Origin: a bacterium
Lineage (GTDB): Bacteria; Patescibacteriota; Minisyncoccia; Moranbacterales; GWC2-37-73
Direction: 5' to 3'
Assembly (NCBI GenBank): GCA_037140955.1
Contig: JBAXDL010000007.1
Coordinates: 1-50,462 of the forward strand
DNA length: 50,462 nucleotides
Shown here: positions 1-50,462 of the stretch, one piece after another
How the letters are laid out: each line of letters begins with the position of its first letter
Position numbering within the stretch: position 1 is the first letter of the stretch
Made by a program: the position numbers and the translations under genes
The notes under the pieces: model-generated
What the model was told of the DNA's origin: nothing
Database searches by the model: none
What the model saw: the letters and a program-made list of their open reading frames with translations, nothing else

Positions 1-85
1 GCTCCATTTCAAATCAACGTGCGCGCCTGCCGGACGCTGTCATCTTCTGTGCTAGCTTCTCCCTTCGGTCGTGAGCAAGCACATC

Positions 86-169
86 AGATAACAACGCCTA
101 TCCGAAATTTTTCTCAAAAACCCTTATGGATTTTCTCGAAAATCATCGGATCAGGCGCGCACGTTATAG
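86..169 (+). mobile_element. attC-like integron cassette recombination site 1
   Basis: AGATAAC (86-92) ... GTTATAG (163-169) cores; CGCCT-ATCCGA pairs with TCGGAT-C-AGGCG leaving one extra base, the typical attC architecture. Confidence 0.6.
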
Positions 170-304
170 GAAATAAATTTTTTATCAAGTTGTAAACTTC
201 AGGCTTTTAGTGATTTTAAAAGGACAGAAAATTTTATTTTTTTAATTAATTTAGGAGTGGCATATACTGCTTTTCTCCTTTAGCACTACGAAAACTTTTA
301 TTAA

Positions 305-1126
305 ATGAATAAACATAAGGGCAAAATTGGAATATTTGATTCAGGTCTTGGCGGTCTGACCATTTTGAAAGAGGTTGCAAAATTAATGCCCTGCTACGAA
401 TATATTTATCTTGGTGATAATCAAAATACGCCATATGGAGACAAATCTCATGATGAAATATTTAATCTAACACTGGCAGGAGTTGAGTGGCTCTTTAAAA
501 ATGATGCCGAAATCGTAATATTGGCATGCAACACTGCCTCGGCTAACGCTTTGCGAAAAATTCAGCAAGAAGTTTTGCCAATCAAATACCCAAACAGACG
601 CGTGCTTGGCATTATTATTCCGACAGTTGAAGAAATTGAAAAGTATAGTAGAACGGGGCACATCGGCATATTGGCAACTGAGGCAACGGTTGATTCTAGG
701 ATTTACGAAATTGAAATGGAAAAACAAAATCCAGAAATAAAAATTGTTTCACAAGTAGGTGGAAATTTAGCAAATATAATTGAACAAAATAATAAAAACG
801 AACTACTTGCAGAAATTAAACGCGTCACAGAAGAATTACTAACCAAAGACGATTCAATCGATACTGTTATACTCGGTTGCACTCACTATGCTTTAATCGC
901 TAATGAAATAATACAAATTTTGCCAAAGCATATTCGTGTTATTAGTCAAGGTAAATTAGTTGCCCCAAAATTATTAGATTATCTGAACAGACATTCAGAA
1001 ATTAGAAATAAGCTAAGTGACGCTTTCTCGTTGAATTTTAATACCACGAGTAACAGCGAACATGTTCGGCAACTGATGACCTATTTTTATGGCGAGAATA
1101 TTTCAATTTCAATCGTTAAAGTCTAA
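305..1126 (+). CDS. murI: glutamate racemase
   Basis: IGIFDSGLGGLT, ACNTAS and LGCTHY catalytic Cys motifs. Confidence 0.95.
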   Translation: MNKHKGKIGIFDSGLGGLTILKEVAKLMPCYEYIYLGDNQNTPYGDKSHDEIFNLTLAGVEWLFKNDAEIVILACNTASANALRKIQQEVLPIKYPNRRVLGIIIPTVEEIEKYSRTGHIGILATEATVDSRIYEIEMEKQNPEIKIVSQVGGNLANIIEQNNKNELLAEIKRVTEELLTKDDSIDTVILGCTHYALIANEIIQILPKHIRVISQGKLVAPKLLDYLNRHSEIRNKLSDAFSLNFNTTSNSEHVRQLMTYFYGENISISIVKV

Positions 1127-1261
1127 GCTTACAAATAAGGAGTCTTGGAAAAAATGAAATTCACCCCGACCCTCTTTCATTTTTCAAAACAAAAAATCAA
1201 ATTTTCTTAGATGCAGAATTAGAGTATAATGATATTAACAATGAGATAAAAAATTTACATC

Positions 1262-1391
1262 GTCCAACAGCGCATATGAGGCAAAAATATTTTACCTTTT
1301 AGTAATTAAATTAATGAACGTAAAATATTTTTGACCCAAATTCTGTTTCGTTTCACTTCAACAGAACTTCTCATACTCGCGCACGTTGATC
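1262..1391 (+). mobile_element. attC-like site 2
   Basis: GTCCAAC (exact RYYYAAC) ... GTTGATC; inner TATGAG/CTCATA pairing; right end GCGCACGTT shared with site 1. Confidence 0.6.
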
Positions 1392-1467
1392 TGAAATAGC
1401 AAAAAACAAACTCCTTATTGGATATTTAAAGTCCTTTTGGAATTTTTCAATTATTCATGAATAAATT

Positions 1468-2355
1468 ATGAACATTTTTATTGCCTTTCTTAATCCAATT
1501 ATTCATGGTTTTTCAAATACCTTAGATAGCCACCTAAGCAATAATATATTTTCCAGAGTTAGAGTTTTTGTTTTTTTTGGCGGTTTACTGAATCTATTTT
1601 CACTACCAATAATTTTTTCAATTACAAAACCAAACTTTTTAAGCATCGATGTCTTACCTTTTATTTTACTGATTGCTTTAATTGAAACCACATATCTTTT
1701 TCCATATTATAAGGCTGTAAAAGTTGCGGACACGTCAATTGTAAATGCACTATTTTCGTTAGGAAAAGTTTTTGTTCCTATTTTGGCTTTTTTTATAGTC
1801 AAAGAAAGACTGGCCACAGTTCAATATCTTGGTTTTATAGTTATAATAATTTCTAGCGTACTTTTAACTTTTGAGCCTAAAAATTTTAAATTTAACAAGT
1901 CTTTATTGCTGATGGGAATCGTTTCTATAATTTTAGCAATTGAAGGAATTATATATAAATATATCCTTGAATCTATCAGCTGGGGAACCGGATTCTTCTG
2001 GGTTACTTTATTTTCCAGTCTCATCTCAGTGTCAATCTTTGCACATAAGCCTAGCCAAGTAATAATCAAAGAGAATTTTAAGAGCTTCAAGAAAAGTTTT
2101 AAAATCTTGATAGCACAGGAAATATTAACATGGAGCGGAAATATGGTGGAAGTTTATGCGATCTCCATTTTACCGATAACCATGGTTAAAGGGATTACAT
2201 CATCGCAACCTATTTTTGTTCTAATTTACGCCGTGTTATTTGCAAAATTATTTCCGCATGCTTTCAAGGAGAAAACAGATATGGGAAATATGATTAAAAA
2301 GATAATACTTTTTTTAATAATGATTGGCGGAACATTATTAGTAATTCAAAAATAA
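1468..2355 (+). CDS. DMT/EamA-family membrane transporter
   Basis: 295 aa, about 10 hydrophobic segments in two repeats, LAFFIVKERL motif. Confidence 0.85.
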   Translation: MNIFIAFLNPIIHGFSNTLDSHLSNNIFSRVRVFVFFGGLLNLFSLPIIFSITKPNFLSIDVLPFILLIALIETTYLFPYYKAVKVADTSIVNALFSLGKVFVPILAFFIVKERLATVQYLGFIVIIISSVLLTFEPKNFKFNKSLLLMGIVSIILAIEGIIYKYILESISWGTGFFWVTLFSSLISVSIFAHKPSQVIIKENFKSFKKSFKILIAQEILTWSGNMVEVYAISILPITMVKGITSSQPIFVLIYAVLFAKLFPHAFKEKTDMGNMIKKIILFLIMIGGTLLVIQK

Positions 2356-2423
2356 TTGAAAGATTCCAAAGTGGCTTAAGAAAACAGGGCTCATAATATG
2401 GAATGTTTGTTTTTAGCTACATA

Positions 2424-2541
2424 AGCCAACAAGCAATATCTGGCTTAGAGAGTGGCCCACGCCAGGATGCACAAAAATAAAAGTTAATTTAATTGGAGAG
2501 AATTTCCTACTAATACCACACTACTTGCCTCGGAGTTAATA
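2424..2541 (+). mobile_element. attC-like site 3 (degenerate)
   Basis: AGCCAAC ... GTTAATA; GCAATA pairs with TA-C-TTGC leaving one extra base; lies downstream of the DMT gene. Confidence 0.45.
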
Positions 2542-2570
2542 CCTTTATATTTTTTATAAAAGCAAAAGAT

Positions 2571-2981
2571 ATGAAAAAAATATTTGAACCAAAAATTGAA
2601 AACCTTGAGAGGAAAAAATGGGAACTTTCTATAAATGAGGTTCGGATAAAAATCAAAACATTACAGAGCGACATTACTGATTTACTTTTTAAAATGGCAG
2701 AAAATGATGTTGATCATGGAGATGATTTTGCCGAGAATGAAAAATTGAAAAACAGATATGTTTATGAAAGAGAAACTTCTTTTCGCGACGAAATAATAGA
2801 AAGGATTAGGCATGCAGGAATGAATGAAAAGCAAATTTCAGAATTCGTGGCATGGCATTTTTTGGTTGGAAGTACACCAGAATATGAAAAGCATTACAGA
2901 ATGGATTTTGAGGGTGATCTTTCGATAGTAAACTTTCTTGAGGAAAAGTTCTTACAACTCAAAAGTGATTTAAAAAAATAA
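2571..2981 (+). CDS. hypothetical protein (follows attC-like site 3)
   Basis: 136-aa ORF, charged and helical, no family recognised. Confidence 0.7.
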   Translation: MKKIFEPKIENLERKKWELSINEVRIKIKTLQSDITDLLFKMAENDVDHGDDFAENEKLKNRYVYERETSFRDEIIERIRHAGMNEKQISEFVAWHFLVGSTPEYEKHYRMDFEGDLSIVNFLEEKFLQLKSDLKK

Positions 2982-3105
2982 ATTTTCTGTATTGAACTAT
3001 CTTTATTTAATAATCGGAATATGGAATAATCTTTATTGGCTTTAAATACGACAATATATTTGTGTGCTTTAGTCTAAATATGTAAAAAAACTGATCAAAG
3101 AAGGA

Positions 3106-3156
3106 GCGAATTCAACTCCAAGTGTTGCACTTCAGAGTTGAATTCGCCGCTTTTTT
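3106..3156 (+). terminator. hairpin/intrinsic terminator
   Basis: GCGAATTCAACTC/GAGTTGAATTCGC 13-bp stem followed by a T run. Confidence 0.55.
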
Positions 3157-3157
3157 G

Positions 3158-3186
3158 TTGACATTTTGCAAATACTATGTCAAAAT
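3158..3186 (+). promoter_or_regulatory. sigma70-type promoter of the kinase operon
   Basis: TTGACA-17-CAAAAT with TG extension. Confidence 0.5.
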
Positions 3187-3242
3187 GCATTCTTGGTAAC
3201 TTAACAATTTTGCAACAAAAACACATAAAAAAGGAGAAGAAA

Positions 3243-4316
3243 ATGAAAAGAGCAATGTTTGATGCATTGATGGAGAGTACGACTGATTCAATAGTTTTTG
3301 CAGACATAAAAGGCAGATATTTGGATGTGAGCGAAAGAAAAGCTGAAAACTGGGGCAAAACTCGTCGCGAGATGATTGGACTTACTGATTCTGATCTTAT
3401 GAGCAAAGAAGAAGCAGCTCAGGCACAGGAAGACAGTTTTTATGTCATCCAAACTGGAAAATCCATCATAAATGTTAGGAGGAAGGCAATCAGAAATGAA
3501 AAAGTCGTTTGGTATTCCCTATCAGAACATCCCTGGATTGATGACAATGGAAAAATTGTTGGCACAATCAGCATCACCAGAAACATAACCTGCCAAATCG
3601 AGCAGGAGCAAAAAATTATTGCCATGTCCGAGCAAATAATAGACATGGTCAAAATTGTTAGTCATGACCTCTCTAGTCCCCTCATTAACATCAGCACCAT
3701 TGCAAAAAGAATCATGCGTGGAAGTTTTGGAGAAATCAATGATGAAGTCTTCAAGGCTGCAAATGAAATCTATCGCCGTATTTTAAAATTGCGCGGAGTG
3801 GTGCTGGACTATCTGCACAAATTTTCAAACCTTGATAAAGGCCAGGAAGTTGAAAAAGAAAATGATATTGACCTTCGAAAAGATGTGATTGATGAAGTTT
3901 TGGAAGAATTGGAGGATTGCATTTTAGACAACAATTCCAACATTGATTCATCCCTTGGTCTTATTCCCTATGGCATAATAATCTGCACCAACAAGGATAT
4001 TTTGAAAATCACATATAAAAATCTCATCACAAACGCTTTGAAATATGGCGGCAATGGCTGCACAATTTCTTTCGGTTTTGAAGATTGGGGTGACAGGTTT
4101 GCCCTGAATGTTTTCAATGATGGACCAGAAGTTCCAGAACAAGAAGTTCCCTTTCTTTTTGAGCCATTTGTGCAAGGTGGAAATGCCTCAAAGGGTGAAG
4201 GACTTGGAATTGGATTGGCCACAATCAAAAACATGATTTGCAATCTCGGTGGCGACATGTGGCACAAAACAACTTGGAGCAAGCATCCTAACTTTATTTT
4301 CACCGTACTAAAATAA
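3243..4316 (+). CDS. PAS-domain sensor histidine kinase (soluble)
   Basis: N-terminal PAS/PAC, H-box SHDLSSPL, N-box NLITNALKY, G2 GLGIGL; start moved to ATG 3243 behind AAGGAG. Confidence 0.9.
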   Translation: MKRAMFDALMESTTDSIVFADIKGRYLDVSERKAENWGKTRREMIGLTDSDLMSKEEAAQAQEDSFYVIQTGKSIINVRRKAIRNEKVVWYSLSEHPWIDDNGKIVGTISITRNITCQIEQEQKIIAMSEQIIDMVKIVSHDLSSPLINISTIAKRIMRGSFGEINDEVFKAANEIYRRILKLRGVVLDYLHKFSNLDKGQEVEKENDIDLRKDVIDEVLEELEDCILDNNSNIDSSLGLIPYGIIICTNKDILKITYKNLITNALKYGGNGCTISFGFEDWGDRFALNVFNDGPEVPEQEVPFLFEPFVQGGNASKGEGLGIGLATIKNMICNLGGDMWHKTTWSKHPNFIFTVLK

Positions 4317-4328
4317 AAGGAGAATGTC

Positions 4329-4736
4329 ATGAGTCAAATGATGGACTTGTTGTACTATTATGCAATTCTTGAGCAAGTTACTGATTCCATTGTCATCAAG
4401 GAATATTACTCTGATGGCAATGGAAATTTTGTTGGCGGAAAAATAAAATGTGCCAGCAAGGTAAAAGCTGAACACTACAACCTCATGATCAATGAAATTG
4501 TGGGAAAAACAGATTTTGACTTGATGCCATTTGAACAGGCACAAAAGGCTTTGGAAGATGATTTGCAAGTCATGCGAACGGGTATTTCCATTGAAAATAT
4601 GGAAGAAATTGTGACATATCCCAATGGAAAAACAGTTCACAAATCAACCTCAAAATCACCGCTTCATTATACTGACAAGAAGATCATTGGTGTCATCTGC
4701 GTTTCACGCAACATTGATATTCGCCCTACAAAATAG
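4329..4736 (+). CDS. stand-alone PAS domain protein
   Basis: GKTDFDLMP and IIGVICVSRNI motifs resemble the PAS of the upstream kinase; AAGGAG RBS. Confidence 0.8.
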   Translation: MSQMMDLLYYYAILEQVTDSIVIKEYYSDGNGNFVGGKIKCASKVKAEHYNLMINEIVGKTDFDLMPFEQAQKALEDDLQVMRTGISIENMEEIVTYPNGKTVHKSTSKSPLHYTDKKIIGVICVSRNIDIRPTK

Positions 4737-4740
4737 GACA

Positions 4741-4776
4741 AAAAAGACCTTGGCAAATTCTTGCTAAGGTCTTTTT
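4741..4776. terminator. bidirectional intrinsic terminator
   Basis: AAAAAGACCTTGGC/GCTAAGGTCTTTTT stem between convergent genes. Confidence 0.8.
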
Positions 4777-4797
4777 CATAGGCGCTTTAATGCCCTT

Positions 4798-5490
4798 TTA
4801 TTTTATAATTGTTCCAACAAAGTTTTCTCCATTTAAATATTTTTCAAAATTGGCAAGCTTTTTGCCATTCAAAATAACAACTTCCATCCCCTCTTTGGCT
4901 GCCAATTTTGAAGCAATTGGATCAAATGGCACATTAGCACCAGGATCCCAAGTGTCACCCACAATTTTTTGAAACTCTGTCCAATTGATCTCTTTTATTT
5001 TTTTGGCATCTTTGAATTTTCGAGGATCCTTGTCATAAGCATGATCAATGTTGGAAAGATTGGCAATATTTTTCACATCAAAATGTTTTGCCAAAAGTAC
5101 TGCAATATAGTCAGTTGAATTTCCTGGCTTATATCCTGCTGCAACCAAAATTGATTCCTTGGCCTTCAAAAAACTTTCCAAGTCATAAGGATTTTTGTTG
5201 ATGGTTGGATGCGCATGTTTTTTGAAAATAGTGCGAATAAAATGAGCATTCATACGGGTTGCATGAATTCCAATCCAATCCTTGTCCTCATTGTCAATGT
5301 CCCCCACTTTTGCCCCAGCTTCAATATATTTGCGCGCAGTTCTTCCTCCGCCAGCCACAATGATGAAGCGAAAACCTTTTGTGATTCCATTTTCAATAAC
5401 TTTTTTGAATTGTTTTACAAATTTCCAGTCAATCTCATCGGGCACAATAAGCGATCCACCAAGTGAAATAACAATTGTTTTTTTGTTCAT
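4798..5490 (-). CDS. pyrH: UMP kinase (archaeal-type)
   Basis: VISLGGS, GGGRTARKY, DWIGIHATRMNA, PGNSTD, PFDPIA motifs. Confidence 0.93.
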   Translation of the reverse strand: MNKKTIVISLGGSLIVPDEIDWKFVKQFKKVIENGITKGFRFIIVAGGGRTARKYIEAGAKVGDIDNEDKDWIGIHATRMNAHFIRTIFKKHAHPTINKNPYDLESFLKAKESILVAAGYKPGNSTDYIAVLLAKHFDVKNIANLSNIDHAYDKDPRKFKDAKKIKEINWTEFQKIVGDTWDPGANVPFDPIASKLAAKEGMEVVILNGKKLANFEKYLNGENFVGTIIK

Positions 5491-5504
5491 GAATTTTCTT
5501 TTTA

Positions 5505-5807
5505 CTAATTATTTTTTATATGTTCATCGGCTTGAGCTTTGGTTTCATGCAATTTTGCAATTGTTTTGGTGATTTCATCTTTAATTCCCAAAAACATTTC
5601 CAACCCTTTTTGCAATTCATCCAACCCTTTTTTGTATTTTCCGATAATTTCCTGGTCATTTCCATTTTCAGCAACCTGCTTTTCCAGCATGTCTTGTCCA
5701 GCTTGCAAATGACTCTCAATCTGCTCAACCTCCCCACTGATCTGCTTCAAATCCTCTTGCAACTTGGCATTAATTTCTTCAAATGTTTTTGGCTGATTGT
5801 TTTCCAT
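5505..5807 (-). CDS. hypothetical coiled-coil protein
   Basis: start MENNQPK at 5807 avoids overlap with the upstream gene; heptad-like sequence. Confidence 0.65.
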   Translation of the reverse strand: MENNQPKTFEEINAKLQEDLKQISGEVEQIESHLQAGQDMLEKQVAENGNDQEIIGKYKKGLDELQKGLEMFLGIKDEITKTIAKLHETKAQADEHIKNN

Positions 5808-5850
5808 ATTTTTAATTATTGAATTTATACATGATACATCATACAAAATA

Positions 5851-6282
5851 CTATTTTGAGCACTTACTCTCGGTTCTTCCCTGCCCAAGAGCTTCATCGG
5901 CACTCTTGAAACATACCACATTTTCGGGCTTGATGCGCTTGGCATATGAGCAGGTTGGGAGATAAAATTTGTTGGAACTTTTACTCCCAACATAGGCGCA
6001 ATTTGCCATATTTGGGACCGTGACAGTTTTGGTGGCTGATTGGCTGGCAGAAGCGGTCTTGGTCATCACTGAAGCGTCTGGGATGGCCGCAATTGCAGTT
6101 TCTTGCCCTATTTGTGTATCAGAAGGCTTTTCTATTATAAGAGGCTTTTGCTGCCATTTTTGGCCTTGCAGCACCCCAAATTCATATGAAATGGCGCTAA
6201 CTAGGCAAAAACCAACAAAAAGCATGATTTTTGTTTCATTTTCAAAGAAAAAGTCTTTAATTTTGTTGAATAATTGATTCAT
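5851..6282 (-). CDS. membrane-anchored protein with C-terminal Ada-like metal-binding domain
   Basis: one TM segment then YVGSKSSNKFYLPTCSYAKRIKPEN...FKSADEA motif; likely start MNQLFNK. Confidence 0.75.
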   Translation of the reverse strand: MNQLFNKIKDFFFENETKIMLFVGFCLVSAISYEFGVLQGQKWQQKPLIIEKPSDTQIGQETAIAAIPDASVMTKTASASQSATKTVTVPNMANCAYVGSKSSNKFYLPTCSYAKRIKPENVVCFKSADEALGQGRTESKCSK

Positions 6283-6408
6283 TGGTTTTTTTGAGCGTGA
6301 GACCATTTCTCTTTTTGGCCAACAGTTGGCGACAGCAACTCTTGAGCTTTTGGATAATGAGTATTTCATCCAAAAGCGTGCCAAAAAGGAAAATGTCCGA
6401 GCATGGAG

Positions 6409-6438
6409 CCTGGATTCCCGCCTCCGCGGGAATGACAA
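6409..6438. repeat. dRS3/CGTC-REP-like palindrome copy 1
   Basis: CCTGGATTCCC-GCCTCCGC-GGGAATGACAA; second copy at 7907-7936. Confidence 0.75.
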
Positions 6439-6441
6439 ACA

Positions 6442-6469
6442 TTGACATATTATCTATTTCTGTTAGAAT
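6442..6469 (+). promoter_or_regulatory. putative promoter upstream of the rpmA leader
   Basis: TTGACA-16-TAGAAT with TG extension. Confidence 0.45.
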
Positions 6470-6653
6470 ATCCCTTGTAACACTGAGTGACATTGAATCA
6501 TCTTTGGGCTCCCGCGCTGGGCGCATTTCATTGCCAAATGAATCCAAACGAAATTCACTTGCCACATTTTCCCCCACATCATTTCTCTCATTATATAATA
6601 TTTATGGATATTGTGTAACTGGCAGAAAATGACTCGTGGAATATTTATAAATC

Positions 6654-6817
6654 GAGTGGCGCCCCTACACCAATTTCAAAGAAAGATTTTGGTAGTATTT
6701 TTATAGGTTTCACGGGTTTCGCCTTCGACTCGATTTATTTTTAATTAACATATTATTTAGCAATTGGTGCGGGATGCCATTTTTGTGGCCGCTCGTAACC
6801 TCGCAGACAAAAATGGC
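6654..6817 (+). repeat. structured leader repeat family B, copy 1 (ends at rpmA ATG)
   Basis: aligns with the reverse complement of 12064-12229; terminal ACCAATT/AATTGGT stem. Confidence 0.8.
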
Positions 6818-7274
6818 ACATCGTAAAGCCGGTGGGTCTACCCAACTCGGACGAGATTCAATCTCGAAAAGACTTGGTGTTAAGATCTTTGGAAATCAAA
6901 AAGTAAAAACTGGAAACATCATCCTTCGTCAACGCGGAACTGCATATCACGCTGGAAAAAATGTGATGCGATGCAATGATGACACTTTGATGTCTCTTGT
7001 TGATGGAATTGTGAAATTCACTTCAAAGAAAGTTAGAAACTTCACTGGAGTTTTGGTGACTCGTCGCTATGTTGCAGTTGAAAAATCTGACACACCGATC
7101 GAAATCAAACCAAAAAAGACTGGTGCCAAGAAAGCTGGAGCAAAACTTCGCGTGAACTTGAAAACCAACGAAGCTGGAAAGAAAAAAGGAGCTTGGAAGG
7201 TTGCAAGAAAACCAAACATGCGAAAGACAACTCGAAAGCATTTGGTTGCAAGAATCGCAAAGAAAGCGAAATAG
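6813..7274 (+). CDS. rpmA: 50S ribosomal protein L27 with long basic C-terminal extension
   Basis: [32 protein letters not shown] signature; true start 6813. Confidence 0.95.
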
Positions 7275-7315
7275 TAAAAATAGTCCATCAAGCCTAAAGT
7301 CGAAAGACTAAAAAG

Positions 7316-7349
7316 AAAAAAGAAACCTCGCATGAGGTTTCTTTTTTTT
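7316..7349. terminator. intrinsic terminator after rpmA
   Basis: AGAAACCTC-GCAT-GAGGTTTCT plus T run. Confidence 0.85.
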
Positions 7350-7350
7350 G

Positions 7351-7887
7351 CTAAATTTTATTCAAAAGATCATTTTTTATCAATTTCAGTCCATCCAGAC
7401 TACCAGTCCATGGTACTATCTTTCTGATCATTTCACTTTCAATCTCTTCAAAACTCATCCATCTAACTTCTTGAACCTCACCATCTTTGAAGGACAATTC
7501 ATCCAGACTGCCAGTAAAATTGTAATAAAAAACGGAAACAACTTCTTTATTTTTTCCGCCATCATAAAATTCAACCGGACCAGAAATCAAATTTTTCATT
7601 TCAATATTCAAGCCAGTTTCTTCTTGCAATTCTCTTTGTGTTGCTTCATGAATTGTTTGGCCTGCTTCTACATGTCCGCCGAAACGAGTATCCCAGCTGT
7701 TGGGGTTTGCTGATTTAAATTTTGATCTCAAATGTGGCAATATTTCAATATTGTTGCCATTTTTTCTATAACAAATAATACTCGTAGTCCTATGACGCAA
7801 ACCTTTTTCATGACAAAAGCTGCGAAGCTCTCTTTCTCCAGTCAAATTCCCTTTTTCATCAACAATATCAAGATATTCTTCAGACAT
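7351..7887 (-). CDS. NUDIX hydrolase (IPP-isomerase-like subfamily)
   Basis: GGHVEAGQTIHEATQRELQEETGL Nudix box; start MSEEYLDIVD. Confidence 0.88.
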   Translation of the reverse strand: MSEEYLDIVDEKGNLTGERELRSFCHEKGLRHRTTSIICYRKNGNNIEILPHLRSKFKSANPNSWDTRFGGHVEAGQTIHEATQRELQEETGLNIEMKNLISGPVEFYDGGKNKEVVSVFYYNFTGSLDELSFKDGEVQEVRWMSFEEIESEMIRKIVPWTGSLDGLKLIKNDLLNKI

Positions 7888-7906
7888 AAATTTTATACAC
7901 CAAAAA

Positions 7907-7936
7907 CCTGGATTCCCATTTTCATGGGAATGACAA
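7907..7936. repeat. dRS3/CGTC-REP-like palindrome copy 2
   Basis: CCTGGATTCCC-ATTTTCAT-GGGAATGACAA. Confidence 0.75.
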
Positions 7937-7963
7937 GAAGATAATTTCTTTTTATACAAAATA

Positions 7964-9604
7964 CTATTTCCCGCTTCGTTCCTTTGCAGCTTTTACAAAT
8001 TCAAAGAAAAGTGGGTGCGATGAAAGTGGGGTTGATTTGAATTCTGGGTGAAATTGTGAGGCCAGGAAAAATGGATGCTGCGATTTTGGAAGCTCAGCAA
8101 TTTCCATCAAAACTCCACTTGGAGATTTTCCAGAAAAAACAAGTCCGGCTTTTTCAAGACGAGCGACGTATTTTGGATTCACCTCATAACGATGTCTGTG
8201 ACGTTCTGAGATTTTTGCTTTTCCATATGCCCCAAATGCAATGGTGCCTTTTTGCAAAACTGCATCATATGCTCCAAGTCTCATGGTTGCTCCATAATTT
8301 CCAGCTTCCAAATTCTTTTTTTGTTCAGGCATGATGTCGATGATTGGATTTTTTGTGTCAACATTAACCTCAGTTGTATTGGCATCAACAATCCCAAGCA
8401 CATTGCGAGCATATTCAATCACAACAAGTTGCATGCCATAGCAAAGTCCAAAATATGGAATCAAATTTTCCCTGCAATATTGAATAGCTTTAATCTTTCC
8501 TTCGATTCCACGCGATCCAAAACCACCAGGAACAATGATTCCGTCATATTGAGACAATGATTCAATTTTTTCAGGATCTTTTTCAAAAACCTCAGAATTG
8601 ATCCAATCAAGTTCAGGCTTGACGCCAACTTTAAAACCAGCATGCTTGATGGCTTCAATCACACTTATGTAAGCATCTGAAAGCACAAAATCTCCGGTGC
8701 CAAAATATTTTCCAACAATTCCAATTTTAACTTTCTCCTTGGATGCCTTCACCCTCTTGACCAAATTTTCCCATTGTTTCAAATCTGATTTCTTTTCTTT
8801 CAAGCGAAGTTTTTTGAGAATAATTTTGCTTAAATTGTCACGTTCAAAATTTAGCAAAACGTCATAGACACTTTCCACATCAGGAGCGCTGATCACGCAT
8901 TCCTCAGGAACAGAGCAGAACATGGAAATTTTTTCTTTGCGTTTGGCATCCATTGGAACTTCTGAGCGTGCCACAATAATGTCAGGCTGCACTCCGGCGC
9001 CATTGACCGTTCTCACTGCATGCTGCGTTGGCTTGGTTTTCATTTCGCCAATTTTGTTTGGACATGGCACAAAGCTCACCATTACAGACAAAACATCTTC
9101 AGGGTGCTTGGTTTTCATCATGCGAATAGTCTCCATGAAAAGAATGTTTTCATATTCCCCAACTGTTCCACCAATTTCAATAATGGTAATGTCTGATTTG
9201 GCCTTGTTTGATGCATGCACAATGCGATCAATTACTTCCAATGGAATGTGAGGCACAACTTGCACGCACTTTCCAGCATATTCCAAATTGCGTTCCCGAT
9301 GAATCACTGATTCATACACGCGACCAGTGGTCATATAGTTGTCGCGAGAAAGAGTGATTTCCATGAAGCGTTCATAATTCCCCATGTCTTGATCTGTTTC
9401 ATCGCCATCATCCAACACAAAAACCTCCCCATGTTCAGTTGGATTCATGGTTCCAGCATCAACATTCACATATGGATCAATTTTGATTGCAGTCACATTA
9501 TATCCGCGAGCTTTCAAGATCGCGCCAATTGAAGATGTTGTAATCCCCTTTCCAACACCACTCATCACTCCACCCATCACGAAGATGTATTTTCGATTTT
9601 CCAT
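7964..9604 (-). CDS. pyrG: CTP synthase
   Basis: GGVMSGVGKG, KIDPYVNVDAGTMNP, GLCYGMQ, ERHRHRYEVN, QFHPEF. Confidence 0.98.
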   Translation of the reverse strand: MENRKYIFVMGGVMSGVGKGITTSSIGAILKARGYNVTAIKIDPYVNVDAGTMNPTEHGEVFVLDDGDETDQDMGNYERFMEITLSRDNYMTTGRVYESVIHRERNLEYAGKCVQVVPHIPLEVIDRIVHASNKAKSDITIIEIGGTVGEYENILFMETIRMMKTKHPEDVLSVMVSFVPCPNKIGEMKTKPTQHAVRTVNGAGVQPDIIVARSEVPMDAKRKEKISMFCSVPEECVISAPDVESVYDVLLNFERDNLSKIILKKLRLKEKKSDLKQWENLVKRVKASKEKVKIGIVGKYFGTGDFVLSDAYISVIEAIKHAGFKVGVKPELDWINSEVFEKDPEKIESLSQYDGIIVPGGFGSRGIEGKIKAIQYCRENLIPYFGLCYGMQLVVIEYARNVLGIVDANTTEVNVDTKNPIIDIMPEQKKNLEAGNYGATMRLGAYDAVLQKGTIAFGAYGKAKISERHRHRYEVNPKYVARLEKAGLVFSGKSPSGVLMEIAELPKSQHPFFLASQFHPEFKSTPLSSHPLFFEFVKAAKERSGK

Positions 9605-9605
9605 T

Positions 9606-9733
9606 CCAGGTAGTAGAAATTCAAATGAGCTTTGCTCAAAAAAATTCTATATTTTTATATTATATTAAAAAATATGGCTAAAATTTATATTACAAAATAT
9701 CACTTGCTTATTTTTTGAATTTTCACTACCTGG
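9606..9733. mobile_element. MITE-like palindromic element family A, copy 1
   Basis: terminal IR CCAGGTAGT/ACTACCTGG flanked by CATT direct repeats (9602-9605, 9734-9737); homologous to 43720-43842. Confidence 0.75.
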
Positions 9734-9884
9734 CATTTTGTTTTATCCCCCAATGATTAAGAAATAATATAACCTCAATTTGTGTGAATTTTTGACTTTG
9801 ATATGCAAAAAGTCGCGAAATTGCGACTGCGGGTTTGTAATGTTAAAAGTTACTACTCATGCTAAATTCATTTTACACTATTTT

Positions 9885-10322
9885 CTAAGCCTGTTCAACT
9901 GTCAAAACAATGGTGGCTTTGATGCCAAAATCAAGCTCAATAATGATCTTTTTTTCACCAAGCTCTTTGATGTGGTCAATCTTAATGGCCTTTTCAGAAA
10001 TTTCGATTCCACTTTTCTTTATTTCTTGTGCAATTTCTTTGACAGTGATTGAACCAAAAAGCTTGCCATCTTTTGCTCTGGCTTTTAGCACAAAATGCTT
10101 ACCATCAATAGATGCAGCCAATTTTTCAACTGTTTGTTTTTGCAAAGCCAATTGCAGTTTTTTCTTGTCATCCTCTTGCTTGGCACTGCTCAAATTTGTG
10201 GCAGTGGCCGGCGCTGCCAATTTGCGAGCGAGCAAAAAATTGCGAGCATAACCATCGGGAACATTCTTGATTTGACCCTTTTTTCCAACATTTTTGACGT
10301 CCTGAAGAAATATTACTTGCAT
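9885..10322 (-). CDS. rplI: 50S ribosomal protein L9
   Basis: [34 protein letters not shown]. Confidence 0.96.
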
Positions 10323-10381
10323 ATATTTTTTAAGTTAAGTGTTAATCTTTCATATTAGTATAGCCATTTTTTTCAAACAAA

Positions 10382-11074
10382 TCAAATGACACACTTGATT
10401 TGTCTTTTGTTTCGCATGAACACAAAAACAAACAAGGCCTGAGATGCAATTGTTTTCATTATTTCAATATCCTCAATTCTTTGACTTGCTCCTGATTTTT
10501 TGATCACAATATATGAAAAAATATTATCAATAGCACGCGGCGAAGTAATGATGATGAAATTTTTAAATTCAAAATGACTAATGCCAAATTCTCTACCTTT
10601 AAATGAAAAATCAATTTCAATTTCTTGATTATTTTTAAATTCCTTAATCAAGGCATAATCCTGCAACTGCACAAATCTAAGAGAAAAATCATTTGACTTT
10701 GCAAACAAACGAATTGCTTGCATGATATCATCAAACAATTCTGTTTTCCCTTGTGGTGTTAGCTTTGAGCTTTCCGGATACCCTAGGGCTATATTTTCCA
10801 AAATATCAAGCTTTCTGTTGATTTCTCCAATATATGAATAGGAATATTTAAGATCCTTAGACATACTATTAACTCGTCCTTGAATTTTATTTTTTTCAAC
10901 AAGATTTTTATTATAAAGCTTTTCCAACATCAAAAACAAGCCAAAGCCAATTGAGCCAAGAACCAAAATGGCAAGCTCTTGAACTTGAGTAGCACTAAGA
11001 AAATAAAAACCACTATTAATAGAAGTTGGAACGAAAACTATAAAGATAAAAATGGTCAAATATATCCAATACAT
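10382..11074 (-). CDS. hypothetical membrane protein
   Basis: two N-terminal TM segments, coiled coil, possible degenerate GAF-like C-terminus. Confidence 0.7.
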   Translation of the reverse strand: MYWIYLTIFIFIVFVPTSINSGFYFLSATQVQELAILVLGSIGFGLFLMLEKLYNKNLVEKNKIQGRVNSMSKDLKYSYSYIGEINRKLDILENIALGYPESSKLTPQGKTELFDDIMQAIRLFAKSNDFSLRFVQLQDYALIKEFKNNQEIEIDFSFKGREFGISHFEFKNFIIITSPRAIDNIFSYIVIKKSGASQRIEDIEIMKTIASQALFVFVFMRNKRQIKCVI

Positions 11075-11143
11075 AGTCCTTGATTCCTTAACGATTGGTT
11101 AGTTATTCTCGCATAAACATTGGCTATTGTCAATTTGGTAAAC

Positions 11144-11179
11144 AAAAAAATCCTTACTTTTGACAGTTAGGATTTTTTT
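11144..11179 (-). terminator. intrinsic terminator after galU
   Basis: AAAAAAATCCT/AGGATTTTTTT stem. Confidence 0.7.
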
Positions 11180-11195
11180 GTTTTTTACAAGAAAA

Positions 11196-12068
11196 CTAAA
11201 TATTTTTGCAACCTTTCAAATATTCGCGCAATTTTTCTCCAATCTCCGGATGCTTGAGTCCCATGTGAATTGTGGCTTTCACAAAATTGAATTTGTCGCC
11301 AGTGTCCAACCACTCTCCTTCCAAAACTTTTCCATATAACGGACGATCATTTTTGAGCATAATTTCAAAAGCATCAATCAAGCGAATTTCTCCAGACTTG
11401 CCATGATCCATTGTTGCCAAAACATCAAAAACTTCAGGAGTAACAATATATTTTCCCACCGCCACCAAATTTGATGGAGCATCTTCTCTTTTTGGTTTTT
11501 CTACCAAGCCTTTGACTTCATATGTTTTGTCATCAATTTTGACACCATCAATAACTCCAAACAAAGAAACTTGATCATCTGGCACTTCACTCAATCCAAT
11601 CACTGGGTCGCCATATTTTTCATAGGTATCCATGAGTTGTTTTGAAGCTGGAACCTCGCTGTCATACAAGCAATCACCAAAGATCACCAAGGCTGGTTCG
11701 CCATTGAGCAAATGAGCAGCTTGGAGGAGCGCATGACCGTCGCCAAGTGGTTTTGATTGACGAACATAGGAAAACTTGGCTAGCCCTGAAATCTTGCTTA
11801 CTGTTTCAAGCAAAGCATGTTTGTTTTTTTCCACCAAAGTGTCTTCAAGCTCATATGAGATGTCAAAGTGATCCTCAATTGCTCGTTTGCCACGACCAGT
11901 CACAAAAATGATTTCTTCAATTCCGGCAGCCACAGCCTCTTCAACCAAATATTGAATCACCGGCTTGTCTACAATTGGCAGCATTTCTTTTGGCTGAGCT
12001 TTGGTGGCCGGCAAAAATCTTGTTCCAAATCCTGCCACTGGTAAAATTGCTTTTCGTATTTTCGCCAT
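11196..12068 (-). CDS. galU: UTP--glucose-1-phosphate uridylyltransferase
   Basis: KAILPVAGFGTRFLPATKAQPKEMLPIVDKP; start MAKIRKA. Confidence 0.95.
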   Translation of the reverse strand: MAKIRKAILPVAGFGTRFLPATKAQPKEMLPIVDKPVIQYLVEEAVAAGIEEIIFVTGRGKRAIEDHFDISYELEDTLVEKNKHALLETVSKISGLAKFSYVRQSKPLGDGHALLQAAHLLNGEPALVIFGDCLYDSEVPASKQLMDTYEKYGDPVIGLSEVPDDQVSLFGVIDGVKIDDKTYEVKGLVEKPKREDAPSNLVAVGKYIVTPEVFDVLATMDHGKSGEIRLIDAFEIMLKNDRPLYGKVLEGEWLDTGDKFNFVKATIHMGLKHPEIGEKLREYLKGCKNI

Positions 12069-12229
12069 TTTTGTTTGTGAGGTACGAGCAATCACAAAAA
12101 TGAGCGCCCCGTACCAATTTTCGATTATATATTAATTTAAAATAAATCGAGCCGAAGGCGGAACCCGTGAATAATTCTCATTCATACCAAGATCTTTTTT
12201 TGAAATTGGTACTGGGGCAACCCACTTCT
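12064..12229 (-). repeat. structured leader repeat family B, copy 2 (ends at galU ATG)
   Basis: homologous to 6654-6817 in the same orientation relative to the gene. Confidence 0.8.
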
Positions 12230-12236
12230 CGTTTCG

Positions 12237-13064
12237 TTATTGTAATCTTTTTTTACTCCTTGCTTTCAACTCTTCATTAAACTCAGTAATTGCCTGATCC
12301 AAAATTGGGTGGAAATTTCTACTAATCCCTTTTTCTTTCACAATGATACTCGCCTCCAAAAGAGAGTCAGGTGTTCCAGCATCAAGCCACTCACCGGAAA
12401 ACATGGTCACTTCCAATTGTTTTTTCTTGAGATACGCTTTGTTGATGTCAGTAATTTCAATTTCTCCTCGCTCTGATGGTTTGGTTTTTTTGGCAATTTC
12501 CACACATTGATTGTCATACAAATACAATCCAGTCACAGCATAATCACTGATCCAAGTTGTAGGTTTTTCCACAATTTCCATGGCCCTGTTTTCTTTGTTG
12601 AATCTGACAACTCCAAATCGTTCAGGGTCAGAAACTTTTTTGGCAAAAACATGACCACCAACTCGAAAATCTCTGATTTGTTTGGCAAAATCATCTTCAA
12701 AAATGTTGTCTCCCAAAATCAGTGCCACATTGTCATCACCAATGTGATTTTCACCCAAAGTCAAAGCCTCAGCAAGCCCACGAGGAGTCGATTGTACTTC
12801 AAAAGTAATATGAATGCCATGTTTTTTGAGCAATGATCCCAGAAGATTCAAAAATTGACCAGAATGCTCTGGCGCCACAATCACCAAGATATCCTTAATC
12901 CCGGCTTTTATAAGCGTGTTTAATGGGTAAAAAATCATTTGCCTGTCATATACTGGCAAAAGTTGTTTTGAGGTTGTTGCTGTCATCGGAAAAAGTCTCG
13001 TGGCAGTTCCACCAGCAAGCACAATTCCTTTCATTTTTCTTTTTCTTGGTTTTATTGTTTCCAT
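12237..13064 (-). CDS. rmlA: glucose-1-phosphate thymidylyltransferase
   Basis: KGIVLAGGTATRL, SKQLLPVYD, PSERGEIEITD, WLDAGT. Confidence 0.88.
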   Translation of the reverse strand: METIKPRKRKMKGIVLAGGTATRLFPMTATTSKQLLPVYDRQMIFYPLNTLIKAGIKDILVIVAPEHSGQFLNLLGSLLKKHGIHITFEVQSTPRGLAEALTLGENHIGDDNVALILGDNIFEDDFAKQIRDFRVGGHVFAKKVSDPERFGVVRFNKENRAMEIVEKPTTWISDYAVTGLYLYDNQCVEIAKKTKPSERGEIEITDINKAYLKKKQLEVTMFSGEWLDAGTPDSLLEASIIVKEKGISRNFHPILDQAITEFNEELKARSKKRLQ

Positions 13065-13142
13065 TTTGTTGTTGAATATATAACTTACACACTAATTTTA
13101 GCAATAGTCGAATAATTGCGTAAGTCCTTAAAATAATAAAAA

Positions 13143-14390
13143 TTACACTTTTGGATAAATAGGAAAGCGTTTACAAAACTTCACTACTTCTTTTCTGATA
13201 CTTGATAAAACTTTTTTATCATTATGTGCAATGATTATATCATCAATCCAAACTGCGATCATTTTAATTTCAGCTTCTTTCATGCCGCGCGATGTGATTG
13301 CTTGCACACCAACACGAATTCCACTTGGGTCCATTGGTGAACGTGGATCATCAGGAATCATGTTTTTGTTGACAGTGATGCCAGCTTCATCAAGCGCATG
13401 CTCAGCCTCTTTTCCTGTCACCTGCTTGCTACTCATCACATCAATCAACACCATGTGATAATCAGTGCCACCAAACATGATCTTATAACCACGTTTTGTT
13501 AATTCTTTTTCCAAAACTTTAGCATTTTTGATGACTTGTTTTGCATAGGCCTTGAAAGCTGGTCGCAATGCCTCATCAAAAGCCACGGCCTTAGCTGCAA
13601 TATTGTTCATGTGTGGTCCGCCTTGAAATCCAGGAAAGGCTGATTTGTCGATTGCCTTGCCAAATTGCTCTTTGCACATGATCATTCCTCCGCGCGGTCC
13701 ACGCAGAGTTTTGTGAGTTGTGGTGGTCACAATGTCAAAAAATGGCACAGGATTTTCAACTGCTTTTCCAGCAATGAGTCCTGCAATGTGTGCGATGTCA
13801 AACATGGAAATTGCACCAACTTTTTTGGCAATATCAGTAATTTTTTTGTAATCCAGCTTACGAGTATATGCAGAAAATCCAGCCAGAATTAATTTTGGCT
13901 TGTGCTTGAGCGCAAGCTTTTCCAATTCAGCATAATCAATCAAACCATCTTTGCCAGTCTTATATCCAACAAAATTATAGATCTGAGCAGAAAGTGTCAC
14001 TGGATGTCCGTGAGTCAAATGTCCACCATGCGAAAGATCCATTCCAAGAACAGTGTCGCCAGGTTTCAAAACTGCGTTATATGCAATCATGTTGGCCGGC
14101 GCACCAGAATGTGGTTGCACATTGACATGATCAGCACCAAAAAGTTTCTTGGCACGCGCAATCGCCAAAGATTCAATTTGATCAGTAAATTCCTGTCCAC
14201 CATAATATCTCTTGCCAGGATAACCTTCAGAATATTTGTTTGTAAAAACCGAGCCAAGTGCCTCAAGCACCGCCTCGGAAACATAATTTTCAGATGCAAT
14301 CAATTCCATCCCCTCCTGCTGACGTTTCATTTCGCCGGAAATGGTGTCATAAACTTTTTTGTCTTGTTTTTTAAGATTTTTAAAAACCAT
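13143..14390 (-). CDS. glyA: serine hydroxymethyltransferase
   Basis: LIASEN, NKYSEGYPGKRYYGG, TTTTHKTLRGPRGG. Confidence 0.98.
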   Translation of the reverse strand: MVFKNLKKQDKKVYDTISGEMKRQQEGMELIASENYVSEAVLEALGSVFTNKYSEGYPGKRYYGGQEFTDQIESLAIARAKKLFGADHVNVQPHSGAPANMIAYNAVLKPGDTVLGMDLSHGGHLTHGHPVTLSAQIYNFVGYKTGKDGLIDYAELEKLALKHKPKLILAGFSAYTRKLDYKKITDIAKKVGAISMFDIAHIAGLIAGKAVENPVPFFDIVTTTTHKTLRGPRGGMIMCKEQFGKAIDKSAFPGFQGGPHMNNIAAKAVAFDEALRPAFKAYAKQVIKNAKVLEKELTKRGYKIMFGGTDYHMVLIDVMSSKQVTGKEAEHALDEAGITVNKNMIPDDPRSPMDPSGIRVGVQAITSRGMKEAEIKMIAVWIDDIIIAHNDKKVLSSIRKEVVKFCKRFPIYPKV

Positions 14391-14396
14391 GTATGC

Positions 14397-14487
14397 AATT
14401 TTAAATTTTAAATTTTAAATTTAAACTTAAATTATTTAAACATTATAATTTAAAATTCATTTAAAATTTATAATTTAGCCTTTAAAA
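14397..14487. repeat. AT-rich heptamer inverted-repeat element (family C)
   Basis: tandem AATTTTA units facing TAAAATT units; fills the glyA upstream region. Confidence 0.55.
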
Positions 14488-15471
14488 TTATTTAGTGTTC
14501 TTCAGATATTCCCTAAGTGCCAACTTATAACTTCTCAGTGGATTCAATTTTGTGTTTATCAATGTAGAAACATATGGCCTGGCTGCAGGACGTGGAAATT
14601 CATCGCTTCCAACTGGCACAACCTTAACTTTCAACTTAGCCATCTTATACAATTCTACAACCGCATCATGCCATGTGCAAGGACCAGAATTTGCCACATG
14701 ATAAATGCCGAAAGGTTTTTCTGCCTCAATAATTTCTTTTGTTTTTTTGGCAAGATCGGGAGCATAGGTGAAAAGACTTGTTTCTTCATCAACAACTTTG
14801 ACTTCTGCTCCAGACAAGGCAGCTTTTTTGCCAACCTCAAGCATCACATCAAAAAAACTTTTTTTGGCAGTCTTTGACTTTGCTGGTTTGCCAAACAATT
14901 TTGAAAGTCGAATAATATAATATTTTTCTCCATTTTTTTGCACCGCCTCCTCGCCCATCAATTTGCTTTTGCCATATTTTGAAATTGGCTCGGCAATAGC
15001 ATTCTCATCAAATCCTATTTCAGGAACAAAGCCGTCATGTAAAGAGCAAGATCCACATGACCCACCACAACCAGCTGGCTCCGGAATGTCAGGCATGCCA
15101 GAAAAGACATAATCAGTAGAATATTGCACAAAAGTTGCATCAATTTTTTTGGCAATCTTGGCCAAAAACCCAGGAGCTTTTGCATTCAATGCTTTTGCTT
15201 TTTCAAATTCAGCTTTGTCCTTCTCGCAAGCATCAACTGCATTGTAAGCTGCAGCATTTAAGATTATATCCGGCAACAATTTTGAAATTTTTTCCTTAAC
15301 GATATTTTCGTTGGTAATGTCAATTTGTGCAAAGTCCCAAGCAGTAACACGATAATCATCATCACTTTTGAAAATCGAAACGAGTTCCTGCCCAAGCATG
15401 CCATTGCTGCCAACAATCAGCACTTTTTTTGTCTTTGCTTCGAGAATTGTTTTTTTGAGCTTATTTTTCAT
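14488..15471 (-). CDS. rmlD: dTDP-4-dehydrorhamnose reductase with Cys-rich insertion
   Basis: GSNGMLG, NAAAYNAVD, STDYVF, YGKSK, PAARP; start MKNKLKK. Confidence 0.9.
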   Translation of the reverse strand: MKNKLKKTILEAKTKKVLIVGSNGMLGQELVSIFKSDDDYRVTAWDFAQIDITNENIVKEKISKLLPDIILNAAAYNAVDACEKDKAEFEKAKALNAKAPGFLAKIAKKIDATFVQYSTDYVFSGMPDIPEPAGCGGSCGSCSLHDGFVPEIGFDENAIAEPISKYGKSKLMGEEAVQKNGEKYYIIRLSKLFGKPAKSKTAKKSFFDVMLEVGKKAALSGAEVKVVDEETSLFTYAPDLAKKTKEIIEAEKPFGIYHVANSGPCTWHDAVVELYKMAKLKVKVVPVGSDEFPRPAARPYVSTLINTKLNPLRSYKLALREYLKNTK

Positions 15472-15548
15472 ATATTCAAATATTATGTTTTTAGCATTAA
15501 GCCCATATATTGTTGCAAATATTAGCACAATTGTCCAATGATTTCCCC

Positions 15549-15577
15549 TTGACAGCAAGTCAAGTTGATTGTATGAT
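15549..15577 (+). promoter_or_regulatory. sigma70-type promoter
   Basis: TTGACA-17-TATGAT. Confidence 0.6.
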
Positions 15578-15648
15578 AAATTGTTGTTGGTCACATTGTT
15601 GGCCACAACAAAAGCAGTTCATCCCATGGAGTCAAAAAGGAGTAAACA

Positions 15649-16089
15649 ATGCAAAGAAAGTTAACAGCAGAACAAGAGGCCATGCTTGAGGCAAGATTAT
15701 CAGTGGCTATTGTAAGGGATGTCATCAAAAGACACTTCAATTTTGATTACATCGTCGCGACAAAGGATTGCCTTTGTGGATATTGCCAAAAGACCATAGC
15801 TCGTGGAAATCCAGCAATTTCAGTCAAAAATTTCGAAAGAAAAAAATCTGCTCGCATCATTGTTTGCGACAAAGGTTGCCTCGATGGACATGAAACTGCA
15901 GAGATTGCATTTTTTGGATGCAAAGAGTTGGAAAAATTACCAACCCTTGATTACAAGAAAAGAATCATGAACAAAGATGATTTAATAATTGGCTACTACG
16001 AACGCCTATTGGCGGCCAAGCAAAATGCAGTTGATAACGTCGTTGAGCTTCACAGGAACTTCCAAATGCAGTGCGAATATCAAGATTAA
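15649..16089 (+). CDS. hypothetical protein with putative zinc finger
   Basis: CGYC...CDKGC Cys pairs; AAGGAG RBS. Confidence 0.75.
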   Translation: MQRKLTAEQEAMLEARLSVAIVRDVIKRHFNFDYIVATKDCLCGYCQKTIARGNPAISVKNFERKKSARIIVCDKGCLDGHETAEIAFFGCKELEKLPTLDYKKRIMNKDDLIIGYYERLLAAKQNAVDNVVELHRNFQMQCEYQD

Positions 16090-16110
16090 GAATCAACAAG
16101 CATAAAAAGC

Positions 16111-16150
16111 AAAAGACCTCAGAGAAATTTCTCTGAGGTCTCGTTTTTTT
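16111..16150. terminator. bidirectional terminator
   Basis: AGACCTCAGAGA/TCTCTGAGGTCT stem between convergent ORFans. Confidence 0.8.
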
Positions 16151-16160
16151 GAGGATGTTG

Positions 16161-16448
16161 TTAATTTTGACGAGCAAGTTCATGCTCGAAAATTTCTTCA
16201 ACATCGGCCTCGTTTTCAGCATTTGAAAACATGCCGTATCCTGGAGTTGGCTTGCATTCACTGTGAAGCTCTGACTGAAATTCTTGATAAAAATTATCAC
16301 AAAGAAAATCATACAGAGCTTGCTTGCCTGAGCCATCGAGGTCATTGACGTCAAAATCAATATCATCATCCTCACACTTCTTTTCCACAAATTCAAGCAA
16401 TTCATCATAATCCATGTCTTGAATTTTTTCCAGTAGTTTCCAGTTCAT
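16161..16448 (-). CDS. small acidic hypothetical protein
   Basis: 95 aa, very Asp/Glu-rich; start MNWKLLE behind AGGGG. Confidence 0.7.
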   Translation of the reverse strand: MNWKLLEKIQDMDYDELLEFVEKKCEDDDIDFDVNDLDGSGKQALYDFLCDNFYQEFQSELHSECKPTPGYGMFSNAENEADVEEIFEHELARQN

Positions 16449-16543
16449 CTTTAAATACCCCCTTCTTTTTTTGATGGTGTTGCACCCCTGTTCAACACTC
16501 ACCTGCTGCTTTCAACTAAAAAGAACTTCCTTATCAATAAACA

Positions 16544-16572
16544 ACTATAGCCCAAATACTATAATATGTCAA
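16544..16572 (-). promoter_or_regulatory. sigma70-type promoter
   Basis: TTGACA-17-TATAGT on the minus strand. Confidence 0.6.
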
Positions 16573-16660
16573 GACAAATTTAAATACAATAATATCAACA
16601 TAACAAACAATATTATGCTGTCATCTTAAAGTCAAAAAGAAAGGCGACGTCTTTTGGTGG

Positions 16661-17347
16661 TCACATTGCCAATTTATTCTCCAAGTAAGATTTGGCATTG
16701 AGTTGCTCTTGAAAAGAATTCTCCAATTCTAAGCTAATATAATATGGCAAATACTTTTTATATGGCAATATATATTCCAATTCAGAAACTCCCAGCATAT
16801 AATGACCGCCTAATCTTTTCCAAAGCCTTTTAATAATGTATCGAAATTGAGGATAGGCCGAGATATGACAGCATCCGACTGAATATTTCTCCAAAAGCAA
16901 TTCCAATTGCTGAAATGCTTTTGGTGCTTGAATTTTTGAACGCTTGTGATGCTGCACATCAAAACAAATTCCTGCAAATTTTGCCAAATATTTTTCATCA
17001 AATGGTCTAAAGTGGTTTTCTACAAAAATCTTATTTTGGTATTTTTCCAAACATTCATCATTAGCACTACCAATGTGAATGTTATATACAATTGTTTTAT
17101 ATTTTTTTTCAAACAGCTCCATTTCCCATGCTTCCATGTCTTGACTGCGAAGATGCACGTGTGGAATTTCTAATCCATCAATTTCAGAAAGTGCGTCATA
17201 CAATTGTCTTCTTTTTTCTATGGGCAAAAAAGTTGGAAAAAGGGCAATTTTTTTGATGCCAAATTTCTTCATTTCCTCAACTTTTCCCATCCAATTAGAA
17301 TTTGGAGTTGTTGTAAGTCCCAATAATATTTCGTGTTTATTTTTCAT
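16661..17347 (-). CDS. hypothetical protein, probable xylose-isomerase-like TIM barrel
   Basis: PHVH, FVEN, CFDVQH, CHIS and LELEN metal-ligand pattern. Confidence 0.6.
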   Translation of the reverse strand: MKNKHEILLGLTTTPNSNWMGKVEEMKKFGIKKIALFPTFLPIEKRRQLYDALSEIDGLEIPHVHLRSQDMEAWEMELFEKKYKTIVYNIHIGSANDECLEKYQNKIFVENHFRPFDEKYLAKFAGICFDVQHHKRSKIQAPKAFQQLELLLEKYSVGCCHISAYPQFRYIIKRLWKRLGGHYMLGVSELEYILPYKKYLPYYISLELENSFQEQLNAKSYLENKLAM

Positions 17348-17397
17348 CTTGTAATTTCATTAGTATATTTGCACAATCGTTTCTCTATTTTATTTTT

Positions 17398-19119
17398 TCA
17401 CCAACCTCCGCCGCCTCCGCCGCCTCCTCCTCCGCCTGAACCACCACTGCCACTAGCACCAGAAGGAGAAGATGTGCTAGCGGCTATATCAGATGACAGT
17501 CCATCAATAGCACTAACGAAATTATTAGCATCAAAAGAATTTAATCCACCGACATACCAAAGAGAAGTGTTAGTTGCAAGATAATCAGCGCCATAAATTT
17601 CTTGCATTTTCTTGATCCACTGTTTAGTCATGCCAAATAGAATTGCATATGGCAAGCATTTTTCAAAAATATTTTCTTTCTCATGAAAAACCGCACGATC
17701 CTTGTCCACGGTTTCCATGAATAACTTAAAGCCTTTGACTTGCCAATTTAGCTCTGCTCCAACCGGTGTCAGTTTTGGCATAATAAAGCTAAAAACAAAC
17801 AAAATAACACCAGAAACAATCAAACTTGCAGCCAATGCAGCAGAAACATTAAAAGCAATGAAAGCAAGCCAAATAAAAAATGGAGAAATAACACGCATAA
17901 CAATGCCAATTCCAATTCCAGATGTTTGAATAAGCCCCTTATTTTTTAAACTATCTTTAGTTGTTTCTTTGATATTTGCAATTTTAATGTAAAACTTATT
18001 TTTAAGCGAACTTAAATTTACGATATCGCCATCTTCAAAAATACTATTTAAAATAAGCACTTGTCCTGCATTTAAACTACTTTCTATTTCCATGGAATGC
18101 TTCTTTGTTAATTCATGATCTTTGCTGGAAAAAAACAAGATTTTACTTTCAATCTCTTTTATCAATATGAGTCCTCTTGTCGCAAGCCAGATTATCTCAG
18201 CTGTAATAAATTCATTCTTAAAAGCACCGCCTCTCATCAGCATGCCCATTTCAATGGGGCTCAAATTGCCAGGTGGAGCATATTCAGCAATGATTGCTTT
18301 TTCAATTTTTGGATCTTCTCCATATTTTTTCCACAAAATAAAGCATATCAAAAAGACCAACAAAGGTAATAATAAAAATAGATATTGTCCATATAAATCC
18401 AAGAAACTAGGAACATATGGAATAAAAATATTTTTTGGAAAAACAATAGAAGCTGTTATCCCCTGTCTTTGCAAAAAAGTTCCCACAGAATCAAATTCCA
18501 AAATATTTGATGCAGTCCAAGAATATTTTGCCAAGTTTTTTTCTTTTGCTCCAAGATTTCCGGTGTAATAATCAACAGCAACATTCTGAGCATTAACCTC
18601 ATTTGGAAATACCATGCTGGCATGAAACTTGTCAATTTCCAGATCCCAGAAATTTCCATTCAAATTCCAATACAATTCATCAAATTTTTGATTTGCAAAA
18701 CGAATCGTGTTCTTCACTTTGTAATGAATTACATATACATTCTCTCCTTGGAGTGTCTTTTTTGCATCTCCAATTTGCCAAGTGACAGTGCCATCGCCAA
18801 AGTTCCTGGTTGTTGTGTATTTATAATCATTTCCGACGGCATCTTTGATGCTCAACAATTCAACGGGATTACTTATTTTTTTACCATCAACATTAACTTG
18901 CGTTGGCAAAATACGAAAAATTCCATGTTTGTTTGGCGCAAATCCACAATCTGCAGTTATAGTTTCAGTTATATCAAGCGATGAATCCTTATTAACAATT
19001 ATTTTAGAATCAAAATTTTCAATATACCAATCATTAACTGCCAAGCGTCTGGCCTGTGAATATTCAGGAAAAAACAAGACCACTGCAAGAAAAGAAGTTA
19101 TTAATATTTTTTTAAGCAT
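17398..19119 (-). CDS. DUF2207 family membrane protein
   Basis: DSSLDITETIT, ELYWN, LPYAILFG, terminal GGGGGGGGW. Confidence 0.9.
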   Translation of the reverse strand: MLKKILITSFLAVVLFFPEYSQARRLAVNDWYIENFDSKIIVNKDSSLDITETITADCGFAPNKHGIFRILPTQVNVDGKKISNPVELLSIKDAVGNDYKYTTTRNFGDGTVTWQIGDAKKTLQGENVYVIHYKVKNTIRFANQKFDELYWNLNGNFWDLEIDKFHASMVFPNEVNAQNVAVDYYTGNLGAKEKNLAKYSWTASNILEFDSVGTFLQRQGITASIVFPKNIFIPYVPSFLDLYGQYLFLLLPLLVFLICFILWKKYGEDPKIEKAIIAEYAPPGNLSPIEMGMLMRGGAFKNEFITAEIIWLATRGLILIKEIESKILFFSSKDHELTKKHSMEIESSLNAGQVLILNSIFEDGDIVNLSSLKNKFYIKIANIKETTKDSLKNKGLIQTSGIGIGIVMRVISPFFIWLAFIAFNVSAALAASLIVSGVILFVFSFIMPKLTPVGAELNWQVKGFKLFMETVDKDRAVFHEKENIFEKCLPYAILFGMTKQWIKKMQEIYGADYLATNTSLWYVGGLNSFDANNFVSAIDGLSSDIAASTSSPSGASGSGGSGGGGGGGGGGGW

Positions 19120-19160
19120 ATTGATAAGTAAGATATTTTTATATTAATTTAAAACTATTT

Positions 19161-20165
19161 TTACTTTTTGTATTGTTTTTCATAATATTTTGCATACTCA
19201 CCGGTTTTGATGCTTTTCCACCATGATTCATTGGAAATAAACCAAGCCACTGTTTTGGCAATTCCATCTTCAAAGCTGATCTTAGGCTCCCATCCTAATT
19301 CATTCTTGATTTTGGAAAAATCAATCGCATATCTTTTGTCATGACCCTTTCTGTCTTGGACATATTCAATCCAACTTTCATCTCTACACAAAATTTTCAA
19401 AATAGATTTAACAATTTCAATATTAGCCTTTTCTCCATTTCCACCAACACAATATGTTTCTCCAATTTTTCCTTTGTGAATGATGGTGTCAATTGCGCGA
19501 CAATGGTCATCAACATGCAGCCAATCACGAATTTGCATCCCGTCGCCATACACAGGAATCTTTTTCCCTTCCATCAAATTTGTAATCACCAAGGGAATAA
19601 GCTTTTCCGGAAAATGATATGGGCCATAGTTGTTGGAACAATTTGAGATTGTTATTGGCAAATTATGCGTGTGAAAATATGCACGCACCAAATGATCAGA
19701 GCCTGCTTTTGAGGCAGAATATGGACTTCTTGGGTCATAGGGTGTTGTTTCTGAAAACGGGGCGTCATCAGCTCCCAATGAGCCAAAAACCTCATCTGTT
19801 GAAACATGATGGAAGCGCAAATTTCCTGCCTTCCTGGCAGCTTCAAGCAAAGCATGCGTTCCTATCACATTTGTGCGCACAAAAGCCTCTGAGTCCAAAA
19901 TAGAACGGTCTACGTGCGATTCAGCTGCAAAATGCACAATAGCATCAACCTCTTTGGCCAATTTTTCCACCAAATCCTTGTCGCAGATATCACCTTTCAC
20001 AAATCTGTGTCTAGGATTATTTTCAAGCTCTTTCAAATTTTCCAAATTTCCAGCATATGTAAGAGCATCCAGATTTATAACTTCATAGTCTGGATATGTT
20101 TTTAGAATGTGGTGAACAAAGTTAGAGCCAATAAAACCAGCACCACCAGTGACTAATAATTTCAT
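19161..20165 (-). CDS. rmlB: dTDP-glucose 4,6-dehydratase
   Basis: TGGAGFIGSNF, HFAAESHVDRSI, STDEV, YSASK, FPEKLIP. Confidence 0.97.
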   Translation of the reverse strand: MKLLVTGGAGFIGSNFVHHILKTYPDYEVINLDALTYAGNLENLKELENNPRHRFVKGDICDKDLVEKLAKEVDAIVHFAAESHVDRSILDSEAFVRTNVIGTHALLEAARKAGNLRFHHVSTDEVFGSLGADDAPFSETTPYDPRSPYSASKAGSDHLVRAYFHTHNLPITISNCSNNYGPYHFPEKLIPLVITNLMEGKKIPVYGDGMQIRDWLHVDDHCRAIDTIIHKGKIGETYCVGGNGEKANIEIVKSILKILCRDESWIEYVQDRKGHDKRYAIDFSKIKNELGWEPKISFEDGIAKTVAWFISNESWWKSIKTGEYAKYYEKQYKK

Positions 20166-20170
20166 ATTTG

Positions 20171-20280
20171 TAATTTAGAATTTTGAATTTCGAATTTTGA
20201 ATCAAGTCCGAATGACCAAATGTTTAAAAAATTATAACATTAAATATTCATTCAAAATTCAAAATTGGAGTTTCGAAATT
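20171..20280. repeat. heptamer inverted-repeat element (family C)
   Basis: AATTTAG AATTTTG AATTTCG AATTTTG ... CAAAATT CAAAATT ... CGAAATT. Confidence 0.7.
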
Positions 20281-20290
20281 TATTTTATTA

Positions 20291-20836
20291 TTAAAAAGGT
20301 GAATTAAAATCAGCGAATAAACCAGCTTCAGCATCTTTTTTTGACAAAATTGGATTTTCTAATGGCCAATATATCTTCAAAGTTGGATCATTCCACAAAA
20401 GAGCGTCTTCACTTTCAGGATGATACAAATTGTCGCATTTATATTGAAATTCAGTATAATCTTCCAAGGTGCAAAAACCATGAGCAAATCCCCTTGGCAC
20501 AAAAAGCATATAAAAATTTTTGGCTGAAAGTTCAAAACCTTCCCATTTTCCAAAGGTTGGTGAATCCTTGCGAAGATCAACAATAACGTCATACACCGCG
20601 CCCTTTGTTACTCTCACTAATTTTGCCTGCGTGTGATCTGGCACTTGGAAATGCAGTCCACGCAAAACACCTTTTGTGACTGACATGGAATGATTATCCT
20701 GCACAAATTCAGCATCAATTCCAGCTTCTTTGAATTTTTTTTGAGAATACGTTTCAGCAAAAAAACCTCTTTCGTCATCAAAAACCTTTGGCTTAATCAA
20801 GAATGCTCCCCCAAGACTTGTTTTATTAAATTCCAT
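20291..20836 (-). CDS. rmlC: dTDP-4-dehydrorhamnose 3,5-epimerase
   Basis: FDDERGFF, FVQDNHS, GVLRGLHFQ, GFAHGF. Confidence 0.97.
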   Translation of the reverse strand: MEFNKTSLGGAFLIKPKVFDDERGFFAETYSQKKFKEAGIDAEFVQDNHSMSVTKGVLRGLHFQVPDHTQAKLVRVTKGAVYDVIVDLRKDSPTFGKWEGFELSAKNFYMLFVPRGFAHGFCTLEDYTEFQYKCDNLYHPESEDALLWNDPTLKIYWPLENPILSKKDAEAGLFADFNSPF

Positions 20837-20890
20837 ATTTTATTTTTTCATTATTATCGATTATCTCAATACTAGCGTAATTTAAAAAAT

Positions 20891-20924
20891 AAAAAAAGGG
20901 GGCAGTCGTTTGACTTGTCCCCTT
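20891..20924 (-). terminator. intrinsic terminator of the 20937-21350 ORF
   Basis: minus strand AAGGGGAC-AAGTCAAACGACT-GCCCCCTTTTTTT. Confidence 0.7.
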
Positions 20925-20936
20925 ACTAGCTACGTA

Positions 20937-21350
20937 TTACTTTGAAGTAAATACAGGCGGAAGCTTATTCTCTGTTTCTATGCTTGCATTGATTAGCTTT
21001 TTTTCAATTTCATTTTTTCTTGAAATGTTTGCCAAAATACTCAAATGAACTTCGTCCTTAAAAATTGAAAGATAATCAGTAAACATACTAGCATAACAAC
21101 GCTTAGCAAAAGAAACATACACCCTTGAAGCCACTTCACCATAAAAATCATTGAAATATTGTTCAAAATAATTCCTAGCTTTTTCCTTGTTTTTTTCTGG
21201 AAAGTGATTAATTGCGATATACAAAAAATCGCAAGCACCACAGTTCAAGAGCCCTATTGCTCTTTGCAGATTAGCTTCTGTTAAGATGCTAATGGGAGAA
21301 AAATAACCAAATACAGCTTCTTCGCAATACAAAAAGGCAACTTTTTTCAT
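20937..21350 (-). CDS. hypothetical protein
   Basis: 137-aa ORF with strong AAGGAGG RBS and its own terminator. Confidence 0.65.
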   Translation of the reverse strand: MKKVAFLYCEEAVFGYFSPISILTEANLQRAIGLLNCGACDFLYIAINHFPEKNKEKARNYFEQYFNDFYGEVASRVYVSFAKRCYASMFTDYLSIFKDEVHLSILANISRKNEIEKKLINASIETENKLPPVFTSK

Positions 21351-21371
21351 GGTACCACCCTCCTTTTTTAT

Positions 21372-22748
21372 TTATTTTTTAAGTAGCTCTGATAATATGG
21401 TATCAGAATTCAATATCGCTGTAAATTCTTCCACGCTGCCGTCTTGTTTTGTGATGTTGAATTTTGCAGGCACATCATTCAATCCCGCTTGCTTTTGAAC
21501 CTTAAGATCATAATAATTTTTGATTTCTTTTGGCAAAGTGTAGCTTATCTCGATAGTCTTTGTTTGGCCAATCGGAACCTTTATTATCGATCCAAAATAT
21601 TTCTTGCCAAATTCTTCACCAAATTTCGTGTTTCCAAAATTATTCTGACTAACCAGCCAAGCACCCTTGGGAACATAAACTCTCAGATAATCAGTATAGT
21701 CCCTTGTCATCCAATCCTTTTGTTTAGCAGTATGCTCGTAAGTAATTTTCAAATTAACCAATGGAGCGTCTTTTGATAAATCAATATTATATTCAACGGA
21801 GCGCTTCACGTAGTAATCACTCTTAAAAGCTCCTAGATTAGCATCTGATAGCATTAAATAATCCTTGCTCCATTGCTCATCAACAGTTCCAGTCCATTTT
21901 GCATTAGTAGCAATTTTTTGCAATTGTTCATCCTTAAAATTAAGTTGAATGTCCTTTTTGTTCAAATCAGCAAGCAGCACCTTGGCTAATTCTATTTTCT
22001 GAGTAACAGAAAAAGCAAAGACTCTCTTTTCTATCTCCTTGGCCAAATCGCTCATCACAGATTTTCTCTCTCCACGATCAATCCCTTGAGTTTCAAAAGC
22101 TTTTTCTACTTGATATTCCAAAGACAAAACAGCATTTTCACTGTCATAAGTCCCAGGATATCCCTCAATTGAAATTGGGCCTGTTATTTTCAAAATCGAA
22201 CTTAACACATTAGCAGTAATAGCAACAACACCGTCAAATTGTTCTTGTCCTTGTCCCATGTAATAAAATTCTTGAGCCTTCTTAGCATTTGTTGAAAAAT
22301 CTGGAGAAAAATTGCTATCACGAAGTTTCCAGGCTTTGACGCCAAGTGTTTCAGGCATTGGATATGGTGGCACAACATTGTTTGGAATTCTTCCATCAAA
22401 ATTTGAAAGGTCATGAGTTTCCACTGAGATGACTTTTCCGTCCTTAATTTTGACAATACCAAAAGCACCAATAAAACCGCCGCCTGGCCTTATTTCCATA
22501 TTGTTCTGAAACAAAACTAGCAATGTTTTTTGTTGTCCATCAGTCTTTAGTAGAAAGTCGCCAATATTTGTCAGTGCTTGAAATTCTTTTTTTTGTGTGA
22601 CGTCCAGCGGCAAAAAACCCATGACATTTTGAACTGTCATTGAAATTCCTTTGCTTTTAACGTTCCAATATAAATACCACAGCGTCAAAAATATAATAGA
22701 AATGGCCCAAAAGATAAACCAAAATGTTTTTGAATATTGCTTAGCCAT
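21372..22748 (-). CDS. DUF4012 domain protein
   Basis: N-terminal TM, LFQNNMEIRPGGGFIG, RDSNFSPDF, YLRVYVP. Confidence 0.88.
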   Translation of the reverse strand: MAKQYSKTFWFIFWAISIIFLTLWYLYWNVKSKGISMTVQNVMGFLPLDVTQKKEFQALTNIGDFLLKTDGQQKTLLVLFQNNMEIRPGGGFIGAFGIVKIKDGKVISVETHDLSNFDGRIPNNVVPPYPMPETLGVKAWKLRDSNFSPDFSTNAKKAQEFYYMGQGQEQFDGVVAITANVLSSILKITGPISIEGYPGTYDSENAVLSLEYQVEKAFETQGIDRGERKSVMSDLAKEIEKRVFAFSVTQKIELAKVLLADLNKKDIQLNFKDEQLQKIATNAKWTGTVDEQWSKDYLMLSDANLGAFKSDYYVKRSVEYNIDLSKDAPLVNLKITYEHTAKQKDWMTRDYTDYLRVYVPKGAWLVSQNNFGNTKFGEEFGKKYFGSIIKVPIGQTKTIEISYTLPKEIKNYYDLKVQKQAGLNDVPAKFNITKQDGSVEEFTAILNSDTILSELLKK

Positions 22749-22767
22749 AAAGTTTTATTCCAAATCT

Positions 22768-23802
22768 TTAAATGTTGCCTTTTAGCAAATCATTTAGACG
22801 TTTTTTTAATTGCTCAGCGGTTGGCTCTGCTAACGTGTCAATCTCCTCAGTTTTGATTTCCTCTGTCACTGGAACGAATTCCTCAGAAGTTGAAACCTCT
22901 TGCGGTAATGAGTATTCCTCAAGAAAGTCATCATCAGCAATTGGCAAATTGAAAGGAGCGCCAGCTGATTGACGCGACTCCGTTATTGGCATTTCTGCAA
23001 AGTTTGGATATTTGTCATTTTCCATCTTTTTGGTAATTGCTTTCATTTCTTCAATCTTCTGGGCATAGTCATCAATGACTGGCCCTTGAAACACATTTTG
23101 CAAAAAATCAACTTCCTCTTCAATCACGGGGATTACCTTTTGCTGGCTAACTGCAAAAAAGTTACGCCCAACAACTTGAGTTTTTTCAATAAGCATCTTT
23201 TTACTATTGAGCAGCAAAGCATTGAGCAAATTTGCAACAACAAACGCAAGGAAAAATGAAGCAAGCAAAAGCCAATACCAAGCAGTTATCATTGATTTTG
23301 TGATTGGACCATCAATAATTCTCAAATCAAAATCTTTTTGAATATCATAATAAAGTGCTATGGTATCAAAAAGTGTGCGAGCTGTTTTCTGGGCAATTTG
23401 TTCAGAATCAGCCTGATATGATGATGTTATTTTGATTCTAAAAACAGAAGAATTATTGCTAACCTTTTGGATCTCAAAAAGCTGATTCCATTTGCTTTTT
23501 TTCTGATCCAAAGAATTTCCCACAGCAATATCAGTTATGTCAGGATTAGACTTCAGAATTTTCTCATAAAAAGACAATGTTTTTGGAATCTCAACAATAT
23601 TGTCCATGAGTTGTCCTTGTTGCTGCAATGCTAATTGAGATTTAGGACTAACTAAGATAGAAATTTCAGATTGATATGTTTTAAAATAATCAGCAAGTAG
23701 CAAAAAAAATGTAATTCCAAGTACTGCAGTCATCACAAAAACTTGCGCAGAAAAATGCGCAGGATTGATTTTAATATTTTTCGTTAATTGGAATTTATTC
23801 AT
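22768..23802 (-). CDS. Wzz/CapA-like polysaccharide chain-length protein with acidic tail
   Basis: two TM segments around an extracytoplasmic domain, RIIDGP motif similar to 32374-33033. Confidence 0.6.
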   Translation of the reverse strand: MNKFQLTKNIKINPAHFSAQVFVMTAVLGITFFLLLADYFKTYQSEISILVSPKSQLALQQQGQLMDNIVEIPKTLSFYEKILKSNPDITDIAVGNSLDQKKSKWNQLFEIQKVSNNSSVFRIKITSSYQADSEQIAQKTARTLFDTIALYYDIQKDFDLRIIDGPITKSMITAWYWLLLASFFLAFVVANLLNALLLNSKKMLIEKTQVVGRNFFAVSQQKVIPVIEEEVDFLQNVFQGPVIDDYAQKIEEMKAITKKMENDKYPNFAEMPITESRQSAGAPFNLPIADDDFLEEYSLPQEVSTSEEFVPVTEEIKTEEIDTLAEPTAEQLKKRLNDLLKGNI

Positions 23803-23808
23803 AATTTT

Positions 23809-24933
23809 TTATGCTAAAACGGATTTATATAGTGCAATAGTTTTGTTTGCGATTGAATCCCAGCTGAACTCAGACTCCACTCTCTTTTTTGATAGTTGTC
23901 CAAACTTTTCAACCTCCTCGGGATGAACCAGCAAGAATGCTAATCTATCGCGCAAATCCAATACAGATTTTGAAGAAAAAGAAAAGCCATCTTGTTCTAT
24001 CACATCCAGATTCTCTTTGATGTCACTAACCAATGGAGCGCGACCATGTGCCATTGCCTCAAGCAATGACAATGACATTCCTTCAGACTCAGAAGGTTGC
24101 ACAAACAAATAAGCATGAGAAAATAGTTGCTCCATCGCCTGACCAGTTTGCATGCCAGTAAAAATAATATTCTCACGTCCCTTGGCGATAGTGTGCAAAT
24201 ATTTCACGTAATCATCAGTATGAAAACCATCTCCCACGATTACCAGCTTAAAATTATTAGGAATTCTCGAGGTATCTTCTAATTGCTTGAAGGCCTCAAT
24301 AAGATAGTGCACTCCTTTGTGCTTAATAAGTCTTCCTTGTGAGAGAATATATTTCTTGTCTTTCAAATTCCATTTTGAAAGCTCATTGGTCTGCTCACAA
24401 TATCCAATCTCTGCTCCATTTGGAATAATGATTGCATCTGTTTGATATTTTTCTTTTGCCAAAATTTTCAAGGATTTGCTAACAGCAATGGTAGCATCAG
24501 GAATTTTGCAAGTAACCATTTCACCAAGACGCAACACTAGCTGTGCTATTTTACCCCATTTTTGATGATAATAATCCTGACAATGAAAAGTTGCCACCAC
24601 CTTTGTTTTACAAGTTAAATATTTTGGAATCCAACTAAGCAATGTTGGCCCAATTCCATGAAAATGAATAACATCATAGCCACAAAAAAGAGCATGGACA
24701 CTTGCAAAAAAAGTATGGCTAATTGCATCTAAGTGTTTTGTTGAAATACTAGGCAAATGAATCAAGCGCACACCTTTGTACATTGTTAATTCTTTTGCAA
24801 CATAGTTATTGCGAACATAAACAAAAACCTCATGACCTTGCGCGGCCATACGAATAGCAATTTGTTCAGCGTGTTTTTCAATTCCACCTGACTTTGCTGG
24901 TATTCCTTTTTGTCCAATGAATGCAATTTTCAT
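23809..24933 (-). CDS. glycosyltransferase family 4
   Basis: GGIEKH, KGVHYLIEAF, PSESEGMSLSLLEAM. Confidence 0.92.
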   Translation of the reverse strand: MKIAFIGQKGIPAKSGGIEKHAEQIAIRMAAQGHEVFVYVRNNYVAKELTMYKGVRLIHLPSISTKHLDAISHTFFASVHALFCGYDVIHFHGIGPTLLSWIPKYLTCKTKVVATFHCQDYYHQKWGKIAQLVLRLGEMVTCKIPDATIAVSKSLKILAKEKYQTDAIIIPNGAEIGYCEQTNELSKWNLKDKKYILSQGRLIKHKGVHYLIEAFKQLEDTSRIPNNFKLVIVGDGFHTDDYVKYLHTIAKGRENIIFTGMQTGQAMEQLFSHAYLFVQPSESEGMSLSLLEAMAHGRAPLVSDIKENLDVIEQDGFSFSSKSVLDLRDRLAFLLVHPEEVEKFGQLSKKRVESEFSWDSIANKTIALYKSVLA

Positions 24934-24964
24934 AGTATTTCAGATGCTTTAATATGATCTGTAT

Positions 24965-24990
24965 TGTTGTTAGAAAAAATTCTAACAACA
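24965..24990. other. perfect 11-bp hairpin
   Basis: TGTTGTTAGAA/TTCTAACAACA, intergenic. Confidence 0.5.
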
Positions 24991-25006
24991 GACAAACAAC
25001 ATTGAT

Positions 25007-25960
25007 TTACCTCAAAAGATTTATTCCAGAAATGTTTCCAGATTTGTTGTCTTTAAAGTCAGTATTTTTTTGAACAGTCAATCCATTCCAAATGCTTGCT
25101 CCAAAACTGACACGAGCATTTCTAGCAACTGCAAACTTTTTGTTATCAGTGATTTTTGATTTGTTAAGATCAATACGTCCAACACCTCCCCAAGCGTTGA
25201 CTTCTACGCCTTGTCCTGAATTTCCTTTAATTGTATTGTTCTTTGTCCAAATTTCACTTCCATCAAGAGTCAATTTCAAACCGCTTTTATCATTGTTTCT
25301 GATTGAATTTTTTTCCATCCACGCACTTGTTCCGCCATACAAATCAATACCATCCTTACCATTATTAACAACATCGTTATTAATAATTGATAGTCTGCGT
25401 TTTTGTGAAAAAATTCCACTGCCACCATTGTCGATAATAGTTGAATCAGAAATGCTCACCCTGAACTTATCCTTAACATCACCTTTTTCGATCTTAACAC
25501 CATCGCCAGTATTGTTTTTGATAACAACTTCAATTATTGAGGCTTTGGCATCTTCTCTAACCAAAACACCATCATCACCTTTTTCGATAGTAACTTTGTT
25601 TATTTCAGTATTGTGCTTCATAGTTACAACTGGCTTGTTTTTACTGGCAGGTCTGATGACAACATCACCAGCAGCGCTTCCAAAAACTTGTATACCTTTT
25701 TCAATAGTAATGTTTTCACGATATTCACCCTTTGCAACATGAATGTCAATTCTATCATCAGCATTGTCTAATGCTTTTGAAATTGTGTGATATGGACTTG
25801 AGGCTGATCCATTTTCCGATCCTTTTGCGCTAGCATCAACATAAATTCCCTTGCGAGAACTTGCAAATGTCAAAAATGGGAGCACGCAAATAGCCAAAAG
25901 CATAACTGCGCCAATTACTTCGATTTTTTGCTTTCCTAAAGCATTTTTTAGCTTGTTCAT
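25007..25960 (-). CDS. secreted right-handed beta-helix protein (DUF1565-like N-terminus)
   Basis: YVD...GSASSPYHTISKAL...VAKGEYRE followed by Asn/Gly ladder repeats. Confidence 0.85.
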   Translation of the reverse strand: MNKLKNALGKQKIEVIGAVMLLAICVLPFLTFASSRKGIYVDASAKGSENGSASSPYHTISKALDNADDRIDIHVAKGEYRENITIEKGIQVFGSAAGDVVIRPASKNKPVVTMKHNTEINKVTIEKGDDGVLVREDAKASIIEVVIKNNTGDGVKIEKGDVKDKFRVSISDSTIIDNGGSGIFSQKRRLSIINNDVVNNGKDGIDLYGGTSAWMEKNSIRNNDKSGLKLTLDGSEIWTKNNTIKGNSGQGVEVNAWGGVGRIDLNKSKITDNKKFAVARNARVSFGASIWNGLTVQKNTDFKDNKSGNISGINLLR

Positions 25961-26008
25961 AGTGTATGTAATTTAATTAAAATATGACCTTATATATTAG
26001 CAAATTTT

Positions 26009-27253
26009 TCATGTTTTGTCAACTAATTTCAATTTGGTGCCATCTCGACTTTTTGCCTTCAGTTGGGAAAAAATATGGCTTATTTTCTCCAGATACTTTT
26101 TGGCTTCGTATTTTCCAAGATATGCCTTTATGATTTCGGCATCAAAAACTTTTTCGCGACTTGCAATTTGTTTGAGACGTATTTCAAATTCTTTTTTTGT
26201 TTTCACCACGAAGCCACATTCGTGATTCTTGATGATTTCTCCATATGCGCCAGCATCAAAACCTACAAAGGGTTTGCCTTGACTCATGGCCTCAATAGCA
26301 ATAAGACCAAAAGTTTCCGGAAGTTCACTGGCTGAAACGACGCACTGCGAATTTCTGATATATTCCGTCAATTGATCAGCCTTCACAAAACCAAGATAAA
26401 CGACATTAGAATTTTTTGGAATAACAAATCCATGTTCAATTTCACCAGCCAAGTACAATTTCAAACCTTTTATTTTTGCAAAAGTTTTAATCAAAAAATC
26501 TACACCTTTTTCTTTTGAAATTTTTCCTGCATAGATAGCATAAGAATCTGCCACTGAAAAAGAATATTTTCTTGCTCCACTTCTTTCTTTTTCAGGAATA
26601 AAGTGTGGCAAGACAATTATTTTCTCAGCATCCATCCCCCACTGAATCAAATTGTTTCTCACGAAATTGCTAGGTGCAACATACAAATCAATATTATCTC
26701 GATATGTCCCAAGCCAAGCATGCCAATACATCTCCAACATCGCCAAGAAACTTTTTGCATATGAATCCTTCACGCATTTGTCCAAGAAACACTGATAATA
26801 CTTGCCGTTTGCACATCTGCGATATGGCTTGCCATTGAGCCTCAAAGAGTGATTCGGATTGATTATCTTCCAATCATGAACTGTCATGACAATTGGAATT
26901 TTTCTCTTTTTTATTTCAAACAAAATTGTTGGTGACATCTGGTGATACAAATTATGCACATGCACAATGTCCGGAGAAAATTCATCCAAAATTTTGTTAA
27001 TTTTTCGATGAGCCTCAAAGGAATAAAACATTCTCAGTGTTCCTTTGAATTTTTGCCAAAAAGAAAACGAATTGGCATATCCAACAGATGAAAGAAAATA
27101 TTTTTGCCAATCTGAATGCTCATCATCAATTTGATGCATCGAAAAATCAGCCACTTGGTGACCACCAGCTTTCAACAGCGCGATAAGATCAAGAAAGTGC
27201 TTGTCTGCACCACGCTTGGCATTATAAAATTTGTTGATTTCCAATATTCGCAT
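26009..27253 (-). CDS. glycosyltransferase family 4
   Basis: PDIVHVHN, MTVHD, EKGVD, PETFGLIAIEAM. Confidence 0.92.
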   Translation of the reverse strand: MRILEINKFYNAKRGADKHFLDLIALLKAGGHQVADFSMHQIDDEHSDWQKYFLSSVGYANSFSFWQKFKGTLRMFYSFEAHRKINKILDEFSPDIVHVHNLYHQMSPTILFEIKKRKIPIVMTVHDWKIINPNHSLRLNGKPYRRCANGKYYQCFLDKCVKDSYAKSFLAMLEMYWHAWLGTYRDNIDLYVAPSNFVRNNLIQWGMDAEKIIVLPHFIPEKERSGARKYSFSVADSYAIYAGKISKEKGVDFLIKTFAKIKGLKLYLAGEIEHGFVIPKNSNVVYLGFVKADQLTEYIRNSQCVVSASELPETFGLIAIEAMSQGKPFVGFDAGAYGEIIKNHECGFVVKTKKEFEIRLKQIASREKVFDAEIIKAYLGKYEAKKYLEKISHIFSQLKAKSRDGTKLKLVDKT

Positions 27254-27260
27254 ACGAATA

Positions 27261-27370
27261 TAATTTCCAATTTCGAATTTTTAATTTCGAATAAATTTTC
27301 AATGTTTCAATTTTTTAAACATTGAAAATTCAGACTTGATTCAAAATTCGAAATTCAGAATTCGAAATTT
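27261..27370. repeat. heptamer inverted-repeat element (family C)
   Basis: AATTTCC AATTTCG AATTTTT AATTTCG ... CAAAATT CGAAATT CAGAATT CGAAATT with a central TTTTCAATGTTT/AAACATTGAAAA hairpin. Confidence 0.75.
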
Positions 27371-27385
27371 CGATAATAAATTATT

Positions 27386-28825
27386 TTATTCAGTAACATT
27401 TTCGCATATCCTCCTCAATATCCCCAAATTTATCCAGAAAAATATTCCCAACAAATTTGCCTCCAAATATGGCTGAAACATGAAAGCAGTAAGTTGAAAA
27501 ACGAGAATTCCTAGTGATATCTTTGCAGCTATTTGAAAATCTTCATCATCAATCTTGGCCACAAAAACTTTCCAGCCAAGCTTTCCCACAAACAAGCCAA
27601 ACAAACCAATTCCCAAGATCCCCATCTGCACCAAAACAACCAAGAAAGAATTATGCATGTTTCGCACCTCCACAAAGTCATGATATGACCCAATTTCCAC
27701 TGAAACTTTTTTGCCAAAACCAATCCCTAAAAGTGGATTTTGCAGATATTCCTTGCCTGCTTGTTGCCAAACAGCACTTCGCCAAACAATGCTTTCATCT
27801 CCTGTGGTATTAGTAACGGAAGTGATTCGATTTGTGATCATTCCAAATCCATTGCTTATAGCGTTATACGCGCTTGAGCGAGGGAAAAGTGTTGCACCAT
27901 AAAAGACCAAAACCAAGAACATCAGCACCACGATGCTATAATTCTTTGCGTGGGTGCGCAAACGTTTGCGAGCATTTCTTGCAAACAAAATTATCACAAA
28001 AATAATAGCCACAAAAATACTAATCCAAAGATGTCGCATCATTGAACCAACAATTCCAATCAACCACAAAGGCATGACGATCAACAGCAACTTCGAAACC
28101 AAATCTGATTTATAGGCAACATAAACAAGACCAGCAATTATGGCCATGCAAAGATAATATCCATGCGTAAACGCGAGCGTTCTGATTCCATCAGTAGAAA
28201 GCGGTGTAAAATCAGACCAAAGTCCATGTCGCACCAAAATTCCATAGAAGACAAACCAAAGAATTCCAATTGCACTAGAAAACAAAACAACAAGCAATTC
28301 TTTCATGTGCTGGCGATTGTCAATCAAAAGATAAGTTGCAAAATAAAAAAGAGAATAGAAAGCATAATTTTTGGCACTGCTAAATGCCAATTGAATTTCA
28401 CCATTTGCAAAAACAATACTAACAAAGAAATACACCAAAGAAAATACTCCAAAGACAACCAAAAGCCAATCAATCTTTGCTAGTTTGAACTGTATTTTTC
28501 CAAGAATAATTTGAAAAATGATGCCAAACAAAACTGCTGCAAAAATAACATCAATTGGATACAGTTTATATTCGCTCTTGCCTAGTACAATCGGAACAAG
28601 AGTAAAAAATCTTTCAAAAATAAAAGTAAGAAAAATAATTGCATATAGTCCTGCCTGAGGATATTTAAAGGCAAGCACAGTAGCAACCAAAATTGTTATC
28701 AAGTAAAGCGGCAAAATAAAACCAAAAAAATAATTCACTCCACAAAAAAGGCCAACAAAAGCCACAATAGCAACTGCTACCTTCAATTCTTTGCTCAATT
28801 TGATTGTATTTAAATAATCTTTCAT
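27386..28825 (-). CDS. O-antigen ligase/polymerase (Wzy_C) family membrane protein
   Basis: multiple TM segments, R..VW...NPLLGIGFG, HNSFL..LVQMGILG. Confidence 0.88.
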   Translation of the reverse strand: MKDYLNTIKLSKELKVAVAIVAFVGLFCGVNYFFGFILPLYLITILVATVLAFKYPQAGLYAIIFLTFIFERFFTLVPIVLGKSEYKLYPIDVIFAAVLFGIIFQIILGKIQFKLAKIDWLLVVFGVFSLVYFFVSIVFANGEIQLAFSSAKNYAFYSLFYFATYLLIDNRQHMKELLVVLFSSAIGILWFVFYGILVRHGLWSDFTPLSTDGIRTLAFTHGYYLCMAIIAGLVYVAYKSDLVSKLLLIVMPLWLIGIVGSMMRHLWISIFVAIIFVIILFARNARKRLRTHAKNYSIVVLMFLVLVFYGATLFPRSSAYNAISNGFGMITNRITSVTNTTGDESIVWRSAVWQQAGKEYLQNPLLGIGFGKKVSVEIGSYHDFVEVRNMHNSFLVVLVQMGILGIGLFGLFVGKLGWKVFVAKIDDEDFQIAAKISLGILVFQLTAFMFQPYLEANLLGIFFWINLGILRRICENVTE

Positions 28826-28859
28826 AACAGATAATTATAGCACACTTAAAGGAAAATGT

Positions 28860-28896
28860 AAAGCCCCCTAAGTCATTTGACTGAGGGGGCTTTTTT
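28860..28896 (-). terminator. terminator of the three-gene islet
   Basis: AAAGCCCCCT/AGGGGGCTTT stem with inner AGTC/GACT. Confidence 0.8.
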
Positions 28897-30038
28897 TACT
28901 TGATGTAGAGGATATGTTCTTTCATCCTCTCTCTTTCAACTGCTGTGGCATTTTTCTTGTCCACGGCTGTTGATCTTTGGGCAGGCGGAGTGTAAGTGTT
29001 ACCACTTGTCTTACTGCCTTTGCCCGAAATTGCTGACGACATCTGACTTAGAACCATTTTTCTGGCCCTTTCATCATCTGCCGCTGAAGCATGATGGCAT
29101 TTGGTACAAGCGTGCACATCATAATTTTCTGCACCCTTCACACCAATGTGAATCGACTGAAAGGTAGGTGCGACATAGGTGATGACATTCACGTTGCCAC
29201 TGCCACCTTTGCCATGCTTTACTTTGTTCAGATAAACTTTGACATCCGCTGAATTTCCGCGAATGTTGTTGTTCTGAACATCCTGTCTGGCATTAGGCGC
29301 ATATATAATCGCCGTGTTGCCACTCTTCTTTTTGCCCTTGCCTTTGCCAAAGTCGTTTACCTGATTGATATTCAGGAAAGAAGTGGCATTGGCTTGCGAG
29401 CTGTTGTTGGCAGCCGCAGATTGATTGGTTGCTGCAGCGCTATTGTGCGCAGCAGCTGCTGATTGGTTGGTTGCAACTGCACCTTGATCAGAACCATTGT
29501 TGGCAGCTTTTTCTGCTGCCACTTTTTCAGTAGCATGCTTTCTAGCCGCCACAGCCCTGGAATCATCACAGCCATTGGCTGAAATCGGAGACCAGGTTGC
29601 CATACCTCCTCCGGTATACACGAAATGTGCACCACCGGACTCTGCGATGTCAGCTGTAAAATATGACATGCCAATTTCGACATGCCCTGCCGTTTTCACG
29701 CGACAGTCAGGTATTGCCAACCAGAGGCCACCTTTTTTGAAATTAAAGGCGATCTGTCCATCCAAAATGGCATCTTTTGGAATTCTGTATCTTGAGACGT
29801 CTCCATTTTTCTCAAATGGATCAACTCCGAACTTGTTTCCGCAGCCAGCGCGGAGATTGTCCTGGCAAAATAAAATCATTTGCCAATCACCTTCTCCAGC
29901 AGCTTTTACCTGCACAACACCATACGTATCGCTAGAAACAACAGTGTTGTTGTCTCTTGTTGGAAACGTTGCTGCAAAACTTGCAGCAGCAACCATCATC
30001 AGTACACACCCCAGGACCAAAGAAATGATCTTTTTCAT
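28896..30038 (-). CDS. secreted hypothetical protein with CxxCH motif
   Basis: signal peptide ending ASFA, Ala/Asn-rich linker, CTKCH near the C-terminus, AAGGAG RBS. Confidence 0.75.
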   Translation of the reverse strand: MKKIISLVLGCVLMMVAAASFAATFPTRDNNTVVSSDTYGVVQVKAAGEGDWQMILFCQDNLRAGCGNKFGVDPFEKNGDVSRYRIPKDAILDGQIAFNFKKGGLWLAIPDCRVKTAGHVEIGMSYFTADIAESGGAHFVYTGGGMATWSPISANGCDDSRAVAARKHATEKVAAEKAANNGSDQGAVATNQSAAAAHNSAAATNQSAAANNSSQANATSFLNINQVNDFGKGKGKKKSGNTAIIYAPNARQDVQNNNIRGNSADVKVYLNKVKHGKGGSGNVNVITYVAPTFQSIHIGVKGAENYDVHACTKCHHASAADDERARKMVLSQMSSAISGKGSKTSGNTYTPPAQRSTAVDKKNATAVERERMKEHILYIK

Positions 30039-31240
30039 TTTACTTCTCCTTTTTGGTTGGACGTTTCCTCGTCCATAGTTTTTTCGGAAACCACAACTTG
30101 GTTTGTTCCTGGCATTATCACATAATCACCAGTTGAAACCTTTGTCACGGTTGTTTCTTGATTCATTTCAACACCTTTCTGCTCGAGTTTGACGCTTCTC
30201 TCACGGAGATTAGCATCAATTGCGCGCAGGTCAGTGTTGACCTTGTAGCCTGCAAAGGCTCCAAGGAATGGTCCACCTTTGGCAAAATTTGCCGAAATGC
30301 CAATTTCAATCCTGTCATACAAATCGAAAACAATTTCTGGTCCAAGACCAATAACTGTTTCGCTTCTCATAAAGTTGAGACCAGCAAATGGTCCAAAGCG
30401 GACCTTGATGTCCCTGTTGAAGCGATGCTCCCACATGAGAGCAAGTCCCAAATAGGAATCACCACCAAAATACTGTCCATCAGCACTGGCAATCAACTTA
30501 TCCCTACCTCCAACCGTATGTGCATACTGGAGATATCCGCCAGGCATAAAGCCTTTGCCGGATGATTTCTCTCCAAAACGATACATTGGCCTGAACTTGG
30601 CAAGAATATCATCTTCTTCGCCCAGTGCTTGGTAGTAACTCAGGTTTAGCCCTGGAGCAAAATATCCCCAGTGATAACCATTGTCACTCCAGCCCTTGTC
30701 CGCCTTGGCAGTAAGGCCAACCCCAAAATTACGAGGTTGTTCTTTGCCTGCCCACCAATGTGTCCATTCGCCCATTGACCAAATGCCTTTTGATTTTGCA
30801 CCCATTGCATACCATCCTCCGGCATACAAAGTGTACTCATCAAAGGTGTGTTGTTTCTTTTCAACCACCACCGGATTGGCAGTGGAAGGAGAAATTATCC
30901 AGCTGACTTCTGCAACTGCAGGAGTTCGTGCTGGAACTGGTTTCTCTTCTGCTGCTTTTGCCACAACAACCGCCTTAACCTCCTCCTTGACGGGTTCTGG
31001 TTTTGGCATCAAAGCAACTACAGCATCTGGCACTGATTTAGGAGGAGAAACAACTTCCACCTTCATCGGCACTGCTTTGGGGTTGGCGGCAAGTGCCTTG
31101 GCACGGCGGTTATTCAAAATCTCAATAACCTTGGCAGTGCTTTGACTTACCATCCCAATCCCCTCGACGTACACCATTTCTTGCCCCCAAGCATTGGGCA
31201 CAAGAAAAACTAACAACATACAAAACATAAGCTTTTTCAT
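30035..31240 (-). CDS. secreted protein, probable beta-barrel domain
   Basis: signal peptide ending AWG, Pro/Val linker, long Gly/aromatic-rich alternating strands; AAGGAG RBS. Confidence 0.7.
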   Translation of the reverse strand: MKKLMFCMLLVFLVPNAWGQEMVYVEGIGMVSQSTAKVIEILNNRRAKALAANPKAVPMKVEVVSPPKSVPDAVVALMPKPEPVKEEVKAVVVAKAAEEKPVPARTPAVAEVSWIISPSTANPVVVEKKQHTFDEYTLYAGGWYAMGAKSKGIWSMGEWTHWWAGKEQPRNFGVGLTAKADKGWSDNGYHWGYFAPGLNLSYYQALGEEDDILAKFRPMYRFGEKSSGKGFMPGGYLQYAHTVGGRDKLIASADGQYFGGDSYLGLALMWEHRFNRDIKVRFGPFAGLNFMRSETVIGLGPEIVFDLYDRIEIGISANFAKGGPFLGAFAGYKVNTDLRAIDANLRERSVKLEQKGVEMNQETTVTKVSTGDYVIMPGTNQVVVSEKTMDEETSNQKGEVK

Positions 31241-31243
31241 GAC

Positions 31244-32236
31244 TCACTCCTTTCGTTTCTTTTTGGGATTTTTTTTGACCGCAGCAGTTTCGACTTTTGG
31301 AGTTTCAACTTTTGCAGCAACGATGGTTTCTTTTGATTTTTCCTCATCAATCTTTTTTGCAACCAAGATCTTGAGGACTTCTTTCTCTTCATTGAGTTGC
31401 CGGATTACTTCCAAACGAAGTTTTCCAATAAACTCAACGATCTGACCCATCATTAGACGGTCAGGAAGTTGAGACATATAATCCCAACCCTGTGACTTTG
31501 CAGTCATTCCTTCAATGATGGAAGATCCAATAGTCCAAAGGGTGTAAATTGGGTTGGTACTAATCGTAACCTTCCCATTAAGCACCACCTTGTCCAAAAG
31601 GTTGTACCCAGGATTAATCCTGGCTATCGTCTTAAAATCTTCATCTCCATAGGGAGTGAAAACTTCGCCTTGATAGGTGGAATAAAGATTCCACGACTGA
31701 ACATTTTTTTCAAAACCACTCATCCGATGTCTTTTTCCTACTCTCGAACCTTCCTTTTTGATTGTCTCAGCTCGATACGCTCTTTCATTGCGAAAGCGAG
31801 CAGCATCGATCATTGCCAAGACTCCTTCAAAATTGCAAACGAATTCGCCCTTTGAAGAAAGCAGTACCACATTTGCATCGCGCAGCTTTTCCTTATCACC
31901 CTCAATAATAACTGAGAAGCGATACTCTCCGGACTTATACATCCCAGAAAGCACAAATTGGGTAAAAAACTCTTCACCCTCCTTGTTTACAGCCAAGCCA
32001 TTCCAACGTATCCGACCTGGATACATTTCAGCGGAGATGCACTTGTCAGCAACAGGAGCTTCCACAATCGTGATTGCTCCGTCTTTGACATTTCGTGTGG
32101 CGGCAACACCAACTGATTGCACCGGTGTTACCAAAAGATTAATTGGATCATTAAGATCCAAAGGGCCATCCTTCATGACCAGAGTGTTTGCACACCCCGT
32201 CAGCATCAAAACTACCAACAAACAAAATACTTTCAT
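31244..32236 (-). CDS. putative lipoprotein
   Basis: lipobox LTGC after a hydrophobic core; AAGGAG RBS. Confidence 0.75.
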   Translation of the reverse strand: MKVFCLLVVLMLTGCANTLVMKDGPLDLNDPINLLVTPVQSVGVAATRNVKDGAITIVEAPVADKCISAEMYPGRIRWNGLAVNKEGEEFFTQFVLSGMYKSGEYRFSVIIEGDKEKLRDANVVLLSSKGEFVCNFEGVLAMIDAARFRNERAYRAETIKKEGSRVGKRHRMSGFEKNVQSWNLYSTYQGEVFTPYGDEDFKTIARINPGYNLLDKVVLNGKVTISTNPIYTLWTIGSSIIEGMTAKSQGWDYMSQLPDRLMMGQIVEFIGKLRLEVIRQLNEEKEVLKILVAKKIDEEKSKETIVAAKVETPKVETAAVKKNPKKKRKE

Positions 32237-32373
32237 GATATTCTCCTTTTTGTATGTTTTATAAACTATTTAGTTTTTAAGTTACAAACCCGAACCAATT
32301 TCGAGTTTATCCAGAGGCTTCTTTGCAATACAATCAGAAGCCTCCCAATCTACCCAAAATCGAAAACTATTTT

Positions 32374-33033
32374 TTATATATTTGAATTTATGGACTGAGT
32401 ACTCTGAGAGAAAACATCTTTTTTTCTGCTTTCATTCTTAGCAATAACCCAAAGCGAGCTTAGCATTATTCCCAAAGTAAATCCACCCAAAATCACAGCA
32501 GCAATATTTGCAAACGAAGGATTTTTTTCCAGCACTGGTCCTGACAAAATTTTGACATCAATATTTTGACCTTCACCATAGAACAAATTACTTTTGGTTG
32601 TAAGCACATCAGCAATAGCCTGTGAAATTGCCAAAGCTTGTTTTTGATCATTATCGAAAACCTGCACACTAACAACACCCAAATCAGGATTCAAAGTAAC
32701 CTGCACCGCATTGCTCCAAGTTTTAAGTTTTTCTTTTTTATCAAAAGGCAAAAATTCCGAATTAACTTTTCCAGTTTTTACAACTTCACCGATAAACAAT
32801 TCGCTATAAATCCCCTCATTCAAAACCTTGCCAATATATTGCGCAGATTTTGAAAGAGTATAAAAATCCTGAGAAGCTGTTTGATTCTGAACGATCAAAT
32901 AGTCAGTTTCCACCTTAAAATTCTTCTCTTTTAGCACTAGAAGCAGAAAAGAAAAGGCGGCGCAAAGAAAACCAAGCAAAATGATGGTTCCTATTTTTTT
33001 CTTCATTAAAGCCAAAAGTTGATTGTTTTGCAT
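32374..33033 (-). CDS. Wzz/CapA-like chain-length determinant
   Basis: two TM segments, DFYTLSKSAQY, VKILSGP. Confidence 0.7.
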   Translation of the reverse strand: MQNNQLLALMKKKIGTIILLGFLCAAFSFLLLVLKEKNFKVETDYLIVQNQTASQDFYTLSKSAQYIGKVLNEGIYSELFIGEVVKTGKVNSEFLPFDKKEKLKTWSNAVQVTLNPDLGVVSVQVFDNDQKQALAISQAIADVLTTKSNLFYGEGQNIDVKILSGPVLEKNPSFANIAAVILGGFTLGIMLSSLWVIAKNESRKKDVFSQSTQSINSNI

Positions 33034-33217
33034 ATAAATTGAGATATTATGATATGACTTACTATCTTAGTACAAAATAAGGTTTTTGTCAATAGCAAAA
33101 AGACCACAATAAAGGGTCTTTTTGATGTTTTCTTAGGATATTTTCTGCAAAATCTAAATACTATTTATTTCTTCACTAAAAAACATTCGGATAAATCATA
33201 AGAATAACTCTCGCATA

Positions 33218-34171
33218 TCACTTCAAGTACTCCAAACGCTTTTTCTGCTCAAATCTTTCAATTGCATAGCGCAGTGTTGTGCGAGACATCTTGCCTTTAT
33301 TTTTTTGCAAAAATTCCTCCAACAATTTCTGAGAGCAACGCTTGCCAATTTCTCGTAGCATCCAACCAACAACTTTGTGCATCAAGTCTTCTTTGTCGCG
33401 CAGCAATTTTTCCGCCAAAGAAAATGCTAATTTGCTTTGGCCAAGTTTTATTTCATGAAAAGTTGCCTGCATCGCAATTCGACGCTCCCAAAGATTTTTT
33501 GAGCAAGCCAATGAAAACAACACATCTTTGCTTTTTCCAACCAACCATGCTCCGACTATTTTGTCGCCACTTGAATCAACCAAATCCCAATTATTAACAT
33601 AAGCCGTATTTTCTAAATATAAATCAAAAATTTGTTTTTTTGTTTTTTCATTTCCTTTTTGAAATTTCAAAACAAGTAGCAATATTGCAGCCAAGCGTTC
33701 TTCATGAAATTTTGACTTCATAACATCAGATATCTCAATTAATGACATTTGTTGATGTTTTTTCACAAGCTGCCTAATGGTTGGAACAGTTAAGCCAAGA
33801 AAAATATCACCATAACCATATTGACCCTTTCCTGTTTTGAAAAATCCAGCCAACACCTTGGCTTTTGCAGGATCTTTCAAGGATCTTATTTCCTTTTGAA
33901 GTTTTGATATCTCCATTTTGCTTGTTTTTTTAGACAATATTAGTTGCAGCTTTTTGGTTCTTGATAATTTCTTCACCTCACATTCCATTTTTGAAGCCAT
34001 TGATCTGCTTTGATGTTGCTGCGAAAAAACCAACTCTACTGGCCTGCGAGCCGAGGTGTATTTTGCACCTTTTTTAGAATCATTATGCTCTTTTATGCGA
34101 CGCGCCAAATCAGTAGTGATTCCAGTATAGAAACTGCCATCAGCGCATTTTACTATATATAAATAATACAT
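33218..34171 (-). CDS. GIY-YIG nuclease fused to AlkD-like DNA alkylation repair protein
   Basis: YLYIVKCADGSFYTGITTD..RRIKEHN..GAKYT (aa 1-80), then FFKTGKGQYG, NNWDLVD, LWERR, GWMLREIGK, LRYAIE. Confidence 0.88.
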   Translation of the reverse strand: MYYLYIVKCADGSFYTGITTDLARRIKEHNDSKKGAKYTSARRPVELVFSQQHQSRSMASKMECEVKKLSRTKKLQLILSKKTSKMEISKLQKEIRSLKDPAKAKVLAGFFKTGKGQYGYGDIFLGLTVPTIRQLVKKHQQMSLIEISDVMKSKFHEERLAAILLLVLKFQKGNEKTKKQIFDLYLENTAYVNNWDLVDSSGDKIVGAWLVGKSKDVLFSLACSKNLWERRIAMQATFHEIKLGQSKLAFSLAEKLLRDKEDLMHKVVGWMLREIGKRCSQKLLEEFLQKNKGKMSRTTLRYAIERFEQKKRLEYLK

Positions 34172-34190
34172 AAAAAATTATTTTTTCTAT

Positions 34191-34219
34191 TTGCAATTAT
34201 TGGCAATGTTGTATATAAT
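34191..34219 (+). promoter_or_regulatory. promoter of the candidate ncRNA
   Basis: TTGCAA-17-TATAAT. Confidence 0.6.
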
Positions 34220-34227
34220 TTATTCAT

Positions 34228-34347
34228 AAAGCCTTCAGAATAAAGAATTGAAAAATTGGAACCCACCTGGATTTTCAGGGAAAAAATATATTTTTTCCGA
34301 TAAATATTTTCTGGGATCCACACGATTCTTTTGCATTGAGGGCTTTT
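34228..34347 (+). ncRNA. candidate rod-shaped small RNA
   Basis: nested stems AAAGCCTTCAG/TTGAGGGCTTT, AAAGAATTG/CGATTCTTT, TGGA-CCCA/TGGG-TCCA, GGAAAAAAT/ATTTTTTCC directly after the promoter. Confidence 0.55.
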
Positions 34348-34355
34348 ATTTTTGC

Positions 34356-34634
34356 CTAAAAATTAATATTCTTTGCAAGTAAGTATAAAAAGGAAATATT
34401 TTCCACAACAAGCATCGGTATTCCAATAGCAAAATACCATTTTCTCGTTTTGTGACGAAAAGCAAACATCCCCACCCAAACTCCAACACTGCCAAAAGCT
34501 GTGGCCATAAAAAACAATAGTCCTTCGGAGATTCTTTCAGCATCAGCTTTTTTTGATTTTCTCTTGTCCAAAAACATCAGCAAAAATGCCAACAAGTTTA
34601 TGGTTGTGAAAAATATTATTATATACATTTCCAT
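34356..34634 (-). CDS. DUF1294 family small membrane protein
   Basis: DKRKS...RISE..L...GMFAFRHKTRK; start MEMYIII. Confidence 0.9.
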   Translation of the reverse strand: MEMYIIIFFTTINLLAFLLMFLDKRKSKKADAERISEGLLFFMATAFGSVGVWVGMFAFRHKTRKWYFAIGIPMLVVENISFLYLLAKNINF

Positions 34635-34646
34635 TTTTATAAATAC

Positions 34647-34725
34647 GTCATGTAAATATTGTTTTTTGCGGCTTCCGTGTGAACGCAGCAACGTTAGGCA
34701 AGCACAAAAACAATATTTACATGAC
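34647..34725. repeat. palindromic element with perfect 20-bp terminal inverted repeats
   Basis: GTCATGTAAATATTGTTTTT (34647-34666) / AAAAACAATATTTACATGAC (34706-34725). Confidence 0.75.
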
Positions 34726-34788
34726 ACCAAGAATTAAAAAATAGCTATTAACTTAATAAGCATACACTTAGATAGAAAAATTACCAAG

Positions 34789-34820
34789 AAAAAGGACACC
34801 TTGAATTTCAAGATGTCCTT
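34789..34820 (-). terminator. terminator of the 34850-35332 gene
   Basis: minus strand AAGGACATCTTGA/TCAAGGTGTCCTT plus T run. Confidence 0.7.
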
Positions 34821-34849
34821 AAATTTTTAAACAATGTCTGATGGGCTTA

Positions 34850-35332
34850 TTAATATGCAATAAGTCCGTCAGTCCCAACAGTTTTGACTGCACCGTTTAT
34901 GCTAAAGGTGCAAACTGCTGGGTCAGTGTTAAATGAGATAAAAGTTCCGTCTGGCCGCACTAAGTACGGCATGCCAGCACCTGATCCCAATGCTTTGGCA
35001 GTCCCAGCAATAACAGTTTTTGGCAAAACCAGCAAAGCAACTTTGCCTCCAGCTGGATACCAACTGCCATTGTCATTCCAGGCAATTCTATAGCCTGAAA
35101 TAATATTACCAGCGGCATCCAACACTTTTTCTGTAGGATTGCTAGTCACCAATCCAATGAGCTTATCCCCTTCAATGACTGGCGTTATTTCAACTTCTCC
35201 AGTCACAGTGTTGACACTCACTAATGTTTTGGAGACAACTACAGGTGTGGAAGCGGCCGATCCAGATGCTGAAACTGAACCACAACCACAGACAAAAAAA
35301 CAAACCACCAACAATAAAATAAATTTCTGCAT
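34850..35332 (-). CDS. putative lipoprotein
   Basis: signal peptide with VCGC lipobox-like site; AAGGAGG RBS. Confidence 0.75.
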   Translation of the reverse strand: MQKFILLLVVCFFVCGCGSVSASGSAASTPVVVSKTLVSVNTVTGEVEITPVIEGDKLIGLVTSNPTEKVLDAAGNIISGYRIAWNDNGSWYPAGGKVALLVLPKTVIAGTAKALGSGAGMPYLVRPDGTFISFNTDPAVCTFSINGAVKTVGTDGLIAY

Positions 35333-35429
35333 GATGTCTTCCTCCTTAAGGAAAATTTTTTTGTATTGAGCATTTTCAGCTCAAGTTGGCCAACAAAAAC
35401 ATCTGAAATTTTTCAAGTACTAACCCTAT

Positions 35430-35458
35430 AGTATACTCCGAAATTCATGTTTTGTCAA
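35430..35458 (-). promoter_or_regulatory. sigma70-type promoter
   Basis: TTGACA-17-TATACT on the minus strand. Confidence 0.65.
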
Positions 35459-35470
35459 GAGTGCCAAGAC

Positions 35471-35504
35471 AAAAAAATATCAACCAGCGATGGTTGATAT
35501 TTTT
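35471..35504 (-). terminator. intrinsic terminator
   Basis: AAAAATATCAACCA/TGGTTGATATTTTT. Confidence 0.75.
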
Positions 35505-35532
35505 CAAAAGATAAGTTTTCAGTCGTTTTTGC

Positions 35533-36702
35533 TTACAACTTTACTTGAATTTTAATTTCTTGCCCCTGGCGATCAATCAAAAGTTCGATATTATCACCCT
35601 TTTTGTATTGATTGATCAAATTTGAAAGTGGACTGTCTAATGTAACATCCCTTCCGTTGACAGACAGAACAATATCATTAATCTTAACCCCAGCACTCTC
35701 CGCTGCTGATCCTGCAATAATAGCCAGGCCTTGTTTTTGTGATGGTGAGAAAATAAGTGCACCTTTGTCGCGATTCAATCCATTGGCAATAGCATATTCT
35801 TTGGTTATTGGAACATAGTAGGCACCAAAAAATGGTCTGTTTTCAAATCCACTTTGCAACTGCAAATCCAAAGATTTTTGCACATCAGCCGCAGGAACCT
35901 GAAAGTATTGAGCTTGTCCATCAATGATAAGTGAACCGATAATTCCAATCAGATCGCCGCTATATCCAATCACAGGACCGCCGACATATGCTTTTTGATT
36001 GTCAAAATTACTTTCAAAAACACCTTCCAGCTTTTCAGTCAAAGAAACCGTCTTACCTGCCAAGTTATAAGTTTTATCAATATTGCTTAATAATCCTGAA
36101 GCATAACGATTTTGATATTCACCAAATGAATTTCCAATAGCTACAATTTTTTTGCCAGGCCTTACCATCTTTGAATCAGCAAAAGAAATGGCAGTCAAAT
36201 TACTAGCATCTATTTTCAAAAAAGCTAAATTCGAAAATTCATCAATTCCTAAAAGTTTTGCATCAAAACTTGAGCCGTTGAAAAGCAGCACCTTATATGC
36301 AACATCTTTTTCAATAATAGCGCTGCGATATGTCGCAATCACACCATCACTAGTAATGATTATTCCTGTTCCACTTTGATATACACTTTTAGTGCTTTTG
36401 CTTGCTGAGTCTTTTTGTTGTCCAAAGGAAATTATGTTGACAACTGAGTTTGATGCCTGTGAGGCAATTTCATTGATAGAATCATCTTCTTTGATGCTTA
36501 TCTGTTCAGTCTTATTGATCACTGTAACATTCTCAGACATGCGCTTGAACATATCTATGCGAGACAAATATTTGTTAGTGCGAATAAATGGAAGAACTTT
36601 TTGATCAAAATACACCCCACCAATCCCCCCTATGCAAAAAATTACTAACAAAACAAGAAGTGCTTTTAAAACATATTTACCTTTTTTTGATTTTTCACTC
36701 AT
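35533..36702 (-). CDS. HtrA-like trypsin/PDZ protein lacking the catalytic triad
   Basis: GTGIII and PDZ retained; TNxHV is TYRSA and GNSGGP is AYVGGP. Confidence 0.85.
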   Translation of the reverse strand: MSEKSKKGKYVLKALLVLLVIFCIGGIGGVYFDQKVLPFIRTNKYLSRIDMFKRMSENVTVINKTEQISIKEDDSINEIASQASNSVVNIISFGQQKDSASKSTKSVYQSGTGIIITSDGVIATYRSAIIEKDVAYKVLLFNGSSFDAKLLGIDEFSNLAFLKIDASNLTAISFADSKMVRPGKKIVAIGNSFGEYQNRYASGLLSNIDKTYNLAGKTVSLTEKLEGVFESNFDNQKAYVGGPVIGYSGDLIGIIGSLIIDGQAQYFQVPAADVQKSLDLQLQSGFENRPFFGAYYVPITKEYAIANGLNRDKGALIFSPSQKQGLAIIAGSAAESAGVKINDIVLSVNGRDVTLDSPLSNLINQYKKGDNIELLIDRQGQEIKIQVKL

Positions 36703-36732
36703 TATATGTTTTAGACTTTATAAATTATAACA

Positions 36733-37500
36733 TTACACAATTGGCAACCAACGCGTGCTTGAAAGCACCAAAGCAACAAGTGTTGCAAAAAATAACATAT
36801 TAGCAAAAACTCTTTTTTTTGATAATATGTTCAAAAAATGGCACTGCACCAAGTCCCAGAACACATAGTAAAAAATAAGACTAATAACGCCTGTTGTCAA
36901 GTATCCAAATGGCCAAAAATTCAAAATCCACACTATCTCAGCCATTACTAGTCCCAAGACAAGACTGAAGTTTAAAACATTCCTCTTGTCATCATTAATG
37001 AGCCAGAAATATTGAAAGCTAACAAACACCGTTACTAGCATCATCATGAACATTAAAATCCAGAGCGGTATGGCAAAGTTTAAATATATTCCATATGCCA
37101 TTGCATTGAAAAGAAAAATTGTGGCCACACTTCCAGCTGAAATTACACCCCTAGCAGTCTGATCTTTTTGATAATGACGCAAGCGGTATAGTGCAATATG
37201 CAAAAAATAATAAGCAATGGCACTGAGCGCGATCAATAATTGCTGTTGCTTTATTGATTGAACAAAATACAAAAGACCAAAAGTTGAAACTACCAACAAG
37301 ATTGGAATTGGAACCATGCTAATTTTTTGCGATACACGTTTGGCAATTTGATAATAATAAACCAAAGCAGTAACAAACAAAGTGGCAAGCGTCCAGAATC
37401 CAGCTTCGGAAATAAAACTACTCATTGAATCGGTGGTGATAAACTGTAGCATCAGAAAAAAAATCAAACTATACAAAAAAATTTGAAATTGAAAAAACAT
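36733..37500 (-). CDS. polytopic membrane protein (DUF5656-like)
   Basis: about 9 TM segments, AEIVWILNFWP motif. Confidence 0.7.
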   Translation of the reverse strand: MFFQFQIFLYSLIFFLMLQFITTDSMSSFISEAGFWTLATLFVTALVYYYQIAKRVSQKISMVPIPILLVVSTFGLLYFVQSIKQQQLLIALSAIAYYFLHIALYRLRHYQKDQTARGVISAGSVATIFLFNAMAYGIYLNFAIPLWILMFMMMLVTVFVSFQYFWLINDDKRNVLNFSLVLGLVMAEIVWILNFWPFGYLTTGVISLIFYYVFWDLVQCHFLNILSKKRVFANMLFFATLVALVLSSTRWLPIV

Positions 37501-37594
37501 AAAATATAATATCTATACAAAATTTAAAGAAAACTATCACATCTTCAATATTCGCATTTTATGTTAACTATGTCAAAAAATGACGATATATTCA

Positions 37595-40210
37595 CTATTT
37601 TTCAAAAATTATTTTTTCGTTTTTTAATTTTATGCGCACAATGTCACCATCTACAATCTTTCGTTCGATTATTTGCAAAGCCAATTCATCAAGTATTTCA
37701 TTTTGAATGATACGCTTAAGAGGTCTTGCTCCATAAATCGGATCATAACCTTTCTGCGTCAAATAAGCTTTAACCTCATTTGATATCTTAAGTTTGATAT
37801 TTTTTTCATCCAAACGATTTTGCACCAAATTCAATTGAAGATTTGCTATTTCCAGAAGAACTTTCTTGTCCAACGGATGAAAAATTATCAAATCATCAAT
37901 TCTGTTCAAAAATTCAGGCTTAAACTGTTCGCGAAGACTGGCTTGAACTTTTGCCCTCATCTCGTTTTCATCAGTAACATCGTCCTTGCGTTCACCTTGA
38001 AAACCAAACGATTCCATTTTGTAAATAATATCACTGCCAACATTGGAGGTCATGATAATAACCGTATTTTTGAAATTAACAATACGACCCTTGGAATCAG
38101 TTAGTCTTCCATCATCCAGGATTTGAAGCAGAATATTGAAAACCTGAGGATGCGCCTTTTCAATTTCATCAAACAAAATAACACTATATGGTCTTCTTCT
38201 AACGATTTCAGTCAACTGACCACCTTCATCATATCCAACATAGCCAGGAGGAGAACCAATCATTTTGGCAGTTGAATGTGATTCCATATACTCACTCATG
38301 TCCAATCTGATCATTGATTTTACATCATTAAACAAAAACTCTGCCAAAGTTTTTGCCAATTCTGTTTTTCCCACACCCGTTGGACCAAGAAAGATAAAAG
38401 ATCCAATGGGCTTGTTTTCTTGTGAGATCCCTGCACGCGAGCGACGAACAGCATTTGAAACGGCAGCAATTGCCTCTGTCTGACCAATAACGCGCTTTTC
38501 CAATTCTTTTTCCATGAAGGCAAGTTTTTCAAGCTCACTTTCTAGCATTTTTGAAATTGGAATTCCCGTCCAACGCGAAACAACCTTAGCAATTTCTTCG
38601 GCGGTTATTTCTTCTTTTAAGATTGAATTTTCTTTTTGAATTTTGCTTAGCTTCTTTTCTTCGTCTTTAATCTTTTTTTCCAAAAACGGAATTTTTCCAT
38701 AGCGAATTTCAGCAACCTTGTCTAGCTGTCCATTTCTTTCTGCAATTTCAGCTTCCGATTTCAGCTTGTCAATTTCTTTTTTATGTTGACGACTAGCCGT
38801 GATCAAGTCTTTTTCTGTTCTCCATTGCAAGGTCAAAATATTTGCCTTCTCTTTCAATTCTGCCAACTGTTTGTTGATTTGCAAAATCTTGCTGCGAGAC
38901 TCTTTGACCTTGTCCTGTTGAATAGCCTTTTTTTCAATTTCTAGTTGTCGAATCTTTCTTTGCATTTGATCAATTTCCGTTGGCATTGAATCAATTTCCA
39001 TGCGCAAAGCAGATGCTGCTTCATCAATCAAATCGACAGCTTTGTCCGGCAAAAATCTGTCTGAGATATATCTTGAAGACAACTTTACAGCAGCCTGCAA
39101 GGCATCGTCAGTGATTTTTATTCCGTGATGCAATTCATATTTTTCTTTGATTCCTCTTAATATTGCCAAAGAATCTTCCTGTGAAGGCTCGCTGACAATG
39201 ACTGGCTGAAATCTTCTTTCCAGTGCTGCATCTTTTTCGATATATTTTTGATATTCTCTGATTGTTGTTGCTCCGATTGTTTTTAATTTTCCACGCGCAA
39301 GCGCAGGCTTCAGCATGTTTGAAGCATCAAGAGAACCTTCAGTTGCTCCTGCACCCACAAGTGTGTGTAATTCATCAATAAAAATGATATATTTTCCATC
39401 CGCATGTTCAGTCTCTTTCAAAATTGCTTTCAATCTGTCTTCAAATTCACCACGAAATTTTGCTCCAGCCAAAAGAGCACCAAGATCAAGAGAAATCAAT
39501 TCCTTGTCTTTAAGTGTTTCTGGAACATCTCCGGAAGCAATTCTCTGGGCCAATCCTTCAGCAATGGCAGTTTTTCCTGTTCCAGCTTCACCAATCAAAA
39601 CAGGATTATTTTTTCTGCGACGACTAAGCACCTGCATCACTCGACGTATTTCCTCATCGCGGCCAATCACTGGATCAAGCTTGTCCAAGCGTGCCAACTC
39701 CGTCAAATTGATGGTGTATTTTTCAATCACCTGAAACTTCCCTTCCGGCTCTGGAGTGTCAACTTTTTGCGCTCCGCGAAGCTGTGAAAGAATTTGCAAA
39801 ACTACTTCATATTTTACACCATTGCCTTCTAGAATTTTTTTGGCAGGAGAATTTAGCGCCAAAAATGCCAAAAGCAAATGCTCTGTTGAGACAAAATCAT
39901 CACCAATATTTTCCATCTCCTTTTCCGCTTGTTCCAAAATCTGAACAAGCATAGGAGTGATAAAAATTTGCCCCAAGGCTCCTATTTCCGTTTTGGGGTA
40001 TTTTTTTATTTCTTCCAGCACATCAATTTTTATTTTTTCAAGATCAATTCCAATTTTTTTCAAAATTACCGGCGCAATTGAACCATCCTGAGCAATAAGC
40101 GAACCAAGCAAATGAAAAACATCAATCTGCTGCTGGCCCATTGAAATTGCTTGCTCCTGAGATTGTTTGAGCAGTTCTTGAGATTTTATTGTGAGCTTAT
40201 TGATATCCAT
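37595..40210 (-). CDS. clpB: ATP-dependent chaperone ClpB
   Basis: two AAA modules ([16 protein letters not shown]), long M-domain coiled coil, GARPLKR. Confidence 0.96.
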
Positions 40211-40217
40211 GAATACA

Positions 40218-40354
40218 AATTTTTAATTTCCAATTTTTAATTTTATAAATAAATCAAAAAACTTTAATGTTTTTACTCCAAATTTATTCCCTTAGAAGAA
40301 TAATTTAGGAATTAAGAAATTATTTAAAAATTACAAAAATTAAAAATTACAAAA
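40218..40354. repeat. heptamer inverted-repeat element (family C, degenerate)
   Basis: AATTTTT AATTTCC AATTTTT AATTTTA ... AAAAATT-type units upstream of clpB. Confidence 0.55.
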
Positions 40355-40366
40355 TCATTACGAAAT

Positions 40367-41683
40367 TTAGCTTTTACGTTCTTCCAATTTTACCTGCACA
40401 TCCTTGATACTACCTTTGTGTGAAATTTTCAATGTAATCGTATCACCAACATTATATTTGCTAATGACATCATTCAATTGATTGTTTTCATCTAATTTTT
40501 GACCATTAATTTCCAGGATGATATCATTTTCCATTATTCCGGCTTTGTCAGCAGGAGAACCAGGGATCACTGCAAAGTCAGTCATTTTTGTTCCGCGCAA
40601 AACCAACACGCCATAAGAAAAATCAATGCCAGTATCCTTTTGAACACTGCTATCAATTGGGATATACCTTACACCCAAATATGGAATTGATATTTTGACT
40701 CCAGTTTTCACCTGATCAATGAGTCGCTTGGCTTGATTGATTGGCAAAGCAAAGCCAACATTTTGAGCACCTTTTGCAATGGCAACATTAATTGCGATCA
40801 CATCACCATTAATATTAAGCAATGGTCCACCAGAATTTCCAGAATTAATAGCTGCATCAGTTTGAATAATATCAGTAAGCCTTTCGCTGTCACCAAATGA
40901 ACTAGCTGCGTTAATGTTTCTCTTTAGACCTGAAACTATTCCACGGCTAACAGTGTTGGAAAATTCTCCCAATGAATTTCCAATAGCAACAACAGTTTGT
41001 CCTATTTTCAGATTTTGCGAATCACCGAGCTGTATGGTTGGAAAATTATTTCCTTCAATTTTAATGATAGCAATGTCATATATTGGGTCACTTGCTAAAA
41101 CCTTGGCGTCATATTCCTTGCCATCGCTAGTAATTACCGTATAAGATGCTTGCGTGTCTTCAATAACATGCCTGTTTGTCAAAATATAACCATCGGACTG
41201 GAAAATGAAACCACTACCGCCGCCAATTGTTTGTTTTTGACCAGGAGTTGTTGTGTCGTTTTGAGCACTTCCTCCACCATTACCAAAAAAATCAAACAAC
41301 CCACCAGGACCATTCATGTTGATCCTGTTTCTAGTGATATTTTTTGAAATTGAAATGCTAACCACGGCAGGAGAAACACGCTCCACCAAATCTGTTACCG
41401 CAGAGTCTTCTATGACAACTTGCTGTTTGTTGACTTTTGCATCATCCTTGCTGGAGACTGGAAAATATTGATCTATTTTTTTTGAAAATATTTGAGTTGC
41501 ACCTGCTGACAAGAAACCAAAAAGCGCTCCCATCACAGATGACAACATGATTGTGATTACCATCAAAACAACCAGTATTTTGCCAGTGAAAAAAAATTTT
41601 TTCTTTTTTTCTAAATTTGATTCATCAAAAATATTTTCATTATTTTTTTCAGAAATTTGCTCATCATTTTGCATGTTTTCCAT
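40367..41683 (-). CDS. htrA: HtrA/DegP serine protease with PDZ domain
   Basis: TNRHV, YDIA, QTDAAINSGNSGGPL intact triad. Confidence 0.93.
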   Translation of the reverse strand: MENMQNDEQISEKNNENIFDESNLEKKKKFFFTGKILVVLMVITIMLSSVMGALFGFLSAGATQIFSKKIDQYFPVSSKDDAKVNKQQVVIEDSAVTDLVERVSPAVVSISISKNITRNRINMNGPGGLFDFFGNGGGSAQNDTTTPGQKQTIGGGSGFIFQSDGYILTNRHVIEDTQASYTVITSDGKEYDAKVLASDPIYDIAIIKIEGNNFPTIQLGDSQNLKIGQTVVAIGNSLGEFSNTVSRGIVSGLKRNINAASSFGDSERLTDIIQTDAAINSGNSGGPLLNINGDVIAINVAIAKGAQNVGFALPINQAKRLIDQVKTGVKISIPYLGVRYIPIDSSVQKDTGIDFSYGVLVLRGTKMTDFAVIPGSPADKAGIMENDIILEINGQKLDENNQLNDVISKYNVGDTITLKISHKGSIKDVQVKLEERKS

Positions 41684-41813
41684 AATAAGTAGCAGAAATA
41701 TAAATAAGCCTTGCTTAGAAATTTTCTATTTATTTTAAAAAATTATTAACAACCCACTAGATATTACTGAGTAAAAAACTCATTAAGACTAATACAAGAG
41801 GAGAATATTAATA

Positions 41814-41847
41814 TTTCCAATATCACCAACAAGGGTGATATTGGAAA
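41814..41847. repeat. perfect 14-bp palindrome (REP-like or terminator)
   Basis: TTTCCAATATCACC-AACAAG-GGTGATATTGGAAA. Confidence 0.6.
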
Positions 41848-41894
41848 CAAAAGTTTGTACCCTCAAATTGGTCAAAACACCATGCAAGCAAAAA

Positions 41895-42074
41895 CTATTC
41901 TAAAGAAATAGCGTTTACCGGGCAACTGTCTACAGCCTCTTGCACGTCGCAATCTCCACAATCTTCACTAACAACGTGTGATTTTCCATCCTTTATTTGA
42001 AACACGCTAGAACATAGTGATTCACATGTTCCACATCCGATGCACAAATCTTCGTTTACAACTGGTTTTGTCAT
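41895..42074 (-). CDS. small ferredoxin (59 aa, absent from the ORF track)
   Basis: manual translation MTKPVVNEDLCIGCGTCESLCSSVFQIKDGKSHVVSEDCGDCDVQEAVDSCPVNAISLE; CxxCxxC...CP. Confidence 0.93.
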   Translation of the reverse strand: MTKPVVNEDLCIGCGTCESLCSSVFQIKDGKSHVVSEDCGDCDVQEAVDSCPVNAISLE

Positions 42075-42099
42075 ATTATTTTTTTTAAAAAATTATTTA

Positions 42100-43167
42100 T
42101 TAAAACATTATCGACGCATCACCTTGAAACTTTGCTCTTTCAACTGCTTCAAATTCGCGCATTTTTTCATCCCTAAAATCAACCATGCCCTTTTTTGAAT
42201 CCCAAGTAAACTCAGCCAATGGCAAAGAAACTTTCATTTGTTTCTTTTGCGTGTCCAGCCAATCACTAAACGAATCTTTGGAAACAAAAATTTGTCTCAA
42301 CTGCAAAATATCCTCACCATTTTCTTTTTTGCTATTTTCAATTTCAACAATATGAAAACCAATAGAACTTTCTATGATTGAATTTTTTTGAAAAGAACTT
42401 TTTCCAAACAATGCCTCTTGTAACTGCGGCAAAACCTGATCTTTCTTTGCCCAACCAAGTTCACCATCTTTTTCACGAGAAGGTCCCTGTGAATACATAC
42501 GCACAACTTGAACAAATTCTTTTCCAGCTTCAAGATCTTTCTGTGCTTGCAAAATCTTTTCCTTGGCCGATGCTGTGCCTCCAAGTTCTTCTGCTTGGAT
42601 TTTGCTTGCCAATGCATCAGCATAAATTCCAGGCAAAACAATTCGCTGTTTGAATTCTTCCACATCCCAACCATATGATTTCAAAAGATCAGCCTTAAAA
42701 TCTTCCGCGCTTCCAAATTCAGCCAGTTTTTGAGATACAACTTTTTCAGCATCCTTGTCGCCAAAAGAAAGACCTCTTTCTTTTGATAAAACCTCAATAA
42801 TCTTGTCTTCAACCATTTTGTCTAAAATCTCTCTTTCTTTGATCCTCAGACGTTTTTTTCCATTTTCTGTTGTAAAATCAATGCGTAAACCCTCTTTAGC
42901 AAAATCCTGTGTCTGATAAAACTTCTGGACAGATGCCATGTTCTTTTCAACATCGTTGATATATACAATATTTGTCCAGCCAATAATCGCAGCAGGAAAA
43001 GGAATCACTTTGGCAATTTTGACAGCTATTTTGTTGCCTATTTCAGTGTTTGTGCCATAGGCCAAAATGCTGCCAACAAGCAAAACAACCACAAACAAAA
43101 TCAAAATGCCATACACAAGAGTTGATACTTTTACTTTTTTTTCGTCGCTATCGATGTGTTTTTTCAT
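42100..43167 (-). CDS. SurA/PrsA-like parvulin foldase
   Basis: N-terminal TM, SurA-N helices, DGELGW..., IESSIGFHIV. Confidence 0.85.
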   Translation of the reverse strand: MKKHIDSDEKKVKVSTLVYGILILFVVVLLVGSILAYGTNTEIGNKIAVKIAKVIPFPAAIIGWTNIVYINDVEKNMASVQKFYQTQDFAKEGLRIDFTTENGKKRLRIKEREILDKMVEDKIIEVLSKERGLSFGDKDAEKVVSQKLAEFGSAEDFKADLLKSYGWDVEEFKQRIVLPGIYADALASKIQAEELGGTASAKEKILQAQKDLEAGKEFVQVVRMYSQGPSREKDGELGWAKKDQVLPQLQEALFGKSSFQKNSIIESSIGFHIVEIENSKKENGEDILQLRQIFVSKDSFSDWLDTQKKQMKVSLPLAEFTWDSKKGMVDFRDEKMREFEAVERAKFQGDASIMF

Positions 43168-43215
43168 AAAATAAAATTTATTTTTTCAGCAATCAAAACT
43201 TTTTTTGTTTACTTT

Positions 43216-43599
43216 TTAATATTTAAAAAAGAAATTCCACCATTTTTGATAATTAGGAACAGCTGCCTGAGGTTGAACATCCTCCTCAATTGCAACCTCT
43301 TGCTGCTGCTCTTTTTGGGCGCCAGGCTTTACTACTACCACACTTTCATCAGTTTTTTGGAGATTGAGCTTTTCTTTAGCAATCTTTTCTTGAAAATCAC
43401 TAGTTTCAAAATATGCAATACGCTGACCAAGCAAATCATTCTCTTTGGCAATACGATCAGCTTCCTGTTGCAATGCTTGAACCTCTTTCTCGATTGTTTT
43501 TGAGCGATAAGCCTCACGCACAGCACTGATCGAGATTAAAACAGCCAGAACAATACCAGCGATAAAAAAAATAACCACGAATGAAAACTTTTTTTTCAT
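43216..43599 (-). CDS. septum formation initiator (FtsB/DivIC family)
   Basis: TM plus coiled coil, EKIAKEKLNL...ESVVVV. Confidence 0.85.
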   Translation of the reverse strand: MKKKFSFVVIFFIAGIVLAVLISISAVREAYRSKTIEKEVQALQQEADRIAKENDLLGQRIAYFETSDFQEKIAKEKLNLQKTDESVVVVKPGAQKEQQQEVAIEEDVQPQAAVPNYQKWWNFFFKY

Positions 43600-43605
43600 T
43601 TTGTT

Positions 43606-43719
43606 TTAACGTCCAATAAATAATGAAGACAGAGAAAATCCAACCATTGAAATGATGGCCAAAACAGAGATTATTATCCACAGTATTTTCGCTCTTCTTT
43701 TTCTTTTTTGATGACTCAT
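43606..43719 (-). CDS. 37-aa small membrane protein (absent from the ORF track)
   Basis: manual translation MSHQKRKRRAKILWIIISVLAIISMVGFSLSSLFIGR; basic N-terminus plus one TM, stop 6 nt before the next gene. Confidence 0.7.
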   Translation of the reverse strand: MSHQKRKRRAKILWIIISVLAIISMVGFSLSSLFIGR

Positions 43720-43842
43720 CCGGTAGTAGAAATTCGAATGGCCTTTGGCCAAAACTAATCTCAAAAATTAACAACTAAACTTTATTTTTTCCGAAAGTAA
43801 AAATTCTTACAAAACAACTTATTTTCGAATTTTCACTACCGG
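43720..43842. mobile_element. MITE-like palindromic element family A, copy 2
   Basis: terminal IR CCGGTAGT/ACTACCGG flanked by ACTCAT direct repeats (43714-43719, 43843-43848). Confidence 0.78.
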
Positions 43843-43894
43843 ACTCATGCTTTTATTTTATCAAATTTTTTAGTAAAATACAACACACAAAAAA

Positions 43895-45694
43895 CTATTT
43901 TTTAAGCACTGCCAAATATGCTTCTGATGGCACTTGAACTTTTCCAATGCTGCGCATTTTCTTTTTCCCCTTCTTTTGTTTATCAAGAAGCTTATTTTTT
44001 CGCGTCACGTCGCCTCCATATAGTCCAGAAATAACATCTTTGCGAAAAGGCCTGATGGTTTCACGTGCAATAATTTTTGCTCCAATTGAAGCCTGCACTG
44101 GAATCACAAAGTTTTGACGCGGAATGGCAGCGGCCAATTTTTCCACAATTCTTTTTCCTTCACCGTGAGCGCGCTCCCTTGGGACAATGCGACCCAGCGC
44201 TTCCACAACTTCCCCCGCCAAAAGAATGTCCAATTTGATCAAGTCAGATTTTCGATATCCCACCACATCATAACTCATGGAAGCGTAGCCAGAAGAAACA
44301 CTTTTCAAATCATCATGAAAATTCACGATAATGTCCATCAGTGGAACCTCAAAAGTCAGCAATATTCTTTCCAGATCAATATATTCAGTGTTGAGATATG
44401 TTGAGCGCAACGTTCCCATAAGCTCCATGATTGATCCAAGATATGTTGCGGGTGTAATGATGTCCAATTTCACATATGGCTCAGAAATCTCCTCAAGCTG
44501 CGAAGGATCTGGCATTTGTGTTGCACTATAAATCTTTTTTATTTCATCGGATCCGCGCAGTTTAATTTCATAGACTACACTTGGCGTGGTGATGGTTGGA
44601 GAAAAATCAAATTCTCGTTCAAGTCTTTCGCGAATAATTTCCAAATGCAAAAGCCCAAGGAATCCACAACGAAATCCTTTTCCAAGAGCCAGATTGCTTT
44701 CCGGCTCAAAAACAAATGATGCATCATTCAATTTCAATTTCTCCAAAGAATCGCGCATTGCATTGTATGCATCTCCCTCAATCGGATACAGACCAGCATA
44801 AACCATCGGCCTCACCTCCTTGTATCCTTCCAATGCTTGCACATGTGTGGCATCACCTTCAACTGTGATGGTATCACCAACACGACAAAACTCCACGCTT
44901 TTAAGTCCAGTGGCGATATAGCCAATGTCACCAGCTGTTAGCATCTGTGTGGCTGAAAATTCTGGCTTGAAATATCCCACTTCGATCACACCACTTTCTT
45001 TTTCAGTTGCCATCATGCGAATTTCATCATCGCGCTTCACATGACCATCCACAATGCGGACATAGGCCAGCACTCCTTTGTAAGTGTCATATTTTGAATC
45101 AAAAATAAGTGCGCGAAGTGGTTTCTCGCTGTCACCATTGGGAGCAGGAACTTTTTCAATAATAGTTTTTAAAATTTGATCCACTCCCACGCCAGTTTTT
45201 CCAGAAGCTTCCAAGATATCCTCTTCTTTGCAGCCAAGGATGTGAATGATTTCTTTTTTGGTTTTTTCCACATTTGAATTTGGCAAATCAATTTTGTTCA
45301 CTACTGGAATAATTTCCAAATCCTGTTCAATGGCCAAATACAAATTAGAAAGTGTTTGTGCTTGCACTCCCTTGGTTGCATCAACCAACAGCACCGCTCC
45401 TTCCACGGCTGCCAATGATCTTGAAACTTCATAGCCAAAATCAACATGACCAGGAGTGTCAATAAGATTCAAGATATAATCCTCGCCATTTGAAGAATAG
45501 TTCATACGAGCTGGTTGCAACTTGATGGTGATGCCGCGTTCTCGCTCAATATCCATCTGATCCAGCAATTGCTCCTTCATTCTGCGCATTTCCACGGTTT
45601 TGGTCACCTCCAAAAGCCTGTCAGCCAAAGTTGACTTGCCATGGTCTATATGCGCAATTATACAAAAGTTTCTAACGTTTTTTTGTTGATCCAT
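43895..45694 (-). CDS. lepA: elongation factor 4
   Basis: RNFCIIAHIDHGKSTLADR, ERERGITIK, GFRCGFLGLLH, YGGDVTRK; start MDQQKNV. Confidence 0.98.
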   Translation of the reverse strand: MDQQKNVRNFCIIAHIDHGKSTLADRLLEVTKTVEMRRMKEQLLDQMDIERERGITIKLQPARMNYSSNGEDYILNLIDTPGHVDFGYEVSRSLAAVEGAVLLVDATKGVQAQTLSNLYLAIEQDLEIIPVVNKIDLPNSNVEKTKKEIIHILGCKEEDILEASGKTGVGVDQILKTIIEKVPAPNGDSEKPLRALIFDSKYDTYKGVLAYVRIVDGHVKRDDEIRMMATEKESGVIEVGYFKPEFSATQMLTAGDIGYIATGLKSVEFCRVGDTITVEGDATHVQALEGYKEVRPMVYAGLYPIEGDAYNAMRDSLEKLKLNDASFVFEPESNLALGKGFRCGFLGLLHLEIIRERLEREFDFSPTITTPSVVYEIKLRGSDEIKKIYSATQMPDPSQLEEISEPYVKLDIITPATYLGSIMELMGTLRSTYLNTEYIDLERILLTFEVPLMDIIVNFHDDLKSVSSGYASMSYDVVGYRKSDLIKLDILLAGEVVEALGRIVPRERAHGEGKRIVEKLAAAIPRQNFVIPVQASIGAKIIARETIRPFRKDVISGLYGGDVTRKNKLLDKQKKGKKKMRSIGKVQVPSEAYLAVLKK

Positions 45695-45743
45695 AAATTT
45701 CAATATTTCCTTAATACTACACATAAAGTTTGTTTTAAGCAAG

Positions 45744-45778
45744 AAAAGGACCTGCTCGCATTTGCAAGCAGGTCCTTT
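45744..45778 (-). terminator. terminator of the 45780-46223 gene
   Basis: AAAGGACCTGCT/AGCAGGTCCTTT stem. Confidence 0.8.
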
Positions 45779-45779
45779 G

Positions 45780-46223
45780 TTATTTCTTGTTGAGGAAATA
45801 GTTCCTTGGAATTTCTTTCCTTTCCTCAACAATTTCGCAGGCTATTTGATCATAGCCTTTGATTATGAGGTACTTTCTACTCTTGTGCGTTTTCTTGTTT
45901 TCCGCAACAAGATTGACGAATGTCCCTTCCATCAAAAACATTGGACTTTTTTCAATTTCCAATGTCACATCTCCTTTGGAAAAGACCAAGACACTTAGTT
46001 GTGCAGTCTGCAACCACTGCATCTGCACCTTGCCTTTTGCATCGAAAATACTTTCGATGCCTTGCTGCGAATTGGCAAAGCGAGAAAGATCAGGACACTG
46101 CAGTTTGGCAAAATTTCTTGCCAATTCAATATCCAATTCTTGATAATCCTGAGCCAGTGTTGGCAGCGGCAAAGATACCAAAACTGCAACAAACACCACA
46201 AACATCATTTTCAAACTTTTCAT
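45780..46223 (-). CDS. secreted hypothetical protein
   Basis: signal peptide ending TLA; GGGAGG RBS before MKSLKMM. Confidence 0.75.
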   Translation of the reverse strand: MKSLKMMFVVFVAVLVSLPLPTLAQDYQELDIELARNFAKLQCPDLSRFANSQQGIESIFDAKGKVQMQWLQTAQLSVLVFSKGDVTLEIEKSPMFLMEGTFVNLVAENKKTHKSRKYLIIKGYDQIACEIVEERKEIPRNYFLNKK

Positions 46224-46280
46224 TTTACTACCTCCCTTTGGGCTTGTTTCGAATTTTGCCATAAATTATGACAATTGATC

Positions 46281-46309
46281 ATTATAGCACCTTTGTGGCA
46301 ATTTGTAAA
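46281..46309 (-). promoter_or_regulatory. sigma70-type promoter
   Basis: TTTACA-17-TATAAT (TG-extended) on the minus strand. Confidence 0.65.
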
Positions 46310-46394
46310 GCCTAACAGCAAAAATGGCTCAAAATAGAGCCATTTTTTAATAAAAAAAACAATATAACTGCAAGTTATTGATAACAAAAAATTC

Positions 46395-48038
46395 CTAAAT
46401 GCCTGTGACCTCAGTGGTGTCCTCACTAATAGTCTTTCTTGCCTTGAATATTTTTTTCGTTATTGATTCAGTGAATTGGAAGAATTCTTTGACATTGAAA
46501 TAATAACTTGCCAAACAAAAAGCAATCAAACCTGCACTGCCAGCAACAACCAACTGCACAAAGACTGCCACAAAAGTGTCTAACTCGCCGCGAGTTCCAA
46601 TGATATATTTTGCAATTTGAGTAAAAATGCCAGCCACGATTGATGCTGCAATAATCCTTGTCGCTGAATTTAGGATATTTTTTCCATCAATGATTTTCAA
46701 TTTTTTGCGCAAGAAAATCAAAAGCAAAAGCATGTTAATCACCGAAGAAACTGAAAATGCAATCGCCAAACCATAAACACCATGAGATTTGATGAGCAAC
46801 ACCACCAAAAACAAATTTATCGCTTCGCTTATTATTGCAATTGCCAGTGGAATTTTAGTATTTTGCAAAGCATAAAATGCCCTGGTTAGCAGTGGCAAAA
46901 GCGATTGAGCAAAAAGACTAAGTGCCATCAGACCTAAGACCTGAAAAGTCAAAATGGTGTTGTCCCAATTGAATTTTCCAGTACCAAGCAGCACACGGAC
47001 TGTTTGCGCGCGAAGCACAAACAGAAACATACTAAAAGGAATCACAAAAAAAAGAATTTGTCGAAATGTCCGTGAGAATGCATCAATAAATTCACTGTTT
47101 TGTTTTTTTGCTCCAAATGAGCTCAGGGTTGGAAAAACTGCAATTGCAAATGAAATTCCAAACAAACCAAGTGGCGCACTTTGAATGTTGTTAGCAAAAT
47201 TAAAAACTGCCAAACTTCCAGCTGAAAGAGTGGAAGCAAAGATTGTGATGATGGTGAAATTGATCTGACTCACTGCAATTGTCAAAGTGCGAGGCACCAT
47301 TAATTTGAGAACTTTGCGAACATTTTTATTTTTCCATGCTTCAAAAAACATTGGCTTAAAAGAAAAACCAGAAAATTTTACTGCCGGATATTGAATCAGT
47401 AAATGCAGCATTGCTCCCAGCACCACTCCCCAAGCCAAACCTGCTGGACCAAAAGGCTTCACCAAAAAAACCGCGCCAACAATGATTCCTGCATTATAAA
47501 AAATTGGAGCCAAGGAATAAATCAAAAATTTCTTAAAAGAAACAAGAGCTCCACCCAAAATCCCACTAATACCCAGCAAGAATGGACTCAAAAACATGAT
47601 GCGAGTCAATGTCACTGTTAATTCCATCTTGGCATCGTGATAACCTGGTGTTACCAAGTGCATCAATTGTGGAGCAAAAATAACCAAAATCAAAGAAATG
47701 ATGCCAGTGACCAAAATTTGCAAACTCAAAATACCAGAAGAAAGTTTCCATGCATCATCTTCTTTTTTGTTTGCCACAAGTTCAGTGAACACTGGAATAA
47801 AAGCTGCGCTAAGAGCTCCCACAATCATCAAGTTATAAATCAAATCAGGAATGCGAAAAGCAGCATAATATGCATCAAGTGTGTCGCCTGCTCCAAATTG
47901 TCCAGCCAAAATGCGGTCGCGCACAAGACCAAGCACACGAGAAGCCACACCAGCCAATGAAATGATCAAAGCTGCGGCCACAACAGACTGTGTCGGCTTT
48001 TCATTCAAAAAATCACCCCTTACAAATTTTTTAATCAC
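46395..48038 (-). CDS. murJ: lipid II flippase MurJ/MviN
   Basis: SRVLGLVRD, DAYYAAFRIPD, GALSAAFIPVF, RAFYA. Confidence 0.95.
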   Translation of the reverse strand: MIKKFVRGDFLNEKPTQSVVAAALIISLAGVASRVLGLVRDRILAGQFGAGDTLDAYYAAFRIPDLIYNLMIVGALSAAFIPVFTELVANKKEDDAWKLSSGILSLQILVTGIISLILVIFAPQLMHLVTPGYHDAKMELTVTLTRIMFLSPFLLGISGILGGALVSFKKFLIYSLAPIFYNAGIIVGAVFLVKPFGPAGLAWGVVLGAMLHLLIQYPAVKFSGFSFKPMFFEAWKNKNVRKVLKLMVPRTLTIAVSQINFTIITIFASTLSAGSLAVFNFANNIQSAPLGLFGISFAIAVFPTLSSFGAKKQNSEFIDAFSRTFRQILFFVIPFSMFLFVLRAQTVRVLLGTGKFNWDNTILTFQVLGLMALSLFAQSLLPLLTRAFYALQNTKIPLAIAIISEAINLFLVVLLIKSHGVYGLAIAFSVSSVINMLLLLIFLRKKLKIIDGKNILNSATRIIAASIVAGIFTQIAKYIIGTRGELDTFVAVFVQLVVAGSAGLIAFCLASYYFNVKEFFQFTESITKKIFKARKTISEDTTEVTGI

Positions 48039-48099
48039 AAATTTTTCTATTTAAATATAAGTTCATTGTAGCCGTAAAAAGCTTTTATGACAATAACTT

Positions 48100-50070
48100 T
48101 TATAGCACACTCAAGTTGCTTGGCGCGCTAGGCGCAGTTGTGTCGCCAGGTTGCGCACCAAAAATACTGCCAAATTCCAAGGCTCCCATGTCTTGCAAGC
48201 CGCTGCGAGCAAAATCATTAAAATCAGTAGCGATGTCCAAAACATTAGCACCAACATTAATCGCGGGACTCCCCAAAGACAATAAATAATCAGTAGCAAC
48301 AAAACTTCCAGCAGTTCCAGTAAATAATGGATTAGCATAAATACTATCTGCATCGTATCCAGAGGAAAGATAATTTTTCCATTCAGCAAAATTATAAAGT
48401 GCTTCTGACGGATAAGCCCCTGCCTTAAAAGGAGCTGCTAAGTTCTCAGAAAAATATAAATTACTATCAAAATCAACTCCTGACATAGCAGCATTGGAGC
48501 CAAATTTTACCAAGGCTGAAACTGTATAGTCTGGTTTAGGACCAATTGGAGTGTTGCCATAAATAATATTATTTTTAATAACACTATTAGCATTATTAGT
48601 ACTAGCATAAATAGCTATACCAGCATAGTCTCCATAGGATGATCCAACAGTTGGCATAACAATAGTATTTCCTGCAAAAACATAGTTGTTCAATCCAGCG
48701 CCAGCAGCCTGACCATAAGTTGTTATGCCGCGCCGCGCGCCAATGATAATATTATTCAAGGCCTTAAATCCAATACTGTGCGCGGTTGGATTGGTGGCAA
48801 ATTCATCACCTGCCATAATCCCCTCTTGTCTTTGTCTGGCTCTGATTTTATCGGTTTCCGCAGAAACTGTTCCGGTTCCAGCATCAATTATCCATTGTGG
48901 CAATTGCCAGTCTTCAACAATATCACTCTCACTTGGATTATTTGAATACACGAGATTACGTTGAAAGGTGCAATATTCTGCATTATCAAGATACAAACCA
49001 ACTGACCAATTATCATATGAGATATTATCTTGAAAAACAACATGACCAGTTCCACCATAGACGCCCATGCCCTCACCACCATTATCATGCACAACATTAC
49101 CTTCTGCCAGACCATATCCACCAACGGTCAAACCCTGACCCCAGCCACCATTAGCAGCCCAGCGCCTGCCACGTGGCCAATTATATAGCATGTTTCCCCA
49201 GATATGATTTTTTCTAACAACACCTCGTGTGCCAAAAATTCTAGCACCATTTCCATTGTTCCATTTGATCGTATTGTTCTCCAATTTAATTCCAATTGAA
49301 CCAGGATAATCAGTGAAACCATATCGTGCTGCACCTCGTAGCGTTAAGCCATAAAAATGCAAATATGGATAACCATTGGTCGAAATTGCATATTGCTCTG
49401 CCGAGACATTGTTGTATGTTATTATTGGATCCAAAGTGAGTGGATCAATTCCTCCAGTATTAACATAAATTTTTCTAGTCGCAACATCAAAAAACCATAA
49501 ACCAGTAGTTGTTAGATCAGCAAGTGCCTGTTTGTCGCGCCAAGATTTAAAATCATTATTCATGACAACTGCTTGCGGCGAATATGTTGCATTTGGCCAA
49601 TCTGCTGAAAAAATATTACTGTCATAAGCAGTCCAAGATTGTGGTGTTGATGAAGGATCAATAATAACCTCGCCATCACCATAGGGACCAACTTCCAGTG
49701 GCTTTGCCTCTGTCAGCGAACTTACTTGCGGAGCAGTAAATTGAAGTGCAATTGATCCCCTGTAAATTCCAGCCTTTATCTTGACCACATCACCACCAAC
49801 AAGATTATTTGAACGATATCTGTCAAAACATTTTCCAATCGTTTTGAATGGTCCAGTTGTCCCTGAGGTAAATGTTGGCGCAAGACCATTATAGGTGTCA
49901 GAACCATTTATGCCATCAATATAAAAAGTATCACCAGTTGCAGAGTTTGGTATGCTATAAGTTGCCATTTCCGCCTGATCAAAATACCTTGCAGCCTTTG
50001 CAAATTTTGGCAAGATTAAAAATATCAACAACAGAACAAGCAATTTTGATATATTTTTTAATTTTATCAT
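48100..50070 (-). CDS. secreted right-handed beta-helix (pectin-lyase-like) protein
   Basis: signal peptide, FYIDG...GPFKTI..IKAGIY, Asn-ladder repeats, SPAINVG...DMGALE tail. Confidence 0.85.
   Translation of the reverse strand: MIKLKNISKLLVLLLIFLILPKFAKAARYFDQAEMATYSIPNSATGDTFYIDGINGSDTYNGLAPTFTSGTTGPFKTIGKCFDRYRSNNLVGGDVVKIKAGIYRGSIALQFTAPQVSSLTEAKPLEVGPYGDGEVIIDPSSTPQSWTAYDSNIFSADWPNATYSPQAVVMNNDFKSWRDKQALADLTTTGLWFFDVATRKIYVNTGGIDPLTLDPIITYNNVSAEQYAISTNGYPYLHFYGLTLRGAARYGFTDYPGSIGIKLENNTIKWNNGNGARIFGTRGVVRKNHIWGNMLYNWPRGRRWAANGGWGQGLTVGGYGLAEGNVVHDNGGEGMGVYGGTGHVVFQDNISYDNWSVGLYLDNAEYCTFQRNLVYSNNPSESDIVEDWQLPQWIIDAGTGTVSAETDKIRARQRQEGIMAGDEFATNPTAHSIGFKALNNIIIGARRGITTYGQAAGAGLNNYVFAGNTIVMPTVGSSYGDYAGIAIYASTNNANSVIKNNIIYGNTPIGPKPDYTVSALVKFGSNAAMSGVDFDSNLYFSENLAAPFKAGAYPSEALYNFAEWKNYLSSGYDADSIYANPLFTGTAGSFVATDYLLSLGSPAINVGANVLDIATDFNDFARSGLQDMGALEFGSIFGAQPGDTTAPSAPSNLSVL
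48104..48136. repeat. 33-bp direct repeat at gene 3' end (second copy 50096-50128)
   Basis: AGCACACTCAAGTTGCTTGGCGCGCT(A/T)GGCGCA, 32/33 identical. Confidence 0.9.
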
Positions 50071-50091
50071 GTATCAATATAAATTCATGTT

Positions 50092-50462
50092 TCAAAGCAC
50101 ACTCAAGTTGCTTGGCGCGCTTGGCGCAACAACATCAGCGCCTGAACCAACTTCATATGCTCCCCAATCAATTCCACTGCCAAATGGACGAGGATTATTC
50201 AGAATGTCAACTGCTGGAATTGTCACGCTGCCAAAAACAGTGGTGCCAACAGTTGAACTTGTTTTGTCTATGACTGGACTTCCGATTTGAGGCACTACAT
50301 TCCAACGCTCACCATAAGTGTAAATGTCATTATAAGATGCATATGGTGGAACATTTTCGAAATTTGGATTCACACACAGAACATTATTTGGCACAGAGCA
50401 AAGATTAAATTTTGAGTTAAAAACAATTGAATCTTTGTTGTCAAATAAAACTGGATTAGTGG
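50092..50462 (-). CDS. 3' part of a paralogous secreted protein (truncated by window end)
   Basis: frame open to 50462; SPVID...DWGAYE tail and same APSAPSNLSVL terminus. Confidence 0.8.
   Translation of the reverse strand, partial: TNPVLFDNKDSIVFNSKFNLCSVPNNVLCVNPNFENVPPYASYNDIYTYGERWNVVPQIGSPVIDKTSSTVGTTVFGSVTIPAVDILNNPRPFGSGIDWGAYEVGSGADVVAPSAPSNLSVL

Follow-up and report, generated by a model that had tools for sequence, protein, structure and literature searches.

Why should ten genes without housekeeping functions carry strong Shine-Dalgarno (SD) motifs in a stretch of bacterial chromosome whose core genes start without them? The question arises in a 50,462-nucleotide stretch of a Moranbacterales genome, called the window here. 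The original prediction for this DNA, made from the sequence alone, was that these genes form a separate class with shared expression signals. It also offered a bolder version in which the class serves, or comes from, the host of an episymbiont.

Results

The ten starts (3243, 4329 and 15649 on the plus strand; 16448, 21350, 30038, 31240, 32236, 35332 and 46223 on the minus strand) are all preceded by AAGGAG, GGAGG, GGGAGG or AGGGGG, ending 6-9 nt 5' of the ATG. An unbiased two-strand motif scan of the window recovered 10/10 of them, along with six false positives that are in-frame internal ATGs (13679, 27658, 29603, 30805, 31813 and 44806). The A/T-rich leaders of pyrH, rplI, rmlA, rmlC, glyA, clpB and murI contain no SD, nor do the A/T-rich leaders of about 30 further window genes. 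The predicted division, with an SD before ten non-housekeeping starts and A/T leaders in the core, is thus confirmed for every named start and for the core genes checked. Our automatic gene caller gave the SD-led label to only 7/10 of these starts: it marked 3243 as 'internal' because of a 23%-identity alignment running into an upstream ORF extension, missed ORF 15649, and assigned a later start to the 16448 ORF. The SD-led genes are as follows.

3243..4316, plus strand: histidine kinase (PAS + HATPase_c), AAGGAG 6 nt 5' of the ATG
4329..4736, plus strand: PAS-domain protein, SD-led, then a terminator hairpin (-26 kcal/mol)
15649..16089, plus strand: 146-aa ORF, SD-led, own TTGACA-17-TATGAT promoter
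16161..16448, minus strand: 95-aa ORF, AGGGGG 9 nt 5' of the ATG, TTGACA-17-TATAGT promoter
20937..21350, minus strand: 137-aa ORFan, SD-led, between rmlC and a DUF4012 gene
28896..30038, minus strand: secreted protein, SD-led, conserved CxxCH motif
30035..31240, minus strand: signal-peptide protein, SD-led, predicted outer-membrane-type beta-barrel core
31244..32236, minus strand: lipoprotein (LTGC lipobox), SD-led, first gene of a three-gene cassette
34850..35332, minus strand: lipoprotein-like 160-aa ORFan, SD-led, TTGACA-17-TATACT promoter, terminator
45780..46223, minus strand: 147-aa signal-peptide protein, SD-led (GGGAGG)

The window is collinear with G007, a genome of the same genus, and with G010, of the same family; where core genes are syntenic, the islets between them represent insertions or deletions. 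The positional counterpart of the kinase in G007 is only 23% identical, versus 87% for the adjoining pyrH. Homologues of the 4329..4736 and 45780..46223 products were found in neither G007 nor G010. In G007, rmlD and hyp228 abut without an insert matching 15649..16089; no Pfam family was found for the product of this ORF, which converges with 16161..16448 on one common hairpin. The G007 gap at the 20937..21350 site is 235 nt long and gene-free. Different SD-led cargo lies at the same spots in this congener, as at 34850..35332, where G007 has a different gene of 78 aa that is also SD-led. No flanking repeats or insertion scars were found at the six window islets searched.

Homologues of islet genes, where they occur, retain the SD. 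Among G007 counterparts with a called gene it is kept in 10/17, and most of the others are core paralogues. The three-gene cassette, which has a GC content of 0.45 versus 0.35 in its flanks, ends with 28896..30038 and then a -29 kcal/mol hairpin; a homologous cassette at locus L193 (43-60% identity) keeps the SD on all three genes. Four of the 80 other genomes of the order encode a homologue of the 28896..30038 product, and this gene is SD-led in 3/3 of those whose upstream region was examined (30-38% identity). A comparison gene, the SD-less hypothetical at 10382-11074, is present in 63 of the same 80 genomes, whereas the three SD-led window genes tested are present in 4 (28896..30038), 0 (34850..35332) and 1 (20937..21350, a weak match). 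The 30035..31240 product was found in 0/300 other Patescibacteria and has eight homologue clusters among 5.8 billion proteins. The tested islet families are rare and seemingly endemic to the order.

Five islets had been credited with their own near-consensus promoter. A strict scan found TTGACA-17-TAnnnT upstream of 15649, 16448 and 35332, and two more were recognised by eye in the same output (TTGACA-17-CAAAAT upstream of 3243, TTTACA-17-TATAAT upstream of 46223). The strong hairpins expected at islet ends were seen, with T runs, at 7/7 ends examined (-19 to -32 kcal/mol, the latter downstream of 45780..46223). Three predicted leader motifs were also located.

3196..3207, plus strand: boxA-like leader motif GTAACTTAACAA, 36 nt upstream of the kinase start and like the 16S-leader element of relatives
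32274..32285, minus strand: boxA-like leader motif GTAACTTAAAAA; the same motif precedes the homologous L193 cassette
35409..35420, minus strand: leader motif GTACTTGAAAAA

Across the genome, TTGACA occurs within 100 nt upstream of 20/88 SD-led versus 50/926 other genes, and CTTAA[AC]A at 16/88 versus 39/926, an enrichment that supports the proposal of shared expression signals. BoxA elements of Nus-factor antitermination are found in rRNA leaders. The islet leaders' GTAACTTAA[AC]A is similar to GAACCTTAAAAAG and AACTTTGAAAA, which occur in 16S leaders of related genomes, and 9/10 relatives carry AAC(C)TT(T)(G/A)A(A/C)AA there; with NusB encoded in the genome, we judge the label 'boxA-like' reasonable. 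The likeness is incomplete: the motif occurs in only about 8-16 of the 88 SD-led leaders, and the genome's own rRNA-leader fragment, at the end of contig C15, is without it. A search for the Rho RNA-binding domain found none, which makes protection from Rho an unlikely role for the motif.

To place the window in its genome, we defined the SD class by motif, with gene calls and starts from a simple in-house caller. Over the whole genome, GGAG/GAGG is most frequent at positions -13 to -10 relative to the start. The strong motif precedes 106/1032 called genes versus 50/875 ATGs in an internal control; dropping 18 'internal' cases, which are most of the control-type hits, leaves 88 genes with a clean strong SD (about 1 in 12, or ~8%). 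Equal SD usage in core and ORFan genes had been set beforehand as the outcome that would speak against a separate class, and usage is strongly unequal: a homologue exists in G007 for 18/88 SD-led versus 670/926 SD-less genes (p = 1e-21), and in G010 for 8/88 versus 616/926. This gap is present in every length bin. Among genes with an upstream gap of at least 100 nt, 14/356 conserved versus 51/166 non-conserved genes are SD-led, and with the 18 'internal' cases restored the G007 comparison stands at 36/106 versus 670/926. Same-order relatives give the same picture, with conserved fractions of 15/77 SD-led versus 650/828 for the genes of G007, 13/58 versus 557/711 for those of G010, and 2/13 versus 170/242 in the 320 kb examined of G025. 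In the one distant phylum member examined, SD and conservation are not linked (23/37 versus 200/346).

SD-led genes are therefore a distinct class in this genome, as the original prediction proposed; almost all of them are fast-changing accessory genes, and core starts are without SD. Only 70 of the 326 genes lacking a G007 homologue are SD-led, so the SD marks an accessory subset and not all accessory genes. A few SD-led genes are conserved, namely rpsU, one for a hexapeptide transferase and one that is pilin-like. Cytoplasmic regulators also belong to the class (a sigma factor, response regulators, a GGDEF protein, a histidine kinase), and signal peptides are not enriched in it genome-wide (13/88 versus 66/670 and 48/256). 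Start context differs as well. Core leaders are rich in A, have ~22% GC and show A at position -6 and T at position -1, whereas the 30 nt upstream of SD-led starts have a GC content of 0.36 versus 0.22; their start folding energy is -6.4 versus -4.6 kcal/mol, and GC3 is 0.348 versus 0.312 and 0.303.

The genome's own 16S is absent from the assembly, and the anti-SD is therefore taken from relatives. Their 16S tail is canonical, with GGATCACCTCCTTTCTA in 9/10 and GAATCACCTCCTTTCTA in the tenth. The bS21 gene, rpsU, carries TAGAAAGGAGGT, in which 12 nt are complementary to this tail; all 43 Moranbacteria-like loci have at least 6 nt of uninterrupted complementarity at rpsU, and 27 of the 43 have at least 10 nt. 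Given the relatives' canonical anti-SD and a 12-nt SD on the bS21 gene, the cell's own ribosomes can read SD-led genes, and ribosomes of a host need not be invoked.

Discussion

We consider it probable that the islets are self-contained accessory cassettes, carried by a lineage with SD-independent core genes. A different account, possible though rather unlikely, is gating as in Bacteroidia, in which bS21 together with bS18 and bS6 would hide the anti-SD on most ribosomes. These would read SD-less core mRNAs, and bS21-less ribosomes would read SD-led mRNAs. SD-led accessory genes would then be a regulon tied to bS21 supply, itself set by the long rpsU SD. Such gating can coexist with our main explanation. 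Published work describes SD-independent initiation, a hidden anti-SD and rpsU autoregulation in Bacteroidia (PMC7797042, PMC9976891, PMC13000453). The lineage studied here is similar in its canonical anti-SD (from relatives' 16S) and SD-less core genes, and gating is further favoured by an A-rich core start context that recalls Bacteroidia and by an unusually long rpsU SD, 12 nt here versus 9-13 bp in Bacteroidia. In addition, Tyr53 of bS21 aligns with Tyr54 of the Porphyromonas gingivalis protein (chain 9i5v), which Jha et al. name as the signature residue of Bacteroidetes, stacking on A1534 (PMC7797042). Tyr occupies this position in 44/44 Moranbacteria-like sequences, and Arg does in 33/36 sequences from other candidate phyla. 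Assuming an ungapped equal-length match, bS18 has Asn and Gln at Asn56 and Gln58 of Flavobacterium 7jil_w. However, the equivalents of Phe50 and Lys37 are Leu and Glu, so that bS18 signature residues match at only 2/4, and rpsU neighbours are SD-poor with Tyr (2/79) and with Arg (0/49) alike, so within this sample Tyr is no indicator of SD poverty. According to PMC9976891, a strong SD is kept in Flavobacteriales only by rpsU, and SDs are rarer than chance. In our lineage, which belongs to the candidate phyla radiation, about 80 genes keep a strong SD that is conserved in homologues, which argues that the SD is read.

An origin of the islets as prophage, plasmid or other mobile-element cargo, retaining the expression signals typical of such elements, is less likely still. 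Six of 80 SD-led proteins fall in phage-typical PHROG families (ParB, DnaD-like loader, head protease, tail protein, helicase, transglycosylase), Pfam adds tail collar, ResIII helicase, ParB and T4SS-type pilin matches, and the cassettes may be called moron-like in having their own promoter and terminator. Yet 62/80 have no PHROG match and 12 of the 18 matches are to generic domains; most genes in a prophage-like stretch of contig C4 are SD-less, and integrase or phage genes were not found beside the window islets, where the lack of flanking repeats at the six searched also counts against this origin. A phage moron is a lone gene or short operon equipped with its own promoter and terminator, a format that the islets share. 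Like morons, the islets sit between conserved syntenic genes and vary among close relatives, but they lie in the chromosome among housekeeping genes rather than in a prophage, and are marked by a translation signal absent from surrounding genes. Streamlined free-living bacteria have hypervariable genomic islets, which ours resemble in their recurrent hot spots, strain-specific and often envelope-related cargo, and small genome; the cargo here differs in being set apart by its own class of translation-initiation signal.

The bolder version of the original prediction, that the genes are host-derived or encode an episymbiont's effector mRNAs or proteins, written for host-type ribosomes, is very unlikely. 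In its favour, the 30035-31240 product has a predicted beta-barrel core (approximately residues 127-330, 12-14 strands), and no Omp85/BamA turned up in this genome; feature-based look-alikes, which are leads only, belong to families of double-membraned bacteria. The idea of products suited to another kind of cell applies to this one protein. Signal-peptide-like N-termini occur in 5/10 SD-led window genes, two of them with a lipobox, but this is not a genome-wide tendency. The claim about host-type ribosomes finds no support: the relatives' anti-SD is canonical, the lineage's own bS21 and pilin genes use the same SD, and the class includes cytoplasmic regulators. The tested families, moreover, are rare, lie at the same locus in related Moranbacteria and were not seen as widespread host families. 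An artefact, whether from motifs arisen by chance, misplaced starts, spurious ORFs or chimeric assembly, is the least credible account: chance motifs do arise in A-rich coding sequence, as the internal control and the 18 false automatic hits attest, and homologues are lacking for two small ORFs among the ten, but the motif peak is sharp, motif, spacing, ATG, promoter and terminator co-occur, the pattern recurs in three further genomes and on a metagenome contig, and the islets share their contig with the syntenic core genes that flank them.

The lineage has two kinds of translation start, SD-less in core genes and SD-led in the islets, which we take to be self-contained cassettes. Each cassette would comprise a sigma-70-type promoter and an intrinsic terminator, with a 5' leader, sometimes bearing a stem-loop or boxA-like element, and an extended SD that follows the pattern AAAGGAGG and can pair with the lineage's canonical 16S tail. 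These fast-evolving accessory units occupy recurrent spots between core genes, vary among congeners, and would be read by the cell's own ribosomes. Selection may keep the SD because cassette starts, GC-richer and more structured, lack the core-type leader. The SD would then be needed for cassette expression, and the cassettes probably move by horizontal exchange within the order.

Two classes of translation start

The window belongs to a 1.15-Mb genome of 27 contigs and 36% GC, with a completeness rating of 100%. The nearest relatives of its bS21 protein are from Candidatus Moranbacteria / Moraniibacteriota, at no more than 98% identity, and we therefore speak of a Moranbacteria-like lineage, within the candidate phyla radiation (Patescibacteria). 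Coordinates refer to the window (contig C7) unless another contig is given. The window's genes with a Shine-Dalgarno motif (SD) begin at ten starts:

3243 (+), SD-led start
4329 (+), SD-led start
15649 (+), SD-led start
16448 (-), SD-led start
21350 (-), SD-led start of the gene at 20937-21350
30038 (-), SD-led start of the CxxCH-protein gene
31240 (-), SD-led start of the predicted beta-barrel gene
32236 (-), SD-led start of the lipoprotein gene
35332 (-), SD-led start
46223 (-), SD-led start

The original prediction had divided the window into genes with and without an SD, and this division is borne out. AAGGAG, GGAGG, GGGAGG or AGGGGG stands 6-9 nt 5' of the ATG at all ten starts, mostly behind an A run, and the seven core genes that the prediction named are all A/T-led. 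Inspection of the 45 nt upstream of each start found that the other window genes likewise have A/T leaders that lack an SD motif. When both strands were scanned blindly for such words at a distance of 4-10 nt from an ATG with an open frame of at least 90 codons, the hits were the ten starts and six in-frame internal ATGs. Pfam families were assigned to 30 of the 38 long window ORFs outside the SD-led set, including pyrH, pyrG, glyA, rmlABCD, clpB, lepA, murJ, L9, L27, DUF4012, DUF2207 and DUF5656. Within the SD-led set of ten, two ORFs received a family: one is a PAS/HATPase kinase, the other a PAS protein. The L27 ORF at 6774-7274 (+), of 153-166 aa, carries a long C-terminal extension, because the L27 domain occupies residues 15-92 of the longer reading.

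Gene calls and starts for the whole genome come from a purpose-written caller rather than a standard tool. It combines a frame-aware Markov model of third order, for which 359 ORFs of at least 350 aa served as the training set, with greedy removal of overlaps, and yields 1032 genes that cover 85% of the genome. Relative to these starts, GGAG/GAGG peaks sharply between -13 and -10. The commonest SD-to-start spacings are 5-8 nt, within the fixed distance of roughly 5-10 nt that defines SD-led genes. A strong motif (AAGGAGG, AGGAGG, AAGGAG, GGAGG or AGGAG before any candidate start) precedes 106 of the 1032 genes, compared with 50 of 875 internal in-frame starts used as a control; a pairing energy of -12 kcal/mol or stronger is reached at 78 genes, while mock windows reach it in 30 and 35 cases. 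Energy-based scoring over several candidate starts was noisy, since the UUUCU stretch of the 16S tail pairs with any A-rich window, and it was dropped in favour of motifs. We discarded 18 motif hits as internal false positives because homology runs upstream of the supposed start, which leaves 88 SD-led genes.

SD-led and SD-less conserved genes are two distinct start contexts. The SD-less conserved genes have A at -6 in 58% and T at -1 in 56% of cases, and the SD-led genes have C at -1 in 41%. In a look for leaderless core genes, TATAAT-like hexamers were mildly elevated at -15 to -11, at about 11 versus 6-7 per 100 genes.

SD-led genes are poorly conserved

All 1032 proteins were compared by tblastn (E < 1e-5, genomes in 20-kb pieces) with the whole of two genomes, one of the same genus (G007) and one of the same family (G010). 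Genome-wide scoring of the SD against conservation, which had been suggested as a check, gave an unequal distribution. Homologues in G007 were found for 18/88 SD-led and 670/926 SD-less genes (p = 1e-21), and homologues in G010 for 8/88 and 616/926 (p = 7e-27). The contrast is present in every length bin and when the 18 internal cases are returned to the SD class (36/106 versus 670/926). Among genes with an upstream gap of at least 100 nt, the SD-led fraction is 14/356 for conserved and 51/166 for non-conserved genes. Viewed in reverse, an SD leads 18 of the 706 genes that have a G007 homologue and 70 of the 326 that have none; it marks part of the accessory genome, not the whole.

The same pipeline, applied to the relatives, classed 77 of 919 genes in G007 as SD-led, with conservation in the window genome of 15/77 versus 650/828, and 58 of 782 in G010, with conservation of 13/58 versus 557/711. 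In 320 kb of a genome from another family of the order (G025), 13 of 260 genes are SD-led and conservation is 2/13 versus 170/242. In 400 kb of a distant phylum member (G033), motif hits precede 37 of 385 genes (about 10%); they peak only weakly in position and show no relation to conservation (23/37 versus 200/346). The pattern is thus established for the order, not the phylum.

SD-led genes that do have a match in G007 are also more divergent, with a median identity of 38.5% (n=18) versus 74% (n=670) for SD-less genes. True orthologues that retain the SD in G007 are rpsU, a pilin and a hexapeptide transferase. For the SD-led ParB, sigma factor, M16 peptidase and receiver proteins, the G007 match is an SD-less core paralogue.

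Islets between core genes

SD-led genes of the window lie in islets between syntenic SD-less core genes. The window is collinear with 67-104 kb of G007 contig C3 and with 155-185 kb of G010 contig C1. The pair starting at 15649 and 16448 and the 20937-21350 gene are absent in G007, where the flanking core genes adjoin, and G007 carries dissimilar SD-led genes at the pyrH-proximal spot, the DUF1294/HtrA spot and the polysaccharide region. The islets are thus insertions or deletions at hot spots between core genes. A search of six islet borders for flanking repeats of the integron type gave best shared words of 8-12 nt, which lie inside the null distribution (its mean is about 6.6 and its maximum 16).

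One islet is a cassette of three genes:

28896-30038 (-), CxxCH protein
30035-31240 (-), predicted beta-barrel
31244-32236 (-), lipoprotein

A second copy of this cassette was seen on the metagenome contig L193, where it adjoins the same flanking gene, at 75% identity. All three of the L193 genes are SD-led and share the GTAACTTAAAAA leader motif, the cassette has a GC content of 0.44 versus 0.32 in its flank, and its proteins are 43-60% identical to those of the window. The CxxCH protein also has homologues at 30-38% identity elsewhere in the order, and 3/3 of those examined are SD-led. Persistence of the SD through such divergence argues that it is under selection rather than a decaying relic of recent transfer. 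Occurrence in the order is sparse: three SD-led window genes that we tested are in 4, 0 and 1 of 80 other genomes, and an SD-less hypothetical gene at 10382-11074 is in 63 of the 80.

The anti-SD and the ribosomes that would read the SD-led genes

The window genome has no assembled 16S gene, and the anti-SD was therefore read from relatives. The 16S 3' tail of ten of them, two from the same genus, is (G/A)ATCACCTCCTTTCTA, and the consensus of the SD class, AAAGGAGG(T), is complementary to ...ACCUCCUUUCUA, U run included. The last 80 nt of contig C15 hold the conserved stem of an rRNA-operon leader (AATCGCAATTTATTGTGGTTAGTCC), which accounts for the absence of 16S from the assembly.

Within the genome, the bS21 gene, rpsU (C2:97662-97913, -), has the SD TAGAAAGGAGGT, with 12 nt of uninterrupted complementarity to the 16S tail; the other ribosomal-protein genes have no SD. 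The long rpsU SD is conserved (loci L112-L191): it reaches at least 10 nt in 27/43 and at least 6 nt in 43/43 Moranbacteria-like loci, and was also seen in many other candidate-phyla loci. The original prediction had speculated that the SD-led genes are written for host-type ribosomes. Nothing requires this: the check it proposed, run on the relatives' 16S 3' ends, found a canonical anti-SD in all ten, and the lineage's own bS21 gene has a long SD, so that no host ribosome is needed.

Shared transcription signals

The three leader-motif instances, promoter-like pairs, and hairpin with T run at every islet end that had been described for the window were all found. Genome-wide, TTGACA lies within 100 nt upstream of 20/88 SD-led genes versus 50/926 others, and many SD-led leaders run from TTGACA-17-TAnnnT through a stem-loop and an A run to the SD. 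The word CTTAA[AC]A precedes 16/88 SD-led genes versus 39/926 others, and eight of the 13 gene-proximal sites of TA[AGC]CTTAA[AC]A, with the kinase counted, are before SD-led genes.

A similar element is found about 170-270 nt 5' of the 16S gene, just before a conserved stem, in 9/10 relatives; it reads GAACCTTAAAAAG in the two congeners and AACTTTGAAAA in several others. NusB is encoded (PF01029, E = 1.8e-33), whereas a search of the whole genome gave no Rho RNA-binding domain (PF07497). The resemblance to the relatives' 16S-leader element, together with NusB, makes 'boxA-like' a fair label for this putative element in a minority of leaders; the rRNA-leader fragment of the window genome itself, which ends contig C15, lacks it.

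Local families of leaders were also observed. Contig C14:17152-21494 holds seven consecutive SD-led genes (radical-SAM, four small ORFans, NUDIX and a basic membrane protein), three of which have in common a nearly identical promoter (TTGACTTATGCCA-ATTTCTGCTATTAT) and the leader motif CTTAACAA. SD-led genes on contig C5:47030-50957, including an M16 peptidase paralogue, have the common leader CGGACTATAAA(A)AGGAGG, and its CGGACT(A/T)TAAA word is also 5' of SD-led genes on contigs C1, C8 and C10.

Products of the SD-led genes

Outside the window, 24/80 SD-led genes belong to a Pfam family. These include regulators (four response-regulator receivers, GGDEF and a second sigma-70), enzymes (three or four radical-SAM proteins, one with SPASM, an M16 peptidase, a ResIII helicase and NUDIX), a second ParB, a tail-collar protein, a T4SS-type pilin, LysM and 3D wall enzymes, bS21 and ATP synthase c. 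PHROG families were assigned to 18/80 proteins, only six of which are phage-typical. The SD-led genes are shorter than others (median 142 aa), have a GC3 of 0.348 compared with 0.312 for core and 0.303 for SD-less non-conserved genes, and have GC-richer, more structured start regions.

The 30035-31240 (-) product is predicted to be an outer-membrane-type beta-barrel, by the criteria of a signal peptide and a closed antiparallel barrel of at least eight strands. Its N-terminus is signal-like, and an AlphaFold2 model from nine sequences has a mean pLDDT of 61.8 over the whole protein and 80-90 in a core of 12-14 long antiparallel strands (residues ~127-330). Foldseek gave 103 matches to the barrel model at E <=0.001; the matches listed are all outer-membrane barrels (FadL, OprB, autotransporter domains, FapF, OmpG, KdgM). 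A scan of genome contigs with this protein gave no relative; none of 300 other Patescibacteria has it, and a set of 5.8 billion proteins yielded eight clusters of homologues. For the 31244-32236 product, protein-atlas look-alikes were all below 0.9 and serve as leads only.

Lgt and LspA are encoded in the genome, and no match to Omp85/BamA (PF01103) was found in it, at a rated completeness of 100%. The original remark that the products look suited to a different kind of cell is thus supported for some of them, which look made for another type of envelope. The SD-led class shows no genome-wide enrichment in signal peptides. One further SD-led signal-peptide protein, on contig C4:37559-38581 (+), has a ...YLNF end that resembles the C-termini of outer-membrane barrels.

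Comparison with Bacteroidia and implications

SD-poor lineages with a canonical anti-SD are already known, notably Bacteroidia. Studies of Bacteroidia describe an anti-SD hidden by bS21, bS18 and bS6, with rpsU alone keeping a long SD for autoregulation and other SDs rarer than chance (PMC7797042, PMC9976891). Gated translation of this kind is a rival account of our data. The canonical anti-SD with scarce SDs in core genes is similar here, as is the extended rpsU SD (12 nt, against a criterion of 9-13 bp), and Tyr53 of bS21 aligns with the signature Tyr54 (P. gingivalis chain 9i5v). This position is Tyr in 44/44 Moranbacteria-like sequences and Arg in 33/36 from other candidate phyla. The bS18 protein (locus L194:1480-1686, -), in an equal-length match to 7jil_w (query 3-67, chain 30-94) that we assumed to be ungapped, matches two of four signature positions: Asn/Gln at residues 29/31 correspond to Asn56/Gln58, while the Phe50 position is Leu and the Lys/Arg37 position is Glu. 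The Bacteroidia system also has a C-terminal helix of bS6 (Trp100, Arg103, Lys107); the window genome has a bS6 gene with a long C-terminal extension.

Against gated translation, about 80 genes here keep a strong SD that is conserved among homologues, whereas in Bacteroidia rpsU has essentially the sole strong SD (PMC9976891). Moreover, Tyr or Arg in bS21 does not predict an SD-poor neighbourhood, as SDs occur on 2/79 rpsU neighbours in Tyr lineages and 0/49 in Arg lineages. For these two reasons we hold gated translation as a rival and as our boldest reading only. In its full form, which we consider improbable, Moranbacteria and perhaps the wider Parcubacteria would have two translation channels. 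Ribosomes loaded with bS21, their anti-SD hidden, would serve the SD-less core; bS21-free ribosomes, their share set by the 12-nt rpsU SD, would serve an SD-led accessory regulon that includes envelope or host-contact cassettes, such as a barrel without BamA, maybe inserted in the host outer membrane. If true, the Bacteroidia mechanism would have arisen a second time by convergence, here to switch on a mobile accessory gene pool en bloc.

In this candidate-phyla lineage, one and the same genome is cleanly split, and the presence of an SD predicts an accessory, fast-evolving, islet-borne gene. We found no paper on this pattern in the full-text literature searched, whose coverage excludes subscription journals. 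If the pattern is general, SD status would be a cheap sequence marker of the flexible genome in uncultured Patescibacteria, and a gene caller that has learned a single start model can be expected to misplace the starts of one class. The expression of newly gained genes in streamlined symbionts would then become a testable question.

Follow-up and report, generated by a model that had tools for sequence, protein, structure and literature searches.

The stretch analysed here, a window of 50,462 nt from a Moranbacterales genome, carries rpmA on the forward strand and, on the reverse strand, a galU-like gene preceded by a co-directional RmlA-like gene (Table 1). Before rpmA and before the galU-like gene lie two related structured stretches, copies A (+) and B (-), which share 82% mean column identity when 6600-6830 (+) is aligned with 12050-12290 (-) by MAFFT, and 78% identity over query positions 8-164 by BLAST within the genome (E 5.7e-28). 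A preliminary description of this DNA had reported homology between 6654-6817 (+) and 12064-12229 (-); all of the sequence blocks quoted there are common to both copies, and its end coordinates proved correct to within 1-2 nt. Both copies do end, as it had claimed, in the start codons of the two genes (6813-6815 for rpmA, 12068-12066 for the galU-like gene), each ATG lying within a hairpin stem, and the homology stops at ATGGC. Copy B takes up the whole 168-nt spacer that separates the RmlA-like stop codon (TAA, 12239-12237), which is 1 nt from it, from the galU-like ATG. BLAST found no third full copy in the 1.15-Mb genome, leaving two intact copies, and the next best forward-strand match there to our covariance model, R1, scored 20.3 bits.

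Table 1. Features of the two element copies and of the adjoining genes (window coordinates).
Feature	Position	Strand	Details
Promoter-like site TTGACA-16-TAGAAT (TG-extended)	6442..6469	+	11/12 matches; 170 nt upstream of copy A
Element copy A, whole	6643..6818	+	R1 covariance-model match, 130.4 bits (model 1-174); ends in ATGGCA of rpmA
Copy A 5' flank GAGUGGCG, optional P0 partner of GCCAU(U)	6654..6661	+	Duplex -9.6 kcal/mol, p 0.01 vs shuffles
Copy A P1 5' arm (CCCC-UA-CACCAAUU)	6662..6675	+	Pairs with 6762-6773
Copy A internal hairpin P3	6713..6742	+	Family motif CGCC-loop-GGC; here widened to CGGGUUUCGCCUUCGACUCG, then U-run
Copy A A/U-rich linker, length roughly constant	6743..6761	+	Alignment columns
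Copy A P1 3' arm (AAUUGGUG-C-GGG)	6762..6773	+	Also complementary to hairpin loop
Copy A start-codon hairpin	6775..6818	+	5' strand UGCCAUUUUUGU 6775-6786; loop region 6787-6806; 3' strand ACAAAAAUGGCA 6807-6818
rpmA (ribosomal protein L27, Lys-rich C-terminal extension)	6813..7274	+	Pfam Ribosomal_L27, 1.2e-29
galU-like nucleotidyl transferase gene	11196..12068	-	Pfam NTP_transferase, 2.4e-33
Copy B start-codon hairpin	12063..12106	-	5' strand CGC(U)CAUUUUUGU 12106-12094; 3' strand ACAAAAAUGGCG 12074-12063
Element copy B, whole	12063..12235	-	R1 match, 139.4 bits
Copy B P1 3' arm (AAUUGGUAC-GGGG)	12107..12119	-	Predicted fold
Copy B internal hairpin CGGGUUCCGCCUUCGGCUCG with U-run, terminator-like	12138..12167	-	Terminator scan
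Copy B P1 5' arm (CCCC-A-GUACCAAUU)	12204..12217	-	Predicted fold
Copy B 5' flank GAGAAGUGGGUUG, P0 partner of CGCUCAUUUUUGU, several G-U pairs	12218..12230	-	Minimum-energy fold; duplex -11.4 kcal/mol, p 0.03
RmlA-like nucleotidyl transferase gene, upstream, co-directional	12237..13064	-	Pfam NTP_transferase, 1.3e-56

The promoter-like site at 6442-6469 is likely to start a transcript covering the whole of copy A; the site and the sequence after it are kept in congeners without the element. Canonical promoter sites were called here and upstream of rnpB, and the promoter scan called no sigma-70-like promoter on the sense strand inside either copy. A sigma-70 promoter cassette was rejected on this ground, there being no sense-strand -35/-10 pair within A or B. 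A terminator-like site was called at 6713-6732 (+), within copy A, its appearance being due to the widening of P3 and the U-run that follows. Aligning the copies shows compensation in P3, with U-A in one and C-G in the other.

Copies A and B belong to a large, previously undescribed family of elements of about 170 nt in Moranbacteria and related Parcubacteria. Covariance-model matches were found in 56 of 151 genomes of the order (Candidatus Moranbacteria), leaving 95 negative, and weaker forms of the element in 59 of 151 genomes of the class; the full matches, drawn from 98 loci, number 79, of which 76 are distinct. This is a repeated leader family and not a single duplication. Copy number per genome of about 1 Mb ranges from 0 to at least 33, the latter being the forward-strand copies at 68 bits or more in genome G064 (~1 Mb), and contig ends fall inside copies of the element. 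At gathering score, Rfam 15 had no match in the window, and a search of 6400-12500 at E values up to 5 gave eight weak matches, none overlapping either copy.

The suggestion that the element supplies or controls translation starts implied a bias in position, and this bias is strong. Among 105 copies examined, 93 adjoin the start of an open reading frame, 77 at the element's own ATG, inside the hairpin stem, and 16 at +5, where the start codon is at the hairpin foot. The same holds for 23 of 28 informative copies in a model-based sample of G064, the sole genome sampled without a sequence pattern. Only 34 of 562 crude gene starts in the present genome read ATGGC, as against 77 of the 105 copies. 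Every copy has the orientation of its gene, and 32 of 75 begin about 23 nt or less from the stop of a co-directional upstream reading frame, including within ribosomal-protein operons. In the +5 copies of G064 the element's ATG has changed to TTG (4) or ATT (3), each with a matching change across the stem; in other +5 copies AUGGCAUGA encodes Met-Ala-stop overlapping the true AUG. This compensated loss of the AUG, confined to copies whose gene starts elsewhere, shows that selection acts at the level of translation and that ribosomes see the element's AUG. Copies also create in-frame upstream ATG or GTG codons that mislead gene callers.

Among the genes that follow the element, more than 40 Pfam families are represented, without a common pathway. 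These genes encode ribosomal proteins, NusG and NusB, IF-1, EF-Ts, RF, GlyRS, chaperones and sugar-nucleotide enzymes, and further include pilus genes, UvrA, an MFS transporter, a nuclease and cell-envelope genes. GGAGG precedes only 12 of 560 starts in this genome, which does not use the Shine-Dalgarno sequence. The cost of opening the start region has a median of 6.25 kcal/mol in 74 copies compared with 3.4 in 120 control starts, a modest excess in that 15% of the control starts exceed the median of the copies.

The element consists of a long-range helix, P1 (14-21 bp), which closes a domain, followed by the 16-bp start-codon hairpin, and both helices carry compensatory changes. Between the arms of P1 lie a poorly conserved A/U-rich linker of about 29 nt and a variable hairpin; the conserved internal motifs are CACGGAAUCGCC..GGCUUAG and the hairpin loop CUCGUACCUCG, the loop being conserved in mRNA copies and replaced by plain tetraloops in copies within rnpB. 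The inverted repeat formed by P1 and its extension stops about 40 nt short of the 3' end, with the conserved hairpin outside it. The pairing of CAUUUUUGU with ACAAAAAUG, proposed earlier as burying the AUG, is predicted in both copies and shows compensatory changes across relatives. In alignment A5, 93.8% of the cells were paired, where shuffles gave 87.8% and slid partners 35-46%, and two-sided changes occurred at 20 of 33 pairs (133 cells vs 27.7), a level reached by none of 500 shuffles. Covariation in P1 was seen across 76 copies. Pair 208/312 is U-A in 50, A-U in 13 and G-C in 11, and the pair closing the hairpin, formed by Y and the third base of codon 2, is U-A in 48 and C-G in 23 (U-A in copy A, C-G in copy B). 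Most sequences of the large alignment were gathered by a pattern fixing much of the hairpin 5' strand; the same covariation is present in 23 copies collected by BLAST without the pattern. The start-codon hairpin therefore covaries, and the family has the compensatory changes to be expected of a structured cis-acting RNA leader.

G-U pairs had been put forward as strand-specific evidence that the structure is one of RNA, and this argument stands for the optional pairing of the 5' flank but fails for the core helices. G-U cells were fewer there than A-C cells in P1 (8 vs 17), in the outer hairpin (3 vs 8) and in the inner stem (1 vs 35), giving 12 against 60 in total, although the A-C cells cluster in few subfamilies and the events are not independent; the pattern of G-U tolerated and A-C not tolerated was thus absent. 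Fold energies of the sense and antisense strands are likewise close (-49.8 vs -49.6 kcal/mol; 53 vs 46 of 100 copies), and pairings rich in G-U are confined to the optional P0 and P2'. Near-absence of G-U together with equal strands is what one expects of an inverted repeat maintained at the DNA level, or of a fold selected on the other strand, and the almost complete lack of G-U in the core helices keeps a DNA-level repeat among the readings weighed below.

The alternative pairing of the AUG-hairpin segment with the 5' arm, also described earlier, is real in both window copies. This P0 pairing (GAGUGGCG in A, GAGAAGUGGGUUG in B, with several G-U pairs) is the minimum-energy fold of copy B, whose two states lie about 1.5 kcal/mol apart, and in the duplex test copies A and B are among the strongest of 75. 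In copy A, the modelled P0 would lengthen P1 and free the AUG. Family-wide, the partner is significantly complementary in just 22 of 75 copies, and by column 56.3% of the cells pair compared with 54.1% in shuffles. A two-state switch is thus plausible for the window copies but cannot be the general mechanism of the family. Significant complementarity between the hairpin loop and the P1 arm occurs in 32 of 76 copies; in copy A it involves the 3' arm, and a pseudoknot is possible there. An 11-nt stretch of the loop, noticed after the fact, is also complementary to CGAGGUGCGAG in the RNase P RNA of this genome.

Occupancy of orthologous sites varies among relatives. At rpmA the element is present only in this genome among those shown, seven congeners carrying a different spacer of about 90 nt and not an empty site, so that the element takes the place of a variable spacer and is not a simple insertion. 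At nusG, congeners have the element and this genome lacks it, and at rplT all that this genome retains is a decayed relic. Orthologous copies are kept from genus to genus, and the nearest copies differ by 9-30%. Three genomes have copies within rnpB, namely G064, that of locus L097 (two copies) and G030, at a P3 position and in J2/4, the same J2/4 place being used in two genomes; these are helix-closed insertions in a stable RNA gene, like intervening sequences. Where copies lengthen rnpB, its Rfam match falls under the gathering score in one of two genomes (L097, 86.7 bits; L201, 100 bits). A P1-type unit is nested in the hairpin loop of another copy, and one copy consists of P1 only with no gene after it. 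From the rnpB copies and the P1-only copy it follows that a translation start is not required for a copy to persist, and the element can be dispensed with at any single gene. Its number per genome and its occupancy of orthologous sites vary as those of a mobile repeat do, and the congener differences and the copies in rnpB and in another copy fit the mobility, or duplicative spread, supposed in the preliminary description. A flanking (A/G)TGGC direct repeat accompanies only part of the copies, and neither a clean target-site duplication nor a link to a transposase was found for the element. The unit is not bounded by a terminal inverted repeat at each end, as MITE-like or Correia-like elements are, the hairpin lying beyond the repeat.

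We consider the element most likely to be a duplicating, structured, Shine-Dalgarno-free translation-start leader, and it may serve as a portable module setting the translation start of housekeeping genes. Each copy would be transcribed with the gene that follows. P1 would close a domain and insulate the start structure from upstream sequence, and the 3' strand of the hairpin would form an A-rich, Shine-Dalgarno-free initiation region ending AUGGC(R), by which the element would provide, or merge with, the start codon of the gene as a standard, self-contained start structure. Since Shine-Dalgarno sequences are unused in these genomes, initiation would need a single-stranded start region, and so the hairpin should hold initiation down. 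How often it opens may be set by rival pairings, one between (A/G)UGGC of the 5' flank and GC(U)CAU, the other between the 3' arm of P1 and the hairpin loop, with presumed effects on switching and translation; ribosomes terminating on an upstream gene may also open it. The family would have spread by duplication, recombination or transposition, preferring genes that already start ATGGC. Taken whole (a transcribed leader that provides or merges with the AUG, a hairpin that restrains initiation and a family that spreads), this is the best explanation of the data, and we put its probability at about one half. In a bolder form, which we think has only a slim chance of being right, the element would be a mobile and self-propagating 'start-codon cassette' with its own Shine-Dalgarno-independent ribosome entry and AUG, homing to ATGGC starts and to permissive sites in stable RNAs such as RNase P RNA, where it would be processed or tolerated as RNA, and standardising the initiation of core genes across this class of ultra-small bacteria.

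The range in copy number, the contig ends inside copies, the differing occupancy of rpmA and nusG within one genus, the rnpB insertions at two positions, the nested unit, and core helices that are nearly pure Watson-Crick and equally stable on both strands could all belong to a non-autonomous mobile DNA repeat of MITE-like or palindromic type, with inverted repeats kept for transposition or arm-templated repair and any effect on expression incidental. Copies of such a repeat would survive at gene starts because the ATGGC end and the A-rich initiation region make insertion harmless. We regard this as possible though unlikely, since it leaves the best-conserved part, the hairpin and tail, outside the inverted repeat and lacks both a transposase link and a clean target-site duplication, and at rpmA a variable spacer of about 90 nt was replaced. 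It must also accommodate orthologous copies persisting across genera, a divergence of 9-30% between nearest copies, which argues against a recent burst, the compensated loss of the AUG in just those copies whose gene starts elsewhere, and the fixed orientation of every copy.

Two further readings, like the leader, place the function in RNA. By analogy with rRNA intervening sequences and the RNase III sites of phage T7, P1 and the 16-bp hairpin might be cut by a double-strand-specific RNase, which would separate cistrons, set mature 5' ends near the AUG and free RNase P RNA precursors of the element. P1 and the hairpin have the length that RNase III needs, entire spacers within operons are taken up by the element, the start codon is found at the hairpin foot or 5 nt inside it, and copies are tolerated in rnpB at P3 and J2/4, with a third genome also having an rnpB copy. 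Two AUG positions, in the stem and at the foot, are nevertheless a misfit for a single cut making leaderless mRNAs, and the conserved loop and optional 5'-flank pairing are left unaccounted for, so that we judge such processing rather improbable. Least credible to us, and very improbable, is a riboswitch-like or protein-binding leader in which a P1-closed three-way domain binds one global signal or factor (a ribosomal protein, RNase P or a metabolite tied to growth rate) and opens the AUG hairpin. The layout does resemble an aptamer with an expression platform, the hairpin sharing nucleotides with the P1 extension; the translation-related genes and chaperones would make a coherent, growth-related regulon, and the conserved internal motifs, the loop and its post hoc complementarity to RNase P RNA could be read in the same way. 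Against it, the junction, a poorly conserved A/U-rich linker with a variable hairpin, does not resemble a ligand pocket; the genes served are very diverse, taking in sugar-nucleotide enzymes, pilus genes, UvrA, an MFS transporter and a nuclease; most copies lack the switch partner; some copies lie in rnpB; and gain and loss among close relatives is unusual for a regulon. Rfam, moreover, gave no match even at E 5. A riboswitch defined by a conserved pocket and a single-metabolite regulon was rejected, given the variable linker and the more than 40 Pfam families.

The bacteria of the Candidate Phyla Radiation are uncultured, and to our knowledge the control of their gene expression is almost unknown. 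If the start-leader reading is true, one folded leader fused to the start codon, at up to 33 or more copies per Mb, would be a major feature of translation start in these cells, and also an abundant RNA family that is new and lacks an Rfam entry. The rnpB copies, the gain and loss in relatives and the compensated loss of the AUG offer a tractable case for the spread of regulatory or selfish RNA structures in minimal genomes. In practical terms, the copies break assemblies at contig ends, depress the Rfam scores of rnpB and mislead gene callers.

Among known systems, T-box and ribosomal-protein leaders (Eckert and Weinberg 2020, PMC7247131) are likewise structured leaders, multi-copy or operon-leading, before translation-related genes, but here one leader serves more than 40 gene families and not one autoregulating protein. 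No T-box or known r-leader model in Rfam matched the element, and the terms CPR, candidate phyla and Patescibacteria are absent from that article. In the translational expression platforms of riboswitches and in RNA thermometers such as fourU, an A-U-rich hairpin also holds the initiation region and alternative pairing can release it. In our family, by contrast, the AUG itself is buried and not a Shine-Dalgarno sequence, the releasing partner occurs in just 22 of 75 copies, and many copies per genome precede unrelated genes with no conserved ligand pocket seen. The rRNA intervening sequences removed by RNase III resemble the rnpB copies as self-contained, helix-closed and lineage-variable insertions in a stable RNA gene, whereas most copies of our element lie in mRNA leaders. 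Mycobacterial interspersed repetitive units (MIRUs) too are intergenic, lie in operons and have ends overlapping flanking stop and start codons, much as some copies here read Met-Ala-stop over the true AUG, but they are short tandem direct repeats encoding small peptides, and our element is a single folded unit of about 170 nt with covarying helices. The Correia elements (CREE/NEMIS) of Neisseria are intergenic, co-transcribed with their neighbours and form long RNA hairpins. They share with our family an intergenic position, a length of about 100-170 nt, inverted repeats, a presence that varies between relatives and, as we suppose here, long RNA hairpins, co-transcription and the ability to influence expression. 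Our family differs from them in being class-wide, with copies 9-30% diverged and no target duplication or promoter function found, in having a second conserved hairpin beyond the inverted repeat, and in its fixed orientation, with a 3' end that merges with the start codon.

The two stretches proved to be as the preliminary description had them: the regions 6600-6830 (+) and 12050-12290 (-) showed 82% mean column identity and had all of the quoted blocks in common, and the element does end at gene starts, the homology of copies A and B running no further than ATGGC. A BLAST search within their own genome (1.15 Mb, 27 contigs) returned only these two copies, at 78% identity and E 5.7e-28. Copy B wholly occupies the 168-nt gap 3' of a co-directional RmlA-like gene. 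In both copies the middle of the element holds a hairpin with a U-run that resembles a terminator and is specific to the lineage. In structure prediction, the proposed AUG-burying pairing of CAUUUUUGU with ACAAAAAUG is possible in both copies, and pairing with the 5' flank instead gives copy B its predicted minimum-energy fold and is also predicted to be strong in copy A. The start-codon stem reaches codon 2, with a closing pair of C-G in copy B and U-A in copy A. Because the hairpin contains an in-frame ATG in copy A and GTG in copy B, ORF finders lengthen rpmA by 13 codons and the galU-like gene by 9, and the starts of both genes are likely prone to misplacement by gene callers.

Coordinates of element copies and associated features (positions in the window unless a contig or locus is named)
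Feature	Location	Strand	Remarks
Element copy A	6643-6818	+	at rpmA
Element copy B	12063-12235	-	at galU-like gene
rpmA start ATG	6813-6815	+	sequence, Pfam
galU-like NTP_transferase start ATG	12068-12066	-	sequence, Pfam
RmlA-like gene stop	12239-12237	-	
In-frame hairpin ATG, copy A	6774	+	
In-frame hairpin GTG, copy B	12095	-	
Loop CUCGUACCUCG, copy A	6792-6802	+	
Loop CUCGUACCUCG, copy B	12079-12088	-	
Promoter-like site and conserved region	6442-6640	+	5' of rpmA
L27 gene (rpmA)	6813-7274	+	
Bidirectional terminator-like hairpin	7314-7349		
Interval with promoter-like TTGACA-17-GAGAAT and sub-threshold Thr_leader match	11105-11182	- (promoter-like site)	between galU-like gene and next ORF
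Decayed element relic	own genome, C1:39848-39999	+	before rplT, outside window
Unrelated sequence in place of element	own genome, C3, about 100 nt 5' of nusG	-	
RNase P RNA segment CGAGGUGCGAG	own genome, C11, about 26219		
Lengthened rnpB, genome G064	L201 (C13) 1471-2056	-	one copy in J2/4, directly 5' of ACAGAAUCCGGCUUA
Lengthened rnpB	L097 226-845	-	one copy in J2/4 as in G064, second at P3 position
rnpB insertion, genome G030			R1 match inside rnpB match
mRNA copy with nested P1-type unit	L116 573-815	+	5' of release-factor gene

Several other features lie near the two genes. The L27 protein (153 aa) ends in a Lys-rich extension of about 65 residues, conserved in all eight congeners at 90-97% identity, and a perfect 16-bp hairpin, with U-runs on either strand like a bidirectional terminator, sits between rpmA and a convergent NUDIX gene. 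The promoter-like site behind the galU-like gene, together with a sub-threshold Thr_leader match in the same interval (26.4 bits; gathering score 55), is probably a chance occurrence. Upstream of rpmA there is a strong promoter-like site at 6442-6469 (TTGACA-16-TAGAAT with TG), and the 170 nt or so that come after it are conserved; both the site and this stretch also occur 5' of rpmA in seven congeners without the element. None of the ORFs in this region matched Pfam, nor did the region match Rfam, and it may serve rpmA as a separate leader or small RNA.

Among relatives, BLAST matched 26 of 41 genomes, initially mostly through the 3' 57 nt of the element, and when the upstream DNA was read the entire unit was found to be conserved. 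It is composed of an optional flank (A/G)UGGC, a 5' arm UCCC(A)GCACCAA(A)UUC, CCGAA followed by a variable hairpin, CACGGAAWCGCC-loop-GGCUUAG, an A/U-rich linker of about 29 nt, a 3' arm GAAUUGGUGCGGGA, and the hairpin YGC(U)CAUNUUUGU-AG-CUGC-loop-GCAG-ACAAANAUGGCR, where Y is the pyrimidine of the closing pair. A covariance model of the element, R1, scored 139.4 and 130.4 bits on the two copies in their own genome, with the next forward-strand match at 20.3 bits. This last match is the relic before rplT, in which the arms and AAAATGGCG are still discernible and the hairpin is eroded; other genera have an intact orthologous copy at rplT. On the fetched loci R1 gave 79 full matches (76 distinct) in 98 loci. 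Across the order, with up to 18 candidates per genome scored, it matched at least 56 of 151 genomes and at least 37 of 76 genera, patchily by family (17/20 genomes in f1, 0/20 in f8). Matches across the class scored lower and came from 59 of 151 genomes, belonging to 52 of 124 genera. The matching contigs are labelled Candidatus Moranbacteria/Moraniibacteriota, Parcubacteria group, Paceibacterota or Harrisonbacteria, a few having other submitter labels, and the high-copy genome G064 (1.0 Mb) holds 33 forward-strand copies that score 68 bits or more, several of which lie at contig ends.

The helices were supported by covariation. Over 76 distinct copies the 33 pairs of R1 were 93.8% paired, against 87.8% in shuffles and 35-46% when partners were slid by 1-3 columns; both sides had changed at 20 of the 33 pairs (133 cells, 27.7 expected), and none of 500 shuffles equalled any measure. 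Covariation was strongest at 208/312 (U-A 50, A-U 13, G-C 11), at 219/304, at 201/318, where Y pairs with the third base of codon 2 (U-A 48, C-G 23), and in the long-range helix P1 at 36/186 (C-G 67, U-A 7) and 32/190 (A-U 68, G-C 6). These were the top mutual-information pairs as well. A pattern scan in which much of the 5' strand of the hairpin is fixed supplied most of the aligned sequences, a bias we consider limited because the covarying positions were left free by the pattern, because 23 BLAST-derived copies show the same covariation, and because the model-derived G064 copies bring variants outside the pattern.

The expected bias of the element toward start codons was evident: an ORF of at least 40 aa begins at the element ATG (offset 0) in 77 of 105 copies and at +5 in 16, the latter class reading ..GGCATG, with six copies lacking an ORF and six at other offsets. 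In G064, where copies were gathered by R1 and thus independently of the sequence pattern, the 28 informative copies were divided into 13 at offset 0, 10 at +5, one in rnpB and four other cases, two further copies being cut by contig ends. Gene starts with ATGGC number only 34 of 562 in the own genome, by crude start assignment. The element ATG is often lost in the +5 class with a compensating stem change, as in the G064 copies that combine AAAAUUGGC with GCUCAAUUUU (four copies and the rnpB copy) or AAAAAUUGC with GCUAAUUUUU (three copies); outside G064, AUGGCAUGA encodes Met-Ala-stop, which overlaps the true start. These cases show that the stem persists with or without the AUG, and that translation exerts selection on the AUG. 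Coding by the hairpin, with the ATG of GGGATGC in frame with the start, was rejected, because 28 of 79 copies have C at Y and the length of the loop differs by 1-2 nt between copies. The downstream genes identified with Pfam encode, among others, ribosomal proteins (L33, L11, L20, L27, L7/L12, S14, L23, L24, S12, L14, L3, L4, S8, S13, L22, L13), NusG, NusB, IF-1, EF-Ts, release factor, class II tRNA synthetase, DnaJ, GroEL, MurA, UvrA, MreB, FtsQ, NrdD, PilC, sugar-nucleotide and glycosyl transferases, NifU, HypC, an MFS transporter, and NYN and PD-(D/E)XK proteins. A co-directional upstream ORF stops within about 23 nt of the start of the R1 match in 32 of 75 copies, and four copies lie within one 4-kb stretch of a ribosomal-protein operon.

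The own genome does without Shine-Dalgarno sequences: of 560 starts, 12 have GGAGG upstream, and the stretch from -8 to -2 is A-rich. Opening of positions -12 to +6 was predicted to cost a median of 6.25 kcal/mol in 74 copies versus 3.4 in 120 control starts; the predicted cost for the start region is 5.4 kcal/mol in copy A and only 1.5 in copy B. An internal promoter (-35 GCTTAG, -10 TTTAAT, transcript from GAAUUGG) was rejected as the main reading: most copies lack A at position 2 of the -10 box, no sense-strand site was called, and canonical TTGACA/TATAAT promoters occur elsewhere in the genome. It is also unlikely because P1 requires the 5' arm in the same RNA.

The two-state model fits the window copies well, copy B above all, and in the family it is an optional elaboration, not the core. 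P0, the pairing of the 5' flank with GC(U)CAU that would free the AUG, gives a better duplex than shuffles in 22 of 75 copies (p<=0.05); the mean duplex energy over the 75 copies is -5.1 kcal/mol, against -3.4 in shuffles, and the column-level signal is weak (56.3% paired versus 54.1%). In 32 of 76 copies the 3' arm GGUGCGGG is significantly complementary to the loop CUCGUACC, and loci L038 and L093 show matching changes. A further possible helix, UUCCG/CGGAA, a rival of the P1 base, was weakly supported (76.8% paired, 75.4% in shuffles). The argument from strand-specific G-U pairs held for the optional P0 and P2' pairings only. In the core helices, which are almost free of G-U pairs, the usual strand signature of structured RNA is absent, and this speaks against a fold at the RNA level: G-U and A-C counts were 8 vs 17 in P1, 3 vs 8 in the outer hairpin and 1 vs 35 in the inner stem, counts that are not independent events because the A-C cases cluster in subfamilies, and both strands of the element fold equally stably. 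The loop CUCGUACCUCG is complementary to the element's own 3' arm and, over 11 nt with one G-U, to the own RNase P RNA, a match found post hoc in a genome with nine such 10-mers at up to one mismatch.

Comparison of relatives pointed to turnover of the element. At rpmA, all seven congeners with upstream DNA read lack it and carry, downstream of the common promoter and conserved leader, some 90 nt of a different spacer, and at nusG it is present in congeners and absent from the own genome, where a tandem repeat CTTTACGGA x3 stands directly 5' of ATGGCAAAACAG. Nearest copies are 9-30% apart and orthologous copies remain closest between close genomes, as judged by distances and gene labels, the genome labels being faulty for 45 rows. 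One copy in another order has P1 alone and no gene downstream. The rnpB copies have plain tetraloop hairpins in place of the conserved loop; the own-genome rnpB is 325 nt long without insertion. The cmscan layout of L097, whose rnpB scores below the Rfam gathering score, would make the hairpin P1-P3 of RNase P RNA, a reading we rejected: the true P1 and P2 strands lie further out, and the element is therefore an insertion. Since rnpB matches across the order vary in length between 323 and 749 nt, other insertions are likely. At L116, a helix-closed unit CCCCGCACUAAA...UUUAGUGCGGGG, bordered by CUCG at both ends, is nested in the hairpin loop.

We favor, at a probability of about one half, the reading of the element as a translation-start leader that is transcribed, spreads by duplication and has a hairpin that holds back an A-rich initiation site, because of its fixed orientation, its fusion to start codons, the compensated loss of unused AUGs, the lack of Shine-Dalgarno sequences and the long persistence of orthologous copies. 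Set beside the turnover between relatives, a mobile repeat acting at the DNA level, with incidental effects, is possible if doubtful. An RNase III-type processing or intervening-sequence module, to be considered next to the rnpB insertions, seems unlikely, and a switch binding a ligand or factor appears improbable. The leader reading and these three alternatives are not mutually exclusive and can hold together.

Rfam 15 gave no match on either copy at the gathering score or at E up to 5, and we found no description of it in the literature on RNAs, leaders or riboswitches of Moranbacteria, Parcubacteria, Patescibacteria or CPR. Nor did we find it described in PMC8172020, which reports RNase P RNAs in CPR that have diverged and carry large helix extensions.

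Follow-up and report, generated by a model that had tools for sequence, protein, structure and literature searches.

Hairpin elements at the start codons of pyrG and a 37-codon gene: probable copies of a small transposon-like element in a Moranbacteria-type CPR bacterium

Two start codons at each site

Two reverse-strand genes in the 50,462-nt stretch of DNA analysed here (the window), pyrG and a gene of 37 codons, each present the ribosome with two ATGs, one on either side of a hairpin, which raises the question of how the hairpin came to lie there and which ATG serves the gene. Our answer is that both stretches are very probably non-autonomous copies of a small transposon-like element that inserts at start codons in Moranbacteria-type CPR bacteria. 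The features at pyrG are as follows.

7964-9604, minus strand: pyrG (CTP synthase), 546 codons, intact
9602-9605, minus strand: AATG, downstream copy of the target duplication, containing the putative working pyrG ATG (9604-9602)
9606-9733, minus strand: gene-less (mini) element, 128 nt, 107.9 bits with the covariance model; upstream arm 9733-9713, downstream arm 9626-9606, ends CCAGG...CCTGG
9626-9638, minus strand: inner hairpin of the element, TGAGC-AAA-GCTCA, abutting the downstream arm
9734-9737, minus strand: AATG, upstream copy of the target duplication, containing the original ATG (9736-9734)
9746-9751, minus strand: GGGGGA, Shine-Dalgarno (SD)-like native signal of pyrG, 9 nt before the upstream ATG

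Those at the 37-codon gene are the following.

43606-43719, minus strand: genus-conserved gene for a basic hydrophobic peptide (small membrane peptide) of 37 codons, MSHQKRKRRAKILWIIISVLAIISMVGFSLSSLFIGR
43715-43718, minus strand: TGAG, downstream copy of the target duplication, with the putative working ATG at 43719-43717
43719-43843, minus strand: gene-less (mini) element, 125 nt, 113.9 bits with the covariance model; ends TCCGG...CCGGA, the last A (43719) supplying the A of the rebuilt ATG
43844-43847, minus strand: TGAG, upstream copy of the target duplication, with the original ATG at 43848-43846
43855-43860, minus strand: TAAAAT, -10-like, 6 nt before the upstream ATG

The covariance model, built from seven short copies in this genome, bears out the original prediction of two homologous hairpin elements between repeats that carry start codons. 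Of the boundaries then given, 9606-9733 is exact and 43720-43842 has been corrected to 43719-43843; similarly, the direct repeat AATG at pyrG stands, whereas ATGAGT at the 37-codon gene gives way to the 4-bp duplication TGAG, the longer match ATGAGT(C) arising because the last A and the first TC of the element coincide with host letters. Both 4-bp duplications are backed by empty alleles, and the element itself is delimited by its paired ends. The spacings of the two ATGs, 132 nt at pyrG and 129 nt at the 37-codon gene, also hold, but their being in frame, as had been pointed out, is a matter of chance: across 101 tabulated copies of the family the remainders of (length + 4) on division by 3 are distributed 37/36/28, with no frame preference. 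The open reading frame from the original pyrG ATG now has 23 codons and stops within the element, and that from 43848-43846 has nine. Each element folds more stably than all of its 200 shuffles (-33.6 kcal/mol, z -3.5 at pyrG; -40.2 kcal/mol, z -4.8 at the 37-codon gene).

Native expression signals were expected before the upstream ATG, and that is where they lie, GGGGGA 9 nt before 9736 and TAAAAT 6 nt before 43848. An SD-like motif is present in only about 7-12% of the genes of this genome. A -10-like hexamer stands 6-7 nt before the ATG in five of the seven same-genus empty sites shown for the 37-codon gene, and TAAAAT is likely to be a promoter whose transcript has no leader or almost none, a function suggested by its sequence and position.

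Empty sites in relatives

Sister genomes and a near-identical strain supplied the empty alleles foreseen for the two window sites. Three genomes of the same genus (G004, G006 and G008) have an empty pyrG site, each with the same SD-like motif at the same spacing; the allele of G004 reads GGGGATAAAACAAA|ATGGAAAAT. The first 150 residues of PyrG are 94-97% identical to those of same-genus genomes. In the near-identical strain (about 98%) the contig skips exactly 132 nt at pyrG and the element is precisely absent. A contig of 2,519 nt in run X2 joins 9601 to 9734, with 29 other letters differing over 1,430 aligned, and one of 151 nt in run X3 has the same joint, which leaves four ambiguous letters that fit either side. 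The site at the 37-codon gene is empty in seven same-genus genomes, the empty allele reading ATGAGTCAT. The insertions at both window sites are recent. For one host gene, chosen for sampling without reference to the element, 8 of 30 genomes have an occupied site and 22 an empty one, and occupancy is patchy within genera.

A family of elements at start codons

The genome holds eight copies of the family, seven short and one of 337 nt, and the covariance model has matches in 35 of 61 related genomes. We tabulated 101 copies, namely the eight from this genome and 93 from 29 others; out of about 200 matches, these are the half with the higher scores. They were retrieved via their arms, and estimates of conservation from them are biased accordingly. 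Every one of the eight copies in this genome ends at an ATG and is flanked by an exact 4-bp duplication with TG or ATG in it. In the whole table, which covers 30 genomes and the better half of the matches, 97 of 101 copies end at an ATG, and 93 of these 97 ATGs open a reading frame that either has 80 codons or more or runs off the fetched DNA while still open. The host genes of the tabulated copies, again from the better half of the matches, fall into 65 clusters. The proposal that the element is mobile but non-autonomous and targets initiation sites is thus supported by both the family copies and the empty alleles, and neither of the two checks named beforehand as able to refute it did so.

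Among the 101 tabulated copies the duplication is an exact 4 bp in 71, 5 bp in six and 3 bp in eight, the commonest being TGAA (28), TATG (23) and TGGA (14). The type of end tracks the register of insertion, T..A ends going with TGNN in 54 copies and C..G ends with NATG or ATG in 36. Length is 122-133 nt in 96 of the 101, and orientation, as judged from arm asymmetry, agrees with that of the gene in 99. The short form is thus MITE-like in that it is gene-less, has terminal inverted repeats (arms of 20-21 nt) and a target-site duplication, and has empty sites in relatives. Likeness over the whole length, as expected among MITE copies, is absent: interiors of paralogues are at shuffle level, with an identity of 0.63 against a shuffle baseline of 0.61, and over 4,412 non-orthologous pairs the identity averages 0.616 and reaches at most 0.77. 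Even for the recent pyrG copy no donor was found, no full-length relative in 32 family genomes exceeding 74%. One distant genome, G139, has three copies with the same arms at GGAG/CTCC-like sites, none of them at an ATG. We could find no published description of a family specialised for start codons, and this one is apparently undescribed.

The nuclease-bearing form

A search for an autonomous element with the same ends, which had been suggested as a check, led to the 337-nt copy, which lies on lexA and whose sole gene encodes a 91-aa GIY-YIG nuclease rather than a known transposase. The protein matches Pfam PF01541 (GIY-YIG) with 59.9 bits (cut-off 22.6, E 3e-16) and is single-domain, the domain spanning residues 3-69. 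Residues Y5, Y7, Y18, G20, R28, H32 and E52 do not vary among 10 aligned homologues; the catalytic roles that we take these residues to have come partly from general knowledge of such enzymes and partly from the SsnA mutants Y6A, Y17A and E64A. By sequence, its best solved relatives are UPF0213 BH0048 (1zg2, E 1.1e-5) and Slx1 (E 0.013), and its score with NCBIfam TIGR01453 is 21.2 bits, far under the cut-off of 56.05. Full-length relatives with matching arms (L068-L072) hold a GIY-YIG ORF and no other, in the direction of the host gene and beginning directly past the upstream arm. Judging from this gene content, the nuclease probably moves the element.

The full form consists of the nuclease gene alone between mutually pairing arms of 20-21 nt, plus the small inner hairpin. 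In the mechanism that we propose, the nuclease would probably act, like its relatives of the Ssn family (see below), on single-stranded DNA folded into the hairpin. The element inserts at a start codon with a 4-bp duplication, either of TGNN, where its own last A rebuilds the ATG, or of NATG, where the whole ATG is duplicated. Such insertion always leaves an intact ATG and coding sequence downstream of the element, and an orphan ATG with the native upstream signals before it. Landing on a start codon may thereby lend the promoter-less nuclease gene the expression signals of the host.

One alternative is that these are ordinary MITEs moved in trans by a DDE-type IS transposase, with the GIY-YIG ORF as a passenger and the start-codon position reflecting a simple TGRA/TATG preference plus selection. 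Terminal inverted repeats and a restricted 4-bp duplication (TGAA, TGGA or TATG in 65 of 71) are indeed typical of DDE transposons. GIY-YIG enzymes, by contrast, are not known to produce duplications of this kind; the staggered 4-bp duplication is unlike what the characterised ones leave, 2-nt 3' overhangs being described as their hallmark (PMC2761285). Yet the arm pairs of this genome come in two spacings alone, about 95 and about 305 nt, which leaves no longer element with these arms, and the only gene in L068-L072 is the GIY-YIG ORF. Start codons account for only 5% of the ATGs in the preferred context in this genome, the chance expectation, and for 30% if insertions within genes are discounted, so that preference plus selection would yield at most 30% start codons, against the 8 of 8 and 97 of 101 observed. 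No feature of the target contexts found so far sets the start-codon ATGs apart from the other 95%. Orientation, moreover, is fixed in 99 of 101 copies despite palindromic very ends. We therefore regard the ordinary-MITE origin, and with it the explanation of position by preference plus selection, as quite improbable.

Base pairing and conservation

The compensatory changes noticed between the two window copies (TGAGC/GCTCA versus TGGCC/GGCCA, TTCAAA/TTTGAA versus TTCGAA/TTCGAA and CAGG/CCTG versus CCGG/CCGG) are all present and extend to the whole family. In an alignment of 96 copies, 97.5% of cells are paired (97.9% in the 20-21-nt arms), a value reached by none of 500 shuffles, and 17 of 24 pairs have changed on both sides; when partners are slid by 1-3 columns, just 28-47% remain paired. 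The inner hairpin covaries as well (GC/AU at column pair 129-138, GC/CG at 130-137). Pairing is maintained by compensatory changes.

Such conservation could also mark a host regulatory leader (attenuator, thermosensor or protein-binding hairpin) recruited and kept by selection. In 25 same-genus orthologous pairs the arms are 95% identical, compared with 69% for third codon positions of the host gene and 75% for the upstream flank, although the figure for the arms is inflated because the pairs were located through them. Hosts include essential rplS-, dnaG-, prfA-, greA- and rpmI-like genes (judged from N-terminal sequence only), and the inner hairpin with the U-rich arm is terminator-like; at pyrG the inner hairpin (9626-9638) was flagged as such by a simple scan. 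A regulatory leader is nevertheless unlikely, as presence at pyrG varies between strains, the sampled host gene is occupied patchily (8/30), the 65 host genes are unrelated, a nuclease-bearing form exists and tandem double insertions occur in the family.

We consider it highly unlikely that the hairpin is an intron-like RNA element, cut from the mRNA at its base with the ends rejoined to restore a single ATG, on the model of archaeal bulge-helix-bulge introns or of HAC1/XBP1-type splicing by RtcB. Thanks to the duplication, precise excision would give an uninterrupted gene; conserved arms with free interiors recall introns without their endonuclease gene; and this genome encodes both RtcB and RNase III. 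Against this, the conserved part of the element amounts to about 65 nt of plain helices with no ribozyme-sized core, and Rfam 15, self-splicing introns and riboswitches included, gave no match overlapping either element at E up to 1. A clean 4-bp duplication with empty alleles at the DNA level is the mark of DNA insertion. Removal by cutting and religation is further weakened because RtcB was not found in five copy-rich genomes, G012, G013, G026, G031 and G032 (90-99% complete, 3-16 model matches each), while it occurs in more than 20 genomes without model matches; protein-mediated splicing by cleavage and RtcB ligation would call for the ligase wherever the element occurs. Four weak Rfam 15 matches lie elsewhere in L158.

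Reaching the downstream start codon

In about a dozen copies with an open host ORF the upstream ATG is mutated or lost, which points to the rebuilt downstream ATG as the working start. Predicted folding of 68 copies leaves positions +4 to +16 past the rebuilt ATG as open (0.59 unpaired) as in reconstructed empty alleles (0.58). The insert may be tolerated because its arms pair together and not with the host mRNA, so that the first codons stay open. The rebuilt ATG itself is predicted to be largely paired (0.24 unpaired versus 0.45 in empty alleles), as are the 12 nt before it (0.14 versus 0.51), and therefore expression should suffer unless the stem is opened or removed.

That the protein is made from, or depends on, the upstream ATG, with ribosomes reinitiating, scanning or hopping across the hairpin, seems quite improbable. 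The native signals (SD at pyrG, -10 at the 37-codon gene) do precede that ATG, and the 337-nt autonomous copy has a 7-codon upstream ORF that stops 3 nt before the nuclease ATG. Besides the loss of the upstream ATG in about a dozen copies, however, +4 to +16 past it is predicted to be closed (0.15 unpaired, 68 copies) and the frames show no preference. Two routes named in the original prediction fare poorly: reinitiation finds no conserved geometry, upstream ORFs being 3-67 codons long with stops at a median of 81 nt (14-126) before the real ATG, and ribosome bypass in its codon-matched form is a misfit, since the first base of the element supplies the last position of the second codon in the upstream copy; take-off and landing codons are not generally matched.

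The rebuilt ATG might instead be reached through RNase III-like cleavage of the 20-21-bp stem, which would leave a short leader. The precedent for this possible route is the Correia (CREE, NEMIS) hairpin of Neisseria, to which RNase III can bind, either cleaving or protecting it (PMC2649163); this genome encodes RNase III. Direct initiation beside the folded hairpin is a tentative reading of the same standing. Reinitiation after the upstream ORF is doubtful, and so is a promoter inside the element; any other way is likewise not to be expected.

Comparison with known systems

Correia elements are 100-155 bp long and duplicate TA; to our knowledge, no start-codon targeting or rebuilt ATG has been reported for them, and no autonomous GIY-YIG partner is known. 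Their copies share an interior, whereas interiors of the present element are unrelated. Both are gene-less, of roughly 100-150 bp, with terminal inverted repeats and long hairpins, those of Correia being co-transcribed with their neighbours (PMC2649163).

I-TevI-type GIY-YIG homing endonucleases (NCBIfam TIGR01453), from group I introns or encoded free-standing in phages, resemble the element in their catalytic core, in being selfish and in the loss of the endonuclease gene from most copies. The nuclease described here, at 91 aa in total, differs in being without a DNA-binding domain and, unlike group I intron homing systems, the element has no Rfam intron match and many unrelated targets instead of one cognate allele. 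Phage T4 provides looped-out mRNA segments, namely the bypass in gene 60 and the gene 38 hairpin that brings SD and AUG together. These too are stable hairpins at the initiation or early coding region that the ribosome skips, but they are single, gene-specific devices of 20-50 nt, whereas the element is a mobile family in which matched codons are not the rule.

IS200/IS605 and REP/REPIN-RAYT elements rely on transposases of the HUH/Y1 type; they are not known to duplicate their target, and they insert beside a short specific word. The present element differs in its GIY-YIG enzyme, 4-bp duplication and start-codon target. Shared with them are mobility tied to single-stranded-DNA hairpins, specificity for one strand and a large number of gene-less hairpins alongside few copies that bear an enzyme (PMC11893778).

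Closest in enzyme is Ssn (cd10448), a system in which single-domain GIY-YIG nucleases go with NTS/SRM hairpins (Chenal et al., Nat Commun 2025, PMC11893778), on whose IS-like layout its authors themselves remark. In both, a GIY-YIG protein with one domain and some 90-100 aa (about 94 aa in Ssn, 91 aa here) lies between its own hairpin-forming repeats, which also exist as many gene-less copies. Binding of SsnA to its hairpin is confined to single-stranded DNA and to one strand, and the cut falls a few nucleotides upstream, within the variable flank (PMC11893778); by analogy, a cut of this type would fit cleavage 4 nt outside the base of the element's hairpin. The Ssn repeat is an ATTCCC-N8-GGGAAT hairpin, whereas the element has 20-21-nt arms that pair across it and an inner hairpin of 4-5 bp, and, unlike Ssn, it shows a 4-bp target duplication, a start-codon position and a fixed orientation. 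The terms 'start codon', 'Patescibacteria' and 'Candidate' are all absent from the main text of PMC11893778. The 21 ATTCCC-N8-GGGAAT cores in this genome are neither inside the element nor next to it, but flank a different GIY-YIG ORF (C2:51354-51554). A canonical NTS-ssnA-NTS cassette is also present in this genome, and its protein is 41% identical to the nuclease of the element.

Copies of the element in the window and in related genomes

Two stretches of the window each form a hairpin inserted at the start of a minus-strand gene. With element limits set at the outermost base pair, both are flanked by an exact 4-bp direct repeat: AATG at pyrG and TGAG at a gene of 37 codons, where the A of the rebuilt ATG (the start after the element; the upstream or orphan ATG is the original start before it) is the last A of the element itself.

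9606-9733, minus strand: 128-nt element on the start of pyrG; GGGGGA-TAAAACAA-AATG, element CCAGGTAGTGAAAATTCAAA ... TTTGAATTTCTACTACCTGG, AATG-GAAAATCG
43719-43843, minus strand: 125-nt element on the start of the 37-codon gene; TAAAAT-AAAAGC-A-TGAG, element TCCGGTAGTGAAAATTCGAA ... TTCGAATTTCTACTACCGGA, TGAG-TCATC

Each copy gives a single long hairpin of 10 bp, a conserved A/C mismatch and 9 bp, formed by the end sequences (arms), with a small inner hairpin adjoining the downstream arm; the folding of both beats 200 of 200 shuffles. The original prediction had the coordinates, the spacings and three compensatory differences between the two copies right on the window sequence. The shared reading frame of the two ATGs, to which it also drew attention, is a matter of chance: (length + 4) mod 3 is split 37/36/28 across 101 copies.

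A motif scan together with a covariance model of the short copies found eight copies in the genome of the window (G000; 1.15 Mb, 36% GC), at the starts of lexA, a DUF5671 protein, a PAP2-like protein, a PEGA-domain protein, secD, an Rrf2 regulator, pyrG and the 37-aa peptide. In all eight the 4-bp duplication is exact, the GTGAAAATTC arm lies on the upstream side and a gene-opening ATG follows immediately. Seven are 125-128 nt long and the eighth, on lexA, 337 nt. The covariance model has matches in 35 of the 61 related genomes and in 25 of 32 within the family, and under stricter filters the arm family was matched in one of 150 further genomes sampled from the whole phylum.

We tabulated 101 copies, the better-scoring half of about 200 matches: the eight of G000 and 93 from 29 genomes, the latter comprising the best match per genome, 60 places chosen mostly by score and extra copies within those loci. 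The full-length copy was delimited by hand from its arms. At 97 of the 101 the element ends at an ATG that begins at its last base, directly after it or one base later, so that further copies behave as those in the window led one to expect. For 93 of these 97 the reading frame that begins at this ATG either runs for at least 80 codons or is still open where the fetched DNA ends. The eight exceptions to the 93 include the 37-aa gene itself and three upstream members of tandem pairs, and further three copies with the gene on the opposite strand and one lying 7 nt before an ATG. Two of the three opposite-strand copies have inverted arms and thus obey the orientation rule, which the third (locus L032) breaks.

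Length is tightly held, at 122-133 nt in 96 of the 101 copies. The duplication is an exact 4 bp in 71, 5 bp in 6 and 3 bp in 8, most commonly TGAA (28), TATG (23) or TGGA (14), and the end type tracks its register, T..A ends going with TGNN (54 copies) and C..G ends with NATG or ATG (36 copies). The 97 copies at an ATG are spread over 65 host-gene clusters, three being upstream members of tandems. Tandem double insertions at a single start codon were seen in several cases (loci L016, L108, L131, L069 with L010, L036), and in one of these, at a dnaG-like gene, a mini copy comes after a nuclease-bearing one; a site therefore remains a target once it is occupied.

Pairing is preserved through compensatory change. 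On 96 copies, in an alignment that was fitted to the structure and thereby favours the pairing figures, 97.5% of cells are paired, with none of 500 shuffles as good, and both-sided change occurs in 17 of 24 pairs (222 cells). Sliding the partners by 1-3 columns lowers pairing to 28-47%.

Empty alleles and recent movement

Alleles without the element, looked for in sister genomes as originally suggested, were found at both sites. The pyrG site is uninterrupted in three genomes of the same genus (G004, G006 and G008; e.g. GGGGATAAAACAAA joined to ATGGAAAAT), and this element was not seen within the 170 nt upstream of pyrG inspected in any of the 29 other family genomes with this locus; the genome G013 has a short arm-like remnant there. 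A 2,519-nt metagenome contig from another study, with 29 differences from the window in 1,430 aligned letters, joins 9601 to 9734, skipping exactly 132 nt with four letters fitting either side, and a 151-nt contig from a second run of that study has the same joint. This joint represents a strain about 98% identical in which the element and one AATG are absent.

The site at the 37-aa gene is uninterrupted in seven same-genus genomes (ATGAGTCAT or ATGAATCAT). G004 carries a copy one gene further on (locus L037, contig C4:678-790), at the start of a 127-aa gene (MKKKFS...) that corresponds to window 43216-43599, and G013 likewise has a copy at the 127-aa gene after the 37-aa gene. A host gene with the N-terminus MEQTG, sampled by its protein and hence independently of the element, has an occupied start in 8 of 30 genomes and an empty one in 22, in a distribution that is patchy within genera. 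The element moves, and has done so recently.

Targeting of start codons

Start codons, taken from a crude gene set, make up only 5% of the G000 ATGs that are preceded by T (-1) or followed by RA (+4,+5), and 30% of the remaining sites if every within-gene insertion is assumed to be lethal. Compared with 8 of 8 copies in G000 and 97 of 101 in the table, and with the fixed orientation, sequence preference and purifying selection alone are insufficient. The proposal that initiation sites are targeted is thus upheld, with 97 of 101 copies at an ATG against at most 30% expected in G000.

Leaderless genes were considered as a general target. At 20 of 65 host sites the upstream ATG is preceded by a -10-like hexamer whose end is 4-9 nt away, with a peak at 6 nt, and the corresponding share among crude gene starts is about 12% (101 hits per 863); such hexamers are enriched but are not the rule. 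In G139, a genome from another family of the phylum, three copies sharing the same arms (CCRGGTAGTGAAAATT...AATTTCTACTACCYGG; loci L198, L200 and L202) lie at GGAG/CTCC-like sites, none of them at an ATG and one within a Shine-Dalgarno (SD) sequence 9 nt before an ATG.

Within 170 nt upstream of pyrG, relatives (loci L039-L067) also carry at least three other, unrelated inverted-repeat inserts near the ATG, which end at it or a few nt before it (...TTCGTAGATTCGTATCGGTATT, ...GAACGCAT and ...GTTAGCATCGCAGCTGC, each then ATG). Several hairpin families may have a hot spot at the pyrG start.

The nuclease and its relation to Ssn enzymes

A putatively autonomous form with the same ends, for which a search had been proposed, exists: the 337-nt copy on lexA contains a 91-aa ORF for a GIY-YIG nuclease (Pfam 3e-16), in which the tyrosines of the motif and the Arg, His and Glu are conserved without exception across ten homologues.

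G000 contig C1:15654-15990 (fetched locus L001:655-991): sole nuclease-bearing copy in G000, on the start of lexA (LexA_DNA_bind 8e-17)

A TATAAT lies 6 nt before this copy, and from its position on lexA the nuclease gene would be transcribed from the lexA promoter. In full-length relatives with matching arms (loci L068-L072) the GIY-YIG ORF is the only content, runs in the direction of the host gene and starts within about ten codons of the host ATG, and a promoter-like or SD-like signal for it alone is not visible. The ORF is in frame with the host ATG in one relative, and in the lexA copy of G000 a 7-codon upstream ORF stops 3 nt before the nuclease ORF. Given this position after the host ATG, landing on a start codon would supply the nuclease gene with a promoter and an initiation site free of charge, which would be a rationale for the targeting and not a mechanism.

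Among characterised enzymes the Ssn nucleases come closest, being single-domain GIY-YIG proteins flanked by hairpins of their own (PMC11893778). Canonical Ssn-type NTS/SRM hairpins are found in G000 as well, with 21 ATTCCC-N8-GGGAAT cores at no more than one mismatch.

Window 6414-6433 and 7912-7931: NTS/SRM hairpins (GTC-ATTCCCGCGAAGGCGGGAAT-CCAGG), two of the 21 G000 cores
G000 contig C2:51235-51618: NTS-ORF-NTS cassette, a 103-aa GIY-YIG ORF between two inverted cores

This cassette has the same layout as the published NTS-ssnA-NTS, here in a CPR bacterium, and its protein is 41% identical to the element nuclease. Since a canonical Ssn system is co-resident, the start-codon element is a sister system with different repeats and not the same thing. 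From this kinship, its nuclease would cut 4 nt outside the base of the hairpin. The main text of the Ssn paper makes no mention of start codons or CPR bacteria (PMC11893778), a full-text literature search gave no description of a start-codon-targeting element or a GIY-YIG-only transposon, and no Rfam family matches the element. We are quite confident that the identification is sound and that this is a real, recently mobile and apparently undescribed variant of the hairpin-type mobile elements.

Interiors and conservation of the arms

Each copy has its own interior of roughly 60 nt between the arms. Identity between non-orthologous interiors averages 0.616 against a shuffle baseline of 0.61 and reaches at most 0.77 (4,412 pairs); in G013 the interiors are unrelated although 10 of 10 copies share one arm type. 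No donor of the very recent pyrG copy was found in the family genomes or the metagenome collection, two 26-nt interior words (one per window copy) had no match in the metagenome contig collection, and BLAST of the pyrG copy against 33 family genomes returned arm-only matches or full-length ones at 68-74%. Cut-and-paste movement of single-copy lineages would fit such unrelated interiors. Two other origins were rejected: as a guide or target copy, interiors align no better with their own flanks than with those of others (best local alignment 10.0 vs. 10.2, p 0.64, 97 copies), and as a remnant of the nuclease gene they gave a best tblastn E of 0.05, compared with 0.089 for shuffled interiors.

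Among orthologous copies of the same genus, which were found through their arms and are to that extent biased, the arms are 95% identical whereas third codon positions are 69% identical. This suggests constraint on resident copies.

Expression of the host genes

As predicted, pyrG is intact, its first 150 residues being 94-97% identical to same-genus orthologues, and hosts elsewhere, identified from N-terminal sequence only, include ribosomal proteins L19 and L35, primase, release factor 1, GreA and RNase HII; the element is therefore compatible with expression. In about a dozen copies with an open host ORF the upstream ATG is mutated or gone (GTG, CTG, ACG or deleted), and upstream ORFs of 3-67 codons stop at a median of 81 nt before the real ATG. 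The start in use is thus the rebuilt downstream ATG, and the element makes no provision for reinitiation at close range, so that the reinitiation route of the original prediction lacks the termination-reinitiation geometry that it would need.

Folding was predicted for 68 copies with clean duplications and for their reconstructed empty alleles. The first codons after the rebuilt ATG are predicted to be as unpaired as in the empty allele (0.59 vs. 0.58) and those after the orphan ATG to be closed (0.15); the rebuilt ATG itself (0.24 vs. 0.45) and the 12 nt before it (0.14 vs. 0.51) are predicted to be mostly paired. The organism is SD-poor: SD-like 4-mers (spacer 4-12) precede 61 of 865 crude G000 starts, and SD-like motifs in general are found at about 7-12% of them. 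Of the starts, 52% have T at -1 and 50% have A at +4, and the distance of -10-like hexamers from the ATG has a small peak at 6 nt, a sign that some genes are leaderless. A search of the assembly with a 16S 3' tail motif gave no match. Bridging of an SD sequence across the hairpin fails as a general rule because of the scarcity of SD-like motifs and would apply only to a minority such as pyrG. A consensus scan found no promoter-like site inside either window copy; it gave three sites upstream of 9870 and one on the other strand, not above shuffles.

With SD-poor starts and an ATG region predicted to be paired, something must allow initiation beside a 20-21-bp helix, or after its removal. RNase III is encoded in G000, and the Correia elements of Neisseria offer a precedent for its action on such hairpins (PMC2649163). 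RtcB was not found in five element-rich genomes; cut-and-religate splicing is therefore unlikely, and a link between RtcB and the element was dropped.

One reading, speculative and in our estimate rather improbable, would join a stem needed for expression to the 91-aa nuclease as the sole enzyme that targets initiation regions. The hairpin would be a working part of the host initiation region, beyond mere tolerance, and the host gene could be expressed only with paired arms, the insert being either extruded or cleaved by RNase III so that a new 5' end lies beside the rebuilt AUG. The element would then act as a 'structural intron' of the translation start, with selection keeping resident copies. 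Its ssDNA-type GIY-YIG nuclease, as the only enzyme of the transposon, would recognise translation-initiation regions, meaning start codons here and SD-like sites in the distant lineage, and the element would ride the host promoter, in G000 the SOS-type lexA promoter.

Significance

If this reading is true, the element would be about the smallest autonomous mobile element imaginable, at roughly 330 bp and one 91-aa protein. A GIY-YIG nuclease would be added to the few enzymes by which transposons move in bacteria, and the newly described Ssn-type ssDNA nucleases would gain a mobile relative with a readable insertion signature. The target is unusual, being the start codon of essential genes, where insertion should kill; lethality is avoided in that the element rebuilds the ATG and folds itself away. 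Two testable questions arise, namely how a DNA enzyme tells a start codon from other ATGs and how ribosomes of SD-poor, ultra-small bacteria initiate beside a 20-bp helix. At element sites gene callers will mistake the start codon or report short spurious ORFs, which matters for annotation now. Being exact and self-insulating, the insertion may also be of use as a tool.

Other small GIY-YIG genes

Small GIY-YIG ORFs occur in all 33 family genomes, at 1-8 in each. In G000 a second one lies 1.6 kb from the lexA copy (C1:17533-17763). Those at loci L078, L082 and L085 have very different arms, which also abut an ATG, and others (L073-L076) are followed by repeated GGGGCGTGCCCC-GTTAGAAATTTC hairpins. 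A conserved GIY-YIG ORF stands immediately upstream of a tRNA gene in five genomes (L080, L081, L084, L086 and L087). In the window itself, a weak GIY-YIG-like match (E 5.5e-6) falls at 33983-34174 on the minus strand, inside an open frame of 319 codons.
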